Source: Eledone cirrhosa (taxonomy: Eukaryota). From it: DNA of 64,000 nucleotides. The position numbers were made by a program, and so were the translations under genes. Shown in pieces: positions 1-64,000 of the stretch; position 1 is the first letter of the stretch; every line of letters starts with the position of its first letter. The notes under the pieces were generated by a model. The model had not been told where the DNA came from and made no database searches. It saw only the letters and a list, made by a program, of their open reading frames with translations. The stretch is taken from contig OZ024747.1 of assembly GCA_964016885.1 (NCBI GenBank), positions 63,116,001 through 63,180,000 on the forward strand, read 5' to 3'.

Positions 1-54
1 ATAATATAATTAAGTTTTTTATCTTCTTTTTATTGTATGTATATATATACCTGT

Positions 55-228
55 TAATCGAAGGGCCAGCCATGTTACATTCTGTGTCCTGCTGAACCTC
101 CCTGAGAACTACGTTAAGGGTATGTGTGTTTGTTGAATGCTCAATCAATTGCACGTTAATTTCACAAGCAGGCTGTTCTGTTGATTGTATCAACTCGAAC
201 ACTCATTGTCACAACTGATGGAGTGCCG
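55..228 (+). mobile_element. 3' part of an interspersed SINE-like repeat
   Basis: Similar to 62545-62715 and 23590-23830 (gcacgttaatttcacaagcaggctgtt...actgatggagtg). Confidence 0.6.
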
Positions 229-235
229 TTAAATA

Positions 236-432
236 TATAAAACAAAGAGGGTGAGGTAAGATGCCAGGTGGACCATAACGCACCAGAGTACTCAATACTT
301 AGGGTAGTAGAGTGGGTAATAGGAAAAGAGTCAGGACCCCGACGGTTGAGCTCCGGCTGTTTCAAACTCAGTTCAGATCTAGCTGTTGAAATGGCTGGTG
401 CTCTGCCGTCAGGGTCCTGACTCTTTTCCTAT
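236..432. mobile_element. Fold-back element (hairpin 319-432) with putative hammerhead 3' halves
   Basis: ataggaaaagagtcaggacccc...agggtcctgactcttttcctat inverted arms; 270-317 recurs at 46932-46980 and 14408-14460; TA-rich flanks. Confidence 0.6.
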
Positions 433-1166
433 ATATGCATATATATATACACACCATCACCATAATCCTTATCATCATTTGACATCTATATTTACACGTA
501 GTTAGATGGGTTATCACATTATGAGATAAGTCAGATCTGGAGATGAGATCTTGCTCATATGAATCTGTATTTTGGTATGGATTCTACAGCTGGATGCACC
601 TCCTAACACCAACCACTGTTGTTTAATTTCTTAACATCTTTCAGAGATAGGTTAACTATGAAAGTAGCATTTGCTCAGAATTCTCCAACGAGCTCCCCAC
701 CCGCCCCCCCAAAATACTTTACAACTATTTTGTTTTCAATATCATTAACCTATTTTTTAAAAGTGCATCTTATTTATTTGTCAGCCTACGGTATTTCACT
801 CCCATTGATTACCAATAAAAGAGCTTAGTCTTTAAAATATCTTATACTATTTTATGAATTCTTGGCTCCTTATCTACTTTTTCTTAAATTCCTATGTTAA
901 TCTAGCACTAGGACATACTTTACGATTTATTCAGAGTTGGTCGGAAATCGGAAATAGTGAGAGAATATAAGGTTTATAATACTCTAAAAACAATGTAAAG
1001 TAAAGTAAAATGTATTTTCTTCATTGATTCTAAGAATAATTTATGAACATAAAATAATATCTTTTAGGATAGTATAGTACTCTGTAACCTTATCTTGTTT
1101 GCTAAATAACCATTTGTTTCCCATCAACCTTTTATTGACCTTTGTCATTTCAGACTTGAAGCATTC

Positions 1167-1368
1167 GGGTGGTGGAGAGTCGGGCACTATGCTTTGTATC
1201 ATAGTTACGTCCCTTTACATTCTCAGTTCAAATCCCACCGAGGTGAACTTTGCCTTTCATCCTTACAGGGTCGATGAAATAAAGTCTCAGTAACACACAT
1301 GGGTTAATTTACTCAACTTTTCTCGCCACCAAAGCTGTTGGCCTTGTGTCTAAATCGGAAACCATTAT
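1167..1368 (+). mobile_element. tRNA-derived SINE, family 1
   Basis: B-box agttcaaatccc followed by shared core gaggttaactttgcctttcatccttac..ggtcgat.aaataaagt; >15 copies in window. Confidence 0.8.
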
Positions 1369-1468
1369 TTAATCCCTTTGATACCAACACACCTGAAATT
1401 GCTCTGACTCTATGATACAAAGCTGCTTGTATTTTCTTATTTTCATACATATATTAAAACCTCTCATT

Positions 1469-1649
1469 ATTGGCAGTATCGGTAGACGGTGGGACGCCAT
1501 GCTTTGACGCATAGTTACAGCCCTTGCCATTCTGAGTTCAAATCCCACCGAGGTTAACTTTGCCTTTCATCCTTATGGGGTCGATAAAATAAAGTACTAG
1601 TAATACACTGGGTAATTGCTGGCCTTGTGCCAAAAGTAGAAACAATTAT
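1469..1649 (+). mobile_element. tRNA-derived SINE, family 1
   Basis: A-box tggcagtatcggt, B-box gagttcaaatccc, same core and tail ggccttgtgcc..aagtagaaacaatta. Confidence 0.85.
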
Positions 1650-1675
1650 AATTTTATCTAAGAACCTTTTGTTGA

Positions 1676-1990
1676 TTTTCTTCTCCTTCTTCGCCCACTT
1701 ATCCTGGGAGAGTTGTGGTGGCTGAGTCCTCAAATACATCTTCCAGTGGGTCCTGTCAGAAGCAACCATCTCCAACTGATCCAGCTGGATCCATAAGCAA
1801 GATTAGTCAGGCTCGTGGATGTTATTTAACCTTCTTTCTCGGTGCCCACCCCTGGGTCTCATGTTGGTTGGTTTTGCCCATAAATTTGTCCAGTGATTCT
1901 TCCCTGAGATATTCTAACTGCATGTTCATAGTATCAGAGCTGTGATCTCTCAATTCAGAGTCTCTACCTGGAGCAACTCTCTGATCTCTA
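1676..1990 (-). mobile_element. RTE-like LINE 3' end remnant
   Basis: Homologous to 8376-8580 (-) and 29500-29882 (+); (GAA)n tail on minus strand. Confidence 0.7.
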
Positions 1991-2319
1991 AATATCATTT
2001 ACTTTACTAAATGCTTTCAAATTTTTGATTATTTAAAAAATTAAATGAAACACATAGGCAGTATATTCCATCAGAAACATGGTTAATCAAATAATTTCTA
2101 ATTACTTACTGCAGCATCTTCAATAACTATTGTTGATTGAGCTATAATTTAGTATGGCAATACACCATAATGTTATTTCACACAATCATTAATGCTATGG
2201 GGCATTCATTTAACTACTTAAATTTTAATAAATGACTATTATATTTAGGAGACAAACAAAATTTTATTTTATTCAAGTTACATAAGTGTTTGTTTTGGTA
2301 AGGAAGTACAGTAAAGTAT

Positions 2320-2680
2320 TCATCATTATCATCATTATTATGTCTATTTTCTATGCTGGTATAGGTTAGATTTTTTTTTTCCAGTACAGCATATCTCAAC
2401 TTTTGTCTCTTCATTATCATCTTCTTTATGAAGTATAGTTTATTGTATTTAGCTTTCACCACCTCTGCCCATGTCTTCATTTGTCTTCCTCTTTTAAGAT
2501 TTCTTTCTACTAGGAACTCCTGGCACTTCTTCACTCAACAATCACCATCCATATGCATTACATGTCTGTCTGAATCACTACAATCTTCTCTTTTGCATGC
2601 AACATTTGATTCATCATATACCCATTTTTCCGCCACTCATTTGTGTCCCCTTATTCATGCACATTACTCATGTAATGGAT
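2320..2680 (-). mobile_element. RTE-clade LINE 3' remnant
   Basis: ORF KKCQEFLVERNLKRGRQMKTWAEVVKA resembles the RTE ORF2 C-terminal GRPxKTW motif; similar to 46330-46500. Confidence 0.7.
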
Positions 2681-3039
2681 AATTTGTGTAATTAACTGAA
2701 TTAATGTAGTATGTTACTGAATTTATTTTATCATTTTAAGAAGTCAGAGTTAATTATAGCAGAAATCTAAGGCAAGATATTCATAATGACCAAAATGAAC
2801 TCTCTCCTGTCTCAACTGATTCTGCCATAGAAATACAAATTATGTGGAAGGCTGGAATATACATATTATATATGCTTTTGTATAAGTCATACATTTTTAC
2901 ATGAAAACACAATGGTGTAAAAACCAGCATGTAAAATAGTGGTCTGTCTTAACTACCTGACTGATGAATCGTGATATGTAATTAAAGTACAGAGCCAAGA
3001 ATATTGTATGTAAATAGTGGTGTGACATCTACATGGTCT

Positions 3040-3362
3040 AGAAAACCTTATCAGTCACTTTCGGACAGGTTTGCAGTCAAGCCCGTAGCAGTGGAGACTT
3101 TTGGTGTCCTTGACTCTAGGACCACTTCCCTACTCACCACCACCAGCTCGGAGTTGACTACCTGCAGGTGTGAGCCTCGTGAGCTGGAATGGCTCTTCCA
3201 ATGTGTCTCCCTCATCATCCTCCAGGGAAATGCCTTCTCTATTCTGTTTGCCAGGGCTGTTGGGCAGAAATTGTGTGGGACCACATTTGCTTATATTAGT
3301 GAGAGATGGGGAGAATGAGACATGGAAGCAGTGACTATACCAGCATTGCTGAAGTATTTTGT
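3040..3362 (+). mobile_element. CRE-clade non-LTR retrotransposon 3' fragment (restriction-like endonuclease end)
   Basis: Translation PVAVETFGVL...WLFQCVSLIILQGNAFSIL matches the PxAVETxG...QRxSxAIQRGNAxSIL motif. Confidence 0.75.
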
Positions 3363-3835
3363 AGAGTTAAAGATTAAGTGATTTCATTACATACCTCATT
3401 AAATCTTATAAGTGATTCAAGTACTGAGCCAAGAATTTTGTATGAAAATGGAGGTGTGGCTATCAACCAGTGTGATGTATATAGTAAGTTCAATGGAATA
3501 AACTTTTACTCTAAAAGATTTACCTTATTGATAACTAGAAACATTCCTTTGTACCAATTTAACCTCTCTTCCCTTTATCTCCCACTAATATTAATCATAT
3601 GAGGTCAAGTTTATTCCTGAACAATGTGTTACTTGGGTCTGTTGTAACTAAAGGAATTAATCCTTTTGTAACCATATTTCTGTTGAAATATACTGTTTAT
3701 ATCATCATCATGTTATGTCTGCTTTCTATGCTCACATTGGTTGGTCCAATACTATATGGGTCATAGAAATATGACTTGCTCATATGTTCCATATTTTGGT
3801 ATGCTTTCTATAACTGGATGCTCTTCCAAATGTCA

Positions 3836-4090
3836 ACTACTCTGCAGAGTGTACAGGGTGCATTTTATTGTGGAATAAGCACTACCACTTTGCAGAGTGT
3901 ACAGGGCGCATTTTATTGTGGCATAAGCATTACCGCTTTGCAGAGTGTACAGGCTGCATCTTATTGTGGTATAAGCACTACCACTTTTCAGAGTGTACAG
4001 GGTGCATTTTATTAGAGTACCAGCACTACCACCTTTAGAGTGTTCTGGGTGTATTTTATCATGGCACCTGAACTCTTACTTTACAACATG
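3836..4090. repeat. ~47-bp minisatellite, ~5 copies, inside a minus-strand SINE 3' segment
   Basis: Unit cactttgcagagtgtacagggtgcattttattgtggcataagcactac. Confidence 0.85.
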
Positions 4091-4827
4091 TCGCACATAA
4101 ATCTTTCTACTGATATTGAAAATAATCACAAATTTGGAAGGGATCACAAAAATGACTAATTATTTTTTTAATTATTAAATTATGTATTTGATAATTAACT
4201 TCACAAAAAGTTTTTTCATAAAGTTACAATGCAAGTTTTTAATATAAATATAAACATTGTAAAATGAGAGGGTTTGTATCTTAGAATCTGAGGTGGTATC
4301 AGGTGGCTTAATCTTTTAATTACAACTCATTATAATTCTGAAAGAAAGTAACATGCTTTGCATTAGATAAAGCTTTAATTTATATTGATATAATCTAGAA
4401 TTCTTAATTTTTAATAAAATGTTGTTATTGGAAAGTTGTCACCATTTAAATAAATTTCCATATCTTGCTCGTAGAAAACATCTTAATTAAATTTTCAATG
4501 TTGAAATTTTTATTTCATTAATTAGATTTTGAAAAGCTCCGATAGATAACTTGGACATATCTGTTAATTTAATTCTGTATATATATAATTCAGACTCCTA
4601 CATTACCTATATTTTAATCCTATGTACTGATAACAATTATTTGATTAAATTGTGATTACCTTACCTCCAGACGTCTTACAGATGTCTTCTACAGATATAA
4701 TCCCTTTAATTTCACTGATCAGATTTTATGCTACTTTTAACATTTCCGATGCTTAAGTTTCATTCAGTTACATTTTGAGTTCAAATCACACAAAGGTTAA
4801 CACTACCTTCTAATATTTTATCTATAA

Positions 4828-5000
4828 CAATGGTTCCCAAAGTGAGTTCCGCAGAATCCGAGGGTTCCTCAAACAAGTGTCTGGGATTCCATGAAAAGAG
4901 GTAGAGGAGTATATTTATATTACGACTATATAACAGTATTAGGGTTACCCCCAAAGTTTCTGGACCGAAAAGGGTTCTACATTTCGAAAGGTTTGGTCTA
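4828..5000. mobile_element. hAT-like MITE remnant
   Basis: Starts caatggttcccaaagt (CAGTGGTTCCCAAA-type terminus), with internal gggttcc motifs. Confidence 0.5.
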
Positions 5001-5011
5001 TAATAAGGACA

Positions 5012-5214
5012 GTGGATTGGTAGTGTTGGTAGAGCATCAGACAACGTTTTATAGCATAGGGTTATGCCCCTTTATGATCTGAGTTCAGATCCTGACGAGG
5101 TTAGCTTTGCCTTTCATACTTGAAATAATAAAGTACCAGTAATGCATGGGAGTCGATTTAATCTACTTCCCCTCCAAAAAAATTGTTGGCCATGTGCCTA
5201 AATCAGAAACCAAT
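5012..5214 (+). mobile_element. tRNA-derived SINE, family 1
   Basis: Aligns by eye to 1469-1649. Confidence 0.8.
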
Positions 5215-5355
5215 ATCTTGTTAATGATAGATTAGTCTTCTATTTTGTTCCATAGTTTATCCATCAACTGCCACATGACTAACATAAATGTGGTGTGTAT
5301 AATAGAGTATATCTTTGATTTCATTCCATAGTTTATCAGTTAATAATTTTTCATA

Positions 5356-5632
5356 GCAGGTGGAGACCTCTGGTGTCCTTAGCCCTAGGACCACCTCGCT
5401 AGTCACTACCATCAGCATGAGGTTGGCTACCCACAGGTGTTAGCCTCAGAAGCTGGAATGGCTCTTCCAATGCATCTCCCTCACCATCCTCTGGGGAAAT
5501 GCCTTCTCTATTCTGTTTACCAGGGCCATAGGCCGGCCAGCGCATGGGCCCCCATTTGCTTATAATAGTGAGAAATAAGGAGAGTGAGAAAGATGGAGGT
5601 AGTAACCATACCAGCATTGCTGAAGTATTTTG
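5356..5632 (+). mobile_element. CRE-clade LINE 3' fragment
   Basis: Homologous to 3090-3362. Confidence 0.7.
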
Positions 5633-6403
5633 TAATTATCAAAGGATTTTAAGCTAACTTTGTGACTGAAGCCACATGTATACAATGTTTAATTTTCTTG
5701 TTGACATTTTTCATGTATAATAAATTATGATTTTGAAGTTCTTCTATAGTTCATCAATCAATTATCTTATCAATAGTGTTGATATTTTGTGTATATTAGA
5801 TTATGTCTTTGATTTCCTTCCATACTTAAAGAGATCCATGAATACACTGTCAGAATAATATTATAGATTAAGAAAGCACTGTTGCACTGATGACTGAATA
5901 ATTTTCTCTCTTTCCTCTTTGCAAAGAATACAAAGTTTATATATTTTTCAATAAATAGTTTACTATCAAAAGGTGTATTTTAAGAGATTTATATTATCCA
6001 AAATTAATTTCCTGGTTATATTAAAATTCAACAAAGAATGTTGTGTATCTAGTACAAAAACACTAATACCAAAAACAGCTATTTTTAGAAAACTTTGCTA
6101 AACAAAAATTCTTCAATTTACTGTTATAATATGTAAATAAATAATTTAGCAAAGTGTTGAAATAGGTTTTCCGTTCATATTATAAATTTAGTTGTCAAAT
6201 ATTTTTTTATTTTGTTAATGTAATACTCCTGAAATTTATGGTTATATAAGATTTAATAATGAATCCCTATATGCTTTGAAGTATGATACCTAAAACATAT
6301 TCTTTTAATAACAGCTCCATTTGAACATATATACATACATGTGTGTGTGTATGTATGTATGCAAAAAGTAAACAAAAACAACAAAGCAAGCAACACAGTA
6401 CAA

Positions 6404-6457
<54 letters not shown>

Positions 6458-6734
6458 CATACACACATATACATGTATCTTGGCTTATTGATTAGCATAC
6501 AATTTTAAATTATATCTATTCTTTGCAAATAGCAATGCTGCCAATATAAATAAGTTTTATATTATATTGTATTATAGTATGTTATGACGAGAGCGAAGAA
6601 AGCAGAAAATGGTTACAGGTAACAATATCAAGAGCATAGAAAATATTGAATTGTAATAGTGTAGGTGTTGAAAAGAGTGGATTTTAATATGCAGATAATA
6701 GCAGGGACATTTAAAAGCATATCATTCAAAATAT

Positions 6735-6975
6735 TGTATTGTGATATCACAAGCATATGACATGATATGATGCCTTCCTCAGACATGACTGGTCATAGGT
6801 TCATACCTGGAAGGTTCTTCATCAAGGTGTGAGCCTGGGCAAGGTGTATTTTAGAAGACATGCATATGCTAATACATACCAGTCACCATATTCCACAATA
6901 CCAATGTTGTTTAATAGAAAGGCAATGTCTAATTCAATATGGCACTCATTTTTACCAACTGAGTGGACTGAAGCC
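6735..6975 (-). mobile_element. SINE body (related copy at 12790-13085)
   Basis: Shares agaagac...catacc...gatgtt...aaaggcaatg...gagtggactg blocks with the 12790-13085 copy. Confidence 0.5.
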
Positions 6976-6980
6976 AGAGG

Positions 6981-7527
6981 TATTGTACTCATGACCTTAT
7001 GATTGTACTCATGACCTTATGATTGTACTCATGACCTTATGATTGTACTCATGACCTTATGATTGTACTCATGACCTTATGATTGTACTCATGACCTTAT
7101 GATTGTACTCATGACCTTATGATTGTGCTCATGACCTTATGATTGTACTCATGACCTTATGATTGTGCTCATGACCTTATGATTGTACTCATGACCTTAT
7201 GATTGTACTCATGACCTTATGATTGTACTCATGACCTTATGATTGTACTCATGACCTTATGATTGTACTCATGACCTTATGATTGTACTCATGACCTTAT
7301 GATTGTACTCATGACCTTATGATTGTGCTCATGACCTTATGATTGTACTCATGACCTTATGATTGTGCTCATGACCTTATGATTGTACTCATGACCTTAT
7401 GATTGTACTCATGACCTTATGATTGTACTCATGACCTTATGATTGTACTCATGACCTTATGATTGTGCTCATGACCTTATGATTGTGCTCATGACCTTAT
7501 GATTGTACTCATGGCCTTATGATTGTA
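6981..7527. repeat. 20-bp minisatellite, 27 copies
   Basis: Unit gattgtactcatgaccttat (variant gattgtgctc...). Confidence 0.97.
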
Positions 7528-7557
7528 AACCCAACACTTCAACCGCTATTCTTTGAA

Positions 7558-7764
7558 TGTGGATTGGCAATATTGGTAGAGCGTTGTACACCATGCTTTG
7601 TGTCATAGAGTTATGGCCGTTTACATTTTGAGTTCAAATCCTGCTGAAGTTAGCTTTGCCTTTCATGGTCAATAAAATAAAGTACCAATCATGTGCTGGG
7701 TCAATTTAATCAAATTTCCCCTCCCAAAAATTGTTGGCTTTGTGTCTAAATCAGAAACCATTAT
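7558..7764 (+). mobile_element. tRNA-derived SINE, family 1
   Basis: gtggattggcaatattggtagag...gagttcaaatcc...aaatcagaaaccatta. Confidence 0.85.
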
Positions 7765-7981
7765 TTAAATGTGGATTACATTTCCATCTGCATGTTAGAG
7801 TTGAAGGGAGAGGTCACTTGATGAAACCTCTATACAGTTAATCAAATTGCTAGAAATTGCAGCCAATCCTGTCTTAGATTCTAGCTTATCATTTTCGAAT
7901 ATGGTGTGGAGTTAAGTAAAATATTTGTAAATGGTTTTATGAAAATTATGGTTTTATGTTTGATATCCCAACCCAAATAAA

Positions 7982-8042
7982 TACAGGGTGTCCCAAAAAT
8001 ATATACACATATTCATTTTTGTACTTTTTTTAAACACCCTAT
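7982..8042. mobile_element. Tiny Tc1/mariner-like MITE
   Basis: TA-CAGGGTGT...ACACCCT-a termini; a related end ggacaccctgta occurs at ~36419-36430. Confidence 0.45.
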
Positions 8043-8375
8043 GTGTTGGGGAGGCCAACTAATATGGAATGCCTCTTACACCGGTACAGTGTTACACATT
8101 CAGTGAAGAGGTGCCATCTATAGTCAATTTAATCAACTCTATTAGTTTCCTGGTACTTAATTTCCTTGCCTCTGGCAAGATTAAGGATGTAAATATTTGA
8201 TCCTGGCAAGATACCAACTAAGAATGTAAAAGGATGTAATTATATATGACTCTACTTAAAATAATCCAATGTGAAAACTAATAAGGAAATCAGCAGTGTA
8301 GCTATTTGGATGAGAAGGAAGTGGATAGTCTTGTTCACATTTTCACTGTTTGGAATTACGACACTACTATTATTT

Positions 8376-8580
8376 CTTCTTCTTTTCTTCGTCTTCGTCT
8401 TCGTCTTCGTCTTCGTCTTCGTCTTCTCCTTCTTCTTGGGAGGGCCATGTAGGCAGAGTCCAGAAGCAACAGTCTCCAACTGATCCGGCTGGATCACCAA
8501 GCGAGACCAGACAAACTCATGGATGTTATTCAACCATCTTGCTCGGTGTCCACCCATGGGTCTCTTGCTGGTTGGTTTTG
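8376..8580 (-). mobile_element. RTE-like LINE 3' end with (GAAGAC)n/(GAA)n tail
   Basis: Minus-strand peptide KRPMGGHRARWLNNIHEF...LETVAS; homologous to 1676-1880. Confidence 0.7.
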
Positions 8581-8899
8581 AAACACTAATTACTAAATTA
8601 CTTGATTATCTTGGTTTTAGCAAGACATGAACAAACATTTTATTTTTCAGAAATATCCATGCTCCAGCATGGCCTCAGTTAGTTGGCTGGGACAAGTAAA
8701 AGGTAACAACAAATAAATGAAATGAAAGAAAACAACAAACTCCACATTTTCAGTTTGACAGCACATTTCAACTGTGCTCTGTGGAGAAGATAATGAAAGT
8801 GTTGCTATGAAGAACAGCCAGTAATATCCTCTACATTCTTCATTTCCCTTCATACATAGTCTAAAAGTCTAAAGTTTGTCTTAAGTCATTTAAGGCTTG

Positions 8900-9040
8900 T
8901 TAGGCTGGTGCTTATCCCGGTTTCAGGGCCTGAAGCGACTGAGAGTACAATACTCCTCCCTGGATAAGACGCCAGTCCATCGCAGGGTTAAACCCCCAGA
9001 TATTGCTGCTACTCATTTTCAGCTGAGTATATTGGAGTAA
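8900..9040 (-). mobile_element. SINE family 3 fragment
   Basis: Homologous to 23300-23535 (-) and 24730-24960 (+). Confidence 0.65.
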
Positions 9041-9922
9041 TGTCATCTTTTAATCTTAAGAAACAAAATATAAACAGCTATATCAATATTGTATAATTTT
9101 ATCCAGAAAATGTTTTAAATCACAAAATATGTTTATTTTTAATTCATCAATCATATATTCCACTACTTTGTTCAACAGAAATGGTTTTATCTGAAGGAGT
9201 ACTTGAATAATGTTGAATGTGTCAATTAATTCTGTTTTTTGGAGGCCTTTTATGTTCGATGTTTTAATGTAAAATTATTGTATAGAATAGCACTTTATAA
9301 TTACCAAAGTTTGCAAATGAACAGGGTGTTGATAATTGCCTAAAACAACATGTTTTCTCTAAGAAATATTTAAGATTAATTATTATTATTATTTTTCTTT
9401 GTTTATTTCCTTCCCAAATTAATTGTTAACTCTTAATCTGAATATTATGCAGGTTTTGTTTTAGTTCTAAAATGCAAATCATAAACGGAATCAGTTCTTT
9501 TGAAATTTAAACATAATGAAATGGCGAAATCCTTCCATAGCACAATTTAATCATAATGAAATGCAGCAAATCCATCATAGTACAAATATATGATTGTTCA
9601 TATTTTCAGTAGAGATCATACATAAAAAATTGTATTTTTTTCTTTTTAAAGAATCCAAAATATTCTATGACTGTTTTACAGCTGTTTAGCTGTTTTCCTA
9701 TAATGATGTGTTTATTTTTATTTGAAGTGTTATTTAAACTATACTAACCAGTCACAGACTTTGAAACAAAGTATGTTTGGTAATCAGAAAAATAAGGCAA
9801 GCATGCCCAAGGGCAGAGATAATAGAGCCATATTTCTAATGAAAATATTGCTTATAGCTTTCAAACGTTGAATATAACCAAGAATTTAGAGAGATTTTTT
9901 AATATACCTAATTTCTCACTAT

Positions 9923-10150
9923 TAGCCCTTTTACATTTAAACTGGCCATATCTGGATAGAATTCTCTCACTTATTTCTGCTCAAACTTGTTGTAACCAAC
10001 CACTAATACTGATGTTAAGGTATTGTTCTCAAAATAAATAACATCAAAATCTCATAGATTCTATATTATGTGAAGTAAAACCTTTCCATGAAACAAATAT
10101 AGAGTAATATAATATAGCAAATATAGAGTAATATAAATACAAAGGGTTAA
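9923..10150. mobile_element. TTAA-flanked (piggyBac-like) MITE
   Basis: ccctttt...aaagggttaa termini; same family as 10997-11212 in opposite orientation. Confidence 0.65.
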
Positions 10151-10996
10151 GATGATTCTGCAGAGGTCACCTTTGCCTTTCATTCTTTTGGGGATTATTA
10201 ATATAAAGTATAAGTGAAATACTAGATCATCGATATATATATAACCTTTCAATCCTTCCAAATTTGCTAACCTTATGTCTCAATTAAAACCATTATAGAT
10301 TGTTGTTTGGAGCACAATATAAAGTCTCTTACATAAAATCATAATTGAAATGTTTTAGATAAATATAAACCTTTTAAAATATAAAACTTTGTATCATAAA
10401 ACCAAGGTAGTTTCAGGCAGTTTGATTTCAAATAACTACCTTATATATTTTTGTGTATAAATGTTTCACATTAAAAAAGAATAGACACAAAAACTACCAT
10501 ATAATTCCAATTTTAGTATATGTACTGGGGCTAACAAAACCTTATATATAAGCCAAGAATGTTATATGTCAAATGGGTGGATGATATATATCGATATAAA
10601 TTATCTGACATTTTGATTTATACATGAGTATATATGCTGCATTTTTGTCTATGTGATGTCCAGCAGTTTAATTTCATTGTCATGGTGCCTCATAACATGT
10701 TCATCATCATCATCACTTTCCTATACTAGCATGGGTTGGATGTATTGTCATGGTTTGAGAAAAGACATGGTTGGATAACCATGTTTTACATATACGCTTT
10801 ATATTTTGGCTTCCTTTCTTCTGTCAGATGCCCTTACAAATTCCAACCATTTTACAATGTGTACTGGATGCACTTTATCGTAGCACCAGCACTAACCACT
10901 TTAAAGAGTATACTGGTTACATCTTTTCATGGCACCATCACTAACACTTTACTAGTCTACATTTTAATTCCTAACTTAGTGGCTGATACATGCATA

Positions 10997-11212
10997 TTAA
11001 CCCTTTACCATTTATATTACTCTATATTTACTACTGCATTTTCACAGTAAACACTTTATCTCACATAATATCGAATCTAGGAGATTTTGATATTATTTAT
11101 TTTGAGAACAACACCATAACATAGGTATGAACAGCAAGTTATGGCCAGTTTGAACAGAATGAGATGACATAATTCTGGCCAGATATGGCTGGTTTAAGTG
11201 CTTAAGGGTTAA
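10997..11212. mobile_element. TTAA-flanked (piggyBac-like) MITE
   Basis: TTAA-CCCTT...AAGGG-TTAA. Confidence 0.75.
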
Positions 11213-11567
11213 GATAAACTTAACATATATTGTGCATCTTCAACAAATGTTACTATTGGTATCATTCAAAATTTCAATACCTCGATGTACTGGCTATAAA
11301 TTCAATTCCAATAATGATTGGCTGTGTTATTTCAGCCATATAAGTCATTTTATAATTTCATAAAACAGGATGTAACATCATTAAATAAAATATAGCAAAA
11401 TATTCAAGCATTAAAAAAAACATGTTACAGGCTATGTTTTTAATGATTGATATAATGTGAGCAAAACCGTTGAATAATTCGGTCACAATTCTCTTTAATG
11501 AAACAGAATGGCTCTTGAAAAATATGTAATTTAATGCAAACCTACAGGATGTGTTCATATTAATATA

Positions 11568-12011
11568 TTAACCCTTTTATTTCCATATTTCTAATAAAAG
11601 TCTTATGATTATCAAATACAAAGAGAGATACACAATTTTGACAAGGGGCAATAAGCCAGAAACAATATTGTCGGTTGTTACTCTCTGTCACTGCGACAAC
11701 AAACATGATGGTCATCTAAAAATTATAGTGTAATGAGGCCGTTTGCTTGCAAATGAATCAAATATTATTGTTTGATATAAAACTCATGATTACGATTATC
11801 AAATAGTTTTGAAATTAATCAAGAATTTGAAGGGATTTAGTAATATAACTAGCATACTCAGTATCAAGCTGAAGGTTGGAGTATCACTTAACTAAGATTT
11901 GTACATAAAATATGATGGAAAGATTTTATATAAATATAAATACTTTTAAACAAACAGATTTGTATCATAGAACCAGGAGCAGTTTCAGGCAATTTGGTAT
12001 TAAAAGGGTTA
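11568..12011. mobile_element. Second TTAA-flanked MITE family
   Basis: ttaacccttt...aaaagggtta; related pieces at 3657-4320, 10320-10430, 33730-33927 and 48660-48900. Confidence 0.55.
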
Positions 12012-12595
12012 CTGTTATTCTGTTTGTAGTTCTCTTTAGGAAACTACAAAAACATTGAAGCTATCAGAAATACTCACCGTTTTATGCACAGTTTAGCAGA
12101 TGTGCATCAGCTACTGCTATATCTCTGTGAAGGCAAATATACGTGCTTAATGACCAGTGCCATATCACTACAGCTAATGTGTTGTGCACTGAAGCAATTG
12201 CATATACATCTTCCTGCTCCACTTTACATTTCTGAGAGTTCAGATTACACATCTATTTCACAGTTAGGTGGAATTAGTAGTCCTGAGGGATTGTAAAAAT
12301 TGTAAAAATTACCTCCCACTGAAGCACATTCCTATCCATACAAACACTAAAATATAAATGTACAACAATATATATATATATATATATAATTATGTCTGAA
12401 AATCTCTCTTGCTCTGTACATTCATATGTGTGTGTGTCCCCAAGATTTTAGAATAGGTTCACTGTATCCCTGTATAGAAAAATAGGGGACTAAAAGGTTT
12501 AACAACAGGAAGGACATCAAGCTGTAGAATATTGTCTCAAAATGTTCCGTCCAACCCATATAGCATGGAAAAGTGGATGTAAAAGTAAATATGAT

Positions 12596-12670
<75 letters not shown>

Positions 12671-14404
12671 TTACAAAGATCGGAAGCCATAATCAGTTGA
12701 TTCAGGTTTATTTAAATCTTTGTTATACATATTTTGCTAAGGTCTACCAATTTTCATGGCCTGAACCCCTCAGATGGCATAGAAACCTATGAAAGTAAAA
12801 GACCCCCTTTGGTCATGAATAACCATGAGTTTTGGACCTAGAAAGTTCCTCTCTGTGGCACAATCTGGAATGAAATATTTTCTGGAAGACCAGCAGTCAC
12901 CCATGCATACTAATCTTCTCTCTCCACTTCACTGATGTTTTACATGGGTAAGACCAATGCTGATACAGAGACGTCACAACTCATTTTGAGGGAACGGGAG
13001 CAATGCGAAACAAAGTCTCTTGTTAAAGGGCGCAATGTACCACCCAGTTAACACAATTGTGAATAGAATGCTCTAACCAGTAAGCCACACACACACACAA
13101 ATACAGACACACACACATCATCATGATCATCATTTACCATCCATTTTCCCAGCTAGCAAGGGTTGAATGGGTCATCCTAGACCATGTCAGTTCTTAATCA
13201 GATCTGCTGACCTCTGGGGCCTACATCTCACTTATATACATTCTCGTATTTATTTATAGAGTTTACTGGGTATATTTTATCATACACACATATATTTGGT
13301 GCATTATACATACACACATATATGTATGTATAATGCACCAAAACTATAGTGATTTCCAGAGGTTCACTGGGGAGATGGGATTGTCTGTCTTTCCATTTTC
13401 CCCAATGTCTTTGTCCTGTGTGCCCCCTATTTTGAATATATATATATATATATATATAGGTGTGTGTGTGTGTGTGTGTGTATGTGTGCATGTACACTCA
13501 CACATATATATGTATATACACATACACTTACATACACAATTAATTCTGTTCTCAAGCCTCTGACTTCCAATTAACTGAAACATTCTCTCCTAGTCTTCAG
13601 CTGCCATATCATATCAACAATGGCACTACTTCATCATAATATCATAACGGATGTATAGAAGTGTTTTTTCCTCTGTATTCTCCTCATAAATACCATCATT
13701 TTTTTTTTCTTTACATGTGATGGGGAAAATATTTAAAATATATATGATTTGTTTGTTTATATTCAAAATACTTATCAGCAAAGCATCATTTTCTTGACTG
13801 CTCAATAATAAATTAATCCAAACATTTCCTATTTATCATGCTGGGATATATTTTAGTTCTTGATGGCTAATTATACGTTAATGGTGAATATATATAATAT
13901 AATAGGTGTGTGTATGTTCGTGCGTGAAGACGTTTACTATGTGTTTTTTTAATTTCAATACTTTATGTTCCTTTGTGTAAAGAGTGGAAAATATATAGAT
14001 TAGGGTGAATTAAAATTAAATTTCCCCTGCAATCTTGTTTTATTAGAAATCAAAACAATGCAAAGTTATTGATTGCAGAAGATATGAAATGCCACGATAT
14101 TACAGCTTAAATAGAATTTTGATTCAACCTAGTTTCTATAGGTATGTAAAGTGCCTATAGAAACTAAGTAGTAAATAAAGAGATAAATTTGATAAGTTTT
14201 AGAGGCATTATTTGAAAAGGACCAAGATCATGAATAATGCTATTGACTTAAACAAACAAAGCAACTTCACTTGTTTATCAAATGTGAAAATGTTATGGCA
14301 AACCCATGCCACCCACCCCCTTGCTCCTTTGGAACATCACAGTGATTTGTTTGAGTGTGTGCATATATATATATGTATATATATGTCAGAGTGGAAGTGG
14401 TAAA

Positions 14405-14459
14405 AGCTGTTAGACCATTTACTCACCAGAGTACTCTATACTTGGTCTAGTAGAGTGGG

Positions 14460-14505
<46 letters not shown>

Positions 14506-14520
14506 GTATATATATATATG

Positions 14521-14560
<40 letters not shown>

Positions 14561-14740
14561 CATTATAAAATGTGAAGACCCAACAGCTGAGCTCTTGTAG
14601 TTTCAACAGTTAGTTCCAGACTGGAACTAATTGTTGCAACAGCAAGAGCTCAGCCGTCGGTGTCTCAACTCTTTATAATATAGCCATACTCTACTACCCC
14701 AAGTATTGAGTACTCTTTTGAGTAATGGTCTAACTAGTTT
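14405..14740. mobile_element. Fold-back element related to 236-432, interrupted by (TA)n
   Basis: 14408-14460 is inverted at 14680-14734; inner hairpin 14575-14665. Confidence 0.6.
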
Positions 14741-15292
14741 CAAACTGAATCCATGCTGATGTATATGTGTGTGTGTGAAATCTACATTCTAGTTCCTTGT
14801 CATGATCGATGTCATCATCATCATCACCATCATCATCATCAGCAGCAGCACCATCATCATCAATTGCATCTAGTCTCCATGCTAAAATTTGTTGGATGAG
14901 AGTTTTGTGATAGGTTTTCTACAGTTAGAAGTTAGATGCCGTTCTTAAGGCTAACACATACTTTATTTATGGAATAGTTTGCTCATTTATGTTAAACTGC
15001 TAAGCAGTGGAATTTATTTTTATGCAGGACAGAAACAAACAACACTGCTTTCCTGAAATGTTGATGTGAAGAGGCATATAGTAAATTGACATACACAAAC
15101 ACACATATATATAACCCATGCAAGCGTGGAACACGGACGTTAAACGTTGATGATGATGATGATGATGACATGCATACACTCAAACATTATATACATATAT
15201 AGTTATAATTTGCTTACGAACCAAACATTTAACAGTTCAAGACATTTAATTACTGACAATTGTTTCTTCTCACTGATATACCACATAGAACA

Positions 15293-15393
15293 AGAGGTCA
15301 ACTTTGCCTTTCATCCTTAAGGGGTCGATAAAATAAAGTACCAGTAATGTGCTGGGTAATTGCTGGCCTTGTGCCTAAAGTAGAAACAATTAT
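15293..15393 (+). mobile_element. SINE family 1, 3' half
   Basis: gaggtcaactttgcctttcatcc...gtagaaacaatta. Confidence 0.8.
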
Positions 15394-15427
15394 TTTTAAC
15401 AATTTGCCATTATTGTAACTATATATA

Positions 15428-15772
15428 GAGGCACATGGCTTAGTGGTTAGAGCATTGGCCTTGCAATCGAAAGGTTGTGAGTTCAATTCTCAGACCAGGT
15501 GATGTGTTGTTTCCTTAAGCAAGACACTTTATTTCACATTGCTCCAGTTTACTCAGCTGTAGAAATGAGATGATAGGGGATGGGGTCCATATCATTCCAC
15601 TGCAAAGTGGTCGTGTAGGTGTCACGGCAAAAAAGCACCCAGCACTCACTGTAAATGAGGTTGATGTTAGGAAGGGCATCTAGCTGTAGAAATCAAGCCA
15701 GAATCAGTTCCTGTCCCACCCTTGTAAGCAGGGAAAAGCGGACGTAAAATGAAATGATGAAATGAATGATGA
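15428..15772 (+). mobile_element. tRNA-derived SINE, family 2, full length
   Basis: A-box tggcttagtggtt, B-box gagttcaattc, central cctt.agcaagacactt domain, (ATG)n-like tail; near-identical to 55049-55398 and 58483-58817. Confidence 0.9.
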
Positions 15773-15864
15773 TATACCGGCTTTGCATGATCCTATCATT
15801 GTATTCAGTTAAAATACACCTAGTAAATGAGTAAAATTTACTCTCATTAATTATTATCAACAGT

Positions 15865-16050
15865 GGTGGATTGGCCGTATGGGTAGAGGGTTGGACACCA
15901 TGCTTTCTAGCATAGTTACGTCCCTTTACGATCTGTGTTCAAATCCCACCGAGGTTAACTTTGCCTTTCATCCTTACGGGGTCGATAAAATAAAGTACCA
16001 GTAATGTACTGGGAAATTGCTGGCCTTGTGCCTAAATGTAGAAACAATTA
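15865..16050 (+). mobile_element. tRNA-derived SINE, family 1 (young copy)
   Basis: Highly similar to the reverse complement of 59201-59383. Confidence 0.9.
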
Positions 16051-16212
16051 ATTATTATCAACAGTCGATCAACAAGTCGATTAACGAGTGGAGTGGAGCT
16101 CCTCAAATTGGACCAAGGAAACAATGTTTCCATTGGTCTTTCCAATTGATAATGCTATCTGTCGGTCACAAATCCAGACAGAATCATTAATTATACATAT
16201 ACATATATATAT

Positions 16213-16455
16213 ATCATCAACATCATTTTATGTCCATTTTCCATGTTAGCATGGGTTAGGTGGGTCAGGTGACCATGTCTTACTCATATAGGACTGTTTC
16301 TGTCTAGGTTTCTACAGCTTGATGCCCTTCATAATGCCAACCACATTTACAGTGTGTACTGGCTGCTTTTTGCCATGACTCCTACATGACCACTTTACAG
16401 TGTGGTGGGTGCTTTTTGGCGTGACACCTACACTATCTCTTTACAGTGTGGGCTG
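16213..16455 (-). mobile_element. SINE family 2-related 3' segment
   Basis: ttctacagc.tgatgcccttc.taatgccaacc motif plus (CAT)n end. Confidence 0.7.
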
Positions 16456-17190
16456 AATTTATTTAAACTCATTAACATACAGGGTGGTTGCTGAGACTAA
16501 GTATATTATCAAATATACTATACATACATTCATATATATATATATATCATCATCATCATCATCATCATTATCGAACATCCTCAAACATATATACACACAC
16601 TTGTTGGCCTGAAGCTCTAGTAGAAGACATTTGCCTAAGATGCCTCTTTGTGGGATGAAACCTGAAAGCATGGGGTAGCGAAGTGAACTTTTAACCACAT
16701 AGCCATGTCTGAACTTATAATTCATGATAATCATTATAAAGATTCAGTTCTTTATAGACAAAATAATTTAAGAACTAGATTTTAAAAATGCATTTCAAAG
16801 CATCAACCTTTGGGAATCCTGCCAGTAACCAGAAAGTCTCATGAAAGTTATATATTTTTCTTGTATTCCAAATCAAAGTAAATTTCTTTTTCATCACAAG
16901 ATTTTGGCAGAAGAAAATATTTCTTTAAGTATATAGATTATATATTTATGATTATATTTATATATTTATGATTATATTTATATATTTATCATTATACTTA
17001 TATATTTAAAAATATATAAAATTATGATTTTCTGTCATTTTATGTCAGAAAAATATTTACTTTTTAAATGCAAAAGAAAAAGGAACAAATAACAATCCTT
17101 TTATGGTAATTTTACGGCTCTATGACAGCTTTCATACTTATAATAAGGTACTTTTTCTAGTAGTGATTTATAATTGGATGCCCTCGTGGC

Positions 17191-17449
17191 CAGGGTTGGA
17201 TTTAATGTGGGGCAAAGGGGCCATTTGCCCCAGTGACAGCCATAGCAATTTATTTGTGTCCTCAGCTGGGCTTTTTAGTTTTAGGATGGTTAGAATTTAT
17301 TAATTTAATACCTTTATGTATAACTTTTCAGTTCCAATTATTATTTGTGCCAAGCTTACTTTAATATATAAAATTTTACACTTGCTGTATATTCTAATTT
17401 TTTGTGTATGAGGGCCCCGCCCCAATTCTGAAGTCTAGACACAACTCTG
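17191..17449. mobile_element. hAT MITE
   Basis: CAGGGTTGGATTTA terminus; 8-bp TSD ctcgtggc/ctcatggc. Confidence 0.8.
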
Positions 17450-17644
17450 CTCATGGCACCAGCCCTTTGAGTCATCTGTGACAACACACAGGGATATCAA
17501 GTACCTATTCTAAACTATTTGCACACAGAATAACTCTTTGCCAATAGATAATCATCAAATTTAAAATATACCTTTAATAGCTTAGCAATTTCAAATTAAA
17601 CTATTTAAGAATTTTTCATATAATATCTAACATGTGTCAACGTT

Positions 17645-17820
17645 TTGGATTGTCAGTATCAGTAGAATTTCAGACACCATGCTTTGTGTAATTACATCCC
17701 TTTACATTCTGAGTTCAGATGCTGTTGTAGTAATGTACCAGTAAAGCACTGGGGTTGATTTAATCAAGTTTCCCCTCCCAAAAAATTGTTGGTCTTGTGC
17801 CTAAATCAGAGACCATTAAT
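17645..17820 (+). mobile_element. SINE family 1 (internally deleted)
   Basis: Head and tail match family 1. Confidence 0.7.
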
Positions 17821-18482
17821 ATTCTATCATATGTTGCTGATATTTAAACATTGAAAATGATAAATTTACTTTTATTTCTTTTGATTCTATTCATTATCCA
17901 ATCATTCGTTGGAAATTACAAACATTAATTACATTGATAATAATACATACATTTCATATTTTGCTTCACAGCACTTTTAGCATTGCAAATTCATATTTGA
18001 AGAGATTTATAAAATGTTTGTAAAAATGATATAGACTAATATGTTTCCTTGATATACTTTTAAAATAGAGAAATCTTTTTGTGTTTCTTCATAGAATATG
18101 TGGCTGTGTTGATTCAGAAAATAACTGAACATTCAAAAGCATAACTGAAAATATGAATTACATGTTATGAATATAAATTTTAAATAAGCATTAATATCTA
18201 TCCATGTGTAAAGCCTTAATTATTATTGAATGTGTACATGAAAACATTATTTACTTTAATTTTTCAAATCCAAACTTTTTTTTTTATGGTTGCCTTCATA
18301 TATTTATATCCCTGTGACATCTAAATACATTTATCAATCAACCATATACCAAATATATGGGTTCTTGATATTATGAAATAATATGAGCATTTTATATGTA
18401 AAGGTATTTGTCAAAGGAGAAGAACCCAGGAAAATCTAAACACTTTTACATAATATAGATTTAACAATAAAATTTAATATTA

Positions 18483-18767
18483 TTAACCATCTTTCCAACA
18501 ACCTTGAGCACCTTTTTGAATTCCATATGTCTAACACCCATGCACATGCTTACAAAATCAGAAAACAGTACAGTTGACATGACTTTCGGAAATATTTTTT
18601 CACACTCCGAGTTTCTGAAGCATGGAACAATCTATGAGATTTTGATATTATCTTTTTGGGGAATAATTCCTTAACATCAGTATGAGCAGCCAGTTATTGC
18701 CGGTTTGAACAGAAAGAGGTGAGAGAATTCTGGCTCGATATGGCTGGTTTAATTGCTAAAGAGTTAA
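18483..18767. mobile_element. TTAA-flanked MITE
   Basis: Homologous to 10997-11212 and 54078-54334. Confidence 0.65.
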
Positions 18768-19558
18768 AGTGTTTTGCACAAGAACACAACTTATCACCTG
18801 GTCCAATAATTGAACTTACAACCTTAATCTTAAGTGTCCAACACTCTAACCATTAGGCCATATGCCATTCAAAAGCATAACAACTGTTATATTCACTTTA
18901 CATTTATCCTGTATTTCCTGGTGTCAACATTTTTGTCACACTGGCTGCAACCTAGAAATAAAGGATAAATATAAACTGAAAATAACATGTTATAATATTG
19001 CCATAATATTGCCAAAAATAGTTTGGTTTGGTTTTCGCTTCAGTATATATATTTTTTATATTTCCATAAATAATTTAGATGGTATTCAATGTTTACCATT
19101 GCATTTCTACGCATGTCCTCTGTGGTCAAAACCCATATTTCACTCCCAAGCAGCATCACGCACCACACACAGGTGTCATACAGCCTTCCTTTTGTATTTA
19201 ATTAAATTTACAGTAATGAAGAACATTGGTTCTGCTGCCTCAGTTTTGTTTACTGAAATGGCAGTGAATACAATTACAGATTTAGAAAATAGTTGAAACC
19301 ATTTCTAAACATATCTCTCAACAACTTTCATTGTTTTTAAGCCTTCTTTGTCCATATTTCTAACAAAATATATTTGCATTTATCATAATAATTATGTATT
19401 TCAAGGGATTTGATAAAATAACATATAGTTATTAATGCTAGTGCCATGTTACCTTGCACTCGGTACATTCTTTAAAGTAATCAGTGTTACAAATAGAATT
19501 CAGCTGTAGAAACCATACTATAAAAAGAAATGTATTAAGTAAACTGTGCTCCTACAAC

Positions 19559-19811
19559 CAGGGTTGGATTTAGACCTTGGTGGGGCCAAGGCACCACAGG
19601 TTTGCAGGGCCCCCTCATACACAAAAAATTAGAATACACAGCAAACCTCCAATTTTACATATTAAAGTTAGCTTGGCACATTTAATTGGAATTAAAAAGT
19701 TAAACATACAGGTATTAAATCCAAAAGTTCTAACCATCCTAAAACCAGAAAGTCCAGCTGAGGGTACAAATGAATTGCTATGGCTGTTGCCTCCCATTAA
19801 ATCCACCCCTG
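19559..19811. mobile_element. hAT MITE
   Basis: TIRs CAGGGTTGGATTTA / TAAATCCACCCCTG; 8-bp TSD cctacaac/tctacaac. Confidence 0.85.
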
Positions 19812-20834
19812 TCTACAACCTACTTAAGAGGAGAATAGCTCTGATTAGGTACTGATGTGGTCATTAACAACCCTTCCAATTCTTGCCAACACGGTTGGTA
19901 TTGCAAGAGTTAAGAGCAATATTTCTCTAAACTTGATAACTAACTTGAACAGGAAAGAAACTCATCTGATATTTCCTGTATTCTCTGCTCTAAATCACAT
20001 CTTTTATCACTCATCATTATTTGATTCTGTTCATGTGAAAACTGCTTCTCATTACAACTCTAATTTCATTTGTTTCTTTGACTTCTGGCCAAATCAATTG
20101 TAAAATGTATCTGGGAAATGTTTTGTAAAATTCTTACAATAAACAAAGTATGACCAGAAACTTACCCAGTGTTGAAAAGAAATGATTTCAATTGAGATTT
20201 TCCTGTAGTTTTCTTGAATACTTTCATAAGAAAAACAATCAAATCTTTTATGATTTCTAAGTAAGATTTATTTTTAGTGTCCTACTAAGTATATTTTGAT
20301 TAGTTTCCCCACAGTCTCCAACAGTCTACTATACTACAATCTACACATTTATCAGTAAAGTCAATAACTTTCTCATCTTTTGTTTCTCAGTTCCCACTTG
20401 ATATTTACCATCTGCCTAAATCATTAGTCAAATTCTATTTTCTACTAAGCCAGATATATCTTTTAATAAAGTGATTTATTGGTTTTATAACATTTTCTGA
20501 AATAGTACATGTGATAAAATGCCAAATATATATATCTGTAAATTTACAATTTTCTTTACTAAAAATATTGGGTGTGAAAAGCTGCATACGGTTTATCAGC
20601 TGAACCTTGCACTGTGCTTGAAATATTAAATAACTAAGCCAGCCTATTATAAACTCAATGGATAGTGTGTGCTTTTAGAAACACAAATAGTATGACAATT
20701 ACCTACAGCTGGAACTTATATACAATATGCATTGAGATTTTCAGACCTGGCAAAGGCAGTTTTTCATGACATATCATCATCATCACCACCACCATATTCA
20801 TCGTCATCATCATTATCATTATAATCATCACCAT

Positions 20835-21830
20835 GACACCAAAAAAGAACCCAGCCCACACTGTAAAGTGGTCATGTAGCTGCCATGACAAGAAGTACCC
20901 AGTACTCAGTGTAAATATGGTTGACATTAGGAAGGGCATTCATCTGTAGAAACCAAGCCAAAATCAGTTGTGTACGAGCAAGACATGGCCACCTGACCTG
21001 ACATTTCTCACAACAAGACATATCGTCAAACCCATACTAGCATGGAAAAATGGACGTTAAATAGTGGTGTTGATGATGATCATCATCATCATCTTCAACA
21101 TGTTACATCTAATGAATTTACCAACAAATGGACCATTTCAATTATAACCAGATTTAACAGTTTGATGTAAAAAAAAATACACATGTGGCCTAATTTTTAT
21201 GGTGGTGGTTTCACAATTGCAAGAGCAAGGATTTTATCTCTGGACCTGGAAGTGTGTTGTATTCTTGAGCAAGACTGTTAATTTCTGCTAAAGACATTAA
21301 TACAACCCCCCCCCCCACACACACACACACAGACGTACGTATGTATATATATATGTGGGTGTTACGACAAAAAGCACGCATCCCACACTGCAAAGTGGTC
21401 ATGTATGAGTCATGACAAAAAGCACCCAGCACACACTGTAAAGGTGGTTGGCGTTAGGAAGGGCATCCACACATAGTAAATGTGTTTGACATGAGGAAGG
21501 GCATCCAGCCATAGAAACCTAGCCAGAAACAGTTCTATATGTGCAAGATATGTTCACCTGATCCAACCTGCCTCAAATGGGACAACCCGTCTAACCCATG
21601 CTAGCATGGAAAATGTACATTAAACAATGATGATCCTGTGTGTGTGTATATGAGTATAATATGCACCTAGTACTCTTTAAATTAGTTGGCATTAGGAAGG
21701 GTATCCAGCTGTAGAAACCAAAAATGCAGCATCTGTGCATGACATGATCTTCTGGCCTATCAATCCCAGATCGTGCCAACCCATCCTATATATGCCTGCA
21801 TGGAAAACCATCGGGCAATAACAATAATGA
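20835..21830 (+). mobile_element. Cluster of SINE family 2-related 3' segments
   Basis: Repeated ttaggaagggcatccagc..tagaaacc...aacccatgctagcatggaaaa blocks. Confidence 0.7.
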
Positions 21831-22179
21831 TTGACACATATGTACATTTCTGTGTGTGTAAACGCATAGATCTTCTAATATCAAGTTTAAAAATATATTA
21901 TACATATCTTCACAATACTTAATCCCTCCTCATTAAATATATATCATAATTCCAGAGTGTGATTATCTTTATATCCCCCCCCCCCCTCCCGCCGCCGCCC
22001 CCATTATATTACTGGGTGTAAACAATAAGAGTAAACTAATGTTAACTCTGTTAACTCATTACAAGCAAGAAAATCTTTCGTTTTATTTACTGCTATTATC
22101 TTATCTTTCAACCTATTATCTCTCCACCAATCAAAACATCTCATTTTAAATTACTCTTATATTTCATTTTCTTTCTGTG

Positions 22180-22655
22180 TGCCTAGCTGTGGGTATGTGT
22201 TTGTGTATTTGTAAATGTATGTATGTAAGAGTCTGTGTGAGTGTGTCTCTGTGTGAGATTATCAGGGGTTTGGGTGTGTGTATGAGTGTGTAATTGTAAG
22301 TGTGTGAGAGTTTACGTGAATATGTCTCTGTGTGAGAGTGTTGGGATAGGTGGAGTGGGGAGTGAGTGTGTCTCTGTGTAAAAGTATCAGGTGTGTGTGA
22401 GTGTGTAATTTTGAGTGTATGCATGTGTGTGTCTGTGCAAGTATCTGTCTGTGTGAGATTATCAGGGTGGGTGGGTGAATGTGTAATTGTGAGTGTATGT
22501 ATGTGTCTGTGTGAGTGTGTCTCTGTGTGTGTATCAGGGTGTGTGTGTGTGAGTGTATGTATGTGTGTGTCTGTGTAACAGATTCAAGGTTTCAAGGTGT
22601 GTGTGTGAGTGAGAGTGTGTGTATATGTGAAGTATATACATGTGTATGTATATGT
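22180..22655. repeat. Degenerate (TG)n low-complexity tract
   Basis: Directly visible. Confidence 0.85.
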
Positions 22656-23299
22656 TGTTAATGTATCAGATGTAGTTGAAATGAAGTTTATGCATGTCAG
22701 CTGAATGTTCTTCCAGTTGCAACATTCTGGTTCCATTGTCACCTGCTGTGTTATCTTGATACAAATCAATCGATATAGTTCAATTAAGATCCTTATCTCT
22801 GTTAATTGGGAAACAGAACGAAGCTAACATTTGCTCAACGGATGGACCACATCCAGTTTTAGAAGGAAATTGGTTGAGAAAACGTATAGCTTGACAACGC
22901 TTGGATTGTTTTTCATGCTAACTACATTTGATAAGAGGTTGTCTTGAATATTAATCAATAAAGATTAAAATAACATTAGAACGTTGGTGCCATTAAGTCG
23001 GTGGCTTATTTAGAACCCTTATTCTTTAGTGTAAACAAATATCAGGTAAAGTTCTATTGACACTTTGTAATTTATCATGTTAGCAATGAAGGCATGTGGC
23101 TTAGTAGTAAGGGTGTTCAGCTCATTATTGTAATGCTGGGAGTTTGATGCCTGCTGGCATGTCATGTCCATGAGCAACACGTTATTATTGTCCACTCAGA
23201 TGGAAAATATAAATTGTTCATATAATTCAAAAGGCCAGCATATTTGTACACTCTCAGAAAAGTTTGCCATCTCTCTAAGTCTACTCTGGCTAAAGTCTG

Positions 23300-23535
23300 T
23301 CTCAAGCCAGTGCTTATCCCAGTTTTATGGCATGAAGCAACTGAGAGTACAAGACTCCCTGCGAACAAAACAGCATTCCACCACAGGGTTAAACATTCAG
23401 CTATTGCTGGTACTCATTCTCAACTGGATGCACTGGAGCAATGGGAAATGAAATGTTTTGCTCAAGAACACAATACACAACCCAGCCCAGGAATCAGACC
23501 CACAACATTATGATAATATCCCTTACCACTAAGCT
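23300..23535 (-). mobile_element. SINE family 3
   Basis: tgctcaagaacacaa...ggaatc..acccacaac...accactaagc is a reversed tRNA head plus central domain. Confidence 0.7.
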
Positions 23536-24729
23536 AGCTCCGCTCTATGAAAATAGCAACACATTCAATGAAGAAGACTGAAAAAGCTAGCCTATTCATA
23601 CACTGCATCATGACGATTCTCCCTGATAACTACATAGGGAGAGCAAGAGAGATGGAGGCAGTAAGTGAAAGAGAGAGAACACCAATGCATACACACCTAC
23701 TTGATAAGTAGACAGTCAGACAGTCGGACAAAATATTTATAGAATACTCAGTCACTTATAAATTAATTTTACAAGCAGACTGTGCTGTTGTTCAAACAAC
23801 TAGAACACTCATCATCAAAACCAATAAAGATCCATCATACATATAAATATATGTTAGCAGTATTTTGTGAATTATTTTCAAATTGTAGCTGAAAGTTGAA
23901 AGCTATGTTTTTTAAATATAGGAATTATTTTTTAAAGATTATATATACTTGTGTATAACTTTCTCTGTTGTATAAGTCACACTCCATTTTACATACACTA
24001 TTCTTGGCTCAGTAGTTGATCCAAATACCAGGTTTTATAAGTCACTCTATTTTACTTACAACTTTCTTTGTTCAGTACTTGATTCACATATAACATTTTA
24101 TAGGTCTTTAGATATGTCTCATGGCCGATTTTATCGTTTTATTTGTGAAAAGTATGTGAGACTTATACATGAGTATATATTGCAGTCAAAACCATCACTT
24201 TGATAAAAAAAAAAAATTTTAAAAACAAAGAATCTCCAAATATGTAACATTAGATATTGTAATCGAATCTACAATCAAATGTTTTCAAGCAACATAATGT
24301 GATTAATGTTCACATTCTCAGTGGAGAATGTAGTTTGCCAATACAGCTAATAAACTACATATGGAAGTATAAAGTATATATGGAAGGAAGGCTTATAAAG
24401 TATACCTTGTAGGGTTATAAATACGATACATTAATTCAAAGTATATGTTTTCTTCATTATTACTTCAAAAAGATTTTTGCTTTATATTCTTGTTTCCAAC
24501 TTTGACTTTCATGTCACAGTTGTGAATACATGAAATTAAAAAGCATGAATATAATAAAACATGAATATAATAAAAACAACACATTAGAATACTCTATTAC
24601 GACTGGGAGATGTGACACTAATAAGAATAACTTGATTCCATGAAGCTAAATATAAAAATGAAATTCACAAATAGATTTGTTTCTTTTATTTTGGGGGATT
24701 ATTTCATTGGTTTTCCAATTCATTAGTGA

Positions 24730-24960
24730 AGGCTCATTGCTTGGTGGTTAGCATGTTGGGATTATGATCTTAAGGACATGGGTTTAATTCCCATACTGGG
24801 TGACAGGTTGTGCCCTTGAACAAGGAACTTCATTTCACATTGCTCTAGTTCCCTCAGTTGAAAATGAGTACCAATGGTAGCTGGGAGTTAAGCCTGCATT
24901 GGATTGGCATCCCCTCCAGGTGGGATTTTTATACGCTCAGTTGCTTAATGCCACATGATA
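24730..24960 (+). mobile_element. SINE family 3
   Basis: tRNA-like head, ccttgaacaagg domain, aaaatgagtacc. Confidence 0.65.
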
Positions 24961-25774
24961 CTAGTATCACTTTCAAGCTTCATTCCACCAATGCAGATGT
25001 GGAAGCAATCATTAAATGATAACTTTTTATATTATCTATTCTCATACTTTATTCACAATTTATAGTAATGTGCAAATAATATTTAAAAATGACAGTTTAA
25101 ATCTCTTTTTTTTTCTTGGCAGAAATATAAAACCATTTTAAAACTGTTGCAAGCTAAATTCTTTATTGTCAAATATTTTATTTATTCCTACCATTTGGGT
25201 GATATCAAACAGATACTTTATAAATTTATTTTCAGAACTTTTAAATTTAGATTGTTTCAATCCTGTGTGAATTCATGCATTGAACCTCAAAATAATAATC
25301 AAATATTTTAATGTATAATCTAGTTTAGGAAATAAAGTCAAACAATAAATCATTAGAATCTCAATTAGTTGAAGATTGTGAATGATGATTTGAACCTCTT
25401 CAGTGCAGTAGATAGATGAGATAACTCGTCCTAACATGTTTGAGCTCTTTCCCAACAGTTCATAACTTCAAAGCTAGATGGAGTTATTAGTTTATTGATG
25501 TGACGTTTGTCAATCATTCAGATATGTGTTGTTAATAAATGTTTGTTTTAAAAAATAGTTATTTTACTGGGAGAAAAAAGCAAACTGGCACAGCAACTGT
25601 AGCTGTGTAAAATATATGTGGCAGTCAACAGGTTAAAAAACATTCTATAGCATGAAGACTAAATATGTTGTAAGCATATAAATATAGTTTAAATTTTAAT
25701 GTGGTTTGACATACTTAGATATTTGTTTATCATACTGTAAAGTATTTCAGAGAATTTATTCATTACATGTTTTA

Positions 25775-26003
25775 GGCCACTTATTTGTGCCCTCAGCTGG
25801 GCTTTTTAGTTTTAGGATGGTTAGAATTTTTTAATTTAATACCTGTATGTATAACTTTTCAATTCCAATTATTGCACCAATCTAACTTTGATATGTAAAA
25901 TCATGGTGGCAGGGTTTACAGTGTATTCTAATATTTTGTGTATGGTGGAGCCTGCCTCCAAACCTGAAGTGCCCTGGGCCCCCCAAGGTCTAAATCCAAC
26001 CCT
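25775..26003. mobile_element. hAT MITE (truncated)
   Basis: Ends taaatccaaccctg; homologous to 19559-19811. Confidence 0.75.
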
Positions 26004-27589
26004 GTATATATATATATAGGAGCACATAGTCGTTTTAGATTCTTTCATTTTTTTTAACTGGTTACTGAGTGAGATAGAGGCATTCCCTATGATCATTCTC
26101 AAACAAGTGACCTGATCTGAATGCTTGCAACAGAGTGTTGTCTGCTAAAAGCACCCAATGATCAGATTGTGGTGTTGAGCATTATATTAAGTCAACCAAC
26201 CAGGTTGGCTACAGAAACACTTGAACTTGGAATGCAAAGAAATGGATGAAATAGTCTAAAACATCTCAATCCACTGCCCTTGATTGTGATATCATTGATA
26301 TGTTAATGTTGTTGTAGTGTTGAATGTCTCGTAATTTGGGTGTTTGATAAAAATAAGATCATTTAAATAACCATCAGACTAGGATTAATACTATTGGTGA
26401 AATCCCTTCAAGGTAGTGCCCTAGTATGATTGCAGTCCAATGACTGAAACCAAGCAAAAGAGTAAAATAAGTTAATTATGATGATGATATAGATTTCTAT
26501 AAAATATTTGTTATGCTGTATTAGGAAATATGTAAATCTAAAGAAGATGGGTTTAATGTGATGTATAGATATTGTTCATTCTATTATAAAATAATATTTT
26601 CTGAAAGGAACTAGTCTATCTGTAGAAAACAATTTTATACTTGCGTATCTTAGTTTTATTAGCGAAACATTGAAATTCAATTTTCATAACATAATCTAGT
26701 TTACTGTATTCTGTAAATATGTTTGACATTTACAAATGTTTGTTTAGATTTTCTAATATTTTTAAATTACTCAAAATAAAAGGCAACTGGTTTCTAAATT
26801 TGTGAAACATTTTTGACACCAAAAGTTATATGATACTAAGTTGTTTATTTTAAAGTGATTACAATTATCTAGAAACATCTGTTGTTATGTTTGTTGCAAA
26901 CAGCAGCTTAATAAGAAAGTTATTTATATTACTAAATCCTTCCAAATTCTTGATTATTTTGAAAATGATTTGAAAATATTAAGATGTGTCTTTTGTTAGA
27001 AATATGATAATGAAAGCATTAAAATCGTAAATAATGAAGTTTGTGTTGTTATTTTCAGTTAAATGATTGAAAATATGTAAATTTAGTGAATTGTATCTGC
27101 ATTGTTTCTACATATTTATTCATTCACAAGATCCATAACTGTTATAGCTATGGTAACTAAGCTAACCATATCAGTTCTTCCAGAGATCAAGCTTCTATAT
27201 CGTTGATTGATCTGACTGTCTTGGGAAGGGCACATTTGGTGATGTAGTGCTGGATTGTTTTCTGATTTTGAGAGTAGTATCTCATTTTATTTTCCTGTTT
27301 CCATTTCCTTCTGGAACTCCTAACAAATTAAGTGGTTGCTTGGGGCCTGATGCTTTGCTGGTTACCTTCTGCTTTGTTGGGAGTGACTTCACCTGAAAAG
27401 AAAATGTAAATATTCAAATATGTTTATGTAAATGAAAAAAACATTGTAATATGAAGTTAAAACAAATTAGTTATCTAATGCCAATCTATACAATCCATAT
27501 TGTAGTTGGCAATTGAATTGAGACAATAAGTAGTAGAGACAATTTTTCAGTCTGATTGAGTATATGACAACCATTCTTATAATGAGACC

Positions 27590-28375
27590 ATGATAAAATA
27601 CACCCAGTACACTTTGTAAACTGGTAGTGTTTTTGTCATGATAAATTGCCCGAAGTACACTTTGTAAAGTGGTAGTGCTTGTGTCAGGATAAATTCCCCA
27701 AGTACACTTTGTAAAGTGGTAGTGCTTGTGTCATGATAAATTGCCCCAAGTACACTTTGTAAACTGGTAGTGCTTGTGTCATGATAAATTGCCCAAAATA
27801 CACTTTGTAAAGTGGTAGTGCTTGTGTCATGATAAATTGCCGCAAGTACACTTTGTAAAGTGGTAGTGCTTGTGTCAGGATAAATTCCCCAAGTACACTT
27901 TGTAAACTGGTAGTGCTTGTGTCATGATAAATTGCCCCAAGTACACTTTGTAAACTGGTAGTGCTTGTGTCATGATAAATTGCCCAAAATACACTTTGTA
28001 AAGTGGTAGTGCTTGTGTCATGATAAATTGCCGCAAGTACACTTTGTAAAGTGGTAGTGCTTGTGTCAGGATAAATTCCCCAAGTACACTTTGTAAAGTG
28101 GTAGTGCTTGTGTCATGATAAATTGCCCCAAGTACACTTTGTAAACTGGTAGTGCTTGTGTCATGATAAATTGCCCAAAATACACTTTGTAAAGTGGTAG
28201 TGCTTGTGTCATGATAAATTGCCGCAAGTACACTTTGTAAAGTGGTAGTGCTTGTGTCAGGATAAATTCCCCAAGTACACTTTGTAAACTGGTAGTGTTT
28301 TTGTCAGGATAAATTCCCCAAGTACACTTTGTAAAGTGCTAGTGTCATGACATATTGCCCCTAGTACACTTTGCA
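27590..28375. repeat. 48-bp minisatellite, ~16 copies, with 4-unit higher-order period
   Basis: Unit gtcatgataaattgccccaagtacactttgtaaagtggtagtgcttgt. Confidence 0.95.
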
Positions 28376-28737
28376 TACTGGTTGGTGTTAGAAAGTTCTG
28401 TAGAAACCATGTAAAATATGGAACGTATGTGCAAGATGGGTCTCCATGACCCATCTAGTCTCAGATCATGACAACATATGCCAGTATATAAAGTAGATGT
28501 AAAAGAATGATAATGATGATGATATTTAGATTCTATCAAATTTAAACCAAACATTTTTTAAATCATGGAAAATTTGTTTTTAGGTTCTGAACATTGATTA
28601 ATGATGTTTATCCTTTGCTTCCTTCACACAGTATGAATAAATATGTTGTATGTATAACTATTTCTGATTATATCTTTTGTAGTTTTCGTTTGTTTATGCA
28701 ACTAATTAATAATTTGTGTTTGAAACCTTGTTCTACA

Positions 28738-28952
28738 TTAGCTTACCAAATATAGACAATTAGATCTGATTATTTGAGCAACCCTTTCACCACTTACTAC
28801 TAATTAAGAGTTTTGTGTGTTAGACCTAACATCATGATAGTTGTTTGAGGCAGAGCAATGATGATTAAATAAATAAATCAATGAGTAATATTAAATCTCT
28901 CTCTGGCCTTTTGACTTCAGCTTATCTACAAATACTTTGTCTCTACAACATT
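28738..28952 (+). repeat. Left arm of a long-range inverted repeat
   Basis: Reverse complement of 32609-32813 plus 33003-33016. Confidence 0.85.
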
Positions 28953-29067
28953 TTATAAGTGCTGTCTATAGATATCGATCTAACAATGAAGTTGTTGTTC
29001 CAACTCTCTCAGCCAGCTAGTGCCGGTGCCATGAAAAATGCTCCCATATATAAATTTATATATATAT

Positions 29068-29370
29068 ACAGGGTTGAATTTAAACTGGTGAATTCAGGTT
29101 TTGGGGACCCAGGGCACTTCAGGTTTGGGGGACCCTGCATACATAAAAAATTAGAATGCGCAGCCAACCCACCAATTTTACATATCAAAGTTAGCTTAGT
29201 GCAAGTAATTTTAATTGAAAAGTAATACATACAGTTATTAAATTCAAACATTCTAACCATCCTAAAACTAAAAAGTCTATTTAAGGGCACAAATAAATTG
29301 CTGGTGAGGCCCCCTACAGCAAGAGGCCCGGGGCAATTGCCCCATTTAACCCCCATTATATTAGGCCCTT
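29068..29370. mobile_element. hAT MITE
   Basis: cagggttgaattta start; homologous to 19559-19811. Confidence 0.75.
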
Positions 29371-29494
29371 TATATATACACTGTAAAGTGGTTGGTATTA
29401 ACAAGGGCATCTAACCATGGACAGCCAATCCCTAATTGGAACATATGAGCAAGATGTGGTCAACAGCTATCTTCAATTCAGTATTCATGCCAAC

Positions 29495-29882
29495 CCTCAT
29501 GAATCCTGGGTAATGTCCAAAAGAATACGATCACGAATAAAAGCGGCCAAAATGGGATTCCTCCGAAGGGTCTCTGGGGTAACTCTACGAGATAGAGTGT
29601 GTAGCTCAGAGATCAGAGAGTCACTTCATGTAGAACTGCAACTTCCCTGAATTGACAGATCATAGCTCTGATACTATGGACATGTGGTTTACTGGCAGGA
29701 GAACCAGGGGTAGATGCTGAAGCAAGATGGTTGGATAACATCCACAAGCTTGGTTGGTTTCTCTTGGGGATCCAGCCAGATCAGTTGGAGATGATTGCTT
29801 CTGACAGGACGTGCTGGAAGAAGGTTTTTGAAGATTGTGCCCCACGACCTTCAAAGGAATAAGTGGGTGAACAAGAAGAAGT
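29495..29882 (+). mobile_element. RTE-clade LINE 3' fragment
   Basis: ESWVMSKRIRSRIKAAKMGFLRRVSGVTLRDRVCSSEIRESL is typical RTE post-RT sequence; stops follow. Confidence 0.85.
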
Positions 29883-29966
29883 GGTCACCTGAACTGCGTA
29901 TCCCCATTACATTACAACCAGTCTGATAGATGTTAAACTGTAGAAGTTTATAGTGGTGGTGATGAT

Positions 29967-30137
29967 AATTATTTCTACTTTTGTCACAAGGCCAGCAATT
30001 AACCAGTACATTACTGGTACTTTATTTTATCGACCCCGTAAGGATGAACGGCAAAGTTAACCTTGGCGGGATTTGAACTCAGACCATAAAGGGCCGTAAC
30101 TCTATGCTGCAAGCATGGCGTCTGACCCTCTACCGAT
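29967..30137 (-). mobile_element. SINE family 1
   Basis: Reverse complement of the family 1 consensus. Confidence 0.85.
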
Positions 30138-30409
30138 TTCATATCCAACTTTCCTTTCTATATTCGTACTGATTTTCCTGCAAAGCTGCTTGAACAAATT
30201 ACTATAAACTGTATATCTGATCGTCTATAATTTACTGGCGTAATTTTATGAATGTTGCACCAGATTAAACTTTTATGAATAAAATGAGAAGAGATATTGA
30301 CAATATGAAGCAAATACTTTGTTTTATATTTATCAATATCCTAGAATAAACTGTTAATTTCAAACTATTGTGCAATCTATACCAGCAGGGAAAGCAGCCA
30401 TTAGAATAA

Positions 30410-30925
30410 TAGCTGTGGTAGTGAGAGTGGTGGTGATGCTGTTGTTGGTGGTTGTGGTGGTGAGGGTGGTGCTGCTACTGTTGTTGGTGGTGAGGGTGGT
30501 AAGAGTGGTAAGACAGTGTTGTTGGTGGTGGTGCTGGTGAGGAGTGTGATGTAATCGTTGGTGGTGATGGTGGTGAGGGTGGTGAGAATGTTAAGGGGGA
30601 GTTGTTGGTGGTGGTGCTTGTAAGGGGGTGATGTTGTTGGTGGTGAGGGTGTTGAGGAGTGTGGTGTTATCATTGGTGGTTGTGGTGGTAATGGTATGTT
30701 GTTGTTTTTTTTGTTGGTGGTGGTGGTGAGGGTGGTGAGTGGTAAGTGTGTGATGTTGTTGGTGGTGGTGGTAGTGAGTGCGGTGAGAGTGGTAAGTGTG
30801 TGATGTTGTTGTTGTTGGTGGTGGTGATGAGGGTATTAGCAGTTGGGAATAAGTGGTGATGGTTCTGTTAAGGAGAGTTGGATGATGATGATGGGATGCT
30901 GGTTATCATGTTGATGGTAAGGGTG
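30410..30925. repeat. (GGT/GTT)-rich low-complexity tract
   Basis: Directly visible. Confidence 0.85.
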
Positions 30926-31142
30926 GTGGATTGGCAGTATCAGTTAGGTGTTGGACTACATGCTATATGGCATAGAGTTATGGCCCATTACGATCTGAAT
31001 TCAAATCCTGCCAAGGTTAACGTTGCCTTTCATCCTTACGAGAGTTGATAAAATTAAGTACCAGTCATGCACTGGGGTCGATTTATTTGACTTTCCCTTC
31101 CCTCCAAATTGTTGGTCTTGTGCCTAAATCAGAAACCATTAT
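30922..31142 (+). mobile_element. SINE family 1
   Basis: ggtggattggcagtatc...aaatcagaaaccatta. Confidence 0.85.
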
Positions 31143-31336
31143 GTTGGTGGTAGTAGTAGTGATGGTAGAGATGGTGGGTTGGTAGTGTGGTGGTGATGGG
31201 ATGTTAGTGGCACCATACTGATTTCACATAATTTTAGTTTCTTCCTTTACTACTAACCCTTTGAATCTTGATTCCTTGCTGTGTATGCAGTCCACAATCA
31301 TCTCCCACTGCCATGTCTCTAATCTTTACCTCCTGT

Positions 31337-31434
31337 CATGTGACCAGTCCCAAATCCTGACACCACTGACATGTGACCAGTCAGAAATCCTGACACAACT
31401 GACATGTGACCAGTCACAAATCCTGACACCACTG
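31337..31434. repeat. 33-bp tandem repeat x3
   Basis: catgtgaccagtc.caaatcctgacaccactga. Confidence 0.9.
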
Positions 31435-32608
31435 CAATGGTGGGATGCTGAAATAAAGTGAAATATTGCCAGTACTGGAATACTAGGATGGTGTTGCAAC
31501 CAGAATATTGTATAATAATTATGTATGCATATATACTGTATATATTAAAAATAACCGAGAATCTCTTTATAAAATGTATTACAGGAGAAAATGTTCATTA
31601 CTCATTCAGATGAAGACCATCTAAAAATATAAATAATTATTCCACTAGGTTAAATTTACAAGATTTTTAGATCTATCCAACCCATTTCAGAATGGAAAAT
31701 AGCGATAAAAATAAAACAAGATAATATACTAGTTAGCTTTGAATTATGCAAACCTGTTAGATTTTATCTATTTTCCTCTCTTTATTATTTTTTTTTATTC
31801 TTTACTTTTTGGTGAAAGAGATAAAATGATTAGCAGAGAAGAAAAATCAATATGTAATCAAATCAATGAAACACTTTTCATCATTCTAATTTCTTTATAT
31901 TAGTTTGTTAGGATAAGATTATTTCTCAAATTGTAATTGCATTAGTGTGTAGATGCAGATCACATTGGTATGTCTGAAACCAAATTTCCTCTTAGAAATT
32001 CAATCATTCTATACATCTAGTGCATATAAAGTAGTACCTTTTATAAAATGTTCTTTTTTTTTGTTTGTTTGCAACCTCAGCAATTCTTTTGTCTTCATTC
32101 ATCTTTGCTTTCTTTGTCTTTCTACATGTGTGGCTGAGATATCACTGTCTGTGGTTTTCCAACAGATTTACTCTACAGGAATATTCATTCCATTGGTATT
32201 CCTATCTGACAATTTAACAGTGTTGTTATTGTTATTTCTGCTCAGCTTCAAATGAAATGGTTAATCTAATTTACAACTATTAACTGTATATGTAGTTGGT
32301 CTGCCTATTTAGACAAGTGTGACTGGAGAATCATGCTCTGTTTTAGAAATTAGTATGGTATAGCTAGCTTCTACAGTTCATACACAGAATACAAGAACAC
32401 TGATTAAAAATATGAATTTAGAATGTAGTTTCATTTCTGTATCACTGACAACCTCTCTTTAAGATGTCACATTCTCTACACAGCTAATTCGTTTTCAGTG
32501 TCAAAAATTTCTTAACCCCTTTGATAACAAACTAGCTAAAACCACCCTTGTTTACTATAAAATGTTTGCATTTATTTAAAAACCTCCGATCATAATCTAT
32601 CCCTTTTG

Positions 32609-33016
32609 ATGTTGTAGAGACAAAGTATTTATAGATAAGCAGAATTCAAAAGGCCAGAGAGAGATTTAATATTATTCATTGATTTATTTATTTATTTAAT
32701 CATCATTGCTCTGCTTCAAACAACTATCATTGTGTTATGTTTAACACACAAGGCTCTTAATTAGTAGTAAGTGGTGAAAGAGTTGCTTAAATAATCAGAT
32801 ATAATTGTCTATACAGGTAAAATTCTGTTATAATGAATGCCATTATAACAAATTTTTAAGTATAATGAAATTTCTCTCAATCCCTGAGGTAATAATAAAC
32901 AAATGCTGAATTTGTATCGGTTGATCTCGTTATAAAGAATTTTTTGTTACAAAAAATTTTTTTTTGTACCCCATGAATTTTGTTACAACGGAATTTCACT
33001 TTATTTGTTAAGCTAA
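32609..33016 (-). repeat. Right arm of the long-range inverted repeat, interrupted by a MITE
   Basis: Matches 28738-28952 inverted. Confidence 0.85.
32814..33002. mobile_element. pogo/Tigger-like MITE
   Basis: TA-CAGGTAAAATTCTGTTATAA ... TTACAACGGAATTTCACT termini; empty TA site in the paralogous arm at ~28750. Confidence 0.75.
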
Positions 33017-33239
33017 TCAGATCTGGCAGATGAAACTATCACAGATGCTTCAATGACAAACTATTGTTTATTTCACAGTGATTATATCTATTATAAACCA
33101 ACATAATTTTATGTATGAATCTTTAAATCATGTTCCAAACCCCAACTTAATAATGTGAAAGTTATTTTACTAAATCACTCCAAATTCTTGATTATTTGCA
33201 AATTCATTTGTAAATCACAGACTGTCTTTCATTAGACAT

Positions 33240-33730
33240 ACTAGCAGAAAAACCACCCTTCAGGTGGTTTTCTGCTAGCATGTGTAGTGTGCATATTGAT
33301 ATTATACGCAAGTATATATACATGTAGATATGGGTACATCAAATAAAATCGTAATTGACAATATACACAGAAATTGAACGAAGACTGCGTTACACTGTCT
33401 TGTGTAATCATTAACATAATCCATGATACATTAAAAAAAGACGATATTATATATAAACTGCATTAGGAGAAAATTAGTGACGGAAATATATGAATGTTTA
33501 TTTAAGCGATCGCTAACCGGAAGTGTTGACATTTGAAAATTTTAAAGAAGTGAATCTTAAAATAAGCAACAATATTATTTATATTTAATCAAGAATAACG
33601 AAATTTAGTAGATAAATTATGTAATATTCATTCATTATTTATTCAAAGTAATCCAACTTATTTTACAAACGAGATAAAAAAATATATTCCAGATGCAGTC
33701 CCACTCTCCTTACTTTATTATAGTTTAGAT
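33240..33730 (+). mobile_element. Non-autonomous Helitron/Helentron-like element
   Basis: 5' actagcagaaaa..ttttctgctag hairpin; 3' ctttattatagtttagat end. Confidence 0.45.
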
Positions 33731-34404
33731 GGTAATCAAAGTCGTAAAATATTTATATTTATCTAAAAGCCTTCCATAATAACTATATGTAAATACCTCT
33801 AAGTTTAACAAAGGTTCTTACATAAATTATGGTGGAAGATTTTAAAAAAAATAAATATAAACATTTTTAAACAGTTTTCTATCATTGAACCAATTATTGT
33901 TTCAAACAGTTTGGTATCAAAATGGTTAATAAAGCAACACATTTCTGGAATTCTGTACCTTCCTGCTTCCTTTATCTATCTGCTGCAATGATTGAAACTC
34001 TATTTGAAAAGAACTACTGTCACCCATTTATCTCGGGTTATACCAATGTGAAACACTTACCAATGTCATTAATCTTAATACTAACAACAACAACAAATTT
34101 ACAAAATAGGAATACTTCGCTTGAGGAGGAATTTAGAAAGATAAATGTTTTACAAATATCTTTACTTGCTACCAGTAATAATATTTGATATGTAATTAAT
34201 GAAATGCAAATATGCCTCCTGTTTTCCTATATTTACATGATAAATAGAAATGCCTGATGGGTATTCGAACATCTAAATGTGTATGAATGGTGCAAGTAAT
34301 CTCAGTTCAGTTATATATTTCAGGATGTAGGTGCTGTGTTTGGATTGGTATTGAGTTCAGTGAGGAAGTTAATGTACACGTTATGAATACATTTTATTTT
34401 CATA

Positions 34405-34736
34405 TCTCAGACCGGGTGATGTGTTGTTTCCTTGAGCAAGACACTTTATTTCACATTGCTCCAGTTTACTCGGCTGTAGAAATAAGATGATAGGGACTGG
34501 GGTCCATATCATTCCACTGCAAAGTGGACGTGTAGGTGCCACGGAAAAAAAAAACACCCAGCACTCACTGTAACGTGGTCGTGTAGGTGCCACGGCAAAA
34601 AAGCACCCAGCACTCACTGTAAATGAGGTTGGTGTTAGGAAAGGCATCCAGCTGTAGAAATCAAGCCAGAATCAGTTCCCGTCCCACCCTTGCAAACAGG
34701 GAAAAGCGGACGTAAAATGATGATGATGATGATGAT
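34405..34736 (+). mobile_element. SINE family 2, 5' truncated, with internal duplication
   Basis: Matches 15490-15772; gtgg.cgtgtaggtgccacgg.aaaaaa.cacccagcactcactgtaa occurs twice. Confidence 0.9.
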
Positions 34737-35036
34737 CCCTATTCATGTTATATTCTCAACCTATTGCACAATCATAAACACCATTAAGCTATATGTTATC
34801 TTCCACATATTCAGGCATGGCTTGTATGAGCTTGCAGTATAAAATTCTATTGACTATGTAATATAACTATTGACTATGTAATATAACTGTTATATATAAA
34901 ATTATATTGATCTGATATAACATCAAGCCATCTAATTTAACAGTTTTATATATCAATATATATAATTATTTATACTTTTGGCACAAGGCCAGCAATTATC
35001 CCAGTGTATTACTGGTACTTTATTTTATCGATATAT

Positions 35037-35241
35037 AATGGTTTCTGATTTTGGTGAAAGGGAAAGTTGATTAAATTGAGCCCAGTGCATTACTGATACT
35101 TTATTTTATTAATCCCATAAGGACGACAGGCAAAGCTAACTGTGGTGGCATTTAAACTCAGAATGTAAAGGGTCATAACTCTATGCCACAAAGGATGTTG
35201 TTGTTGTTTGATGCTCTATCAATACTGCCAATCCGCCACCT
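35037..35241 (-). mobile_element. SINE family 1
   Basis: Reverse complement of family 1; extra partial copy at 34965-35030. Confidence 0.8.
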
Positions 35242-35480
35242 TTATATCACTATATATATAATACAGCATTTATAGGTATAATACAGCATTTATAGGTATT
35301 CATATATATCAAGTTATCTAATACAACAATTATCTATATATAAATTTGACCAACTTCTGTCCGTCTGTCCATCACCCTTTCTGTATGTATGTTTGTGTGA
35401 ATGTATGTGTGTGTAAACGGAAGGAAGAGGATGGTGAAAAAAGCTATAGCAAAACAGAAGCTGGCGTTCCATTTACTAAG

Positions 35481-35481
<1 letters not shown>

Positions 35482-35552
<71 letters not shown>
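35482..35552. repeat. (TG)n microsatellite
   Basis: Directly visible. Confidence 0.95.
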
Positions 35553-35556
<4 letters not shown>

Positions 35557-36046
35557 GTATGTGCTTTTGTGTGAATGTATGTCAGTGAGTGTGTATTTTT
35601 GTAAATGTGCCTGTGTTTGTGCATCTATATTTATACACTCATACATATAAATGTATGCACATACACACATGCACACACATATACACATATGCATCAGCAT
35701 GTTGAAACAATCCTAGTATATATCAATATATCTAATATAACAGTTATATATATATAATCATCATTATCATCAATATTTCATATTTACTTTCCATGATGGC
35801 ATGTGTCTGAGACAAGATGGCTCTGAGCAACACATTGCACTAATTATGTTTCATATTTGGCATGGTTTCTACTGTTGCAGGCCTTTCTGTATGCCAACCA
35901 GCATTATAGATGTTGTTATATGCTAGCCTGACTGATGACTCCTCTCAGACACTACATTTTCTTTATTTTATAGTCACAGACAGTATTCTCCAGTATCTTA
36001 AGTATATAACTACACAAACACACGCATGTATATATGTGTGTTTGTG

Positions 36047-36050
<4 letters not shown>

Positions 36051-36138
<88 letters not shown>

Positions 36139-36234
36139 GTGAAGGTATCAACACATATTTAACATGTATGATAACTATGTTTCTCTTTAAATAAACTAAA
36201 TGGAACTTAGTCCGAAGTATCAACAATTCGAATT

Positions 36235-36319
<85 letters not shown>
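36051..36319. repeat. Two long (TA)n microsatellites (36051-36136, 36238-36319)
   Basis: Directly visible. Confidence 0.95.
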
Positions 36320-36321
<2 letters not shown>

Positions 36322-36755
36322 TGCCCCCCCCCCCCATAAAAAAAATGTATACATACTTTGATTACCTATACAGGCAATATTTATTAAAATGCTGTTGAAG
36401 TATGTACACATTTTTTGCGGACACCCTGTATATATATATATATATATCATCATCATCATCATCATCATCGTTTAACGTCCATGTTCCACGCTTGCATGGG
36501 TTTGGACGGGAGTTTTACCACTTGAGGCAAGAGTGGTTGTCTTGCTCGCATAGGACTGTCTGGCGGGTTTTCTACAGCTGGATGCCTTTCCTAACACCAA
36601 CCACATTTACAGTGTGGCCATATATATATATGTAGGAGGTGAGTTTTATTGTAGCACAATAAAGCAATGTAAATCTCGGATAAGTAGCACTCAACAGTTT
36701 ATAGGACTGGAGTATAAATAATATAAAATCAAAAGATGGTTAAAAGAGTTCCATG

Positions 36756-36826
36756 TATTTTATTATGCGCATTTCAAAGACAAATATCATCATGGGATGA
36801 TATTTGCGTTCTCATCAGATAAAATA
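36756..36826 (-). ncRNA. Type I minimal hammerhead ribozyme
   Basis: Exact reverse complement of 36929-36999. Confidence 0.8.
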
Positions 36827-36928
36827 GGGAGACATGATATGAAGCTTAAAAACACTTGCGAGCAGTGAAGTGTTGATTTGACACTTCACTGCTCGCAAGT
36901 GTTTTTTAAGGTTCATATCATGTCTCCC

Positions 36929-36999
36929 TATTTTATCTGATGAGAACGCAAATATCATCCCATGATGATATTTGTCTTTGAAATGCGCATAATAAAATA
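36929..36999 (+). ncRNA. Type I minimal hammerhead ribozyme
   Basis: Stem I tattttat / ataaaata; CTGATGA 36937-43; stem II contains caaatatcatc-ccat-gatgatatttg; GAAA 36980-83; T-GCGC-A; triplet AUA, predicted cut after 36991. Confidence 0.8.
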
Positions 37000-38844
37000 C
37001 ATGGAACTCTTTTAACCATCTTTTGATTTTATATTATATATATATAATGTAAATGGCTACATTATTTACACCGTATCACTATGAAAGTAGTCTGACAGTA
37101 GCTCTGATTAGATACTGACATGGTCTACAATAACCTGTCTAACCCATGACAGCATGAACAAATGGACATTAAATGATAATTTTGATAATAATTGCAATAT
37201 AATCTATGTTAAATTAATTTTAGAAATCTAATTATTTCTGTCTCTATTCATATAACTGCATAGAATTAATACCGATAATATGTCTCGGGTTATTTATGAC
37301 TCTAAAATGCATAGGTCAAGTGTTTAGTTTATTACAAAACTACTTCCAGCAGTTTTATTTCCTAGGCACCAAACATATATTAATTATCTTTGCTATTGAT
37401 ATTATTTTAGCTTCTAATTAATAAGTGTGAAGAGCTACTAAACTGTGTTTTAATCAATATGAGGAGAACGTATGATTTTCTTTTCTTCCTTTTACTAACT
37501 TTTACTTTTTGGAAATCCAAATAAATTGATAAAACAAAATTCAACAATAAGATTAATGCTTTTTTCTGTATTTTATATTATTGATCAGTGCTTGAAAAGT
37601 GTATTTTATTATTGAAAAATAAAAATAAATAAATAAATAAGTAAGTAACTAAATAAATCATTATTTAATTATAAAAGAAAAAAAAAAATGCGATGATAAT
37701 GAAAGTTAAGATAATGATGGTGATAATGATTATATTATTGATAAGTTTGACAATAATAACAATAATGATGGAAATACCCTAGTTTCATAATTAGAATTGT
37801 ACTTTTTTTCTTTGCGTCCATCTATTTAGAAAGTAATGTTTGAAGTTAGATAGTTAATAATTGTGTAAGCCAGATCAAAATAACTGAACTTAGAAAAAAC
37901 CCCAGTGATATGCAGCCATCTTTTTTCTATTGATTATTTAACCATGCTAACTGTTTACTTTTATTTATTTCTGTAATGCTGATAATTAATGTTTAGATGG
38001 TTAGATGGTTTGATCTATAGTTATTAATGACCATTCAGTTCTATTTTTCTATATTTCAATATTTATTTACTTTGTAATCAGAAACATTCCATTTCATATA
38101 TGTTGCTATTAAGACCTTCAGTAACTGTTGTTATACTTCCCTTCTAAATGGTTTTATTCTTCTCTGCTAAAATGGAATATCTGAGGAAATGACTGGCAGG
38201 TCTTCATTAGGATGTAATTGAGATAAGCTGTTCCATTGAGTGTGTAGAATTTGTATTTTTTTCTTAATTTTCTTTTTTGTGGCATATATTTAAAAAACTT
38301 AATAAATTTTCATTGACCAGGGAATTTCTCTTAATTCTTGCTGATTTGATTATAATTACTACAAGTAATGACACTAAAGCTATCTCATTTGGAAAGTGTA
38401 GCTAAATAAAATACTCATATTTAGTATCATTGATGCTTGGTATATAAGGACTCGGAAGTTGCATACTAAAAACAAACACTATGCAGGCACAGTTTTGTAA
38501 TGCATATAGGAAATGTAAAGAAGTGGCAAATATATCAAGTGGATGAAACCTGCGAGTGAATAAAACCTAGAGGGACATGGGAAAAAAATTAAAGAAGATG
38601 GATATTAAATAGTTGAACCTCATGAAGGTGATGACAAAGGAACAAGATAAGTCGAAAAATACACAGCCAGTCCATGCAATCATGAAGAATGGATGCTAAG
38701 AAATATTCATATTAAGACTCTCTGTAAGCAAGCAGATTACTAATATTTATTGTAAACCATATCATTATTATTCGCACATTATAATTATAGTCTTAGATTT
38801 ATGTAGGCAAAACTGGAAGGTCATAGAACACCTTTAATCATAGT

Positions 38845-39056
38845 TGATTGGCAGTATTGGTAGAGCATCGGACAGCATGCTTTGCAGCATAGAGTTATGG
38901 CCCTTTATGTTCTGAATTCAAATCCCACCAAGGTTAGCTTTGCTTTTCATCCTTACTGGGTCAATGAAATAAAGTACCAGTCATGCACTGGGATCGATTT
39001 AATCAACTTCCCCTTGCCCTAAAATTGCTTGCCTTGTGCCTAAATCAGAAACCAAT
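38845..39056 (+). mobile_element. SINE family 1
   Basis: Full head, core and tail. Confidence 0.85.
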
Positions 39057-40233
39057 CATAGGTTTATTTGATCAGGGCTGATACGATGCTAGACAAATAC
39101 AACAACAACAACAACAACAAAAACAACAACAACTCTTACTCACTGAACATGTCGGCTATTCTCTTAATTCTTTCAGTTCCTTCTACCACTTCTAAATATC
39201 ACTTGTTATCAAGTCATTCACATATATTGATTTTAGATCAATGAATAAAAGGTAGAGTTGTTTGTTCATCACCAAGTAGTTTTCTTTCAACTCTCTCCAA
39301 TCAGGAAAAAATTCTCAACATTCTAACTGTATTCCAAACAACTCATCTTAGTTTATCTTGTCACAGCTTCTCTATAAATTTCATGGCAAGCTTGTCTCAA
39401 GTTTTGTTTGTTTCTTAGTCATTTCATTTTAATTTTCGTCTGAAAAATTAGTTTTTTCTTCCTTTATGTCTTCTGATTCTCTAATAAATAAATGTGTTTT
39501 ACTTGTTTTTAACACACACAGACAAACAAACACACACACACGTGTGTGTGTGTGTTTGTGTGAAACAGGCATTAAAAGCCATTTCTAAAACACTCAAACA
39601 TGAAATATGACTATGGAAAAAAATGACTATATACATCTACATAGTATTCTGAGTATATATTCTAAATCTATGGATTATTTTTTGAAGGAAAATCAATATT
39701 TCAATAAATAATATAATAAACGTTGTGATCAAGTATCTATACACAATATATATTAAACATTCAATCGTAATTTTAAAGTAAAATGTTCAATAAAATTTTA
39801 AAGTAAAATTAAAAGAAAACGACATTAAGAAATTTACATATATATCAGAATTAATTTTTAAAATAACTTTTAATAGCCAAACAAATTTCCAATATAAAGA
39901 TTAATAAGAATTTTTTCAGAAAACAAATAGCAAATAATTCAATGACAGTTAAACACACTTTCCTTTTTACTGCCATCAAATTTCTTGAGTTGTTAGTAAT
40001 TATTCCATTTCAACATATTTTATACGATAGTCATCTATTGATCTCAATAAATGTTATAAAGTTATTTTCACATCTTCGAATCATTTAACTCATCTCATTT
40101 CATTAATTGAAATCCATTAAATGATTTTTGCGGAAAATGGCATAAATGATGTTTTAGAATTGTAAATAATTAACAGAAATATCCCTTGTTGGACAGATTT
40201 CAGCTAATATATATATATATATATATATATATG

Positions 40234-40410
40234 TATTTAATATAGAAAAGCTTCTACAGGACTAGAACTGTTTCATTCAGAAGAAATCATCAGGGCTTCC
40301 TGATGATTTCTCCCGAATGAAACAGTTCTAGTCCTGTAGAAGCCTTTTCTATATTAAATATTTATACTCTGCTTTGTATTGAGTACCTTACTTACTGTAG
40401 TTACTCCAGA
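40234..40410. mobile_element. Fold-back element (palindrome 40234-40360 plus 3' extension) between (TA)n tracts
   Basis: tatttaatatagaaaagcttctacagg...cctgtagaagccttttctatattaaata. Confidence 0.7.
40292..40346 (+). ncRNA. Type I hammerhead ribozyme
   Basis: Stem I agggcttc / gaagcctt; CTGATGA 40300-06; short stem II ttc-tccc-gaa with U.U first pair; GAAA 40319-22; stem III CAG-ttctagtc-CTG; triplet GUA, predicted cut after 40338. Confidence 0.75.
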
Positions 40411-40426
40411 TTGAACCTGGGATGAA

Positions 40427-40488
<62 letters not shown>

Positions 40489-40821
40489 ATATATATACTG
40501 TAAATTGGTTGTGTAGAGTGGCACAACATGAAGCGCACACTGTAAATATGATTGGTGTTAGAAAAAGCATCTAGCCTTAAAAACCAAGCCAGAAACAGTT
40601 TTGTATGAGCATGACATAATCACCTGATCCGATTTGCCTCAAACAGGACAACTCGTCTAATCCATGCTATCATGGAAAATGTATGTTAAACGATAATGAT
40701 AAAAAATATATATATACACACTCACACCTGGTGCCTGGGTAGTGAATTGCTTAAGATGTGAAAATTACATTTTGGTCTGGATGGTATTGTGTAGTGGTAC
40801 AGATACAATTTGATCTTTCAC

Positions 40822-41050
40822 TTGGAGACTTCTGGTGTCCTTGGCCTTAAGATGACCTCCCTACTTACCATCATCGGTAAGGATTTGGCTACCCATAGGT
40901 GTGAGCCACGCAAACTGGAATGACTCTTCCAACACGTCTCCCTCACCCTCTTCCTGGGAAATGCCTTCTATATTCTGTCTACCAGGGTCATGTGGTCACC
41001 AGTGCCTGGGCTTCCATTTGCTTATAATAGTGAGAGATGGTGAGAGTGAA
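40822..41050 (+). mobile_element. CRE-clade LINE 3' fragment
   Basis: Homologous to 3090-3320 and 5356-5600. Confidence 0.7.
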
Positions 41051-41279
41051 AGAGAGAGAACCTCAACACTTATTTAGTTCATGAGTATTTTGAGTATGAG
41101 GAGGAATATGAAATAAATGCTGTGGAATATACTTATCGGGTTCCTACATAAAAGTTTGATAATTCGACATTGGGAGCATCTTATACCATGTGATATGTAT
41201 TTTTTTGTAGCTGACATATCAGTTGTAGAGAGAAACACCGACTGACTGTATGTTATATATATATATATATATATATATT

Positions 41280-41578
41280 ATGTTTTCTGATTTAGGCGCA
41301 AGGGAAGGGGTAAGTTGATTAGGATCCACCAGTGTATTACTGGTACTTTATTTTATTGACACTGTAAGGATGAAAGGCAAAGCTAACCTCGATGGGATTT
41401 GAAATCAGAATATAGAAGGCCTCAACAATATGCTGCAAATCATATTGTGTGATGCTCTAACGATGTTCTATATATAATATAATTGTTTCTACTTTTGGCA
41501 CAAGGACAGCAATTATCACAGTGTATTAATGGTACTTTATTTTATCGACCCCGTAAGGATGAAAGGCAAAGTTAACCT
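41280..41578 (-). mobile_element. Two adjacent SINE family 1 copies (41280-41465, 41481-41578)
   Basis: Reverse complement of the family 1 core. Confidence 0.8.
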
Positions 41579-43611
41579 CTCTCTCTATATATAATGATTT
41601 AACACAAGGCTCTGTTGACATTTATGGTTGTTGCTTTTTAACTCTTAGCATCCTGTTATGATTTGCAGAGAATGTATATAAGCAAGTTTTTTTTATAGTG
41701 TCTTTACCAGTGGACAGATCATTATACAAGTTTACAGTATTTGACTTATGACATAAATTTTTAATGTATTGTAGTTATTGTGCTGTTTTGTAGTTTTCAA
41801 TAATGCACGTCATGTGATACAGGAAATTAAGAGTTTGAGCAGTAAGGATAGCTTCAATAGAATAAACATTAACACAGGAATGCTACATATTTTATTGTTG
41901 TTGTTGTTTAGCCCCAGATATGTCCTGATCCAACAAATCTTTCATCAGAGGTATTCCAAACATGATCATCATTCTTTTCAGAAGTGTTTGTACATTATTA
42001 TCTAATGTGTTTGTTCCATTTCTAGTATGGTGGGGTGGAATTTGAGGGAGATTTGGCTGTTATTAAGTGACCATGTAGAGGCTTCTTTGTTGGTATGAAT
42101 TACTGTATATACGTATGCATATTACACTGGTGAATAAGTCACTCCGTCATCTTACACACAACATTTATTGGTTCCACTTATTTTGAATTGAAGCTTTGTA
42201 ATTCCAGCATATAGTGAGAGCAGGAGAGACGGTGGTAGTGGGAGTTTGGTTCCTTTGTGTTCGAACATGTATATATTTATTTACCAAGCCACATATGCAA
42301 CCATATTAGGTTGCTTTCCATTTCTATTTTTAAAACTAAACACAGAATTTATAGAACAATAACTAGATTCTGCAAAGTCATATGCTGTTTTTTAGGTTAT
42401 ATTTTCATGATGAAAAGAGAAAAGTCTACACATATTCCTACAATATATCTCATATTCCCCTGATATATATATAAAAATGAGCTTTGTTTAAAGTTATATC
42501 GATAGGATGACAGTGAGCATTATGATACTAAGAGATCTTTAATTAACACCTTTAGAAATTTAAAGTATTTATGATTTTATTACTTTATAAAGGTGTTCAA
42601 TACTTTGATACAGATGTTAAATTGTATTTACAGTAGTGCCTACACAGAATACTTTTTCTGTTGTGATTTATACATATGTTATTTATTTATTTTTGTTCCA
42701 TCAGTACATTAAGTGAAAATGTTCTAGTATTGAACATGATGGAATATATTAAATTAGGTGTTTTCTTTATTCAGTTAAATCTTCTTATGTTTAGCTAGAT
42801 GAAAAAAATAATACTTCTGTAATGGAGAAATGCTGCTTGTAGCTTGAAGAGTAAACAACTAGTAATTTAACACATTAAGCTGTCTTAAATAAATTACCTT
42901 TTTTGGCATGAAAACATTTTTTTAATGAGAAATAAAGAAACTATAAAATGTAATGAAAATAGTAAAGAAATAAAGAAAGAAAAGAAATTCAATATTTGAA
43001 AGCGTTCAGAAGGGAAAATTGTCCATCTTTGTGAAAGCAATATTGATGATGAAACTAAATTGACATAGATTGAATTAAAACAATTAAATTCCTTAGATCT
43101 AAACTCTGCTAGTACTTTTTACAAATCTTGATCAAAGTATTTTCTTCCTTACTCCTAAATCAACAACAACAACATCATCATTCTTCCTCACTGTTAATTT
43201 TTAAACTACAGTTTGCATGGAAAAAACATATGTACAAACATAAAAAAAACATGAAGCTTTTATTTATTTGTCTGATGTATGCCCACAGAGAGATACACAT
43301 TTACATACACACACATATATATCATAAAAGCATATATATATATACACACACACACTCTACATACATACACACATGCACATGATGGCTGCAACTCAATTTT
43401 GAGTAATGCCATTGCTTAAATATGAGCATCATGGACGTGGCTTTTTAGTTCTGCTGGGGACTTGCCTATGGCCAGCAATTCCATGCATCACAGGAAATGT
43501 CACGTATCAAGCGATGCCTGTGTTTGAAGCTTTATTAAGTGAGGAAAGGCTTGTGTGTATGTAGATTGTACACACAAGTGTAGTGAATGTTAGACACTGT
43601 TTTCTATAGTT

Positions 43612-44220
43612 TGTCATCACCTCTTCCCTCCTCAGTCATCTCTAGTGTATGACGTCATCACCCCTTCCTTCCTCAGTCATCTCTAGTGTATGACGTCATC
43701 ACCCCTTCCTTCCTCGTTCATCTCTAGTGTATGGCGTCATCACCCCTTCCTTCCTATATCATCTCTAGTGTGTGACGTCATCACCCCTTCCTTCCTCAGT
43801 CATCTCTAGTGTATGGCGTCATCACCCCTTCCTTCCTCAGTGTGTGACGTCATCACCCCTTCCTTCCTATATCATCTCTAGTGTGTGACGTCATCACCCC
43901 TTCCTTCCTATATCATCTCTAGTGTATGATATCAACACCCTTCCTTCCTCAATCATCTCTAGTGCGTGACGCCATTACTCCTTCCTTCCTCAGTCATCTC
44001 TAGTGCATGACGTCATCACCCCTTCCTTCCTATATCATCTCTAGTGTAGTGTATGATATCAACACCCCTTCCCTCCTCAGTCATCTCTAGTGTGTGACGC
44101 CATTACTCCTTCCTTCCTCAGTCATCTCTAGTGTGTGATATCATCACCCCTTCCTTCCTCAGTCATCTCTAGTGTGTGATATCATCACCCCTTCCTTCCT
44201 CAGTCATCTCTAGTGTGTGA
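43612..44220. repeat. 41-bp minisatellite, ~14 copies
   Basis: Unit cctcagtcatctctagtgtgtgacgtcatcaccccttcctt; followed by (GGAT)n and cactttatatatagat, a Helitron/HINE-like end. Confidence 0.92.
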
Positions 44221-44850
44221 TGGAAGGATGGATGGACGGATGGCTAGAAGCCGCTCACTTTATATATAGATGATTTCATAGAAAATATTTATTAAAACAA
44301 GGGTAACTGTTTTCACATCAAATACACCTGATTGCACATCACAGTAAGTTTGTATCTGGAATCTGTTGCTTTGACTATTAATAATGCCTAAATCGTTGAA
44401 GACACTTTTAATCTCAGATTCTGATTGCTTCTGTGAATGTCAGTTTAATTGAGATTATTGGTGAGAATATGACGGAAGAATTGCAAGAATTAACATTGCA
44501 TGCTCCATTTCTAAAAGAGAACTACCAACAAAATTGAACATGCCAAACCTGTCACTATAGTTTAGCTAATTTCCTCTGGAATTCATATTTCTAGCATTCC
44601 AATAGAAAAACCAATTAAATCTATGATAATCTTTTGGTAATAAAAGCTGTGGCAATAATTCTCTTATTACATACAAGATTGTGTAAAAGTCTTATGCTTC
44701 ATCAACTCCATTAACAGATATCTTTTTAGAAACTACTTTTGCATTATATCCAAGCAAATACAACACTTACCACGCAGAATGTTTCACAGTCATATTTTCC
44801 AAGAGATTATTTCAACACACATATCGCTTGCATGCACGCACACACACCCA

Positions 44851-44902
44851 GGCTTTCCTGATGATTTCTTTTGAATGGAACAGTTCTAGTCCTGTAGAAG
44901 CC
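44851..44902 (+). ncRNA. Mutated hammerhead ribozyme, same family as 40292-40346
   Basis: ggctttc CTGATGA tttcttttgaat GGAA CAG ttctagtc CTG TA gaagcc; GAAA changed to GGAA. Confidence 0.65.
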
Positions 44903-45372
44903 ATTTCTATATTAAACATGATATATATATAATCAAACCAATATCTAACTCCAATCTGGCACCAGCCACAGGATTCAACATTAACATAGAGTGCTTTTCT
45001 ACTATTACATCATGGTAAACTAAATGGAATGACCAGTTCTATCCTGTGGTGAACCACTAAACATAAATATATATATATATATACACATATGTGTGTGTGT
45101 CTGCCACAACAAATTGTACCCAACCCACTTTATAAAGTGGTAGTGCTTGTACCACGATAAAAGCACCCTGTCCACTCTGTCAGGTAGTAATGGCATTGTC
45201 ACAATAAAAATTCACCTGGTACATGCCATGAATTGAATGCCATTAGAGAACGATGCCATTCCCCAAATAGAGACAATCATCAAAATGGAATGTATGTCCT
45301 CAGAATATGACAACCTGTCTAATCTATGCAAGCATCGAAAGTAAACATAAAATAGTGGGGATATTATATATA

Positions 45373-45983
45373 TACTAGTAGAATGGCCTGGCGTTGCTCG
45401 GGATTTGCTCTAGAGTTCTTATATATTTGATATATATTTATCCTTATCGAGCCTCATGAAATAAATACGTTTGTTTATATTTTGTTATTGTGTATGCAAA
45501 AATATCTGTACACGAATATATAATTATATATATATATATATATTAAAATAACAGATTAAATTTTAAGCAAAGAATCGCTGCTTTCACCCTTAACAGGATC
45601 TTCTGAAACTAAAAATATCAATCTGTGAATGCAGAAGTAAATAATTCGAAAAACATTACACACTATATATATATATACACACACTATATATACATATACA
45701 CACACCGCATCATAATGTCGTAATGCAGACAGCCAGACATACAGACAGATATTATAAGGGCGCAACGTTGTATTTATGTATCTATCTAAAAAGAAAGACT
45801 AAAAATTATAGAGAGATCGCTAAATCGCCTAATGCTGTCCCTAGGACATTGAAAATTTGAAATTTTCTTTGCTCAAAACACTCACAGGACCACAAGTATT
45901 ACATGTGTACAGTTTGAAAACAATCGGTTGGGTGGTTCTCGAGTTTTAGGAAGTCAGACAGACAGACAGACATTCTCTGTTAT
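45373..45983 (+). mobile_element. Non-autonomous Helitron-like (Lep1/HINE-type) element
   Basis: 5' tactagtagaatggcctggcgttgctcggg; 3' tttgaaaacaatcggtt...(CAGA)n-cattctctgttata. Confidence 0.55.
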
Positions 45984-46218
45984 ACCAGTTTTACCAGTTT
46001 TAAATTAATAAGACCATTATTCAGCAGAGTACTTGTTACTTGGGATAGAAAAGTGGGGCCTTTCAGCTGAGCTCTCGCCATTTCGTCAGCAAATTCCAGT
46101 CTAGAATGGTCCATGACTTTTAATATATATATACAAAAAGTAAACAGATATAACAAAGCAAATGACACAGTATGATGAAGAAATATATTAGTTCAACGTT
46201 TGATATATATATATATAT

Positions 46219-46818
46219 ATCATCATCATCATCATCATTTTACGTCCACTTTTCCCTGATTGCAAGGGTGGGATGGGTCCTATTCAGCACACCATCTCTC
46301 CACTTGTCACGGACCTTCGTCATCTCCTTCGTGAGTTTCAGTGATCTGAGGTCTGCTCTCACCACCTCTGCCCATGTTTTTCATGGTCTTCCTCTACTGC
46401 GTCTTACTTCTACTGAGATTTCTTGGCACTTCTTTACCCAGCGGTCATCCTCCATGCGCATCACATGTCCATACGATCTCGGTCTTCTCTCCTGCACACC
46501 ACAACTTATCCCTCTTATACCCAGTTTCTCTCTTTGGTTATTCATGCACTTTGTCAATGCACATCCAACGGAGCATGCTTGCTTCATTTCTCTCCAGCCG
46601 TTGCATATCCTCTGTAGTTGCCCATGTCTCACTACCATGCAGCATCACGCATCTCATGCAGGCATCATATAACCGACCTTTCGTACACAGGGAGAAACCC
46701 TTCTTTGTCAACAGAGGAAGCAGCTACCTAAACTTCTTCCAACTGATCATTATTCTAGATACTATGGCCTCGAAACACACTCTTCCCATGCTAATCTGAT
46801 CACCTAGGTACCGGAAGC
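46219..46818 (-). mobile_element. RTE-clade LINE 3' fragment with (ATG)n tail
   Basis: Minus-strand FRYLGDQ...WKKFR.LLPLLTKKGFSL.TKGRLYDAC...LHGSETWA...YGHVMRMEDDRWVKKC...RGRP with stops and frameshifts. Confidence 0.9.
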
Positions 46819-46980
46819 TATCTACCACCTCTATAGAACCCACCTGCATTTGAAAAATGTGTCTTTATATATATATTTATATATATATATATATATATAT
46901 ATAACGAAGGAGTTGTGGTAAGGAAGCAGATGGACCATAACGCACCAGAGTACTCAATACTTAGGGTAGTAGAGTGGGTA

Positions 46981-47132
46981 AGAGGAAGTCCAAGGTTAAC
47001 GTATGTTGATGCCCTAAGGACAGACACTGGTCTGTTTGAGACGCGGGACATGGCAGCGATAATGAGGGACAGAGACCGCTGGAGAGAACTCGTCCATGGA
47101 TCTCAGGAATTTTACCCGCCTTAGATAGATAG
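46981..47132 (+). mobile_element. RTE/RTEX-like LINE extreme 3' end
   Basis: RGSPRLTYVDALRTDTGL...MRDRDRWRELV*, (TAGA)n tail; near-identical to 54811-54958. Confidence 0.8.
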
Positions 47133-47320
47133 ATATATATATATATATAAAATCAACTGAAAGAAATGGTGCATTTTCTTTTTCATATTAATTAAAAATA
47201 CTATATGCACTTTTTCCTATGAAATTGTAGTTAACTGGCTGATATTTTTTGCAGACAAGATGATATCCTACTAAAACATATGACCATATACTGTATAACA
47301 CACATCCAACAAATACTGAA

Positions 47321-47875
47321 TCATCATCATCATCATCACCGTTTTATATCCGTTCTTCCACGCTAGCATGGGTTAGACGGGTTGTCCTGTTGTGGGCAGT
47401 GTCTGGTCGGCTGACCTTGTCTTGCTCATACGGGAACTGATCCTGGCTTGATTTCAACAGCTGGATGCCCTTCCTAACACCAACCTCATTTACAGTGAGT
47501 GCTGGGTGCTTTTTTTCCGTGGCACCTACATGTCCACTTTACAGTGTGGGCTGGGTGCTTTTTTGCCGTGGCACCTCCAAGAACACTTTGTAGTGGGAGG
47601 GTGTGGGTGCATATTGTCTATATGCTTCAGCTTCGGCTTGTACCCATGGGGGGTCGGGTCTTCTGTATTACTGCGTGACGCCAGAGGTCATGGTCATGTG
47701 TCATCACGTTTGAGAGGTGTAATTGGGTAAGGTCGGCTTTTATCACCTCATCCCAGGTCTTCTTGGGTCTCCCCACTCCGCGGTTTCCATCGACTTCTAG
47801 TGCTCTGCACCTTTTTATGCTGCTGTCATCCTTCATACACATTGCATGTCCATACCAACGCAACCGCCTCTCTAT
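47321..47875 (-). mobile_element. RTE LINE 3' end joined to the SINE family 2-type 3' segment
   Basis: ERRLRWYGHAMCM...GRPKKTWDEVIKADL (47630-47875) followed by the gcacccagcactcactgtaaatgaggttggtgttaggaagggcatcc segment and (ATG)n. Confidence 0.8.
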
Positions 47876-49377
47876 AGGAAATAATAATAATAAAAGAAAC
47901 ATTTAAATTCTGATATTTTACTGACAGAAATTTTTTTATTTCATTCTATCATGGATGATTTGTGTTTGTTTTAGCTCTATTTGAATTGAATTTTATTAAG
48001 ATTGTTTAAAACTTATTTCAACATCATTTCAACTTTTATGTGTTTTTTTTTAGCAATATTTTGTACTAAATCATAATATATAATATATTTTCTAGTTTAT
48101 ATAAAGTCATTTTAGTTTTCATCATTACATTTATTGCCAAGGAACGATGATTATATTACATTGAAATAAAACATATAAACCATTGCTTTTTAAGTCTTTT
48201 GTTGATTATTTTTAGAAACTTACTTCACACTAAGATAGTGACAATAAACTTGTCAATCATGTAGAAATAAAATATATTTTTTTATAACTTTTCTAATAAA
48301 ACTTTTTGTTAATGTAGATTTGTACATTTATTACAGGTCTATATTTTCCTAAAGTTTGTAACTCAACACATTTCACTGTTGTTCCGATGAAAAAACACAG
48401 TCAATTTATTCTTCATTATCATCATCATGTAATATCTACTTTTACATTTTGAAATGTGTTGGACTGGTTGTTACAGTCCAACTCAGTAGTTAATTAATGT
48501 TTCAGTGAGAGACCTCATCTCACTACAGACATTCTTGTTTTAGTATGGGTTCTACATCTAGATGCCTTTCCTATCCTAAACTAACAGACTGTACTGGGTG
48601 CATTTTATCTTTGTTTTGTTATTGTTATTTTTGTATGGTCGTAAGTTGTTTAGGTTTAACCTTTTTTTTACCATATTTCTAATGAAAGATCTGTCTATAA
48701 GGCTCAAACCATTAAAATGATAATCAAGAATATAATGAACATACAATGTTGTCTCTGATCGAGATGAAACAAGAGTGTATTTGGATACATTATATGTAAT
48801 CAAGAATATAATCAATTTTTTCATTATTAAACTGATGTTTAAATATAAACTTAACAAAGGTTCTTACATAAAATTATCATGGAAGGTTTTAGATAAAGAT
48901 ACAAATTAGTATGTCCATTTCAGAATAATACTATGAGTGAACAGTTATATAAGCCCATCAAATATGTATTTCCTTGTGGTTGTTTGAATGATATTCATGC
49001 CTTCTGATGAGGGCCCAACTAGGTTAAAAAACCAATTAAAAGTGTTTATCATCTTTTTCAATTTACAGGATAAATTTTAAATGCCTACATATTAAAAATG
49101 TGTATTTATATAAACATTGGTCTCAGTTACACACTCTGTATGTATACAGATATAACTTTATATATATATAAGTGTGTGTGTGTGTAAATATGTATATATA
49201 CCTACATATATATATATATATATACACATATATATATACACATATATACATGTATATGCCAGAGACACTTCTGTGCAAGAGAGAGACACGGTCTCTCGAC
49301 CATTCCCATATCAAAGGGAACAAAAACTTCTAACCCATGCTAGCGTGGAAGATGGACGTTAAATGATGATGATGATG

Positions 49378-49413
<36 letters not shown>

Positions 49414-49457
49414 GATATATTTACTTGTTGTATCCCAACAATTTTAAATAGAACTTT

Positions 49458-49515
<58 letters not shown>

Positions 49516-49673
49516 CATGTGTGTGTATGAAGGCTTTTACACTTTCAACTCATTCTGTTATCTAATTTGAGATATCTTAATAGGAATCAGTTTTGATGCA
49601 GTGAAATTAGTCAAATACAAGATATTTGTGATTTCTGTATTGATTATATTTAAAACAAATCTGTTTCCAGTTC

Positions 49674-50671
49674 AAACAACAACAAAACCAACCCCAACAA
49701 CAACAACAAAATAATAACCCCAAACAACCCCGGACAACAACAAAAACAACAACCTCCACAACAAAAACAGCCTCCACAACAATAACAAAAACAACAACCC
49801 CCAACAACAACAAAAACAATCCTCACAATAATACCCCCACCCACACACACAAACAACAAAAACAACAACCCCCACAACAAAAACAACCCCAATGAAAAAC
49901 ACAAAAATCATCAACCCCTAACCCCCCCAACCAACCCAAACCACAACCCCCAAACACCAACTCCCAACAACCCCCAACCCCAACACCCCCCAAACCAACC
50001 CTAACAACAACCCCAACAACCCCAACCACAACCCCAACTACAACCCCAACCACAACCCCTAAACACCAACACCCAAACAACCCCCAAACTCTAACCCCCC
50101 ATAACAACCCCAACCACAACCCCCAAACACCAACCCCCAAACACTAACTCCATAACAACCCAACCACAACCCCTAAACACCCACCCCCAAACAACCTCCA
50201 AACACTAACCCCATAACAACCCCAACCACAACCCTCAAACACCAACCCCCAAACACTAACCCCATAACAACCCCAACCATAACTCCCAAACACCAACCCC
50301 AAACACTAACCCCTTAACAACCCCAACCACAACCCCCAAACACCAATCCCCCAAACACTAACCCCCCATAACAGCTCCAGCCACAACCCTCAAACACTAA
50401 CCCCCCCATAACAACCCCAACCACAAGCCCTAAACACCAACCCCCAAACAAGCCCCAAACACTAACCCCATATAACAACCCCAACCACAAGCCCTAAACA
50501 CCAACCCCCAAACAAGCCCCAAACACTAACCCCATATAACAACCCCAAGCACAAGCCCTAAACACCAACCCCCAAACACTAACCCCATATAACAACCCCA
50601 ACGACAAGCCCTAAACACCAACCCCCAAACAAGCCCCAAACACTAACCCCATATAACAACCCCAACAACAA
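49674..50671. repeat. C/A-rich low-complexity tract grading into ~50-62-bp tandem units
   Basis: ccccatataacaaccccaaccacaagccctaaacaccaacccccaaacaagccccaaacactaa repeated at the right end. Confidence 0.9.
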
Positions 50672-51129
50672 TATAGTTTTATGTTTCTGTGTTACTGTCT
50701 GTGGTATAGTATATGTCTTTTATGCTCATTTGTTTTTAATATCCTCTTAATAGAAACCTCCTAAAATAGCATTTGTAAGTGAAACATTATCATAGTCTTT
50801 CCATTGCAGTCAATTTTCTATTTAGCCAACAAGAAAATCCGCAATATTCTGCAATATATTCTGCCCTGTCTTTTGTTTAGAATTGGTTGATGTAATTCTG
50901 ATCAATTCATTGCAAATGTTTAATAAATTGTTCCCTATAACACTAGCTTGAAACTATTATATCTTATTTTCATCTCTTTCTCTCCTTTCACCTCATTCTT
51001 TTCAATGTCACTGTAAAATGTTAATAGAATATTTGGCAAACTCACTTTCTCTTTATCTCTCTTTCTTTCCCCCCCCCCCCTCTCTCTCTCTCTCTCACTT
51101 ATTATTTCTTTCTATACTGCAATGTTATT

Positions 51130-51176
51130 ATATGTGTGTTTGTCTGCATGCATATACATATGTGTTTGTGTGTGTG

Positions 51177-51259
<83 letters not shown>

Positions 51260-51554
51260 GTGTGTGTGTGTCTGTGTGTGTCTGTATATGTAGGTATATA
51301 TGTGTGTGTGTGTCTGTATATGTAGGTATATATGTGTATGTGTGTCTGTATATGTACGTATATATGTGTATGTGTGTCTGTATATGTACGTATATATGTG
51401 TATGTCTGTCTGTATATGTACGTATATATATATGTGTGCATATATGTGTGTATATATATTTATATGTATTTATGTGTATATGTATGTATATATATATGTA
51501 TGTATATGTATGTATATATATATATGTATGTATGTATATATGTATGTATATATG

Positions 51555-51601
<47 letters not shown>

Positions 51602-51673
51602 GTATGTATATTTGTATATGTATGTATATTTTTATATGTGTATATGTATGTATATGTGTATATATATATATAT
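51130..51673. repeat. Compound (TA)n/(TG)n/(TATG)n microsatellite
   Basis: Directly visible; explains overlapping spurious ORFs. Confidence 0.95.
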
Positions 51674-52462
51674 CACGTGATTTGTTATTGCAGATGTGTT
51701 GTTTGAGGCAATGTTAGATAAATAGAAATGGAAACAAAAGCAAATTGATGTAGGAAATGGAATGAGACGAAAAAAAGGTGACTAAGTAGAGAATATATTG
51801 TGTGTGTGTGTGAGTCTCTGTGAGTGTCTGTTTGTGTATGTGTGTCTATGTTTGTATGTGTCTGTGTTTGTATTTATCTAGAATCTCAAACACAATTTCT
51901 TAACTAATCACCCCAAAATAATCTCAATATGTGAGAGTGCTATATCAATTTCAATGTGAATGTGTTTTATCTCCATTAATTTCTTTAAATAGAAACCTAT
52001 TAAACTTTCACATGTACAGCAATTTCAAAGTGAGGTTCATTTTATTTCTAAAATGTAATAATCTTTGCTTGCAGGAAAAATGGGTGTTAAATGATTAAAC
52101 AATTATACTGGTCCGATCATCACCATCATCACGTCTGCTTTCTATACTGGCATGTATTGGAGGTGTTATTACAGTTCAATTCAGTTCTGTTTCAGGGTTA
52201 TGTGTCTAGATTGGTTAGGGGCCCCATGTCTGCTCATACATTTGAATTTTTGCACTATCTAACAGCAACTATTTTACATTGTGTACAAGGTATATTTTAT
52301 AACTGCACCCACACTAAAGAGATTGTTATGTCCTTGGCAAGAATAAAGACCCCTCGCTACACTACATTGTCTCTTCTCATTTGCTAACTACTTTCCAGAA
52401 TACATTGTATCTATTTTAAAGTAACACCAACACTAGAAATGATGTTGAAACTGTTGCATTGC

Positions 52463-52675
52463 ATTGACAGTATCGGTACTGCGTCAGACACGATCCTTTT
52501 CAACATAGAGTTATGGCCCTTTACATTCTGAGTTCAAATCCCGCCAAGGTTAACTTTCTGTTCATCCTTATGGAGTCAATAAAATAAAATAACACTAATG
52601 CACCGGGGTTGATTTAATTGACGCCCCCCCCCCCCTCAAATTGCTGGACTTGTGCCTAAATTTGAAACTATTATT
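52463..52675 (+). mobile_element. SINE family 1
   Basis: gagttcaaatcccgccaaggttaacttt core. Confidence 0.8.
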
Positions 52676-54077
52676 TGTGTGTATTAACTTTTGTGTATTA
52701 ATAGTACTCATTTTGACTCAAGATTTCCAGATACATTTCTATTTCACAGAGTAGTATTATATCCTGAGTTAAGCCCAACATATAATGTTACTTAGTTACA
52801 AATTCAAATCATTAATTTAGCATGAGTCTAAGAAATAATGAGATATTCCGGCTTTCCTAGAATAGGGTTTTGATGTAGTTAAATATTTAGATTGATTTTA
52901 GCTTCATGGCTGTTGAGAAGATGTGGGCTGGGAGAATTTTTCAAAGAATGGAAAACAAAGTTAAATTGAAAATATCAAACAGTTGGGTGTCAGGATATGA
53001 CATTTTTTAACCTTGTGTATTATATAAAGATTTTCATATATGAATTATGTTTTGAAAGTATTGTGATGATATTACAAAAAATGTAAATGTCTAAAATCCC
53101 AAACAATGCATGTAATGAAATAAAAGCTAATGTTTTATTCAAAATTTTCAGTCTTGGAATACTTTCATCAGAGAATCAGTATTACAGAAATGTTTTAGTG
53201 TTACAATTCATTGAAAATTCTGAATAATACATTAGGTTTTATTTCTTTACCCACATTGTTTGGGCTTTTAATAATTTAAAATTTTCATAGGTTTTTTTTT
53301 AATGTTTGTTCCTTATATCACTTAAAACTTAGTCCATAAAATATCAAAACCTAAAATGCAGTGCCCATAACATTTTAGGACCATTTAAATAGTAAAGCTG
53401 AGTTTGTTTAATTTGAATATCTGAAAAGAATTTGTTATTTTTACTGTTTAACCTGGAAAGGAAGTTCAGTGTCCATGATAACATTTGGGGCCACTCAGGC
53501 TGGGGGATGGGAAGTTATCCTCAAACTAGAGATCTAGTCAAAATACTTGCAAAAGAGTGAGAGAATTCTGCTAAATACAACAAAGGACCTGGTAGTGAAA
53601 CTAACAGGGTTGATGATTAATTTGAACCTCTGCAGCTTGATATTTGTAGATGAGGTTAGGGAGAATGTTACAGTGGACTGTAATTATAGGAAGAGGAGAT
53701 TTATGTAAGAGTTTAGTACTGAGGTTAAGGGGGTCGATCTCAGTTTGAATGATGAGAGGAGCAGTGATCATCACCATCATCACCATTGTTTAACATCCAT
53801 TTTCCATGCTTGCATGGGTCCACGTCATGAGACAAGTCTGGCCAGATTGGCCACACCACACCTTGCTCAGACAGAACTATAAATTTGACTGGGATTTCTA
53901 CAGCTAGATGCCCATCCTAACACCAACCACATTAACAATGTGGAACTGGTAAGCACATCAAATGATTTTGGCTGATGGGCTACACAGTTTGTTAGTTTGG
54001 AAGACAGAAGCTATTGTAATATTGATAGAGGACACAGGCAGAAGACATATGTTAATGTTTGAGTGATTGTAGTCCAC

Positions 54078-54334
54078 TTAACTCTTTAATGTCCTGTACC
54101 CCATGGAATCACATTTAGCATTTACATTACTCTATATTTACTATTGTATTTCTGCAGTAAAGGCTTTATCTTACATAATTATCTCCCATAATATCGAATC
54201 TATGAGATTTCGATATTATTTATTTTGAGAATAATACCTTAACGTCAGTATGAGCAGCCAGTTACAGGTGGTTTGAACACAAAGGGGTGAGAGAATTCTG
54301 GCCAGATATGGCTGTTTAAATACTAAAGGGTTAA
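54078..54334. mobile_element. TTAA-flanked MITE
   Basis: ttaactcttt...aaagggttaa; homologous to 10997-11212. Confidence 0.7.
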
Positions 54335-54782
54335 CAAGACATTCTTGAAAAGTACAAAACAGCACTATGACTGCATCACATTAACAATCAAAGTTCATTC
54401 TAATTATACATCATCACCATCACCACCACCACCACCATCGAGATAATCTCTCTTCCTTTCCCTTTTCTTGCCAATACTACATCATCATCATCATCACAAC
54501 CACCGTCACCACTCACCACCACCACCACCACCATCACCACCATCACCATCAAGATCATCTCTCTTCCTTTCACTTTTCTCATCAATTCTCATCTGCTTTA
54601 TTTTAGTTTACTGCAAATGTTCACAAAGTTTTGTCTACTCATAAAGATATAAACTTTTGTATTAACAGACCTGTTTTTAAATATTATCTGCGAAATCACT
54701 GTAGGATGTTATGAGTTCATTAAAATTATGGACCATGTAGCTATCTTGTCTATATGAAACACAAAAATTAAAACTGTGTAAT

Positions 54783-54966
54783 GTGGGAGCCCCTACATGG
54801 ACACACTGGAAGAGGAAGACCAAGGTTAACGTATGTTGATGCCCTAAGGACAGACACTGGTCTGTTGGAGACGCAGGACATGGCAGCAATAATGAGGGAC
54901 AGAGACCGCTGGAGAGAACTTCTCCATGGATCTCGGGAATTTTACCCGCCCTAGATAGAGAGAGAG
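54783..54966 (+). mobile_element. RTE/RTEX-like LINE 3' end
   Basis: WEPLHGHTGRGRPRLTYVDALRTDTGL...RDRWREL. Confidence 0.8.
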
Positions 54967-55048
54967 ATGTGTGGTTTCTGAATTAAATTGATATCACAAA
55001 AAACTTCGCTGTTCTCTTCTTTTAGGATGAAATATGATTTAAGACCAT

Positions 55049-55398
55049 GGAGGCAATGGCTTAGTGGTTAGAACATTGGTCTTGCAATCGAAAGGTTGCG
55101 AGTTCAATTCTCAGACCGGGTGATGTGTTGTTTCCTTGAGCAAGACACTTTATTTCACATTGCTCCAGTTTACTCAGCTATAGAAATGAGATGATAGGGA
55201 CTGGGGTCCATATCATTCCACTGCAAAGTGGACGTGTAGGTACCATGGCAAAAAAGCACCCAGCACTCACTGTAAATGAGGTTAGTGTTAGGAAGGGCAT
55301 CCAGCTGTAGAAATCAAGCCAAAATCAGTTTCCGTCCCACCCTTGCAAGCAGGGAAAAAGCAGACATAAAATTAAATGATGAAAATGATGATGATGAT
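55049..55398 (+). mobile_element. SINE family 2, full length
   Basis: Near-identical to 15428-15772. Confidence 0.9.
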
Positions 55399-55539
55399 CT
55401 GGTTTTACAGGTGGAATAATCAAATAAAGAATTACAGATTTTGTTGGAAGTATTATGAGGATTGGATCAAACGATTAGACCACAGATGACATTTCTAACT
55501 GGTTAATATGTTTAGAGAAATAAATAAATTATTATATAC

Positions 55540-55945
55540 ACGTGTGTACTGGTATGTGTGTGTATGTATGTGTGTATGTATGTGTGTATATACGTATATG
55601 TGTAATTATATATGTAGGTGTGTGTGTATTTGTGTGATGTATGTCTGTTTGTATGTATGTATGCATATGTGTTTGTATGTGCATATATACGTATGTATGT
55701 GTGTGTATTTGTGTGATGTATATCTGTTTGTGTGTATGTATGCATATGTGTTTGTGTGTGAGAGTCTATATTTGTATGTATATGTGTTTGTGTTTATGGA
55801 TGCGTATGTGTTTTTATCTATTTGTGTGTATGCCTGCGTATGTATTTGTATATGTTTGTGTGTATATTTGTATGTTTATATGTTTGCATGTGTTTATGAT
55901 TTATGTGTATGTGTGTTAATATTGGTATATTTATGTGTATGTGGC
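55540..55945. repeat. Degenerate (TG/TATG)n tract
   Basis: Directly visible. Confidence 0.9.
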
Positions 55946-56891
55946 TTATATATTACATTTTCTACTTTGCTAACTAATAACTTTAGTAAAGATATAAAGT
56001 TGGAAGATAAGATTTATATTTGCTTATTTTCTGTTTGTTTTTGTTCTTTCCCCATTTGACTTGTCTGAGTTAAATCAATAATTTGAATATATTGGAGAGA
56101 GTAAAAAGTAAAGACTTATTGAAATTTTTCAGATCAAATGGAAAGGTTAAAGCGTGAAACATTTGCTACAGAACATTTCCATCAATCAATTAAATTTATT
56201 ATTATTTTTTTTTCACAAACTTCCGAGATGAGCATTAAAAAAAAAATAACAATTTTATAAATTCTTCAAAAACAGCAAATAACTGCTATCTGTAATAGTA
56301 AATAAATATTATTTAAAGAAATAAACCAGAATTAAAATGTGCAGAAAAAACAATTTTTTAGTATTGAAATGTCACATTATTTATAAAATAGATAATACCT
56401 ATATTTTATATATATATGTTTGCCAATCCAATATTAAATACAAAACAGAAACGGTACTTGTTAAAGGTAAATATTTTGATGACAAATTTTAAAATGACAT
56501 CAATAGAAAAAAATGTTGTTTAGACAAACAAGTAGGAAAGATGATATCACTAATTAGATAAAAACTGCTTTTATTTATTTATGTATCTATCTATATTTTT
56601 ATTTAATTAATTTCAACATCCATGTAGAGCTAGTAAGCCATGACAATTTAACAGAGGTATCTCCATGTAATTAAGAAGCAATAACAAAAGAGATACAAAG
56701 AGAGAAAATAGAAAAGAAAGAGAATGACAACAGAAAGCAAAAGAAATATAAATGATTAAAAGGTGAAAAACAAAGACAACTTATAAAGCAACTAACATTT
56801 TCTGTTCTTGAATCCTTTCATGGCCTCCATACACTTGTTTATAGAAGGTATATCCTTGACAATATATTACACCTCCAATCTTGGTAAATTT

Positions 56892-57110
56892 TTACCCCTT
56901 TAGCATTTAAATCGGCTGTATCTGACCAGAATTCTTTCACTTCTTTCTGTTCAAACTGGTCGAAACTGGCCACTCATATTGATGTTTAAGTATTGTTCTC
57001 AAAATAAATAACATCAAAATCTCTTATATGTGAGATAATTATGTGAGGTAAAGCCTTTACTGTGATAATACAATAGCAACTATAGAGTAATGTTGATGGT
57101 AAAGGGTTAA
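56892..57110. mobile_element. TTAA-flanked MITE
   Basis: cccctttagcatttaaa...taaagggttaa. Confidence 0.7.
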
Positions 57111-58482
57111 AGACCAGGTTCAAGATATCATCGCTCTCAGACTGGGAACATTTTACATTGGAATTGTAAAAGTCACAATATGGTTCCCTGATCAGTTTAG
57201 TCTTGTACAATAATGATGATGATATATATGCGACAGGCTTTTGCACAGTTTCTGATTACAAAAGCATACCTGAATTTGCAGCTGCAGTATAAGATATTTG
57301 CCACAAGGGCCAAGCAATGGGGGATCAAACCTGAAACTATATAGCTTCAAAGTGAACATTTTAACCACACAACCATACCTTTGCCTAAATTATTAACAAA
57401 AAACCCAACTGAGATATCTAATATAAAAACTGAACTAAATGAAACATGACATAATATTTCAGTGAAACTAATATCTATGAAATGAATAATTAGATTGATA
57501 AAAAAGAACTCTAATCAACTGAAATGTCCCAAACTGAATCAGCCATGTTATCTGTAGTCAGGAATTTTAGTCTCTTGAGGATTATGTTAATGGATATTGA
57601 TATAAAAATGTCAGAAAAACTAATGAATTATTTAAAAACTGGATAGAGGACTAACTAATTTAGCTCTACTAATTTACTCAAGTTGTTACATGCTTCCAGT
57701 GTATATGAATATAAAGAGTAATTAGCTCGTTAACCTTAATTACTAATGCCAGGTTAAATTAGTAGCAATTGCGAGAGAGAGATTTATAAAATTATGATTG
57801 GTATCATTTATGCTTTGGTTCTTGTTTTGTTGTTGTTGTTTTTTTTTCCAACTTTTTTCAATTTCATTTCAAATTGAAAGTTTGTGAACTGGAATATATA
57901 TCTCTCTCTCTATAACTCTTACTTTGTATCTTTCTTTTTGTCTTTCTCTTTTTCTCTGCCTGTCTCCCCCCCCCTCTCTCGTACTCTCTCTCCCCCTTTC
58001 TCTTCATATCTCTCTCTCTCCTTCTCTCTCTCTTGCACATTGTTCTTTCTCTCCATCTTTCTCTCCTTATCTTTCTCTCCTCCCTTGCACATTGTTTTGC
58101 CTAATTCATCATTCATTTAACAAACACACACAGATACCGCACACGAAAATAATACACACGTGCATCACAAAGACACACACATGCACCACGAATATACATA
58201 CATAGCACAAAAAATACATCAGTACCACACCCACACACATACACACACACACACACACAAACCAACCAACCAACCAAGATGTCGTTTTTCTTGTTTTCAT
58301 TATCACGGTATTAAATATGCTGTCATATGTTTGTACGCAATAAAATATCTGATACAATCAAACAACAAACTTGTAAATTTATTCAAGCTATATAAACTGT
58401 AATATATTGTATAGACATACAATATTACACAATATTAATAGTTTAGTTAATATGAAGTAAAGTTAATATTTAGTTAATATGT

Positions 58483-58817
58483 GGAGGCACATGGCTTAGT
58501 GGTTAGAGCATTGGGCTTGCAATCGAAAGTTCAATTCTCAGACCGGTTGATGTGTTGTTTCCTTGAGCAAGACACTTTATTTCACATTGCTCCAGTTTAC
58601 TCAGCTGTAGAAATGAGATGAGAGGGACTGGGGTCCCTATCATTCCACTGCAAAGTGGTCATGGAGGTGCCACGGCAAAAAAGCACCCAGCACTCACTGT
58701 AAATGAGGTTGGTGTTAGGATGGGCATCCAGCTGTAGAAATCAAGCCAGAATCAGTTCCCGTCCCACCCTTGCAAGCAGGGATAAGTGGACGTAAAAATG
58801 AAATGAAAGGAAATGAT
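58483..58817 (+). mobile_element. SINE family 2, full length
   Basis: Near-identical to 15428-15772, with a small deletion before the B-box. Confidence 0.9.
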
Positions 58818-58949
58818 ACAAAGGTTATATTTAATTTGTTGGAATTCAACAAACTTAAAAGTTTTATAACTGATATAAAGCACTCAACAGATAGTGGAGT
58901 AAATATTAATTATATTAATAAATGGAAACTATATTTATAAAGCCATAAT

Positions 58950-59015
58950 TATTTTATTATATATATTTCAAGGGCAACCAAGGCAAATTTTGATGTGCTT
59001 TCATCAGATAAAATA
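58950..59015 (-). ncRNA. Type I minimal hammerhead ribozyme
   Basis: Minus strand: tattttat CTGATGA aagcacatcaaaatttgccttggttgccctt GAAA T-ATAT-A TA ataaaata. Confidence 0.72.
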
Positions 59016-59097
59016 CAAAATTTGTTTTATCCAGCGAACCTCCAACTGTCAAGGTTGTTCTTCTGCGGGTATGTCACCATTTATAAAACACATTTTG

Positions 59098-59163
59098 TAT
59101 TTTATCTGATGAAAGCGCACCAAAATTTGCCTTGGTTGCCTTTGAAATATATATAATAAAATA
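59098..59163 (+). ncRNA. Type I minimal hammerhead ribozyme
   Basis: tattttat CTGATGA(59106-12) aagcgcaccaa..ttggttgccttt GAAA(59144-47) T-ATAT-A TA ataaaata; predicted cut after 59155. Confidence 0.75.
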
Positions 59164-59200
59164 ATTATAGTTTTATGAATATAGTTTCCATTTATTAATA

Positions 59201-59383
59201 TAATTGTTTCTACTTTAGGCACAAGGCCAGCAATTACCCAGTACATTACTGGTACTTTATTTTATCGACCCCGTAAGGATGAAAGGTAAAGTTAACCTCG
59301 GCGGGATTTGAACTCAGACTGTAAAGGGACGTAACTATGCTAGAAAGCATGGCGTCCAACCCTCTACCGATACTGCCAATTCA
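59201..59383 (-). mobile_element. SINE family 1 (young copy)
   Basis: Reverse complement of 15865-16050. Confidence 0.9.
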
Positions 59384-59421
59384 CTTATTAATATAATGGA
59401 TATATATATATATATATATAT

Positions 59422-59958
59422 ATGATGGCTGCAAACTCTAAGAGTATTGCAATTGCTTGTCAAATTACTGAAAATGGTGCACTTTTAGGCTACAGCCAGC
59501 AACACGAACCTGTAACATATCGTGAACAAGCAATGCCTGTGCTTTGAAGGTTTTTAAGTGGGGAAAGGCCTTGCACTCGACCAATCCCACTCTCTGAGCA
59601 TCAAAAACATTACCCGAAAAGGAGAACTGGTCAACATCATCGGATACTTCCAAAGCTGCAGGTTTTTTTTTAGAGTTTCTTTCTCTTAGAAAGGTGTTGT
59701 GACAACAACTGGAGGCCTTTCACTCTCAGGTGAAAAAAAAGAAAGAAAAAAGTGCTATTTGGATGGCCGTTGACTCTGCTGAGTTCGTCCGCTCTTTGCT
59801 GGGTCTAGTATTTCATCCTGCAGGGTGTCCAAATATCATCCTCCTCATCAAGCAAGCTTGGTGGGGTTGTCGGTTTAGTTGCCGACAACCCGACTATGTG
59901 ACAGGTTGTACTGGGTTACATGTTACCAGTAATACCCGAGAGCGACCTGACATGACCA
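59422..59958. repeat. Unclassified interspersed repeat in (TA)n
   Basis: 59422-59572 resembles 43380-43553; GC-richer, with hairpin ggggttgtcgg..ccgacaaccc. Confidence 0.5.
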
Positions 59959-60781
59959 TATATATATGTATACACGAATATGCAGGTGATGTGAAATGGA
60001 GAAAGCTATATTTTAATCTTATAAATCCATATTGTCTTTTTTTTTTTCAACTCCAGTATACTCCATAAAATTGTAATGCTGGTGCAATGATAAAATTCTT
60101 CTGGTACACCATTTAAATGTGTTGTCATTAGGAAAGGCATCCAGACTTAGAAACCATGCCAAATGTGGAATGTAGGAGCAAGATGAGATCTTTCTTAGTC
60201 ATCTAATCCAGGACCTGTTCAACCCATGCCATTACAGAAATCACGTGTGAAATTTGAACTCAGAAAGCAGAGAGCCAGAATGAATACCATAAAGCATTCT
60301 ATCCAATGTTCTAACGACTCTGCCTATTCACCACCTTGTATATATGTGTATATACATCCACTAAAAGATATTTTTTAGAGCAAGGGATGATTTTATTCAA
60401 CTTGGAGTTTTCTGGGATAGATAACATTTTGAAAACTTTAACTGTAAAATACACCTCTATCTTTCCAACTGTATAAGGTAGTAGGAGTGATAATTAGTGA
60501 TATGACTGAGTTAATATTTAATTAACTAATTAGATATGATGAATGACAATTGTTCAAGTTCCATATAGCATTGTAAATAACTTTACATTGATCTACAGTC
60601 AGGATGTGGGAGCGAAATCTGGCTTCAATGTTGAAAATGTTTCAAAGTAATTACATCAATGCATTTTAATATTGTGTATGTGTTTTTGTTGCTATGCTCT
60701 AATTTTCTTTGATTGTAACATTCTTCCTGTATAAATAGATCTCTAGGAAATTAACACAATAACTCTTATCACAATTGTAGC

Positions 60782-61165
60782 CATCATTATTAAATTTGCT
60801 GCATCATCACCTGCTGAGAGATTTTCACTATCACCTCCATCATTATCATCGCCTTCATCAAGCAATCCACCATCACCAGCATTATCGTTACCATCACCTT
60901 CAGCATTATCATTATCTTCATCAAACAAACCAATATCATCACTATCAACATTATCATCACCAATACCACCAACATTATTATCATCTTCATCAAAATATCT
61001 ATCTATCATCATTATCATTATCATCAAACTAACCATCATCATCACTATCAACATTATCATCACCAATACCACCAACATTATTATCATCTTCATCAAAATA
61101 TCTATCATCATCATTATCATTATCATCAAACTAACCATCATCATCATCTTCCTCACAATTACAAT
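60782..61165. repeat. (ATC)-rich tract containing a ~105-bp direct duplication
   Basis: 60934-61040 is repeated at 61038-61145. Confidence 0.85.
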
Positions 61166-61784
61166 CAATATATTTCATTATTTAATTCTTGTCTTGCTTA
61201 ATATACTTTGTTCTTATTTCAGATATGTTCTAATTAGGATGGTTTTCATCAGAAGTGACTGGCAAACGATAAATAGGTGAGCTTTAATTTCATCAATACC
61301 TTTCTGCAGCACACTCTGCCACATCCCATATAGTTTTGCCAAATTAGTTTCACTGAATGTGAATGTGAGAATTACTACACAACTTCATTGTAGAATCAAT
61401 GTTTGACTTGCTTAGGTGTGAGATGATTCACAATTCATGTGCAATCTATGACAATTAATATTGATTTCTGAGCACCAAAGATATTCTAAGATGAAATTAT
61501 TAAATGAGTAGCTATTTACTAGACAAAGATGTCAATTAATGCACTGGCATGTACATGTTCATACATGTTTTGACTCAAATATAATAACAGAAATTTCTTT
61601 ATTTCATGCAATGTCTTAGCTAAATAGTCTAAAAATCTTCACATAGTTAGACTTAAGCAATTTTTTGTCATATGATGTATGGAACATTATTAAATATAAA
61701 TAACGGAACTATGCTGTATTTTCAGTATACATTTTTAAGCTTTTAGATCACTTTTTCTTTCAGCTATTATCATAAACATCTAAG

Positions 61785-61998
61785 GAAGGTGCAGTGGCAG
61801 AATTATTGGAGTGTTAGATAAAATGCTTCATTTAGTTATGGCCTATTATATTCTGAGTTCAAATCATGCTAAGGACAACTTTGCCTTTCATCCTTCTTGG
61901 TGGATAAAATAAAGGACCACTCAAGTATTAGGGCTAATTTAGTTGACTTTCCCCTGCTATTAAAATTTCTGGCCTTGTGCCTCAATTAGAAATCATTA
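61785..61998 (+). mobile_element. SINE family 1 (older)
   Basis: gagttcaaatc...actttgcctttcatcc...ggccttgtgcc. Confidence 0.75.
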
Positions 61999-62761
61999 TA
62001 TAAATATATGGAATGGCATACTCATGTGGATTCTGTTAGTATATGTGGTGAGAGTTAAGCTCTGTAGGGCAAGTGATTAACCATTAAGATGAGGTGATTA
62101 TAATCCAAGCCAGGATTAATTTAAACCATCTTAGATAGCCTTTACACTTATCAAGGCATTTCGTTCAATTGGGTTTGTTTGGGTCAGAGGAGTGGCAAGA
62201 GTTAATAGGAAAGGTGATAATCTTAGCTAATTTAAGCTACCTTGGGTGGTTTTTACACTTATCAAAGAGCTTCTTCTACTGGGTTCTCCTTGGCTCGGAG
62301 TTAAGGCAAGGCTAATACATATACTAACACAATAATGAATGTACATACATATATTTAAACATTAATGTACATATCTGAATGGTTAAGCAGTTTGCTTTGG
62401 AATCATTAGGTCCAAGATTCAGTTCCCCTACATGGCATCTTGAGCAAGTGGCACTCACCATAACATCTGGTCGACCTGTGACTTGTGAGTGAAATTTGGT
62501 AAGAATGAAACTGTTTGGAAGCTTGTTGGTTGGACTGTACATGCAATTAAAAGGGCCAGCTTTGTCCCCAAATTTTGTCACATTGAATCTCTCTGAGATT
62601 GAAAATAAGAGTGCACATACTTGTAGAATGTTCAAACACTTGCATGTTAATCTTATGAGCAGGCTGTCCTGATGATTGAACAATTGAAACACTCATCGTT
62701 GGAACTGATGGAAGTGTATTGAAATATATAAACATACATATATGTATATATATATATATAC

Positions 62762-64000
62762 CTACACATTAATACAAACACATACATTTCTATACATTAA
62801 TACACACACACACACACAGAAACCTACTATTTGATACAGACTTACACATTTCTATACATGAATACACGCACACATAAACCTACTATTTTATACAGACTTA
62901 CACATCTACACATTGATACACACACATATAAATATATGTATGTGTATACAGACTTACACATTTATACACGCACACACAGACCTACTATTTCATACAGACT
63001 TACACATCTACACATTGATACACGCACACATAAATATATGTATGTGTATACAGACTTACACATTTATACACGCACACACAGACCTACTATTTCATACAGA
63101 CTTACACGTCTACACATTGATACACGCACACATAAATATATGTATGTGTATACAGACTTACACATTTATACACGCACACACAGACCTACTATTTCATACA
63201 GACTTACACGTCTACACATTGATACACGCACACATAAATATATGTATGTGTATACAGACTTACACATTTATACACGCACACACAGACCTACTATTTCATA
63301 CAGACTTACACGTCTACACATTGATACACGCACACATAAATATATGTATGTGTATACAGACGTACACATTTATACACGCACACACAGACCTACTATTTCA
63401 TACAGACTTACACGTCTACACATTGATACACGCACACATAAATATATGTATGTGTATACAGACTTACACATTTATACACGCACACACAGACCTACTATTT
63501 CATACAGACTTACACATCTACACATTGATACATGCACACATAAATATATGTATGTGTATACAGACTTACACATTTATACACGCACACACAGACCTACTAT
63601 TTCATACAGACTTACACATCTACACATTTATACACGCACACACAGACCTACTATTTCATACAGACTTACACGTCTACACATTGATACACGCACACATAAA
63701 TATATGTATGTGTATACAGACTTACACATTTATACACGCACACACAGACCTACTATTTCATACAGACTTACACATCTACACATTGATACATGCACACATA
63801 AATATATGTATGTGTATACAGACTTACACATTTATACACGCACACACAGACCTACTATTTCATACAGACTTACACATCTACACATTTATACACGCACACA
63901 CAGACCTACTATTTCATACAGACTTACACGTCTACACATTGATACACGCACACATAAATATATGTATGTGTATACAGACGTACACATTTATACACGCACA
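62762..64000. repeat. 102-bp satellite (46+56-bp subunits) running off the window end
   Basis: Same unit phase recurs at 63051, 63153, 63255; both subunits start cagacttacac. Confidence 0.95.

Follow-up and report, generated by a model that had tools for sequence, protein, structure and literature searches.

Tail motif and repeat families in the window

The window, which is the whole 64,000-nt stretch of DNA analysed here, contains members of four high-copy repeat families (A to D) that carry an ACTC...GAGT motif in a one-sided tail (Table 1). All six motif copies proposed by the sequence-only reading were located. Its strings matched exactly at 40359-40387 (+) and 36720-36686 (-), and the third copy was found at 58907-58879 (-), one base away from the earlier boundary of 58906. 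The 28-nt string of the family present at 0.3, 14.7 and 46.9 kb was recovered at 286-313 (-), 14688-14715 (+, one mismatch) and 46948-46975 (-).

Each of the four families has the same layout, consisting of (TA)n, a left arm, a right arm, an AT tract, a bulged hairpin, a tail of 40-70 nt and (TA)n. Their abundance ranged from 1,608 to 4,046 first-look candidates: 4,046 for family A (identity 85-90%), 2,367 for family B (93-96%), 1,608 for family C, whose genomic copies match the whole 413 nt at 93-97% identity, and 3,841 for family D, whose copies match query positions 4-395. Runs of (TA)4+ were present at the left ends of 25, 26, 28 and 25 of 30 copies of families A, B, C and D, and at the right ends of 25, 26, 29 and 18 of 30, respectively. 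The head-to-head junction differs among copies in families A, C and D. The elements are retrotransposon-like in that tail-only, 5'-truncated copies are present. Copies in the window are single fold-backs, unlike the tandem head-to-tail units expected of a non-LTR retrozyme.

The earlier observation that one arm of each fold-back extends further was correct, since the motif lies just outside the inverted arm and on one side only; the exception is the 46.9-kb copy, a tail-only fragment adjoining a 5'-truncated LINE.

Table 1. Repeat elements, hammerhead motifs and tail hairpins located in the window (CM R1, covariance model R1).
Feature	Position (nt)	Strand	Description
Family A element	236-432	-	Perfect long hairpin without hammerhead core, plus tail; arms 319-365/386-432
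Hairpin 1, family A	288-313	-	ACUC-UAC-UACCCUAA-GUA-UU-GAGU-AC
A-type tail-only (5'-truncated) fragment	14427-14460	-	Adjoins (TA)n; CM R1 20.2 bits, E 0.18
Diverged A-type element (A2)	14563-14757	+	Arms 14580-14619/14621-14660; hairpin 14688-14713, CM R1 25.2 bits
Family C element	36631-37042	-	Fold-back with one-sided tail, TA repeats flanking; arms 36713-36852/36903-37042, 140 nt, 99% complementary
Hairpin 1, family C	36687-36713	-	ACUC-CAG-loop-CUG-UU-GAGU-GC; CM R1 21.7 bits; in tail MFE
Family C hammerhead motif	36756-36826	-	Helix I UAUUUUAU/AUAAAAUA, CUGAUGA, long helix II, GAAA; helix III of 2 bp with GCGC loop; predicted cut after AUA, between 36764 and 36763
Family B element	40236-40428	+	Fold-back with tail, (TA)n on both sides; arms 40246-40294/40299-40347
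Family B hammerhead motif	40294-40344	+	Helix I GGCUUC/GAAGCC, CUGAUGA, weak helix II, GAAA; helix III ACAG/CUGU; predicted cut after GUA, between 40338 and 40339
Hairpin 1, family B	40366-40386	+	ACUC-UGC-UUU-GUA-UU-GAGU-AC; 36.3 bits
A-type tail-only fragment	46895-46979	-	Hairpin 46950-46975; ends in (TA)n at 46864-46893
Family D element	58816-59207	-	Fold-back with tail; tail end adjoins another repeat, not (TA)n; arms 58908-59030/59083-59205, 94% complementary
Hairpin 1, family D	58880-58900	-	32.0 bits; CAC here, CAG in most copies
Family D hammerhead motif	58950-59016	-	CUGAUGA 59007-59001, GAAA 58969-58966, helix I AUAAAAUA; helix III with AUAU loop

Motif excess and genomic context

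Counted with the pattern ACTCN{6,22}TTGAGTRC, the window yielded 6 matches against 0.17 expected, and none of 100 dinucleotide shuffles reached six. A contiguous 264 kb gave 13 matches, compared with a shuffle mean of 0.97 and a maximum of 3 (30 shuffles). The proposed association with TA repeats was borne out in these 264 kb: (TA)5+ occurred within 140 nt downstream of 10 of the 13 copies, versus 13.5% of random positions. A hammerhead core lay within 260 nt upstream of 4 of the 13 copies, versus 1.4% of random positions. The motif is common to otherwise unrelated repeat families, as the idea of one linked system had held.

Structure and covariation of the tail hairpin

The hairpin follows the consensus RCUC-NNN-loop-N'N'N'-2 nt bulge-GAGY-RC. 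With covariance model R1, 18 hits were obtained in the 264 kb, with 96.2% of cells paired versus 12-54% when the partners were slid, and 28 hits in 360 kb of loci of Penelope-like elements (PLEs), with 98.7% of cells paired and both-sided changes in 4 of 7 pairs. Across both hit sets, 96-99% of cells were paired and both-sided changes affected 3-4 of 7 pairs; these covariation counts are higher than the true tally of independent events, as many rows are related copies and the alignments behind the pair counts had been fitted to the model. The covariation score of the hits in PLE loci was reached by none of 500 shuffles.

Covariation between lineages is located in the inner 3-bp stem and in the outermost pair. 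The inner stems found were UAC/GUA, UGC/GUA, CAG/CUG, CAA/UUG, UGU/ACA, UGU/AUA, CGU/ACG and CAG/UUG, and the outer pair occurs as A-U, G-C or G.U. The family B hairpin includes a G.U pair in its inner stem, and the window copy of family D has lost one inner pair without compensation. Flanking sequence has diverged beyond alignment between families, while the shape of the hairpin is kept. The small hairpin was contained in the MFE structure of 5 of 7 tails; folding z-scores were weak, from -0.3 to -2.6, with one of +1.3. The compensatory changes support the earlier description of the motif as a conserved hairpin.

Hammerhead motifs

Direct reading of the sequence identified a minimal type I hammerhead core in families B, C and D, with CUGANGA and GAAA cores, three helices (I to III) and a UH cleavage site, arranged as in type I. 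A regular expression for the core was matched by 22 of 30 copies of family B, 26 of 30 of family C and 29 of 30 of family D, and by none of 30 copies of family A; both autonomous lineages described below also matched the core descriptor. In MFE predictions for the isolated segments, helices I and II formed in family C and in the main autonomous family, and the hammerhead fold did not form for families B and D or for the second autonomous lineage. Rfam returned no hammerhead for the whole window, either at the gathering score or at E<=10, and none at E<=10 for six short element loci.

The motif had been placed 3' of the ribozyme, which holds in three of the four families and fails in the family of the 0.3-, 14.7- and 46.9-kb copies, where there is no CUGANGA...GAAA core. 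The hammerhead therefore does not serve as the defining feature of the group: the commonest family, A, is without a canonical core, and the common denominator is instead the tail hairpin together with TA targeting.

Autonomous Hydra-like elements

A search of the genome for a Hydra-like RT fragment returned 24,129 first-look candidates, many of which have 714-aa open frames. These contain RLINPAKSE, FDIVDFYPSI and GLYRDDGLA, and a C-terminal stretch of VVYEAK...RYVGMT...FKTRFYSH. Pfam reported no family for the autonomous ORF, which reads like a member of the Hydra clade when compared by eye, as an unscored comparison, with the published text of the Hydra-1_Obim protein.

The 3' end of the main autonomous family comprises a hammerhead (HHR), 45 nt, an AT tract, the hairpin GCUC-UGU-loop-ACA-UA-GAGC-AC, 40 nt and (TA)n. 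The 3' UTR of the abundant autonomous family is roughly 2 kb long and rich in microsatellites. In a second autonomous lineage, a 5' fold-back contains a C/D-type HHR, and the 3' end carries a hairpin that is likewise of C/D type. Family D resembles this lineage in its 5' part (60.8% over 334 nt) and in its tail (74.6% over 71 nt). For hairpins of the A and B types, no autonomous partner was found. The comparison with autonomous PLEs shows the motif to be shared with RT-encoding elements of this genome, as would be expected if it were a signal recognised by the mobilising RT.

Among six published Hydra consensi, the module was clear in four, Hydra-2_Amil, Hydra-2_Ajap, Hydra-1_Ajap and Hydra-1_Crog (one mismatch), and weak in Hydra-1_Amil. 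The hairpin was not seen in the published Hydra-1_Obim consensus, in contrast to the abundant autonomous family here. The consensi carrying the module come from coral, sea cucumber and sea louse; the designation of a cephalopod group was accordingly too narrow.

Two termini flanking the hairpin

Two discrete ends bracket the hairpin. The end abutting (TA)n, T2, lies 40-70 nt from the module, and the second, T1, is situated 5-12 nt upstream of the hairpin. In each of the four families, T1 forms the outer end of the left arm, which has no tail, and in autonomous copies it occurs as an alternative 3' end. Of 33 terminal HHRs of autonomous elements, 11 end at T1, 9 end at T2 and the remaining 13 read through the hairpin into the next unit (tandem junctions). 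T1 ends lie in AT-rich sequence beside (TA)n, which blurs their boundaries by a few bases, and later microsatellite slippage or recombination could have produced some of them.

Proposed role of the hairpin

ACTC...GAGT folds into a bulged hairpin that is conserved close to the 3' end both of Hydra-clade PLEs and of at least four abundant non-coding (TA)n families. Judging from sequence, we consider it reasonably probable that this hairpin acts, as RNA, as a signal for template recognition by the Hydra reverse transcriptase/endonuclease and would set the start of copying at one of two flanking AU-rich sites; template recognition and priming are thus its likely functions. Hydra RTs would mobilise the non-coding families in trans, as suggested by family D, whose 5' hammerhead region and 3' tail both have counterparts in one autonomous lineage. 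A cut target would supply (TA)n ends that serve as primers on the AU tracts of T1 and T2, and two cDNAs copied from both sides of the break would produce a head-to-head fold-back with a one-sided tail.

More tentatively, the hairpin may be a template-recognition element of Hydra-clade PLE RTs that has been kept since before the cnidarian/bilaterian split, with the bound enzyme starting at either flanking AU-rich site and both (TA)n ends of a single break acting as primers. If so, one rule would cover three long-unexplained hallmarks of PLE insertion, namely the tail on one side only, the inverted partner copy truncated at its 5' end and the targeting of TA repeats. The same rule would account for the hitch-hiking of hundreds of thousands of non-coding repeats, whether or not they carry a hammerhead.

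Alternative explanations

The hairpin could be a relic of common descent, with all repeats derived from one ancestral Hydra tail and no present function. The families are clearly one retroelement group, copies decay neutrally after insertion, one window copy has an uncompensated stem change, and thermodynamic support for the hairpin is weak. We nevertheless regard a relic as unlikely: the shape has outlasted surroundings that diverged beyond alignment between families, 3-4 of 7 pairs show both-sided changes, the position between two discrete termini is kept, and the module persists in consensi from cnidarians, echinoderms and crustaceans as well as in this genome.

It is similarly improbable that the signal acts at the DNA level, as a hairpin or sequence that the GIY-YIG endonuclease reads or that serves second-strand synthesis or the resolving of the insertion intermediate, and not as an RNA recognition element. 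The hairpin does lie inside the one-sided tail and between both termini, and the available text of Craig et al. (PMC8557442) ascribes that tail to endonuclease-mediated resolution of an intermediate. However, a G.U pair on the sense strand corresponds to an A.C mismatch on the antisense strand, which favours sense-strand RNA, although a sense-strand DNA hairpin is still compatible. Such pairs occur in the inner stem of family B, in outer and inner pairs of the second autonomous lineage and in AUA variants of the main autonomous family.

That the motif is part of a ribozyme, namely of a second or rearranged hammerhead with ACUC/GAGU as helix III and a cut after GAGUA, is very unlikely. In published Hydra hammerheads, helix III does consist of exactly ACUC-N-GAGU (Hydra-1_aJap row of File S2, in the available material of Craig et al. 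2021, PMC8557442), helix III is likewise GAAACUCGGAGUA in Hydra-2_Amil and GAAACUCCGAGUA in Hydra-2_Ajap, and the A/G-C after the tail motif resembles a cleavage site. Yet none of the families has GAA before ACUC, where AU-rich sequence or CCC stands instead; family A is without any CUGANGA (0/30); in the autonomous family, G-C takes the place of the A15.1-U16.1 pair, which is invariant and required in hammerheads; and an inner stem with a 2-nt bulge is not hammerhead-like. Fold-back DNA transposons (MITEs) with TA target duplications, in which the motif arose by chance or is a subterminal transposase site, would fit the long near-perfect inverted repeats and TA-rich flanks, but are already disfavoured and scarcely credible given the asymmetric ends with a one-sided tail, the 5'-truncated tail-only copies at 46895-46979 and 14427-14460, the inner junctions that differ between copies, the tail module common to RT-encoding elements and a motif count far above chance.

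Significance of a proposed recognition hairpin

The recognition hairpin proposed here bears on how PLEs choose their RNA template and on why their insertions have tails, pseudo-LTRs and inverted copies. It shows covariation, occurs in autonomous as well as non-coding families, has been kept across phyla and lies between two discrete termini. An in vitro system is named as the next task for PLEs in the available text of Craig et al. (2021, PMC8557442), and a 21-35 nt hairpin would offer such work a concrete, mutable cis element. For annotation, the tail hairpin plus (TA)n would give a simple rule assigning repeats to Hydra partners, including families without a hammerhead. In O. vulgaris, 893 families of "unclassified SINEs" occupy 11.6% of the genome, and such "unclassified SINEs", which are numerous in octopus genomes, probably include the short repeats of the present families.

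Comparison with known systems

Small non-coding hammerhead-bearing repeats of metazoans, the non-LTR retrozymes, were reportedly taken by Cervera and de la Pena in 2020 to be non-autonomous derivatives of PLE pLTRs. The same view of these repeats is given in the available text of Li, Clavereau and Pollet (2026, 10.64898/2026.07.22.740005). The present families are likewise small non-coding repeats, three of them with a hammerhead core. In contrast, retrozymes are defined by tandem arrays and circular RNA, whereas window copies are single fold-backs, joined head to head and with a tail on one side; a hammerhead core is missing from one family here, and the tail hairpin is the unifying feature.

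According to the available portions of Craig, Yushenova, Rodriguez and Arkhipova (2021, PMC8557442), such PLEs show (TA)n targeting, universal HHRs and a one-sided "tail" of 30-40 bp. The elements described here agree with Hydra-clade PLEs, which are short single-ORF elements with canonical minimal hammerheads and an RT followed by a GIY-YIG-like domain, in (TA)n insertion, the one-sided tail and the tandem and inverted insertions; outside family A they also have minimal hammerhead cores, and the ORF of the autonomous elements reads as a putative RT with a C-terminal GIY-YIG-like stretch. Non-coding Hydra derivatives are not described in the available parts of that paper, and the terms hairpin, stem-loop and secondary structure have no occurrences in those parts of its main text and supplement. 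As in that account, the tail is a one-sided extension past the repeat unit at the insertion end; here, however, it measures 70-100 nt, contains a structured module that is conserved, and is bounded on its inner side by T1, which doubles as an alternative terminus. We found no published description of a tail hairpin in Hydra-type PLEs.

The eel pair UnaL2/UnaSINE1 (PMC1636434), described in the available text as a stringent LINE/SINE pair with a conserved 3' stem-loop, offers a parallel, and there the hairpin is required for UnaL2 mobilisation. In both systems, autonomous and non-autonomous elements have in common a short hairpin at the 3' end, which is interrupted by an internal loop or bulge and precedes a short repeat tail. 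The eel elements rely on a LINE RT and an AP-like endonuclease, compared with a PLE RT and a putative GIY-YIG endonuclease here, where the function of the hairpin is likewise putative. A further difference is that in the present families two termini flank the hairpin and the copies are inverted and double.

Anatomy and Retroposition of the Fold-Back Families

The four non-coding repeat families of the window, A (0.3/14.7/46.9 kb), B (40.3 kb), C (36.8 kb) and D (59.0 kb), are all high-copy interspersed repeats. A first look gave at least 4,046, 2,367, 1,608 and 3,841 candidates for A, B, C and D, respectively, values that are lower bounds and not copy numbers; scored copies were 85–90%, 93–96%, 93–97% and 84–95% identical. 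The sequence-only reading had claimed that a shared downstream motif unites the hammerhead families as one system. The motif strings were confirmed in all four families (see table), and in each of three fold-backs the motif sits on one side only, immediately beyond the inverted arms.

Alignments of 30 copies per family revealed a common anatomy: (TA)n, left arm, right arm, a short AT-rich tract, hairpin 1 (the folded ACTC...GAGT motif of the one-sided tail), 40–70 nt, and again (TA)n. The 40–70 nt beyond hairpin 1 often contain a second, family-specific hairpin. The left arm ends 5–12 nt before the point where hairpin 1 starts on the right arm; this end was designated T1, and T2 denotes the distal end of the tail. 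(TA)4+ was present at the left ends of 25, 26, 28 and 25 of the 30 copies of A, B, C and D, and at the right ends of 25, 26, 29 and 18, the low count for D arising because the sequence cut extended past the element.

The head-to-head junction is fixed in B, at one distance in 21 of 26 scored copies and within one base of it in the remaining five. It varies among copies in A and C, according to a palindrome-centre script that worked for A, B and C, and in D, for which indels defeated the script in most copies, so that only the 30-copy alignment was used. Many fold-backs therefore arose independently from a longer monomer. Two tail-only fragments were also found, one of them adjoining an unrelated 5'-truncated LINE. 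The common anatomy, variable junctions and tail-only fragments are characteristic of elements retroposed from the tail end and not of a DNA transposon.

Features located in the window and at PLE locus L240
Feature	Position	Strand	Remark
Motif, family B	40359-40387	+	
Motif, family C	36720-36686	-	
Motif, family D	58907-58879	-	
28-nt string, family A	286-313	-	
28-nt string, family A	14688-14715	+	
28-nt string, family A	46948-46975	-	
Tail-only fragment	46895-46979		adjoins LINE
Tail-only fragment	14427-14460		
LINE 3' end	46980-47125	+	(TAGA)n(TA)n tail at 47122-47151
...GGTGTTAGGAAGGGCATCCAGCTGTAGAA... repeat piece	~36580-36640	-	
...GGTGTTAGGAAGGGCATCCAGCTGTAGAA... repeat piece	40508-40590	+	
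...GGTGTTAGGAAGGGCATCCAGCTGTAGAA... repeat piece	58700-58815	+	+ strand copy
...GGTGTTAGGAAGGGCATCCAGCTGTAGAA... repeat piece	560-620	-	
Three overlapping ORFs	27577-28303	-	PF14622
mir-297/mir-466 matches	13440-13540, 49160-49260, 51170-51680, 62700-64000		sub-threshold; TG/TA microsatellites, not miRNA genes
714-aa ORF	L240:1553-3694	+	outside the window
Second ...GAGCACUCU motif	L240:1480-1530	+	next unit's 5' leader, ~100 nt downstream of hairpin 1

Neighbouring Repeats

What lies upstream of the motif copy at 46.9 kb was rejected as part of the element, being the young LINE instead. Copies of this LINE family (1,991 first-look candidates, 97–98% identical, ORF ending in ...DRDRWRELVHGSQEFYPP and a stop) have many different 5' truncation points and are also found in TA repeats. 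Pieces of an abundant repeat with the core ...GGTGTTAGGAAGGGCATCCAGCTGTAGAA... directly adjoin TA arrays containing hairpin elements, so that the same TA repeats collect several retroposon families unrelated to one another. Elsewhere in the window, three overlapping ORFs share the same weak match to a Ribonuclease-III-like C-terminal end (PF14622; 20–22 bits, under the cut-off), and this suggests a tandemly repeated fragment.

Motif Enrichment and Hairpin Covariation

The pattern ACTCN{6,22}TTGAGTRC had six matches in the window versus 0.17 expected, a count reached by 0 of 100 shuffles. In a contiguous, unselected 264 kb (the window plus 100 kb per side), 13 copies of a looser motif were found versus a shuffle mean of 0.97 and a maximum of 3 (30 shuffles). 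(TA)5+ lay within 140 nt downstream of 10 of these 13 (13.5% of random positions), and a hammerhead core within 260 nt upstream of four (1.4% of random positions). Conversely, the motif lay within 160 nt downstream of 4 of the 32 core-regex matches in the same 264 kb, the majority of these matches being due to chance.

Every lineage fits RCUC-NNN-loop(3–44 nt)-N'N'N'-2 nt bulge-GAGY-RC, with A-U, G-C or G.U as the outermost pair. The inner stem is UAC/GUA in A, UGC/GUA in B, CAG/CUG in C and D, CAA/UUG in a relative of D and CGU/ACG in one long-loop lineage. It is UGU/ACA or UGU/AUA in the main autonomous family, comprising abundant RT-encoding, Hydra-like Penelope-like elements (PLEs), and CAG/UUG in a second autonomous lineage.

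A covariance model of the hairpin was built from six short-loop lineages only, because MAFFT failed to align hairpins of unequal loop length. Searched against the 264 kb, it gave 18 matches at E ≤ 1 (16 distinct rows), with 96.2% of cells paired versus 12–54% when partners were slid and both-sided change in three of seven pairs. The corresponding values for 360 kb of PLE loci were 28 matches, 22 distinct rows, 98.7% versus 9–51%, and four of seven pairs. The covariation score was reached by 0 of 500 shuffles in both sets, although the alignments were fitted to the model and include related copies, and such counts are not probabilities. Thermodynamic support was weak: the hairpin appeared in the MFE of five of seven tails; one z-score was +1.3 and the others ranged from −0.3 to −2.6.

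Hammerhead Cores

In the sequence as read directly, the components of a minimal type I hammerhead (HHR) occur, correctly ordered, in B, C and D alike: a first helix I strand, CUGAUGA, helix II, GAAA, helix III, a predicted UA cleavage site and the second helix I strand. Helix III has 2–4 bp, and its loop is palindromic: GCGC, AUAU or one that includes CUAG. Of 30 copies per family, 22 (B), 26 (C) and 29 (D) kept the core descriptor; helices I and II appeared in the MFE only for segments of family C and the main autonomous family. Family A is a plain long hairpin with the core in 0 of 30 copies, so the earlier designation as hammerhead families fits B, C and D, three of the four, and fails for A. 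Rfam returned no hammerhead in the whole window at gathering score or E ≤ 10, and none at E ≤ 10 in six short element loci. Its miRNA-like matches in the window were discarded as TG/TA microsatellites or the long fold-backs themselves.

Candidate RT-Encoding Partners

Pfam detected no RT or GIY-YIG domain in 17 of 25 listed window ORFs of at least 110 aa, the scan having excluded eight ORFs (13198-13563 and the 51-kb cluster) that lie in sequence rich in TG/TA. A genome search with PF01541 (GIY-YIG) yielded 10,597 candidates. At the 20 long-ORF loci examined, no same-strand tail motif followed the ORF; these were therefore rejected as partners and represent other C-terminal-EN PLEs. By chance, one of these loci also contained a fragment of a Hydra-like RT. 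A search with this fragment retrieved 24,129 first-look candidates; 714-aa open frames are common among them, as are head-to-head pairs.

The 714-aa ORF of the main autonomous family at L240, one of the genomic PLE loci, matched 0 Pfam families at E ≤ 0.1; this clade would escape Pfam-based annotation. By eye, the ORF shows RT and GIY-YIG-like motifs; these and the N-terminus read like the published Hydra-1_Obim protein in a comparison also made by eye.

The layout of the main autonomous family, read from sixteen loci, is the ORF, then a ~2-kb 3' UTR that is rich in TG/TA and contains an internal hammerhead, followed by a terminal hammerhead (CUGAGGA...GAAACCACUGGUA|), 45 nt, a AUAAUAAU tract, the hairpin (GCUC-UGU-UGCUU-ACA-UA-GAGC-AC), 40 nt and (TA)n. 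Of the 33 terminal hammerheads whose flank was long enough, 13 continued through the hairpin into the next unit's 5' end (pseudo-LTR junction), 9 ended at T2 and 11 ended at T1, within the AU tract directly before the hairpin. Thus, the fold-back termini are the autonomous element's two alternative 3' ends.

The second autonomous lineage (L265, L266, L213) is more decayed and retains Hydra ORF fragments. Its 5' fold-back holds a C/D-type hammerhead (...GAAAUAUGUAUA|AUAAAAUA), and its hairpin is likewise C/D-type (GCUC-CAG-GAAU-UUG-UU-GAGU-GC), at least 45 nt from (TA)n. Among the non-repeat blastn matches listed, family D matched this lineage over 334 nt (60.8%) at one end and over 71 nt (74.6%) at the other, with permissive scoring, small search spaces and an output dominated by TA-repeat matches. 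D and C therefore look like its internally deleted derivatives.

Proposed Mechanism

We infer that the hairpin lies between two AU-rich tracts in the element RNA. An endonuclease would cut the (TA)n target, the TA ends would pair with either tract, and RT held by the hairpin would begin copying at the annealed tract. A start at T2 would copy the hairpin into the insertion and a start at T1 would omit it. If the two sides of the break each gave a cDNA and the two were joined head to head, at 5' points that vary, the product would be a fold-back with a one-sided tail; copying that passes from one RNA's 5' end to another's 3' end would give a pseudo-LTR junction. The enzyme would also copy, in trans, non-coding RNAs that have retained the tail module, whether they contain a hammerhead (B, C, D) or lack it (A).

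The motif might instead be a relic of descent, a reading that suits the membership of the families in one retroelement group and has the both-sided stem changes against it. A DNA-level signal would suit the position of the hairpin inside the one-sided tail, between the two termini; the sense-strand G.U pairs favour RNA-level, or at least sense-strand, structure. The motif as part of a ribozyme would suit published Hydra hammerheads, in which helix III is ACUC-N-GAGU, and is at odds with family A. A hairpin acting in RNA at the start of copying is the reading we prefer.

Comparison with Published Elements

No such hairpin was described in the literature covered on Penelope-like elements, pLTRs and octopus retrozymes, subscription journals being mostly outside this coverage. 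In Craig et al. 2021 (PMC8557442), "hairpin" and "stem-loop" are absent from the main text, and these terms, "stem loop" and "secondary structure" from the supplement. Neither hammerheads nor Hydra are mentioned in a 2026 paper on O. vulgaris repeats, in which 893 SINE families are listed as unclassified.

According to PMC8557442, Hydra-clade PLEs are short, always hammerhead-bearing and (TA)n-targeting, occur in molluscs including Octopus bimaculoides, and PLE insertions have a one-sided tail of 30–40 bp. Naiads likewise target (TA)n. The Naiad_Mmer (clam) consensus has a hairpin look-alike in its 3' UTR (GCUC-UGU-loop-GCA-UU-GAGU-AC, ~450 nt before the end), which, being single and internal, may be due to chance; the hairpin is not claimed for Naiads.

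Six File S7 consensi were compared, the other 21 (Repbase) Hydra families being left out. The Hydra-1_Obim consensus has no hairpin and stops 30 nt past the hammerhead at an AT tract resembling a T1-type end. Hydra-1_Amil has a weaker version, and Hydra-1_Crog (sea louse) has GCUC-CAG-loop-CUG-AG-GUGC-AC with one mismatch. Hydra-1_Ajap starts with GCUC-UGU-loop-ACA-UA-GAGC-ACUCU; after this, the second ...GAGCACUCU motif forms another hairpin built on the same plan (GCUC-CUGAC-CA-GUCAG-UC-GAGC). In Hydra-2_Ajap (sea cucumber) the hairpin is ...GCUC-UGC-loop-GCA-UA-GAGC-ACU, and the Hydra-2_Amil (coral) consensus ends in ...HHR...GCUC-UAC-loop-GUA-UU-GAGC-ACU.

What the first reader, a model, noticed from the sequence alone, without database searches (positions are those of the whole stretch)
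40234..40410. Third hammerhead family: GUA site, 4-bp stem III, inverted copy truncated at the core
Seen: agggcttc-CTGATGA-tttctcccgaat-GAAA-CAG-ttctagtc-CTG-TA-gaagcctt, with no sequence similarity to the other two apart from the core. The upstream inverted copy begins almost exactly at CTGATGA and lacks its stem I 5' strand, so only the + copy is complete. The element sits between (TA)n tracts. The U.U first pair in stem II is atypical. Inference: this is a truncated inverted pLTR-type junction.
Basis: partly seen in the sequence, partly recalled or inferred. Interest (0 to 1): 0.72.

Follow-up and report, generated by a model that had tools for sequence, protein, structure and literature searches.

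The report
Hammerhead ribozyme motif in abundant retroelement
This stretch is one copy of a very abundant short mobile repeat that carries all the sequence hallmarks of a hammerhead self-cutting RNA and was likely spread by Penelope-like retrotransposons, so it is a new example of a known kind of element and not a new principle.

Summary
At 40292-40346 (+) the window has every conserved hammerhead core nucleotide: an 8-bp stem I, a 3-bp stem II closed by a U.U, a 4-bp stem III and a GUA site. The upstream minus-strand copy starts one base before its CUGAUGA and lacks the stem I 5' strand. Both lie between (TA)n tracts.

It is one insertion of a repeat family with at least 25,095 exact copies of the ribozyme's 3' half in this 3.0 Gb genome.

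Subfamilies keep stem I through two compensatory pair changes, and the 3' hairpin through another. Stems II and III never vary. No Rfam hammerhead model matches, and the fold is no more stable than shuffles.

Across loci, 49 of 71 carry a head-to-head inverted partner with variable breakpoints, usually one long arm and one short arm. Of the 169 arms examined, 129 end in (TA)n. This matches the published insertion anatomy of Penelope-like elements. No coding partner was found and tandem arrays are rare.

Cleavage and transcription are untested because no RNA data were available. A by-sequence look-up found no earlier scan note on this family. Verdict: new member of a known kind.

The parts
40207..40244 (.). 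Left (TA)n tract, the likely target microsatellite
   Evidence: TRF period 2, 19.5 copies
40235..40294 (-). Inverted short arm. It is a 5'-truncated copy that begins one base before CUGAUGA and ends at ...tatattaaata next to (TA)n. Its core is present but the stem I 5' strand is missing.
   Evidence: BLAST to the + copy covers positions 8-75 at 92.6%.
40292..40346 (+). Complete type I hammerhead motif: stem I 40292-40299 with 40339-40346, CUGAUGA 40300-40306, stem II and loop 40307-40318, GAAA 40319-40322, stem III and loop 40322-40337. The predicted cut is after A40338.
   Evidence: Sequence. The MFE fold is this three-way junction. Sole descriptor hit in the window. Stem I covariation.
40347..40362 (+). 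Linker ttctatattaaatatt. In many other copies the element stops here (the 'short' 3' end) and (TA)n follows.
   Evidence: Bimodal 3' ends
40363..40427 (+). Tail present on 'long' arms only, including the highly conserved block gtattgagtaccttacttactgt(a/g)gttac
   Evidence: The 29-mer has 12,703 exact genomic hits and the control has 0. Alignments.
40405..40421 (+). 3' hairpin UCCAG-auugaac-CUGGG. By analogy it is the likely site where reverse transcription is set up.
   Evidence: Fold. Covariation across 81 copies: pair 10-31 is CG 36, UA 29, UG 5.
40429..40497 (.). Right (TA)n tract
   Evidence: TRF period 2, 34 copies
44851..44922 (+). Second copy of the family in the window. It is a short form without an inverted partner, and its core is damaged (GGAA instead of GAAA).

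Best explanation
The finding is one insertion, into a (TA)n microsatellite, of a short non-coding repeat present in at least 25,000 whole or partial copies in this genome. Its 5' part has every conserved nucleotide and the three helices of a type I hammerhead ribozyme, and it is predicted to self-cleave after A40338, likely only weakly as a monomer and better as a dimer.

Shown directly:
- the motif itself;
- the copy number;
- two alternative 3' ends, short at about 15 nt and long at about 90 nt past the cut site;
- 5' ends clustered at the start of stem I;
- frequent head-to-head inverted partners made of one long and one short arm, with variable junctions;
- microsatellite flanks;
- compensatory changes in stem I and in a 3' hairpin.

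Inferred: the family is a non-autonomous passenger of Penelope-like retrotransposons, whose reverse transcriptase-endonuclease would cut both strands of an AT-rich target. Each strand would then prime a cDNA at one of two internal start sites near the 3' hairpin, and the two cDNAs would be joined head to head. This would give the truncated inverted copy seen at 40235-40294.

Also inferred: transcription of master copies starts at the first bases of stem I. The rarer long copies carry a TATAAATA-like box at a fixed 36 nt before CUGAUGA, so the ribozyme would sit at the very 5' end of the RNA. In this locus a transcript through both arms would fold into a 60-bp hairpin and the ribozyme would likely be inactive.
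For: Motif and chance.

Fold: the isolated + copy has the hammerhead junction as its MFE (-11.6 kcal/mol). The loop III palindrome CUAG gives a predicted dimer of -33.2 against 2 x -11.6.

Copy number: 7,605 exact hits for the ...GAAGCC 26-mer, 17,490 for the ...GAATCT variant and 12,703 for the tail 29-mer. The reversed-pattern controls gave 0 in all three searches.

Covariation: on 34 copies (27 distinct), 33 picked by the tail alone plus the window's own + copy, stem I pair 7-53 is AU 22, CG 3, UG 2 and never unpaired. Pair 5-55 is AU 16, GC 3, GU 2, other 6. The score is 0.074 against 0.028 for shuffles (0 of 500 reach it), and the slid controls reach at most 0.052. For the 3' hairpin the score is 0.301 against 0.206 (0 of 500), with slid controls at most 0.162.

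Insertion anatomy: 49 of 71 loci are inverted pairs. 27 of these are long plus short, and 9 more are short plus an arm that runs off my margin. 48 of 65 headless direct arms begin 1-8 nt before CUGAUGA.

Flanks: a microsatellite follows 67 of 80 arms and 79 of 89 arms. (TA)n accounts for 54 and 75 of them.

Head: the TATA-like octamer lies 36 nt upstream in 13 copies, plus 6 scored at 46 because my anchor slipped 10 nt.

The genome is rich in PLEs: 10,596 first-look GIY-YIG candidates, and 150 of the 150 scored pass the Pfam cut-off.

Literature:
- PLE insertions show 5' truncation, an adjacent inverted 5'-truncated copy, an extension at one end and a microsatellite bias (PMC8557442, passages).
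- A PLE protein cleaves and extends both strands and starts reverse transcription at two internal sites (PMC11167929, main text).
- An axolotl hammerhead with a U.U at the base of helix II cleaves, and cleaves better as a dimer (PMC7229834, passages).
Against: - No Rfam hammerhead model matches the window copy, even at E<=10 on 59 nt. A canonical PLE hammerhead from the same genome scores 28.9 bits.
- The fold is no more stable than shuffles (z -0.61). An E-type copy does not take the hammerhead fold as its MFE.
- The usual G10.1-C11.1 pair is replaced by U.U.
- Stems II and III never vary, so covariation says nothing about them. The stem I signal rests on a few subfamily-level events.
- DNA copies do not start preferentially at the predicted cut site: about 5 of 89.
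- Only 25 of 89 tail-anchored copies and 12 of 80 arms pass the full descriptor.
- No coding PLE with this tail or ribozyme was found in 32 GIY-YIG loci. The family copies near 3 of them are ordinary (TA)n insertions.
- No RNA data are available, so the strand, the transcription start and cleavage are all untested.
Confidence: 0.7

Rival explanations
1. The hammerhead-like block is a relic or a coincidence and does not cleave. It is conserved because it serves as a protein-binding or RNA-dimerisation element of the retroelement.
For: Rfam is silent. Helix II is weak, with a U.U, and the z-score is not significant. There is no excess of copies starting at the cut site. In the one PLE studied in vitro, hammerhead cleavage needed protein and was not required for insertion (PMC11167929, main text).
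Against: All 11 core positions, A15.1-U16.1 and a non-G at position 17 are kept in every subfamily seen. Stem I is kept by compensatory changes. The full descriptor gave 0 hits in 300 shuffles. A U.U variant is known to cleave (PMC7229834, passages).
Confidence: 0.2
2. It is a classical animal (non-LTR) retrozyme: a tandem repeat transcribed as an oligomer, cut to unit length by the hammerhead, circularised and copied back into DNA.
For: It is a type I hammerhead in a short AT-rich non-coding repeat in an animal genome that is rich in PLEs. Retrozymes are reported as PLE derivatives with variable monomer fractions (bioRxiv 10.64898/2026.07.22.740005, abstract and passages; PMC7229834, passages).
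Against: Among the first 100 listed places of the 26-mer there is one same-strand neighbour within 1 kb, and it is two separate insertions. Among the first 100 places of the tail there are none. Copy boundaries lie at stem I and at the tail, not at the cut site.
Confidence: 0.08
3. It is a SINE moved by a LINE, and the inverted arm comes from twin priming.
For: It is short, non-coding, 5'-truncated and high in copy number. LINE reverse transcriptases lie nearby in some loci.
Against: The two arms cover the same part of the element. Twin priming would give adjacent, non-overlapping parts. There is no poly(A), the two discrete 3' ends pair up as long plus short, and there is a (TA)n bias. No LINE tail homology was seen, though none was searched for systematically.
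Confidence: 0.07
4. It is a foldback element or MITE, a DNA transposon with inverted repeats and TA target duplications.
For: Near-perfect 49-60 nt inverted repeat flanked by TA repeats. The hairpin is -86 kcal/mol.
Against: The outer ends are not inverted copies of each other (short end against long tail). 22 of 71 loci are single arms. The palindrome centre varies from locus to locus.
Confidence: 0.03

Closest known systems
Hammerhead ribozymes of Penelope-like elements and other metazoan type I hammerheads (Cervera and de la Pena 2014, PMC4209133; Cervera and de la Pena 2020, PMC7229834)
   Same: Type I topology, the CUGAUGA...GAAA core, a stem I of about 6 bp, a short helix II, a palindromic loop III that allows dimers, residence in a retroelement repeat, and very high copy number. 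The U.U at the base of helix II has a precedent in the axolotl HHR_Amex2.
   Different: Helix III is longer (4 bp with an 8-nt loop) than the 1-2 bp with 2-4 nt loops described there. The site is GUA. Rfam's type I model does not score it. Cleavage is untested.
Penelope-like element insertion architecture (Craig et al. 2021, PMC8557442; Frangieh et al. 2024, PMC11167929)
   Same: 5' truncation, an adjacent inverted 5'-truncated copy, an extension present at one end only, two alternative 3' ends, AT-rich or (TA)n targets, and a hammerhead close to the end of the unit.
   Different: No RT/GIY-YIG ORF and no partial tandem (pseudo-LTR). The one-sided extension is about 65 nt, not 30-40 bp. The coding partner is unknown.
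Animal non-LTR retrozymes (PMC7229834; bioRxiv 10.64898/2026.07.22.740005)
   Same: A short non-autonomous hammerhead-bearing repeat, thought to derive from PLE terminal repeats.
   Different: It is dispersed as monomers and inverted pairs, not tandem arrays. The unit boundaries are not at the cut site, and no circular RNA evidence exists.

Membership tests
Hammerhead ribozyme, type I | Core C3 U4 G5 A6 N7 G8 A9 and G12 A13 A14 | tested here: met
   CTGATGA 40300-40306 and GAA 40319-40321. Invariant or nearly invariant in 34 aligned copies, 33 of them tail-anchored.
Hammerhead ribozyme, type I | A15.1-U16.1 pair followed by a non-G residue at the cleavage site | tested here: met
   A40322 pairs with T40337, then A40338 (GUA)
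Hammerhead ribozyme, type I | Three helices around the core, with stem I open | tested here: met
   The MFE of 40292-40346 is that junction: stem I 7-8 bp, stem II 3 bp, stem III 4 bp
Hammerhead ribozyme, type I | Helices supported by compensatory changes | tested here: inconclusive
   Stem I: yes, two pairs. Stems II and III never vary.
Hammerhead ribozyme, type I | G10.1-C11.1 closing pair of helix II (the usual case, not an absolute rule) | tested here: not met
   U40307 and U40318 face each other. A precedent with activity is in PMC7229834 (passages).
Hammerhead ribozyme, type I | Match to the Rfam covariance models (RF00163 and relatives) | tested here: not met
   No hammerhead row at the gathering score, or at E<=10 on 401 nt or 59 nt. 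Positive control L223 scores 28.9 bits. For family copies L126 and L012 there is none among the 150 rows shown; 7 lower-scoring rows were not shown.
Hammerhead ribozyme, type I | Site-specific self-cleavage | not testable with these tools
   No RNA run was listed. Contigs cannot show ends.
Penelope-like element (insertion type) | Adjacent inverted 5'-truncated copy with variable breakpoints | tested here: met
   49 of 71 loci. In the window, 40235-40294.
Penelope-like element (insertion type) | Extension at one end only, with two alternative 3' ends | tested here: met
   27 of 49 pairs are long plus short, and 9 more are probable
Penelope-like element (insertion type) | AT-rich or microsatellite target | tested here: met
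   (TA)n of 4 units or more follows 54 of 80 arms and 75 of 89 arms
Penelope-like element (insertion type) | ORF with a telomerase-like RT and a GIY-YIG endonuclease in the element or in a partner sharing its end | tested here: not met
   No ORF in the long form. No homology in 32 GIY-YIG loci beyond inserted copies.
Animal non-LTR retrozyme | Head-to-tail tandem arrays of 170-400 bp units | tested here: not met
   1 of 100 and 0 of 100 listed places have a same-strand neighbour within 1 kb, and that one is two insertions
Animal non-LTR retrozyme | Unit-length circular RNA | not testable with these tools
   No RNA data

The most novel reading that the evidence does not exclude
The hammerhead sits at the extreme 5' end of a promoter-driven passenger RNA. 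Through its palindromic loop III it acts first as an RNA dimerisation handle. Two template RNAs held together at their 5' ends would be copied from the two cut strands of a (TA)n target by a dimeric Penelope-type enzyme, each from a different start site. This would explain why insertions are so regularly one long arm plus one short arm joined head to head at the ribozyme.
Probability: 0.1. Interest if true: 0.6.

Novelty: new member of a known kind. Interest (0 to 1): 0.35.

Why it matters
The family adds a large hammerhead family, with at least 25,000 ribozyme halves, that the standard Rfam models miss entirely. Hammerhead counts in animal genomes may therefore be underestimates.

Its very regular anatomy is a genomic footprint of what was recently shown in vitro for one vertebrate Penelope-like enzyme. 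The anatomy includes two discrete 3' ends, long-plus-short inverted pairs and 5' ends at stem I. The family could serve as a natural data set for that mechanism.

The U.U helix II, the 4-bp helix III and the palindromic 8-nt loop make a testable variant for the monomer-versus-dimer question.

Tried and rejected
- A plain DNA search of the own genome with the 68-nt element found nothing, not even itself. The tool skips very common words, so I used exact patterns.
- No RNA holder was listed. The four coded runs are contigs of unknown kind. About 15,000 pieces per run match the family but cannot show RNA ends or strand.
- Candidate 'full-length' elements, picked from same-strand 26-mer pairs 6-7 kb apart, had no RT ORF.
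- The upstream similarity of head-bearing E copies turned out to be microsatellite-rich repeats without ORFs.
- Partner search: 12 best GIY-YIG loci plus 20 with long open frames showed no homology to the head, ribozyme or tail. The only matches were three loci with ordinary (TA)n insertions of the family, which is about what chance predicts for about 200 kb.
- I looked for DNA copies starting at the predicted cut site and found no enrichment.
- A tRNA-like reading of the tail (B-box resemblance) was considered from the sequence and dropped. There is no A box at the proper distance and no T-arm pairing.

Full report
OBSERVATION

The quoted sequence is in the window at the stated place. On the + strand, agggcttc (40292-40299) precedes CTGATGA (40300-40306). 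Then come tttctcccgaat, GAAA (40319-40322), CAG-ttctagtc-CTG, T40337 and A40338, and finally gaagcctt (40339-40346).

The minus-strand copy has its CTGATGA at 40293-40287. The bases before it cannot pair with its own 3' strand, so only the + copy is a complete motif. The arms are 49 nt, 94% complementary and 4 nt apart. TA tracts lie at 40207-40244 and 40429-40497.

The core-with-gap pattern occurs 3 times in the window against 0.30 expected. A full descriptor covers the core, stem I of at least 5 bp, stem II of at least 3 bp with a free first pair allowed, stem III of at least 3 bp, and U followed by a non-G. It hits only the + copy and nothing in 300 dinucleotide shuffles. I wrote the descriptor after seeing the motif, so it is tailored.

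A REPEAT FAMILY, LONGER THAN THE FINDING

The 26-mer from GAAA to the stem I 3' strand has 3,755 + 3,850 exact genomic matches. A variant ending GAATCT has 9,856 + 7,634. A 29-mer of the downstream tail has 6,377 + 6,326. The reversed-pattern controls gave 0 in all three searches.

Aligned copies show that the unit continues past 40410 to about 40427. A second, damaged short copy lies at 44851-44922.

The samples below come only from the first 62 Mb (26-mer) and 43 Mb (tail) of contig C1, and they were picked by exact matches. Rows dropped before counting:
- L008, L022, L024, L026 and L028, which are the same places as their neighbours;
- eleven loci (the L001 type) that hold one fragment embedded in another multiplied repeat;
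- the mistyped L183.

IS IT A HAMMERHEAD?

For:
- All core positions, the A15.1-U16.1 pair and a non-G at position 17 are present. They stay invariant or nearly so in 34 copies, 33 chosen by the tail alone plus the window's own + copy.
- The isolated + copy folds into exactly the three-way junction as its MFE.
- Subfamilies differ in stem I by paired changes, ggcttc/gaagcc against agattc/gaatct. Pair 7-53 is AU 22, CG 3, UG 2 and never unpaired. Pair 5-55 is AU 16, GC 3, GU 2, other 6. The covariation score is 0.074 against 0.028 in shuffles (0 of 500 reach it) and at most 0.052 when the partners are slid.
- Loop II varies freely between subfamilies (UCCC, UUUU, UAAU, UAAA, UACC, UCAC) while its stem does not.
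- Loop III contains the palindrome CUAG. The predicted dimer is -33.2 kcal/mol against -23.2 for two monomers. This fits the dimer model for metazoan and PLE hammerheads (PMC4209133, part 1 of the text).
- A U.U at the base of helix II is known from an axolotl hammerhead that cleaves, and cleaves better as a dimer (PMC7229834, passages).

Against:
- No Rfam hammerhead model matches at the gathering score, or at E<=10 on 401 nt or 59 nt. A canonical PLE hammerhead from the same genome reaches 28.9 bits.
- The fold is no better than shuffles (z -0.61).
- An E-type copy does not take the hammerhead fold as its MFE.
- Stems II and III never vary, so they carry no covariation evidence. The stem I signal reflects a few subfamily events, not many independent ones.
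- Only 25 of 89 tail-anchored copies and 12 of 80 arms pass the descriptor.

With the inverted arm included, the window locus folds into a 60-bp hairpin of -86 kcal/mol. That hairpin would outcompete the ribozyme fold.

HOW THE COPIES ARE BUILT

BLAST of 88 distinct 26-mer-anchored copies against two real reference copies, tallied, gives 71 loci. Of these, 49 are head-to-head inverted pairs and 22 are single.

The 3' ends are bimodal. Short arms stop about 15 nt after the cut site, at ...ttctatattaaat. Long arms stop about 90 nt after it. The pairs break down as:
- 27 long plus short, and 9 more short plus an arm that runs off my 150-nt margin;
- 5 short plus short;
- 1 long plus long;
- 7 that involve an intermediate end.

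Direct-arm 5' ends lie 1-8 nt before CUGAUGA in 48 of 65 headless arms, with modes at -1 (11 arms) and at -8/-7 (14 arms). Inverted-arm breakpoints spread from -8 to +88.

A microsatellite follows 67 of 80 arms (TA 54, CA 8) and 79 of 89 tail-anchored copies (TA 75).

The tail ends in a 4-5 bp hairpin supported by covariation. Pair 10-31 is CG 36, UA 29, UG 5, other 9. The score is 0.301 against 0.206 (0 of 500), with slid controls at most 0.162. In the window it lies at 40405-40421.

THE HEAD

A minority of copies carry about 195-240 nt upstream, giving a unit of about 380 nt with no ORF.

In these copies a TA[TC]A[AT]ATA box starts 36 nt before CUGAUGA in 13 copies. In 6 more my script reported 46 because it anchored on CTAATGA inside loop II. 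That places the box about 30 nt before the first base of stem I. A CCAAT motif lies further upstream.

The intervening 22 nt differ between subfamilies while the spacing is kept. I infer a polymerase II-type start at stem I, which would explain why most copies begin there and lack the head. This is untested.

COMPARISON WITH WHAT IS KNOWN

PLE insertions are described as 5'-truncated, often with an adjacent inverted 5'-truncated copy, a 30-40 bp extension at one end only, and a bias to microsatellites, (TA)n in Naiads. Canonical hammerheads are present in all clades but Naiad and most Chlamys (PMC8557442, passages).

A purified PLE protein cleaves and extends both DNA strands and starts reverse transcription at two internal RNA sites. 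[quoted passage not shown]

Animal retrozymes are reported as non-autonomous PLE derivatives with variable monomer fractions (bioRxiv 10.64898/2026.07.22.740005, abstract and passages).

The family here matches the PLE insertion anatomy point for point, except that no coding partner was found. The genome holds many PLEs: 10,596 first-look GIY-YIG candidates, with 150 of 150 scored above the cut-off. The 32 loci I read share nothing with this family beyond three ordinary (TA)n insertions of it.

It is not a tandem retrozyme. Among the first 100 listed places, 1 (26-mer) and 0 (tail) have a same-strand neighbour within 1 kb. DNA copies do not start preferentially at the cut site, about 5 of 89. 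That is neutral, given the in vitro result above.

EARLIER SCAN NOTES AND LITERATURE

Notes on this genome describe other, rearranged hammerhead-like families tied to Naiad elements. I did not test them. No note matches this family by sequence or place.

My literature searches found no description of this particular family. I could not search by sequence or by species, and the supplements of the cited papers were not read.

VERDICT

The motif is very probably a genuine, atypical type I hammerhead inherited within a Penelope-type non-autonomous retroelement. Its activity is unproven and probably weak or dimer-dependent. The inverted truncated copy is the normal insertion scar of this class, not a pseudo-LTR junction. 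This is a new member of a known kind.

Noticed in passing
window 62669-62690 (+): A third CTGATGA...GAAAC match. By eye a long helix III is possible, but helix II (ttgaacaatt) and stem I do not pair, and my descriptor rejects it.
   Followed up: partly
L214:4367-5900 (G000:C3:308732200-308738500): Four head-to-tail repeats, about 490-510 nt apart, each with CTGATGA-tagctaacaagctt-GAAAC, downstream of a GIY-YIG ORF. This looks like a retrozyme-like tandem array of a different hammerhead family. L215 has a related copy.
   Followed up: no
L223:251-294 (-) and 3492-3535 (+): Two canonical PLE-type hammerheads in opposite orientation about 3.2 kb apart. Both score 28.9 bits on Rfam Hammerhead_1, below the gathering score of 34.
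   Followed up: no
L001, L002, L003, L004, L005, L009, L014, L015, L065, L072, L093 (contig C1): One 5'- and 3'-truncated fragment of the family sits inside another, larger repeat that has itself been multiplied with near-identical flanks.
   Followed up: no
own genome: The E-type 26-mer is strand-asymmetric genome-wide (9,856 forward against 7,634 reverse). The other two patterns are balanced. This may point to a large one-directional array or duplication somewhere.
   Followed up: no
window 43613-44220: Tandem array with periods of 41 and 128 nt, 15 and 3.1 copies, unrelated to the family.
   Followed up: no
L007, L027, L056, L087, L121 flanks: Another repeat that starts with (ATC)n/(GAT)n followed by ...cgttttacgtcc...ctagcatgg... 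lies directly beside several family copies. It may be a second microsatellite-targeting element.
   Followed up: no
L141 and L142 (G000:C1:2873000-2882400, 2989500-2998900): Blocks of about 2.1 kb, rich in microsatellites, occur as large inverted repeats around head-bearing E copies and are about 80% alike between the two loci.
   Followed up: no
window 40345, 40374, 40280: At these positions most of the contig depth from the coded runs reads another letter than the window (for example A for T at 40345 in about nine tenths). The window copy therefore belongs to a minority subfamily.
   Followed up: partly

Follow-up and report, generated by a model that had tools for sequence, protein, structure and literature searches.

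Two short fold-backs with a hammerhead motif in each arm lie near 36.7 kb and 58.9 kb of a 64,000-nucleotide stretch of Eledone cirrhosa DNA (contig OZ024747.1; "the window" below means this whole stretch), raising the question of what such a structure is and how it arose. A preliminary description had read the 58.9-kb locus as a second, diverged double hammerhead, with its core conserved and its stem II replaced. We propose instead that the fold-back was built from a Hydra-type Penelope-like element (PLE), two of whose 3' ends, both truncated, are joined head to head, likely a dead insertion from one reverse transcriptase (RT)-endonuclease event; taken as a whole, we hold this explanation to be highly probable.

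With a type I hammerhead descriptor, we obtained exactly four matches in the window, two per fold-back and on opposite strands. All four agree in stem I (TATTTTAT/ATAAAATA), CTGATGA, GAAAT and the AUA site, as had been described. Loop III reads ATAT at 58.9 kb vs GCGC at 36.7 kb, and stem II is unlike in sequence and in length, 31 nt at 58.9 kb vs 36 nt at 36.7 kb. The CUGANGA, GAAA and UH core is present together with helices I and II, as a hammerhead requires; positions such as C3, A17 and G10.1-C11.1 follow the usual hammerhead numbering. When the window was scanned with Rfam, hammerheads were absent at E≤1 and the only matches were microRNA noise from simple repeats, and none of the ORFs of at least 120 aa in the window was PLE-like. 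When folding was compared with shuffles, no advantage was observed for either 58.9-kb arm (z −0.96 and +1.06). In the window copy of the − arm, where one stem II pair is gone, the predicted centroid of the hammerhead is unfolded. For helix III at 58.9 kb, the predicted self-duplex is favourable (−3.2 kcal/mol) vs an unfavourable monomer hairpin (+4.7 kcal/mol).

As presented in Table 1, the arms at 58.9 kb are of unequal length. They share 94% identity over 123 nt (7/123 positions differ), and the 52-nt unpaired loop between them (59031-59082) is made of the element itself and belongs to the 5' portion of the + arm. The short arm ends 50 nt past its predicted cleavage site and the long arm stops 142 nt past its own. 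The 30 nearest genomic copies all stop at the point that corresponds to 58816, followed by (TA)n; we therefore place the true left end there, 62 nt further left than the preliminary description, which had given the extent as 58878..59205 and whose right end stands. Most of the copies inspected end in (TA)n, and the window copy retains only TAT. Across the genome, at least 1,057 candidate copies of the left arm were counted. Stem I seems to be extended past an internal loop by a second helix (59083-59097 with 59164-59182), family-specific in sequence. The flanks (58480-58815 and 59206-59385) are two other dispersed, SINE-like-looking repeats that recur beside many copies, and different Hydra families are often nested at one (TA)n spot.

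Table 1. Positions of the fold-backs in the window and of the parts of the 58.9-kb fold-back.
Feature	Position	Strand	Remark
Sister-family fold-back, GCGC loop	36623..37040	.	− arm long, + arm short
Hammerhead motifs, 36.7 kb	36937 (+) and 36818 (−)		type I hammerhead descriptor
Third fold-back, unrelated family, 4-bp stem III, 8-nt loop	40225-40432		+ arm long, − arm short
Long arm: 5'-truncated PLE 3' end (pLTR) up to distal fixed end	58816..59030	−	
Tail, ~92 nt	58816..58907	−	on long arm only
Hairpin 1 (ACUC / inner stem / 2-nt bulge / GAGU)	58882..58900	−	tail's first feature, just beyond short end
Type I hammerhead motif, long arm	58950..59015	−	one stem II pair missing in window copy
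− motif, 58.9 kb	C3 59007, A17 58958	−	
Head-to-head junction	59028..59030	.	TAT common to both arms
Short arm: 5'-truncated PLE 3' end up to proximal fixed end	59028..59205	+	
Type I hammerhead motif, short arm	59098..59163	+	predicted cleavage after A59155
+ motif, 58.9 kb	C3 59106, A17 59155	+	
Short-arm hammerhead parts	stem I 59098-59105/59156-59163; CUGAUGA 59106-59112; stem II 59113-59143; GAAA 59144-59147	+	
Self-complementary 8-mer (stem III + loop)	59147..59154	+	predicted intermolecular dimer helix

Could the fold-back itself function as a double hammerhead, used by the host or by the element? Two motifs lie 100 nt apart, an arrangement seen in several families. They stand on opposite strands, however, so a read-through transcript would pair one motif with its own antisense, giving a single long duplex (predicted at −168.9 kcal/mol), and for this reason it cannot form a double hammerhead. 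In addition, the junction and the spacing of the arms are inconsistent between copies, varying from 140 nt to more than 4 kb, and a break in stem II is among the positions at which the two arms differ. Two same-sense motifs in one RNA were found only in tandem full-length units. Dimerisation would be open only to tandem pLTRs or to two separate RNAs. We consider a functional double hammerhead at this locus extremely improbable, and the name is given up here.

The reading as joined truncated 3' ends requires a parent. The hammerhead-bearing end sits downstream of an ORF with an RT and, at its C terminus, a GIY-YIG-type domain: pLTR copies run seamlessly into a 1.3-kb 3' UTR and then into the PLE ORF. 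In tandem copies, this end is repeated about 190-230 nt upstream of the ATG, and at 20 loci chosen for long frames the hammerheads of the pLTR-ORF-pLTR units are 3.7-3.95 kb apart, a unit longer than the <3 kb that is typical, not defining, for Hydra (PMC8557442). Parent frames of 740-800 aa carry YRDD and a YxC..YxGST C-terminal domain, in agreement with the published Hydra alignment as compared by eye. The DKG motif is changed to DKT (SDKTNN in 4/4 aligned proteins), the CxCX5C linker is intact in L091, L165 and L235 and damaged in L159 and L164, CxLC..E..N..CxH is present in 4/4 proteins, CCHH is absent as judged by eye, and the N-terminal RWK position reads RWR or RWI. Pfam and PDB sequence searches with the parent protein gave no informative match, so the domain calls rest on motifs read by eye and on homologues, some of which carry PF00078 or PF26215; the nearest named homologue is from Argonauta. 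The published marks of the Hydra clade are DKT, CxCX5C, CxxC and CxH, (TA)n insertion and a length generally below 3 kb (PMC8557442), and the order of RT then GIY-YIG-type EN, DKT, CxCX5C and CxxC/CxH are shared with that clade as described there, including Hydra-1_Obim. Judged from these motifs and the published alignment by eye, the parents are Hydra-type Penelope-like elements. The 36.7-kb type is represented in full length at one locus, L235 (G000:C1:12248500-12253900), where the frame is uninterrupted over 798 aa from Met and the tandem pLTRs are separated by 3.7 kb.

A non-autonomous retrozyme or SINE that replicates via small hammerhead circles would fit the size of most copies (150-300 nt) and the position of their 5' ends, which in 40/93 scored copies (107 queried) cluster 60-99 nt upstream of the core, a clustering that is expected if the RNA often starts there. 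Against this, the copies are continuous with the 3' UTR and the PLE ORF, and among the loci examined short head-to-tail arrays were rare. Animal non-LTR retrozymes (PMC7229834; bioRxiv 10.64898/2026.07.22.740005) are alike in having a type I hammerhead with PLE ancestry, but they are described as non-autonomous tandem repeats, whereas here the truncated end of an ORF-bearing element is found head to head. This origin therefore appears improbable to us, and we retain the truncated ends of an ORF-bearing PLE.

We then consider the claim that keeping the core while the variable parts turn over reflects selection in the parent elements and not chance. Genome-wide, the shared hammerhead pattern has 21,312 exact matches, against 0 for the reversed control. 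The parents of the 36.7-kb and 58.9-kb types show 48.6% amino acid identity by tblastn (54% over aligned columns), and their four-fold sites are near-saturated, being identical at 36% vs a random expectation of 31% (n=107); yet core, stem I and stem III are identical between both types at 31/31 positions, these positions having been chosen post hoc. In a structural alignment of 20 representatives, drawn from 42 clusters of 255 copies, stem II has changes on both sides in 7/8 pairs while 96% of cells pair, and its covariation score was reached by 0/500 shuffles, a statistic that ignores kinship. The claim that stem II had changed and still paired holds across the representatives; in the − arm of the window, one pair is lost. 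No two-sided changes were observed in stem I of the 20 representatives. Apart from N7 the catalytic core is invariant across them, one decayed copy at U16.1 excepted, although the copies were selected on an exact core and so say nothing about core decay among copies.

The palindromy of loop III, also part of the preliminary description, was recovered: among the first 100 matches listed, with the loop left free, the 8-mer of stem III and loop is fully self-pairing (Watson-Crick or G-U) in 91. At the level of families, the loops are GCGC, ATAT and ATGT, the last being self-complementary via G-U pairs only and on the RNA strand only. ATGT occurs 7,457 times vs 51 times for its mismatched mirror ACAT, counts that mirror a few successful masters and not independent events. 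The familiar process of CpG decay was considered as the source of the loop change and rejected, since it should produce ACAT no less than ATGT. Of the 51 ACAT rows, about 14 (e.g. G000:C26:1277828) have one common stem II, pointing to a small non-self-complementary lineage that spread, which makes it a natural control for the dimer model. Taken together, these results support selection on a hammerhead-like RNA structure in the parent elements, with cleavage as a prediction from sequence.

These motifs resemble the minimal, type I hammerheads of PLEs (Cervera and de la Pena 2014, PMC4209133) in their core, short palindromic helix III and long helix II, and the setting is also similar, with many families per genome, compensatory changes and opposite-strand pairs 100-700 bp apart. 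PLE hammerheads with such a helix III are thought to act as dimers (PMC4209133; review PMC6765202). Unlike the hammerheads described in PMC4209133, the present ones have an 8-bp stem I, lack G10.1-C11.1, have a near-constant C.Y at the fourth position of stem II and, in about one third of copies, a loop that is self-complementary through G-U pairs only. At the first stem II pair, where G10.1-C11.1 would be canonical, the 20 representatives have A-U in 12, G-U in 5, G-C in 2 and no pair in 1; the C.Y mismatch may be a tertiary contact. The hammerhead of Hydra-1_Obim from Octopus bimaculoides has 3-4 bp stems with 1-3-nt loops (PMC8557442), vs a 2-bp stem III and a 4-nt palindromic loop here.

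Selection on the fold leaves room for a job other than catalysis, such as RNA dimerisation or protein binding that unites two templates, with cleavage slow or incidental. Every genomic end extends beyond an intact cleavage site, and the templates must therefore have been uncut or re-ligated. Such a job would also suit paired insertions, which require two cDNAs, the low in vitro activity reported for PLE hammerheads (PMC4209133), and the results reported for the anole element, in which catalytic mutants had no effect on insertion and RNA-seq ends at the site were absent (PMC11167929). It accords less well with a core that is invariant apart from N7 in all but one representative, or with Naiad PLEs, which insert inverted and are described as having no canonical hammerheads (PMC8557442). 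On balance, we regard a purely non-catalytic role as rather unlikely, and selection on a hammerhead-like structure predicted to cleave remains our reading.

The ends of the copies bear on how the fold-back was made. Genomic copies stop at two points, either ~50 or ~135-155 nt past the predicted cleavage site. An inverted piece was found within 350 nt upstream in 44/100 copies (22 with hammerhead) and was of the opposite length class in 43/44, pairs in which both arms matched being counted twice; in the other 56/100, no inverted piece was detectable within 350 nt. For the arm-class library, TA-run entries were dropped (151 reduced to 118); with them, 12 short-short pairs appeared, 11 of which came from one TA-run entry. 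A separate count made without merging overlapping loci gave 52 long-short pairs, duplicates included, and three long-long pairs that are tandem 5' pLTRs continuing into the ORF. In the third family (40.3 kb), with 783 candidates, hairpin 1 is present after the short end; neither the parent ORF nor any copy running into the leader was found among the loci examined. Another locus, L016, holds a further PLE fragment and, in the opposite orientation, a minimal hammerhead unlike those above (260-710 and 1330-1400). An inverted, 5'-truncated copy with a one-sided 30-40-bp tail has already been published for PLEs (PMC8557442); these two traits, together with (TA)n targets and a 3'-end hammerhead, are shared with the Hydra clade as described there. 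Unlike the published octopus Hydra family, the Eledone elements have units of 3.7-3.95 kb, a tail of ~90 nt (vs 30-40) and more than 21,000 matching ends. The rule of one long and one short arm was not found described in the literature searched.

Each of the two fixed ends adjoins, on its 3' side, a copy of one small bulged hairpin. Hairpin 1 has 119 copies among the loci examined, and its fold (z −3.0) was matched by 1/200 shuffles. Hairpin 2 lies just beyond the long end and occurs only in the leader before the ATG, being absent from inserted ends (19 leaders). With a strict descriptor, which was derived from these Eledone families, both hairpins were found in 5/8 leaders and one in the remaining 3/8; two hairpins arose in 0/1000 shuffles per leader. 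A held-out family, L267, with 38% protein identity and a different hammerhead, has both, at +57 and +157; within its positions 1-800, the 5' end of this more distant Hydra-type family, the hammerhead is its own and the two hairpins precede the ATG. Among published elements, we recognised the motif by eye in Hydra-2_Amil, Hydra-1_Ajap (twice, before the ATG) and Hydra-2_Ajap, and less exactly in Hydra-1_Crog, a set that spans coral, sea cucumber and copepod; it was not clearly seen by eye in Hydra-1_Obim or Hydra-1_Amil. The hairpin motif was not found described in the literature searched, whose scope ended short of subscription papers and of Figs S1 and S2 of PMC11167929.

Variation around the hairpins differs between families. 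The hairpin 1 loop (58887-58894) is hypervariable in the 58.9-kb family, with 20 loops in 29 copies and a variation of 0.33 vs 0.002-0.05 elsewhere (per-column variation among the 30 nearest copies, L001-L030), and only 3 sequences are found in 30 copies of the 36.7-kb family. In alignment A2, columns 91-99 pair with 187-195 in a 9-bp helix around the end of the tail and hairpin 2 of the leader; in the sister family this helix shows two-sided changes.

A hairpin at each fixed end is likely to position reverse transcription. Alternatively, the hairpins may act as DNA, in recognition or resolution by the endonuclease, or the long end may be inherited from read-through into (TA)n, with no RNA signal involved. 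For the Penelope endonuclease of Drosophila, a need for the tail in DNA is cited in PMC11167929, and covariation of the leader hairpins within the genome is weak (4 cells, 66/500 shuffles). The restriction of hairpin 2 to the leader, its absence from inserted ends, the G-U pairs present in the hairpin stems and the in vitro start of the anole element inside an RNA stem-loop (PMC11167929) argue the other way, and we find a DNA role or simple inheritance unlikely, if worth keeping in mind. Returning to positioning by RNA, a fuller model can be offered tentatively, at a probability we place a little short of even: a clade-wide RNA signal (RCUC-stem-NN-GAGY, twice in the leader) would set the start of a telomerase-like RT, and an RNP dimer, which the palindromic loop of the hammerhead may hold together, would prime one strand per hairpin, giving one long and one short end.

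The closest precedent for two starts is the Anolis Poseidon element PAc (Frangieh et al. 2024, PMC11167929), in which two fixed starts lie close to the junction of pLTR and ORF, downstream of the hammerhead, with the tail between these internal reverse-transcription starts; targets are AT-rich, and both target strands are extended. The starts of PAc fall within the ORF, in a single AC-rich stem-loop, whereas both are here in the 5' leader, ~90 nt apart, each with its own hairpin. The anole hammerhead needs protein to cleave, and hammerhead mutants had no effect on insertion in vitro (PMC11167929). By analogy with that element, the Eledone protein would cut both strands of a (TA)n target, and each target 3' end would prime cDNA at one of the two internal leader sites, the hairpins presumably positioning the two starts. 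Both cDNAs would stop early and join head to head, at a junction where TAT is common to both arms. In the parent RNA, the hammerhead would cleave only when two same-sense copies pair via the palindromic loop III, either tandem pLTRs 3.7-3.95 kb apart or two separate RNAs, and the protein would probably assist. On the fuller model, with hairpin 2 confined to the stretch that precedes the ATG, a full-length copy could arise only through a circle produced by the hammerhead or a jump of the strong-stop kind; if the RNA starts near the clustered 5' ends, such a copy would likewise require a tandem transcript, a circle or else a jump.

Overall, the fold-back is a further, very abundant case of known PLE anatomy, in its hammerheads, its palindromic loop III, its inverted arrangement and its tail on one side; new here, judged by the literature searched, are the twin hairpin, one copy per fixed end, and the one-long-one-short rule. 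With copies in the tens of thousands, spread over many families, the genome offers a natural experiment on hammerhead pairing and on the self-complementarity of loop III, G-U-only forms included, and the selection on pairing bears on the question of what the hammerheads of PLEs do. Exact positions for the choice of two RT starts are provided by the twin hairpin and the rule of one long and one short arm, which also bear on why insertions are inverted and why the tail is found on one side only.
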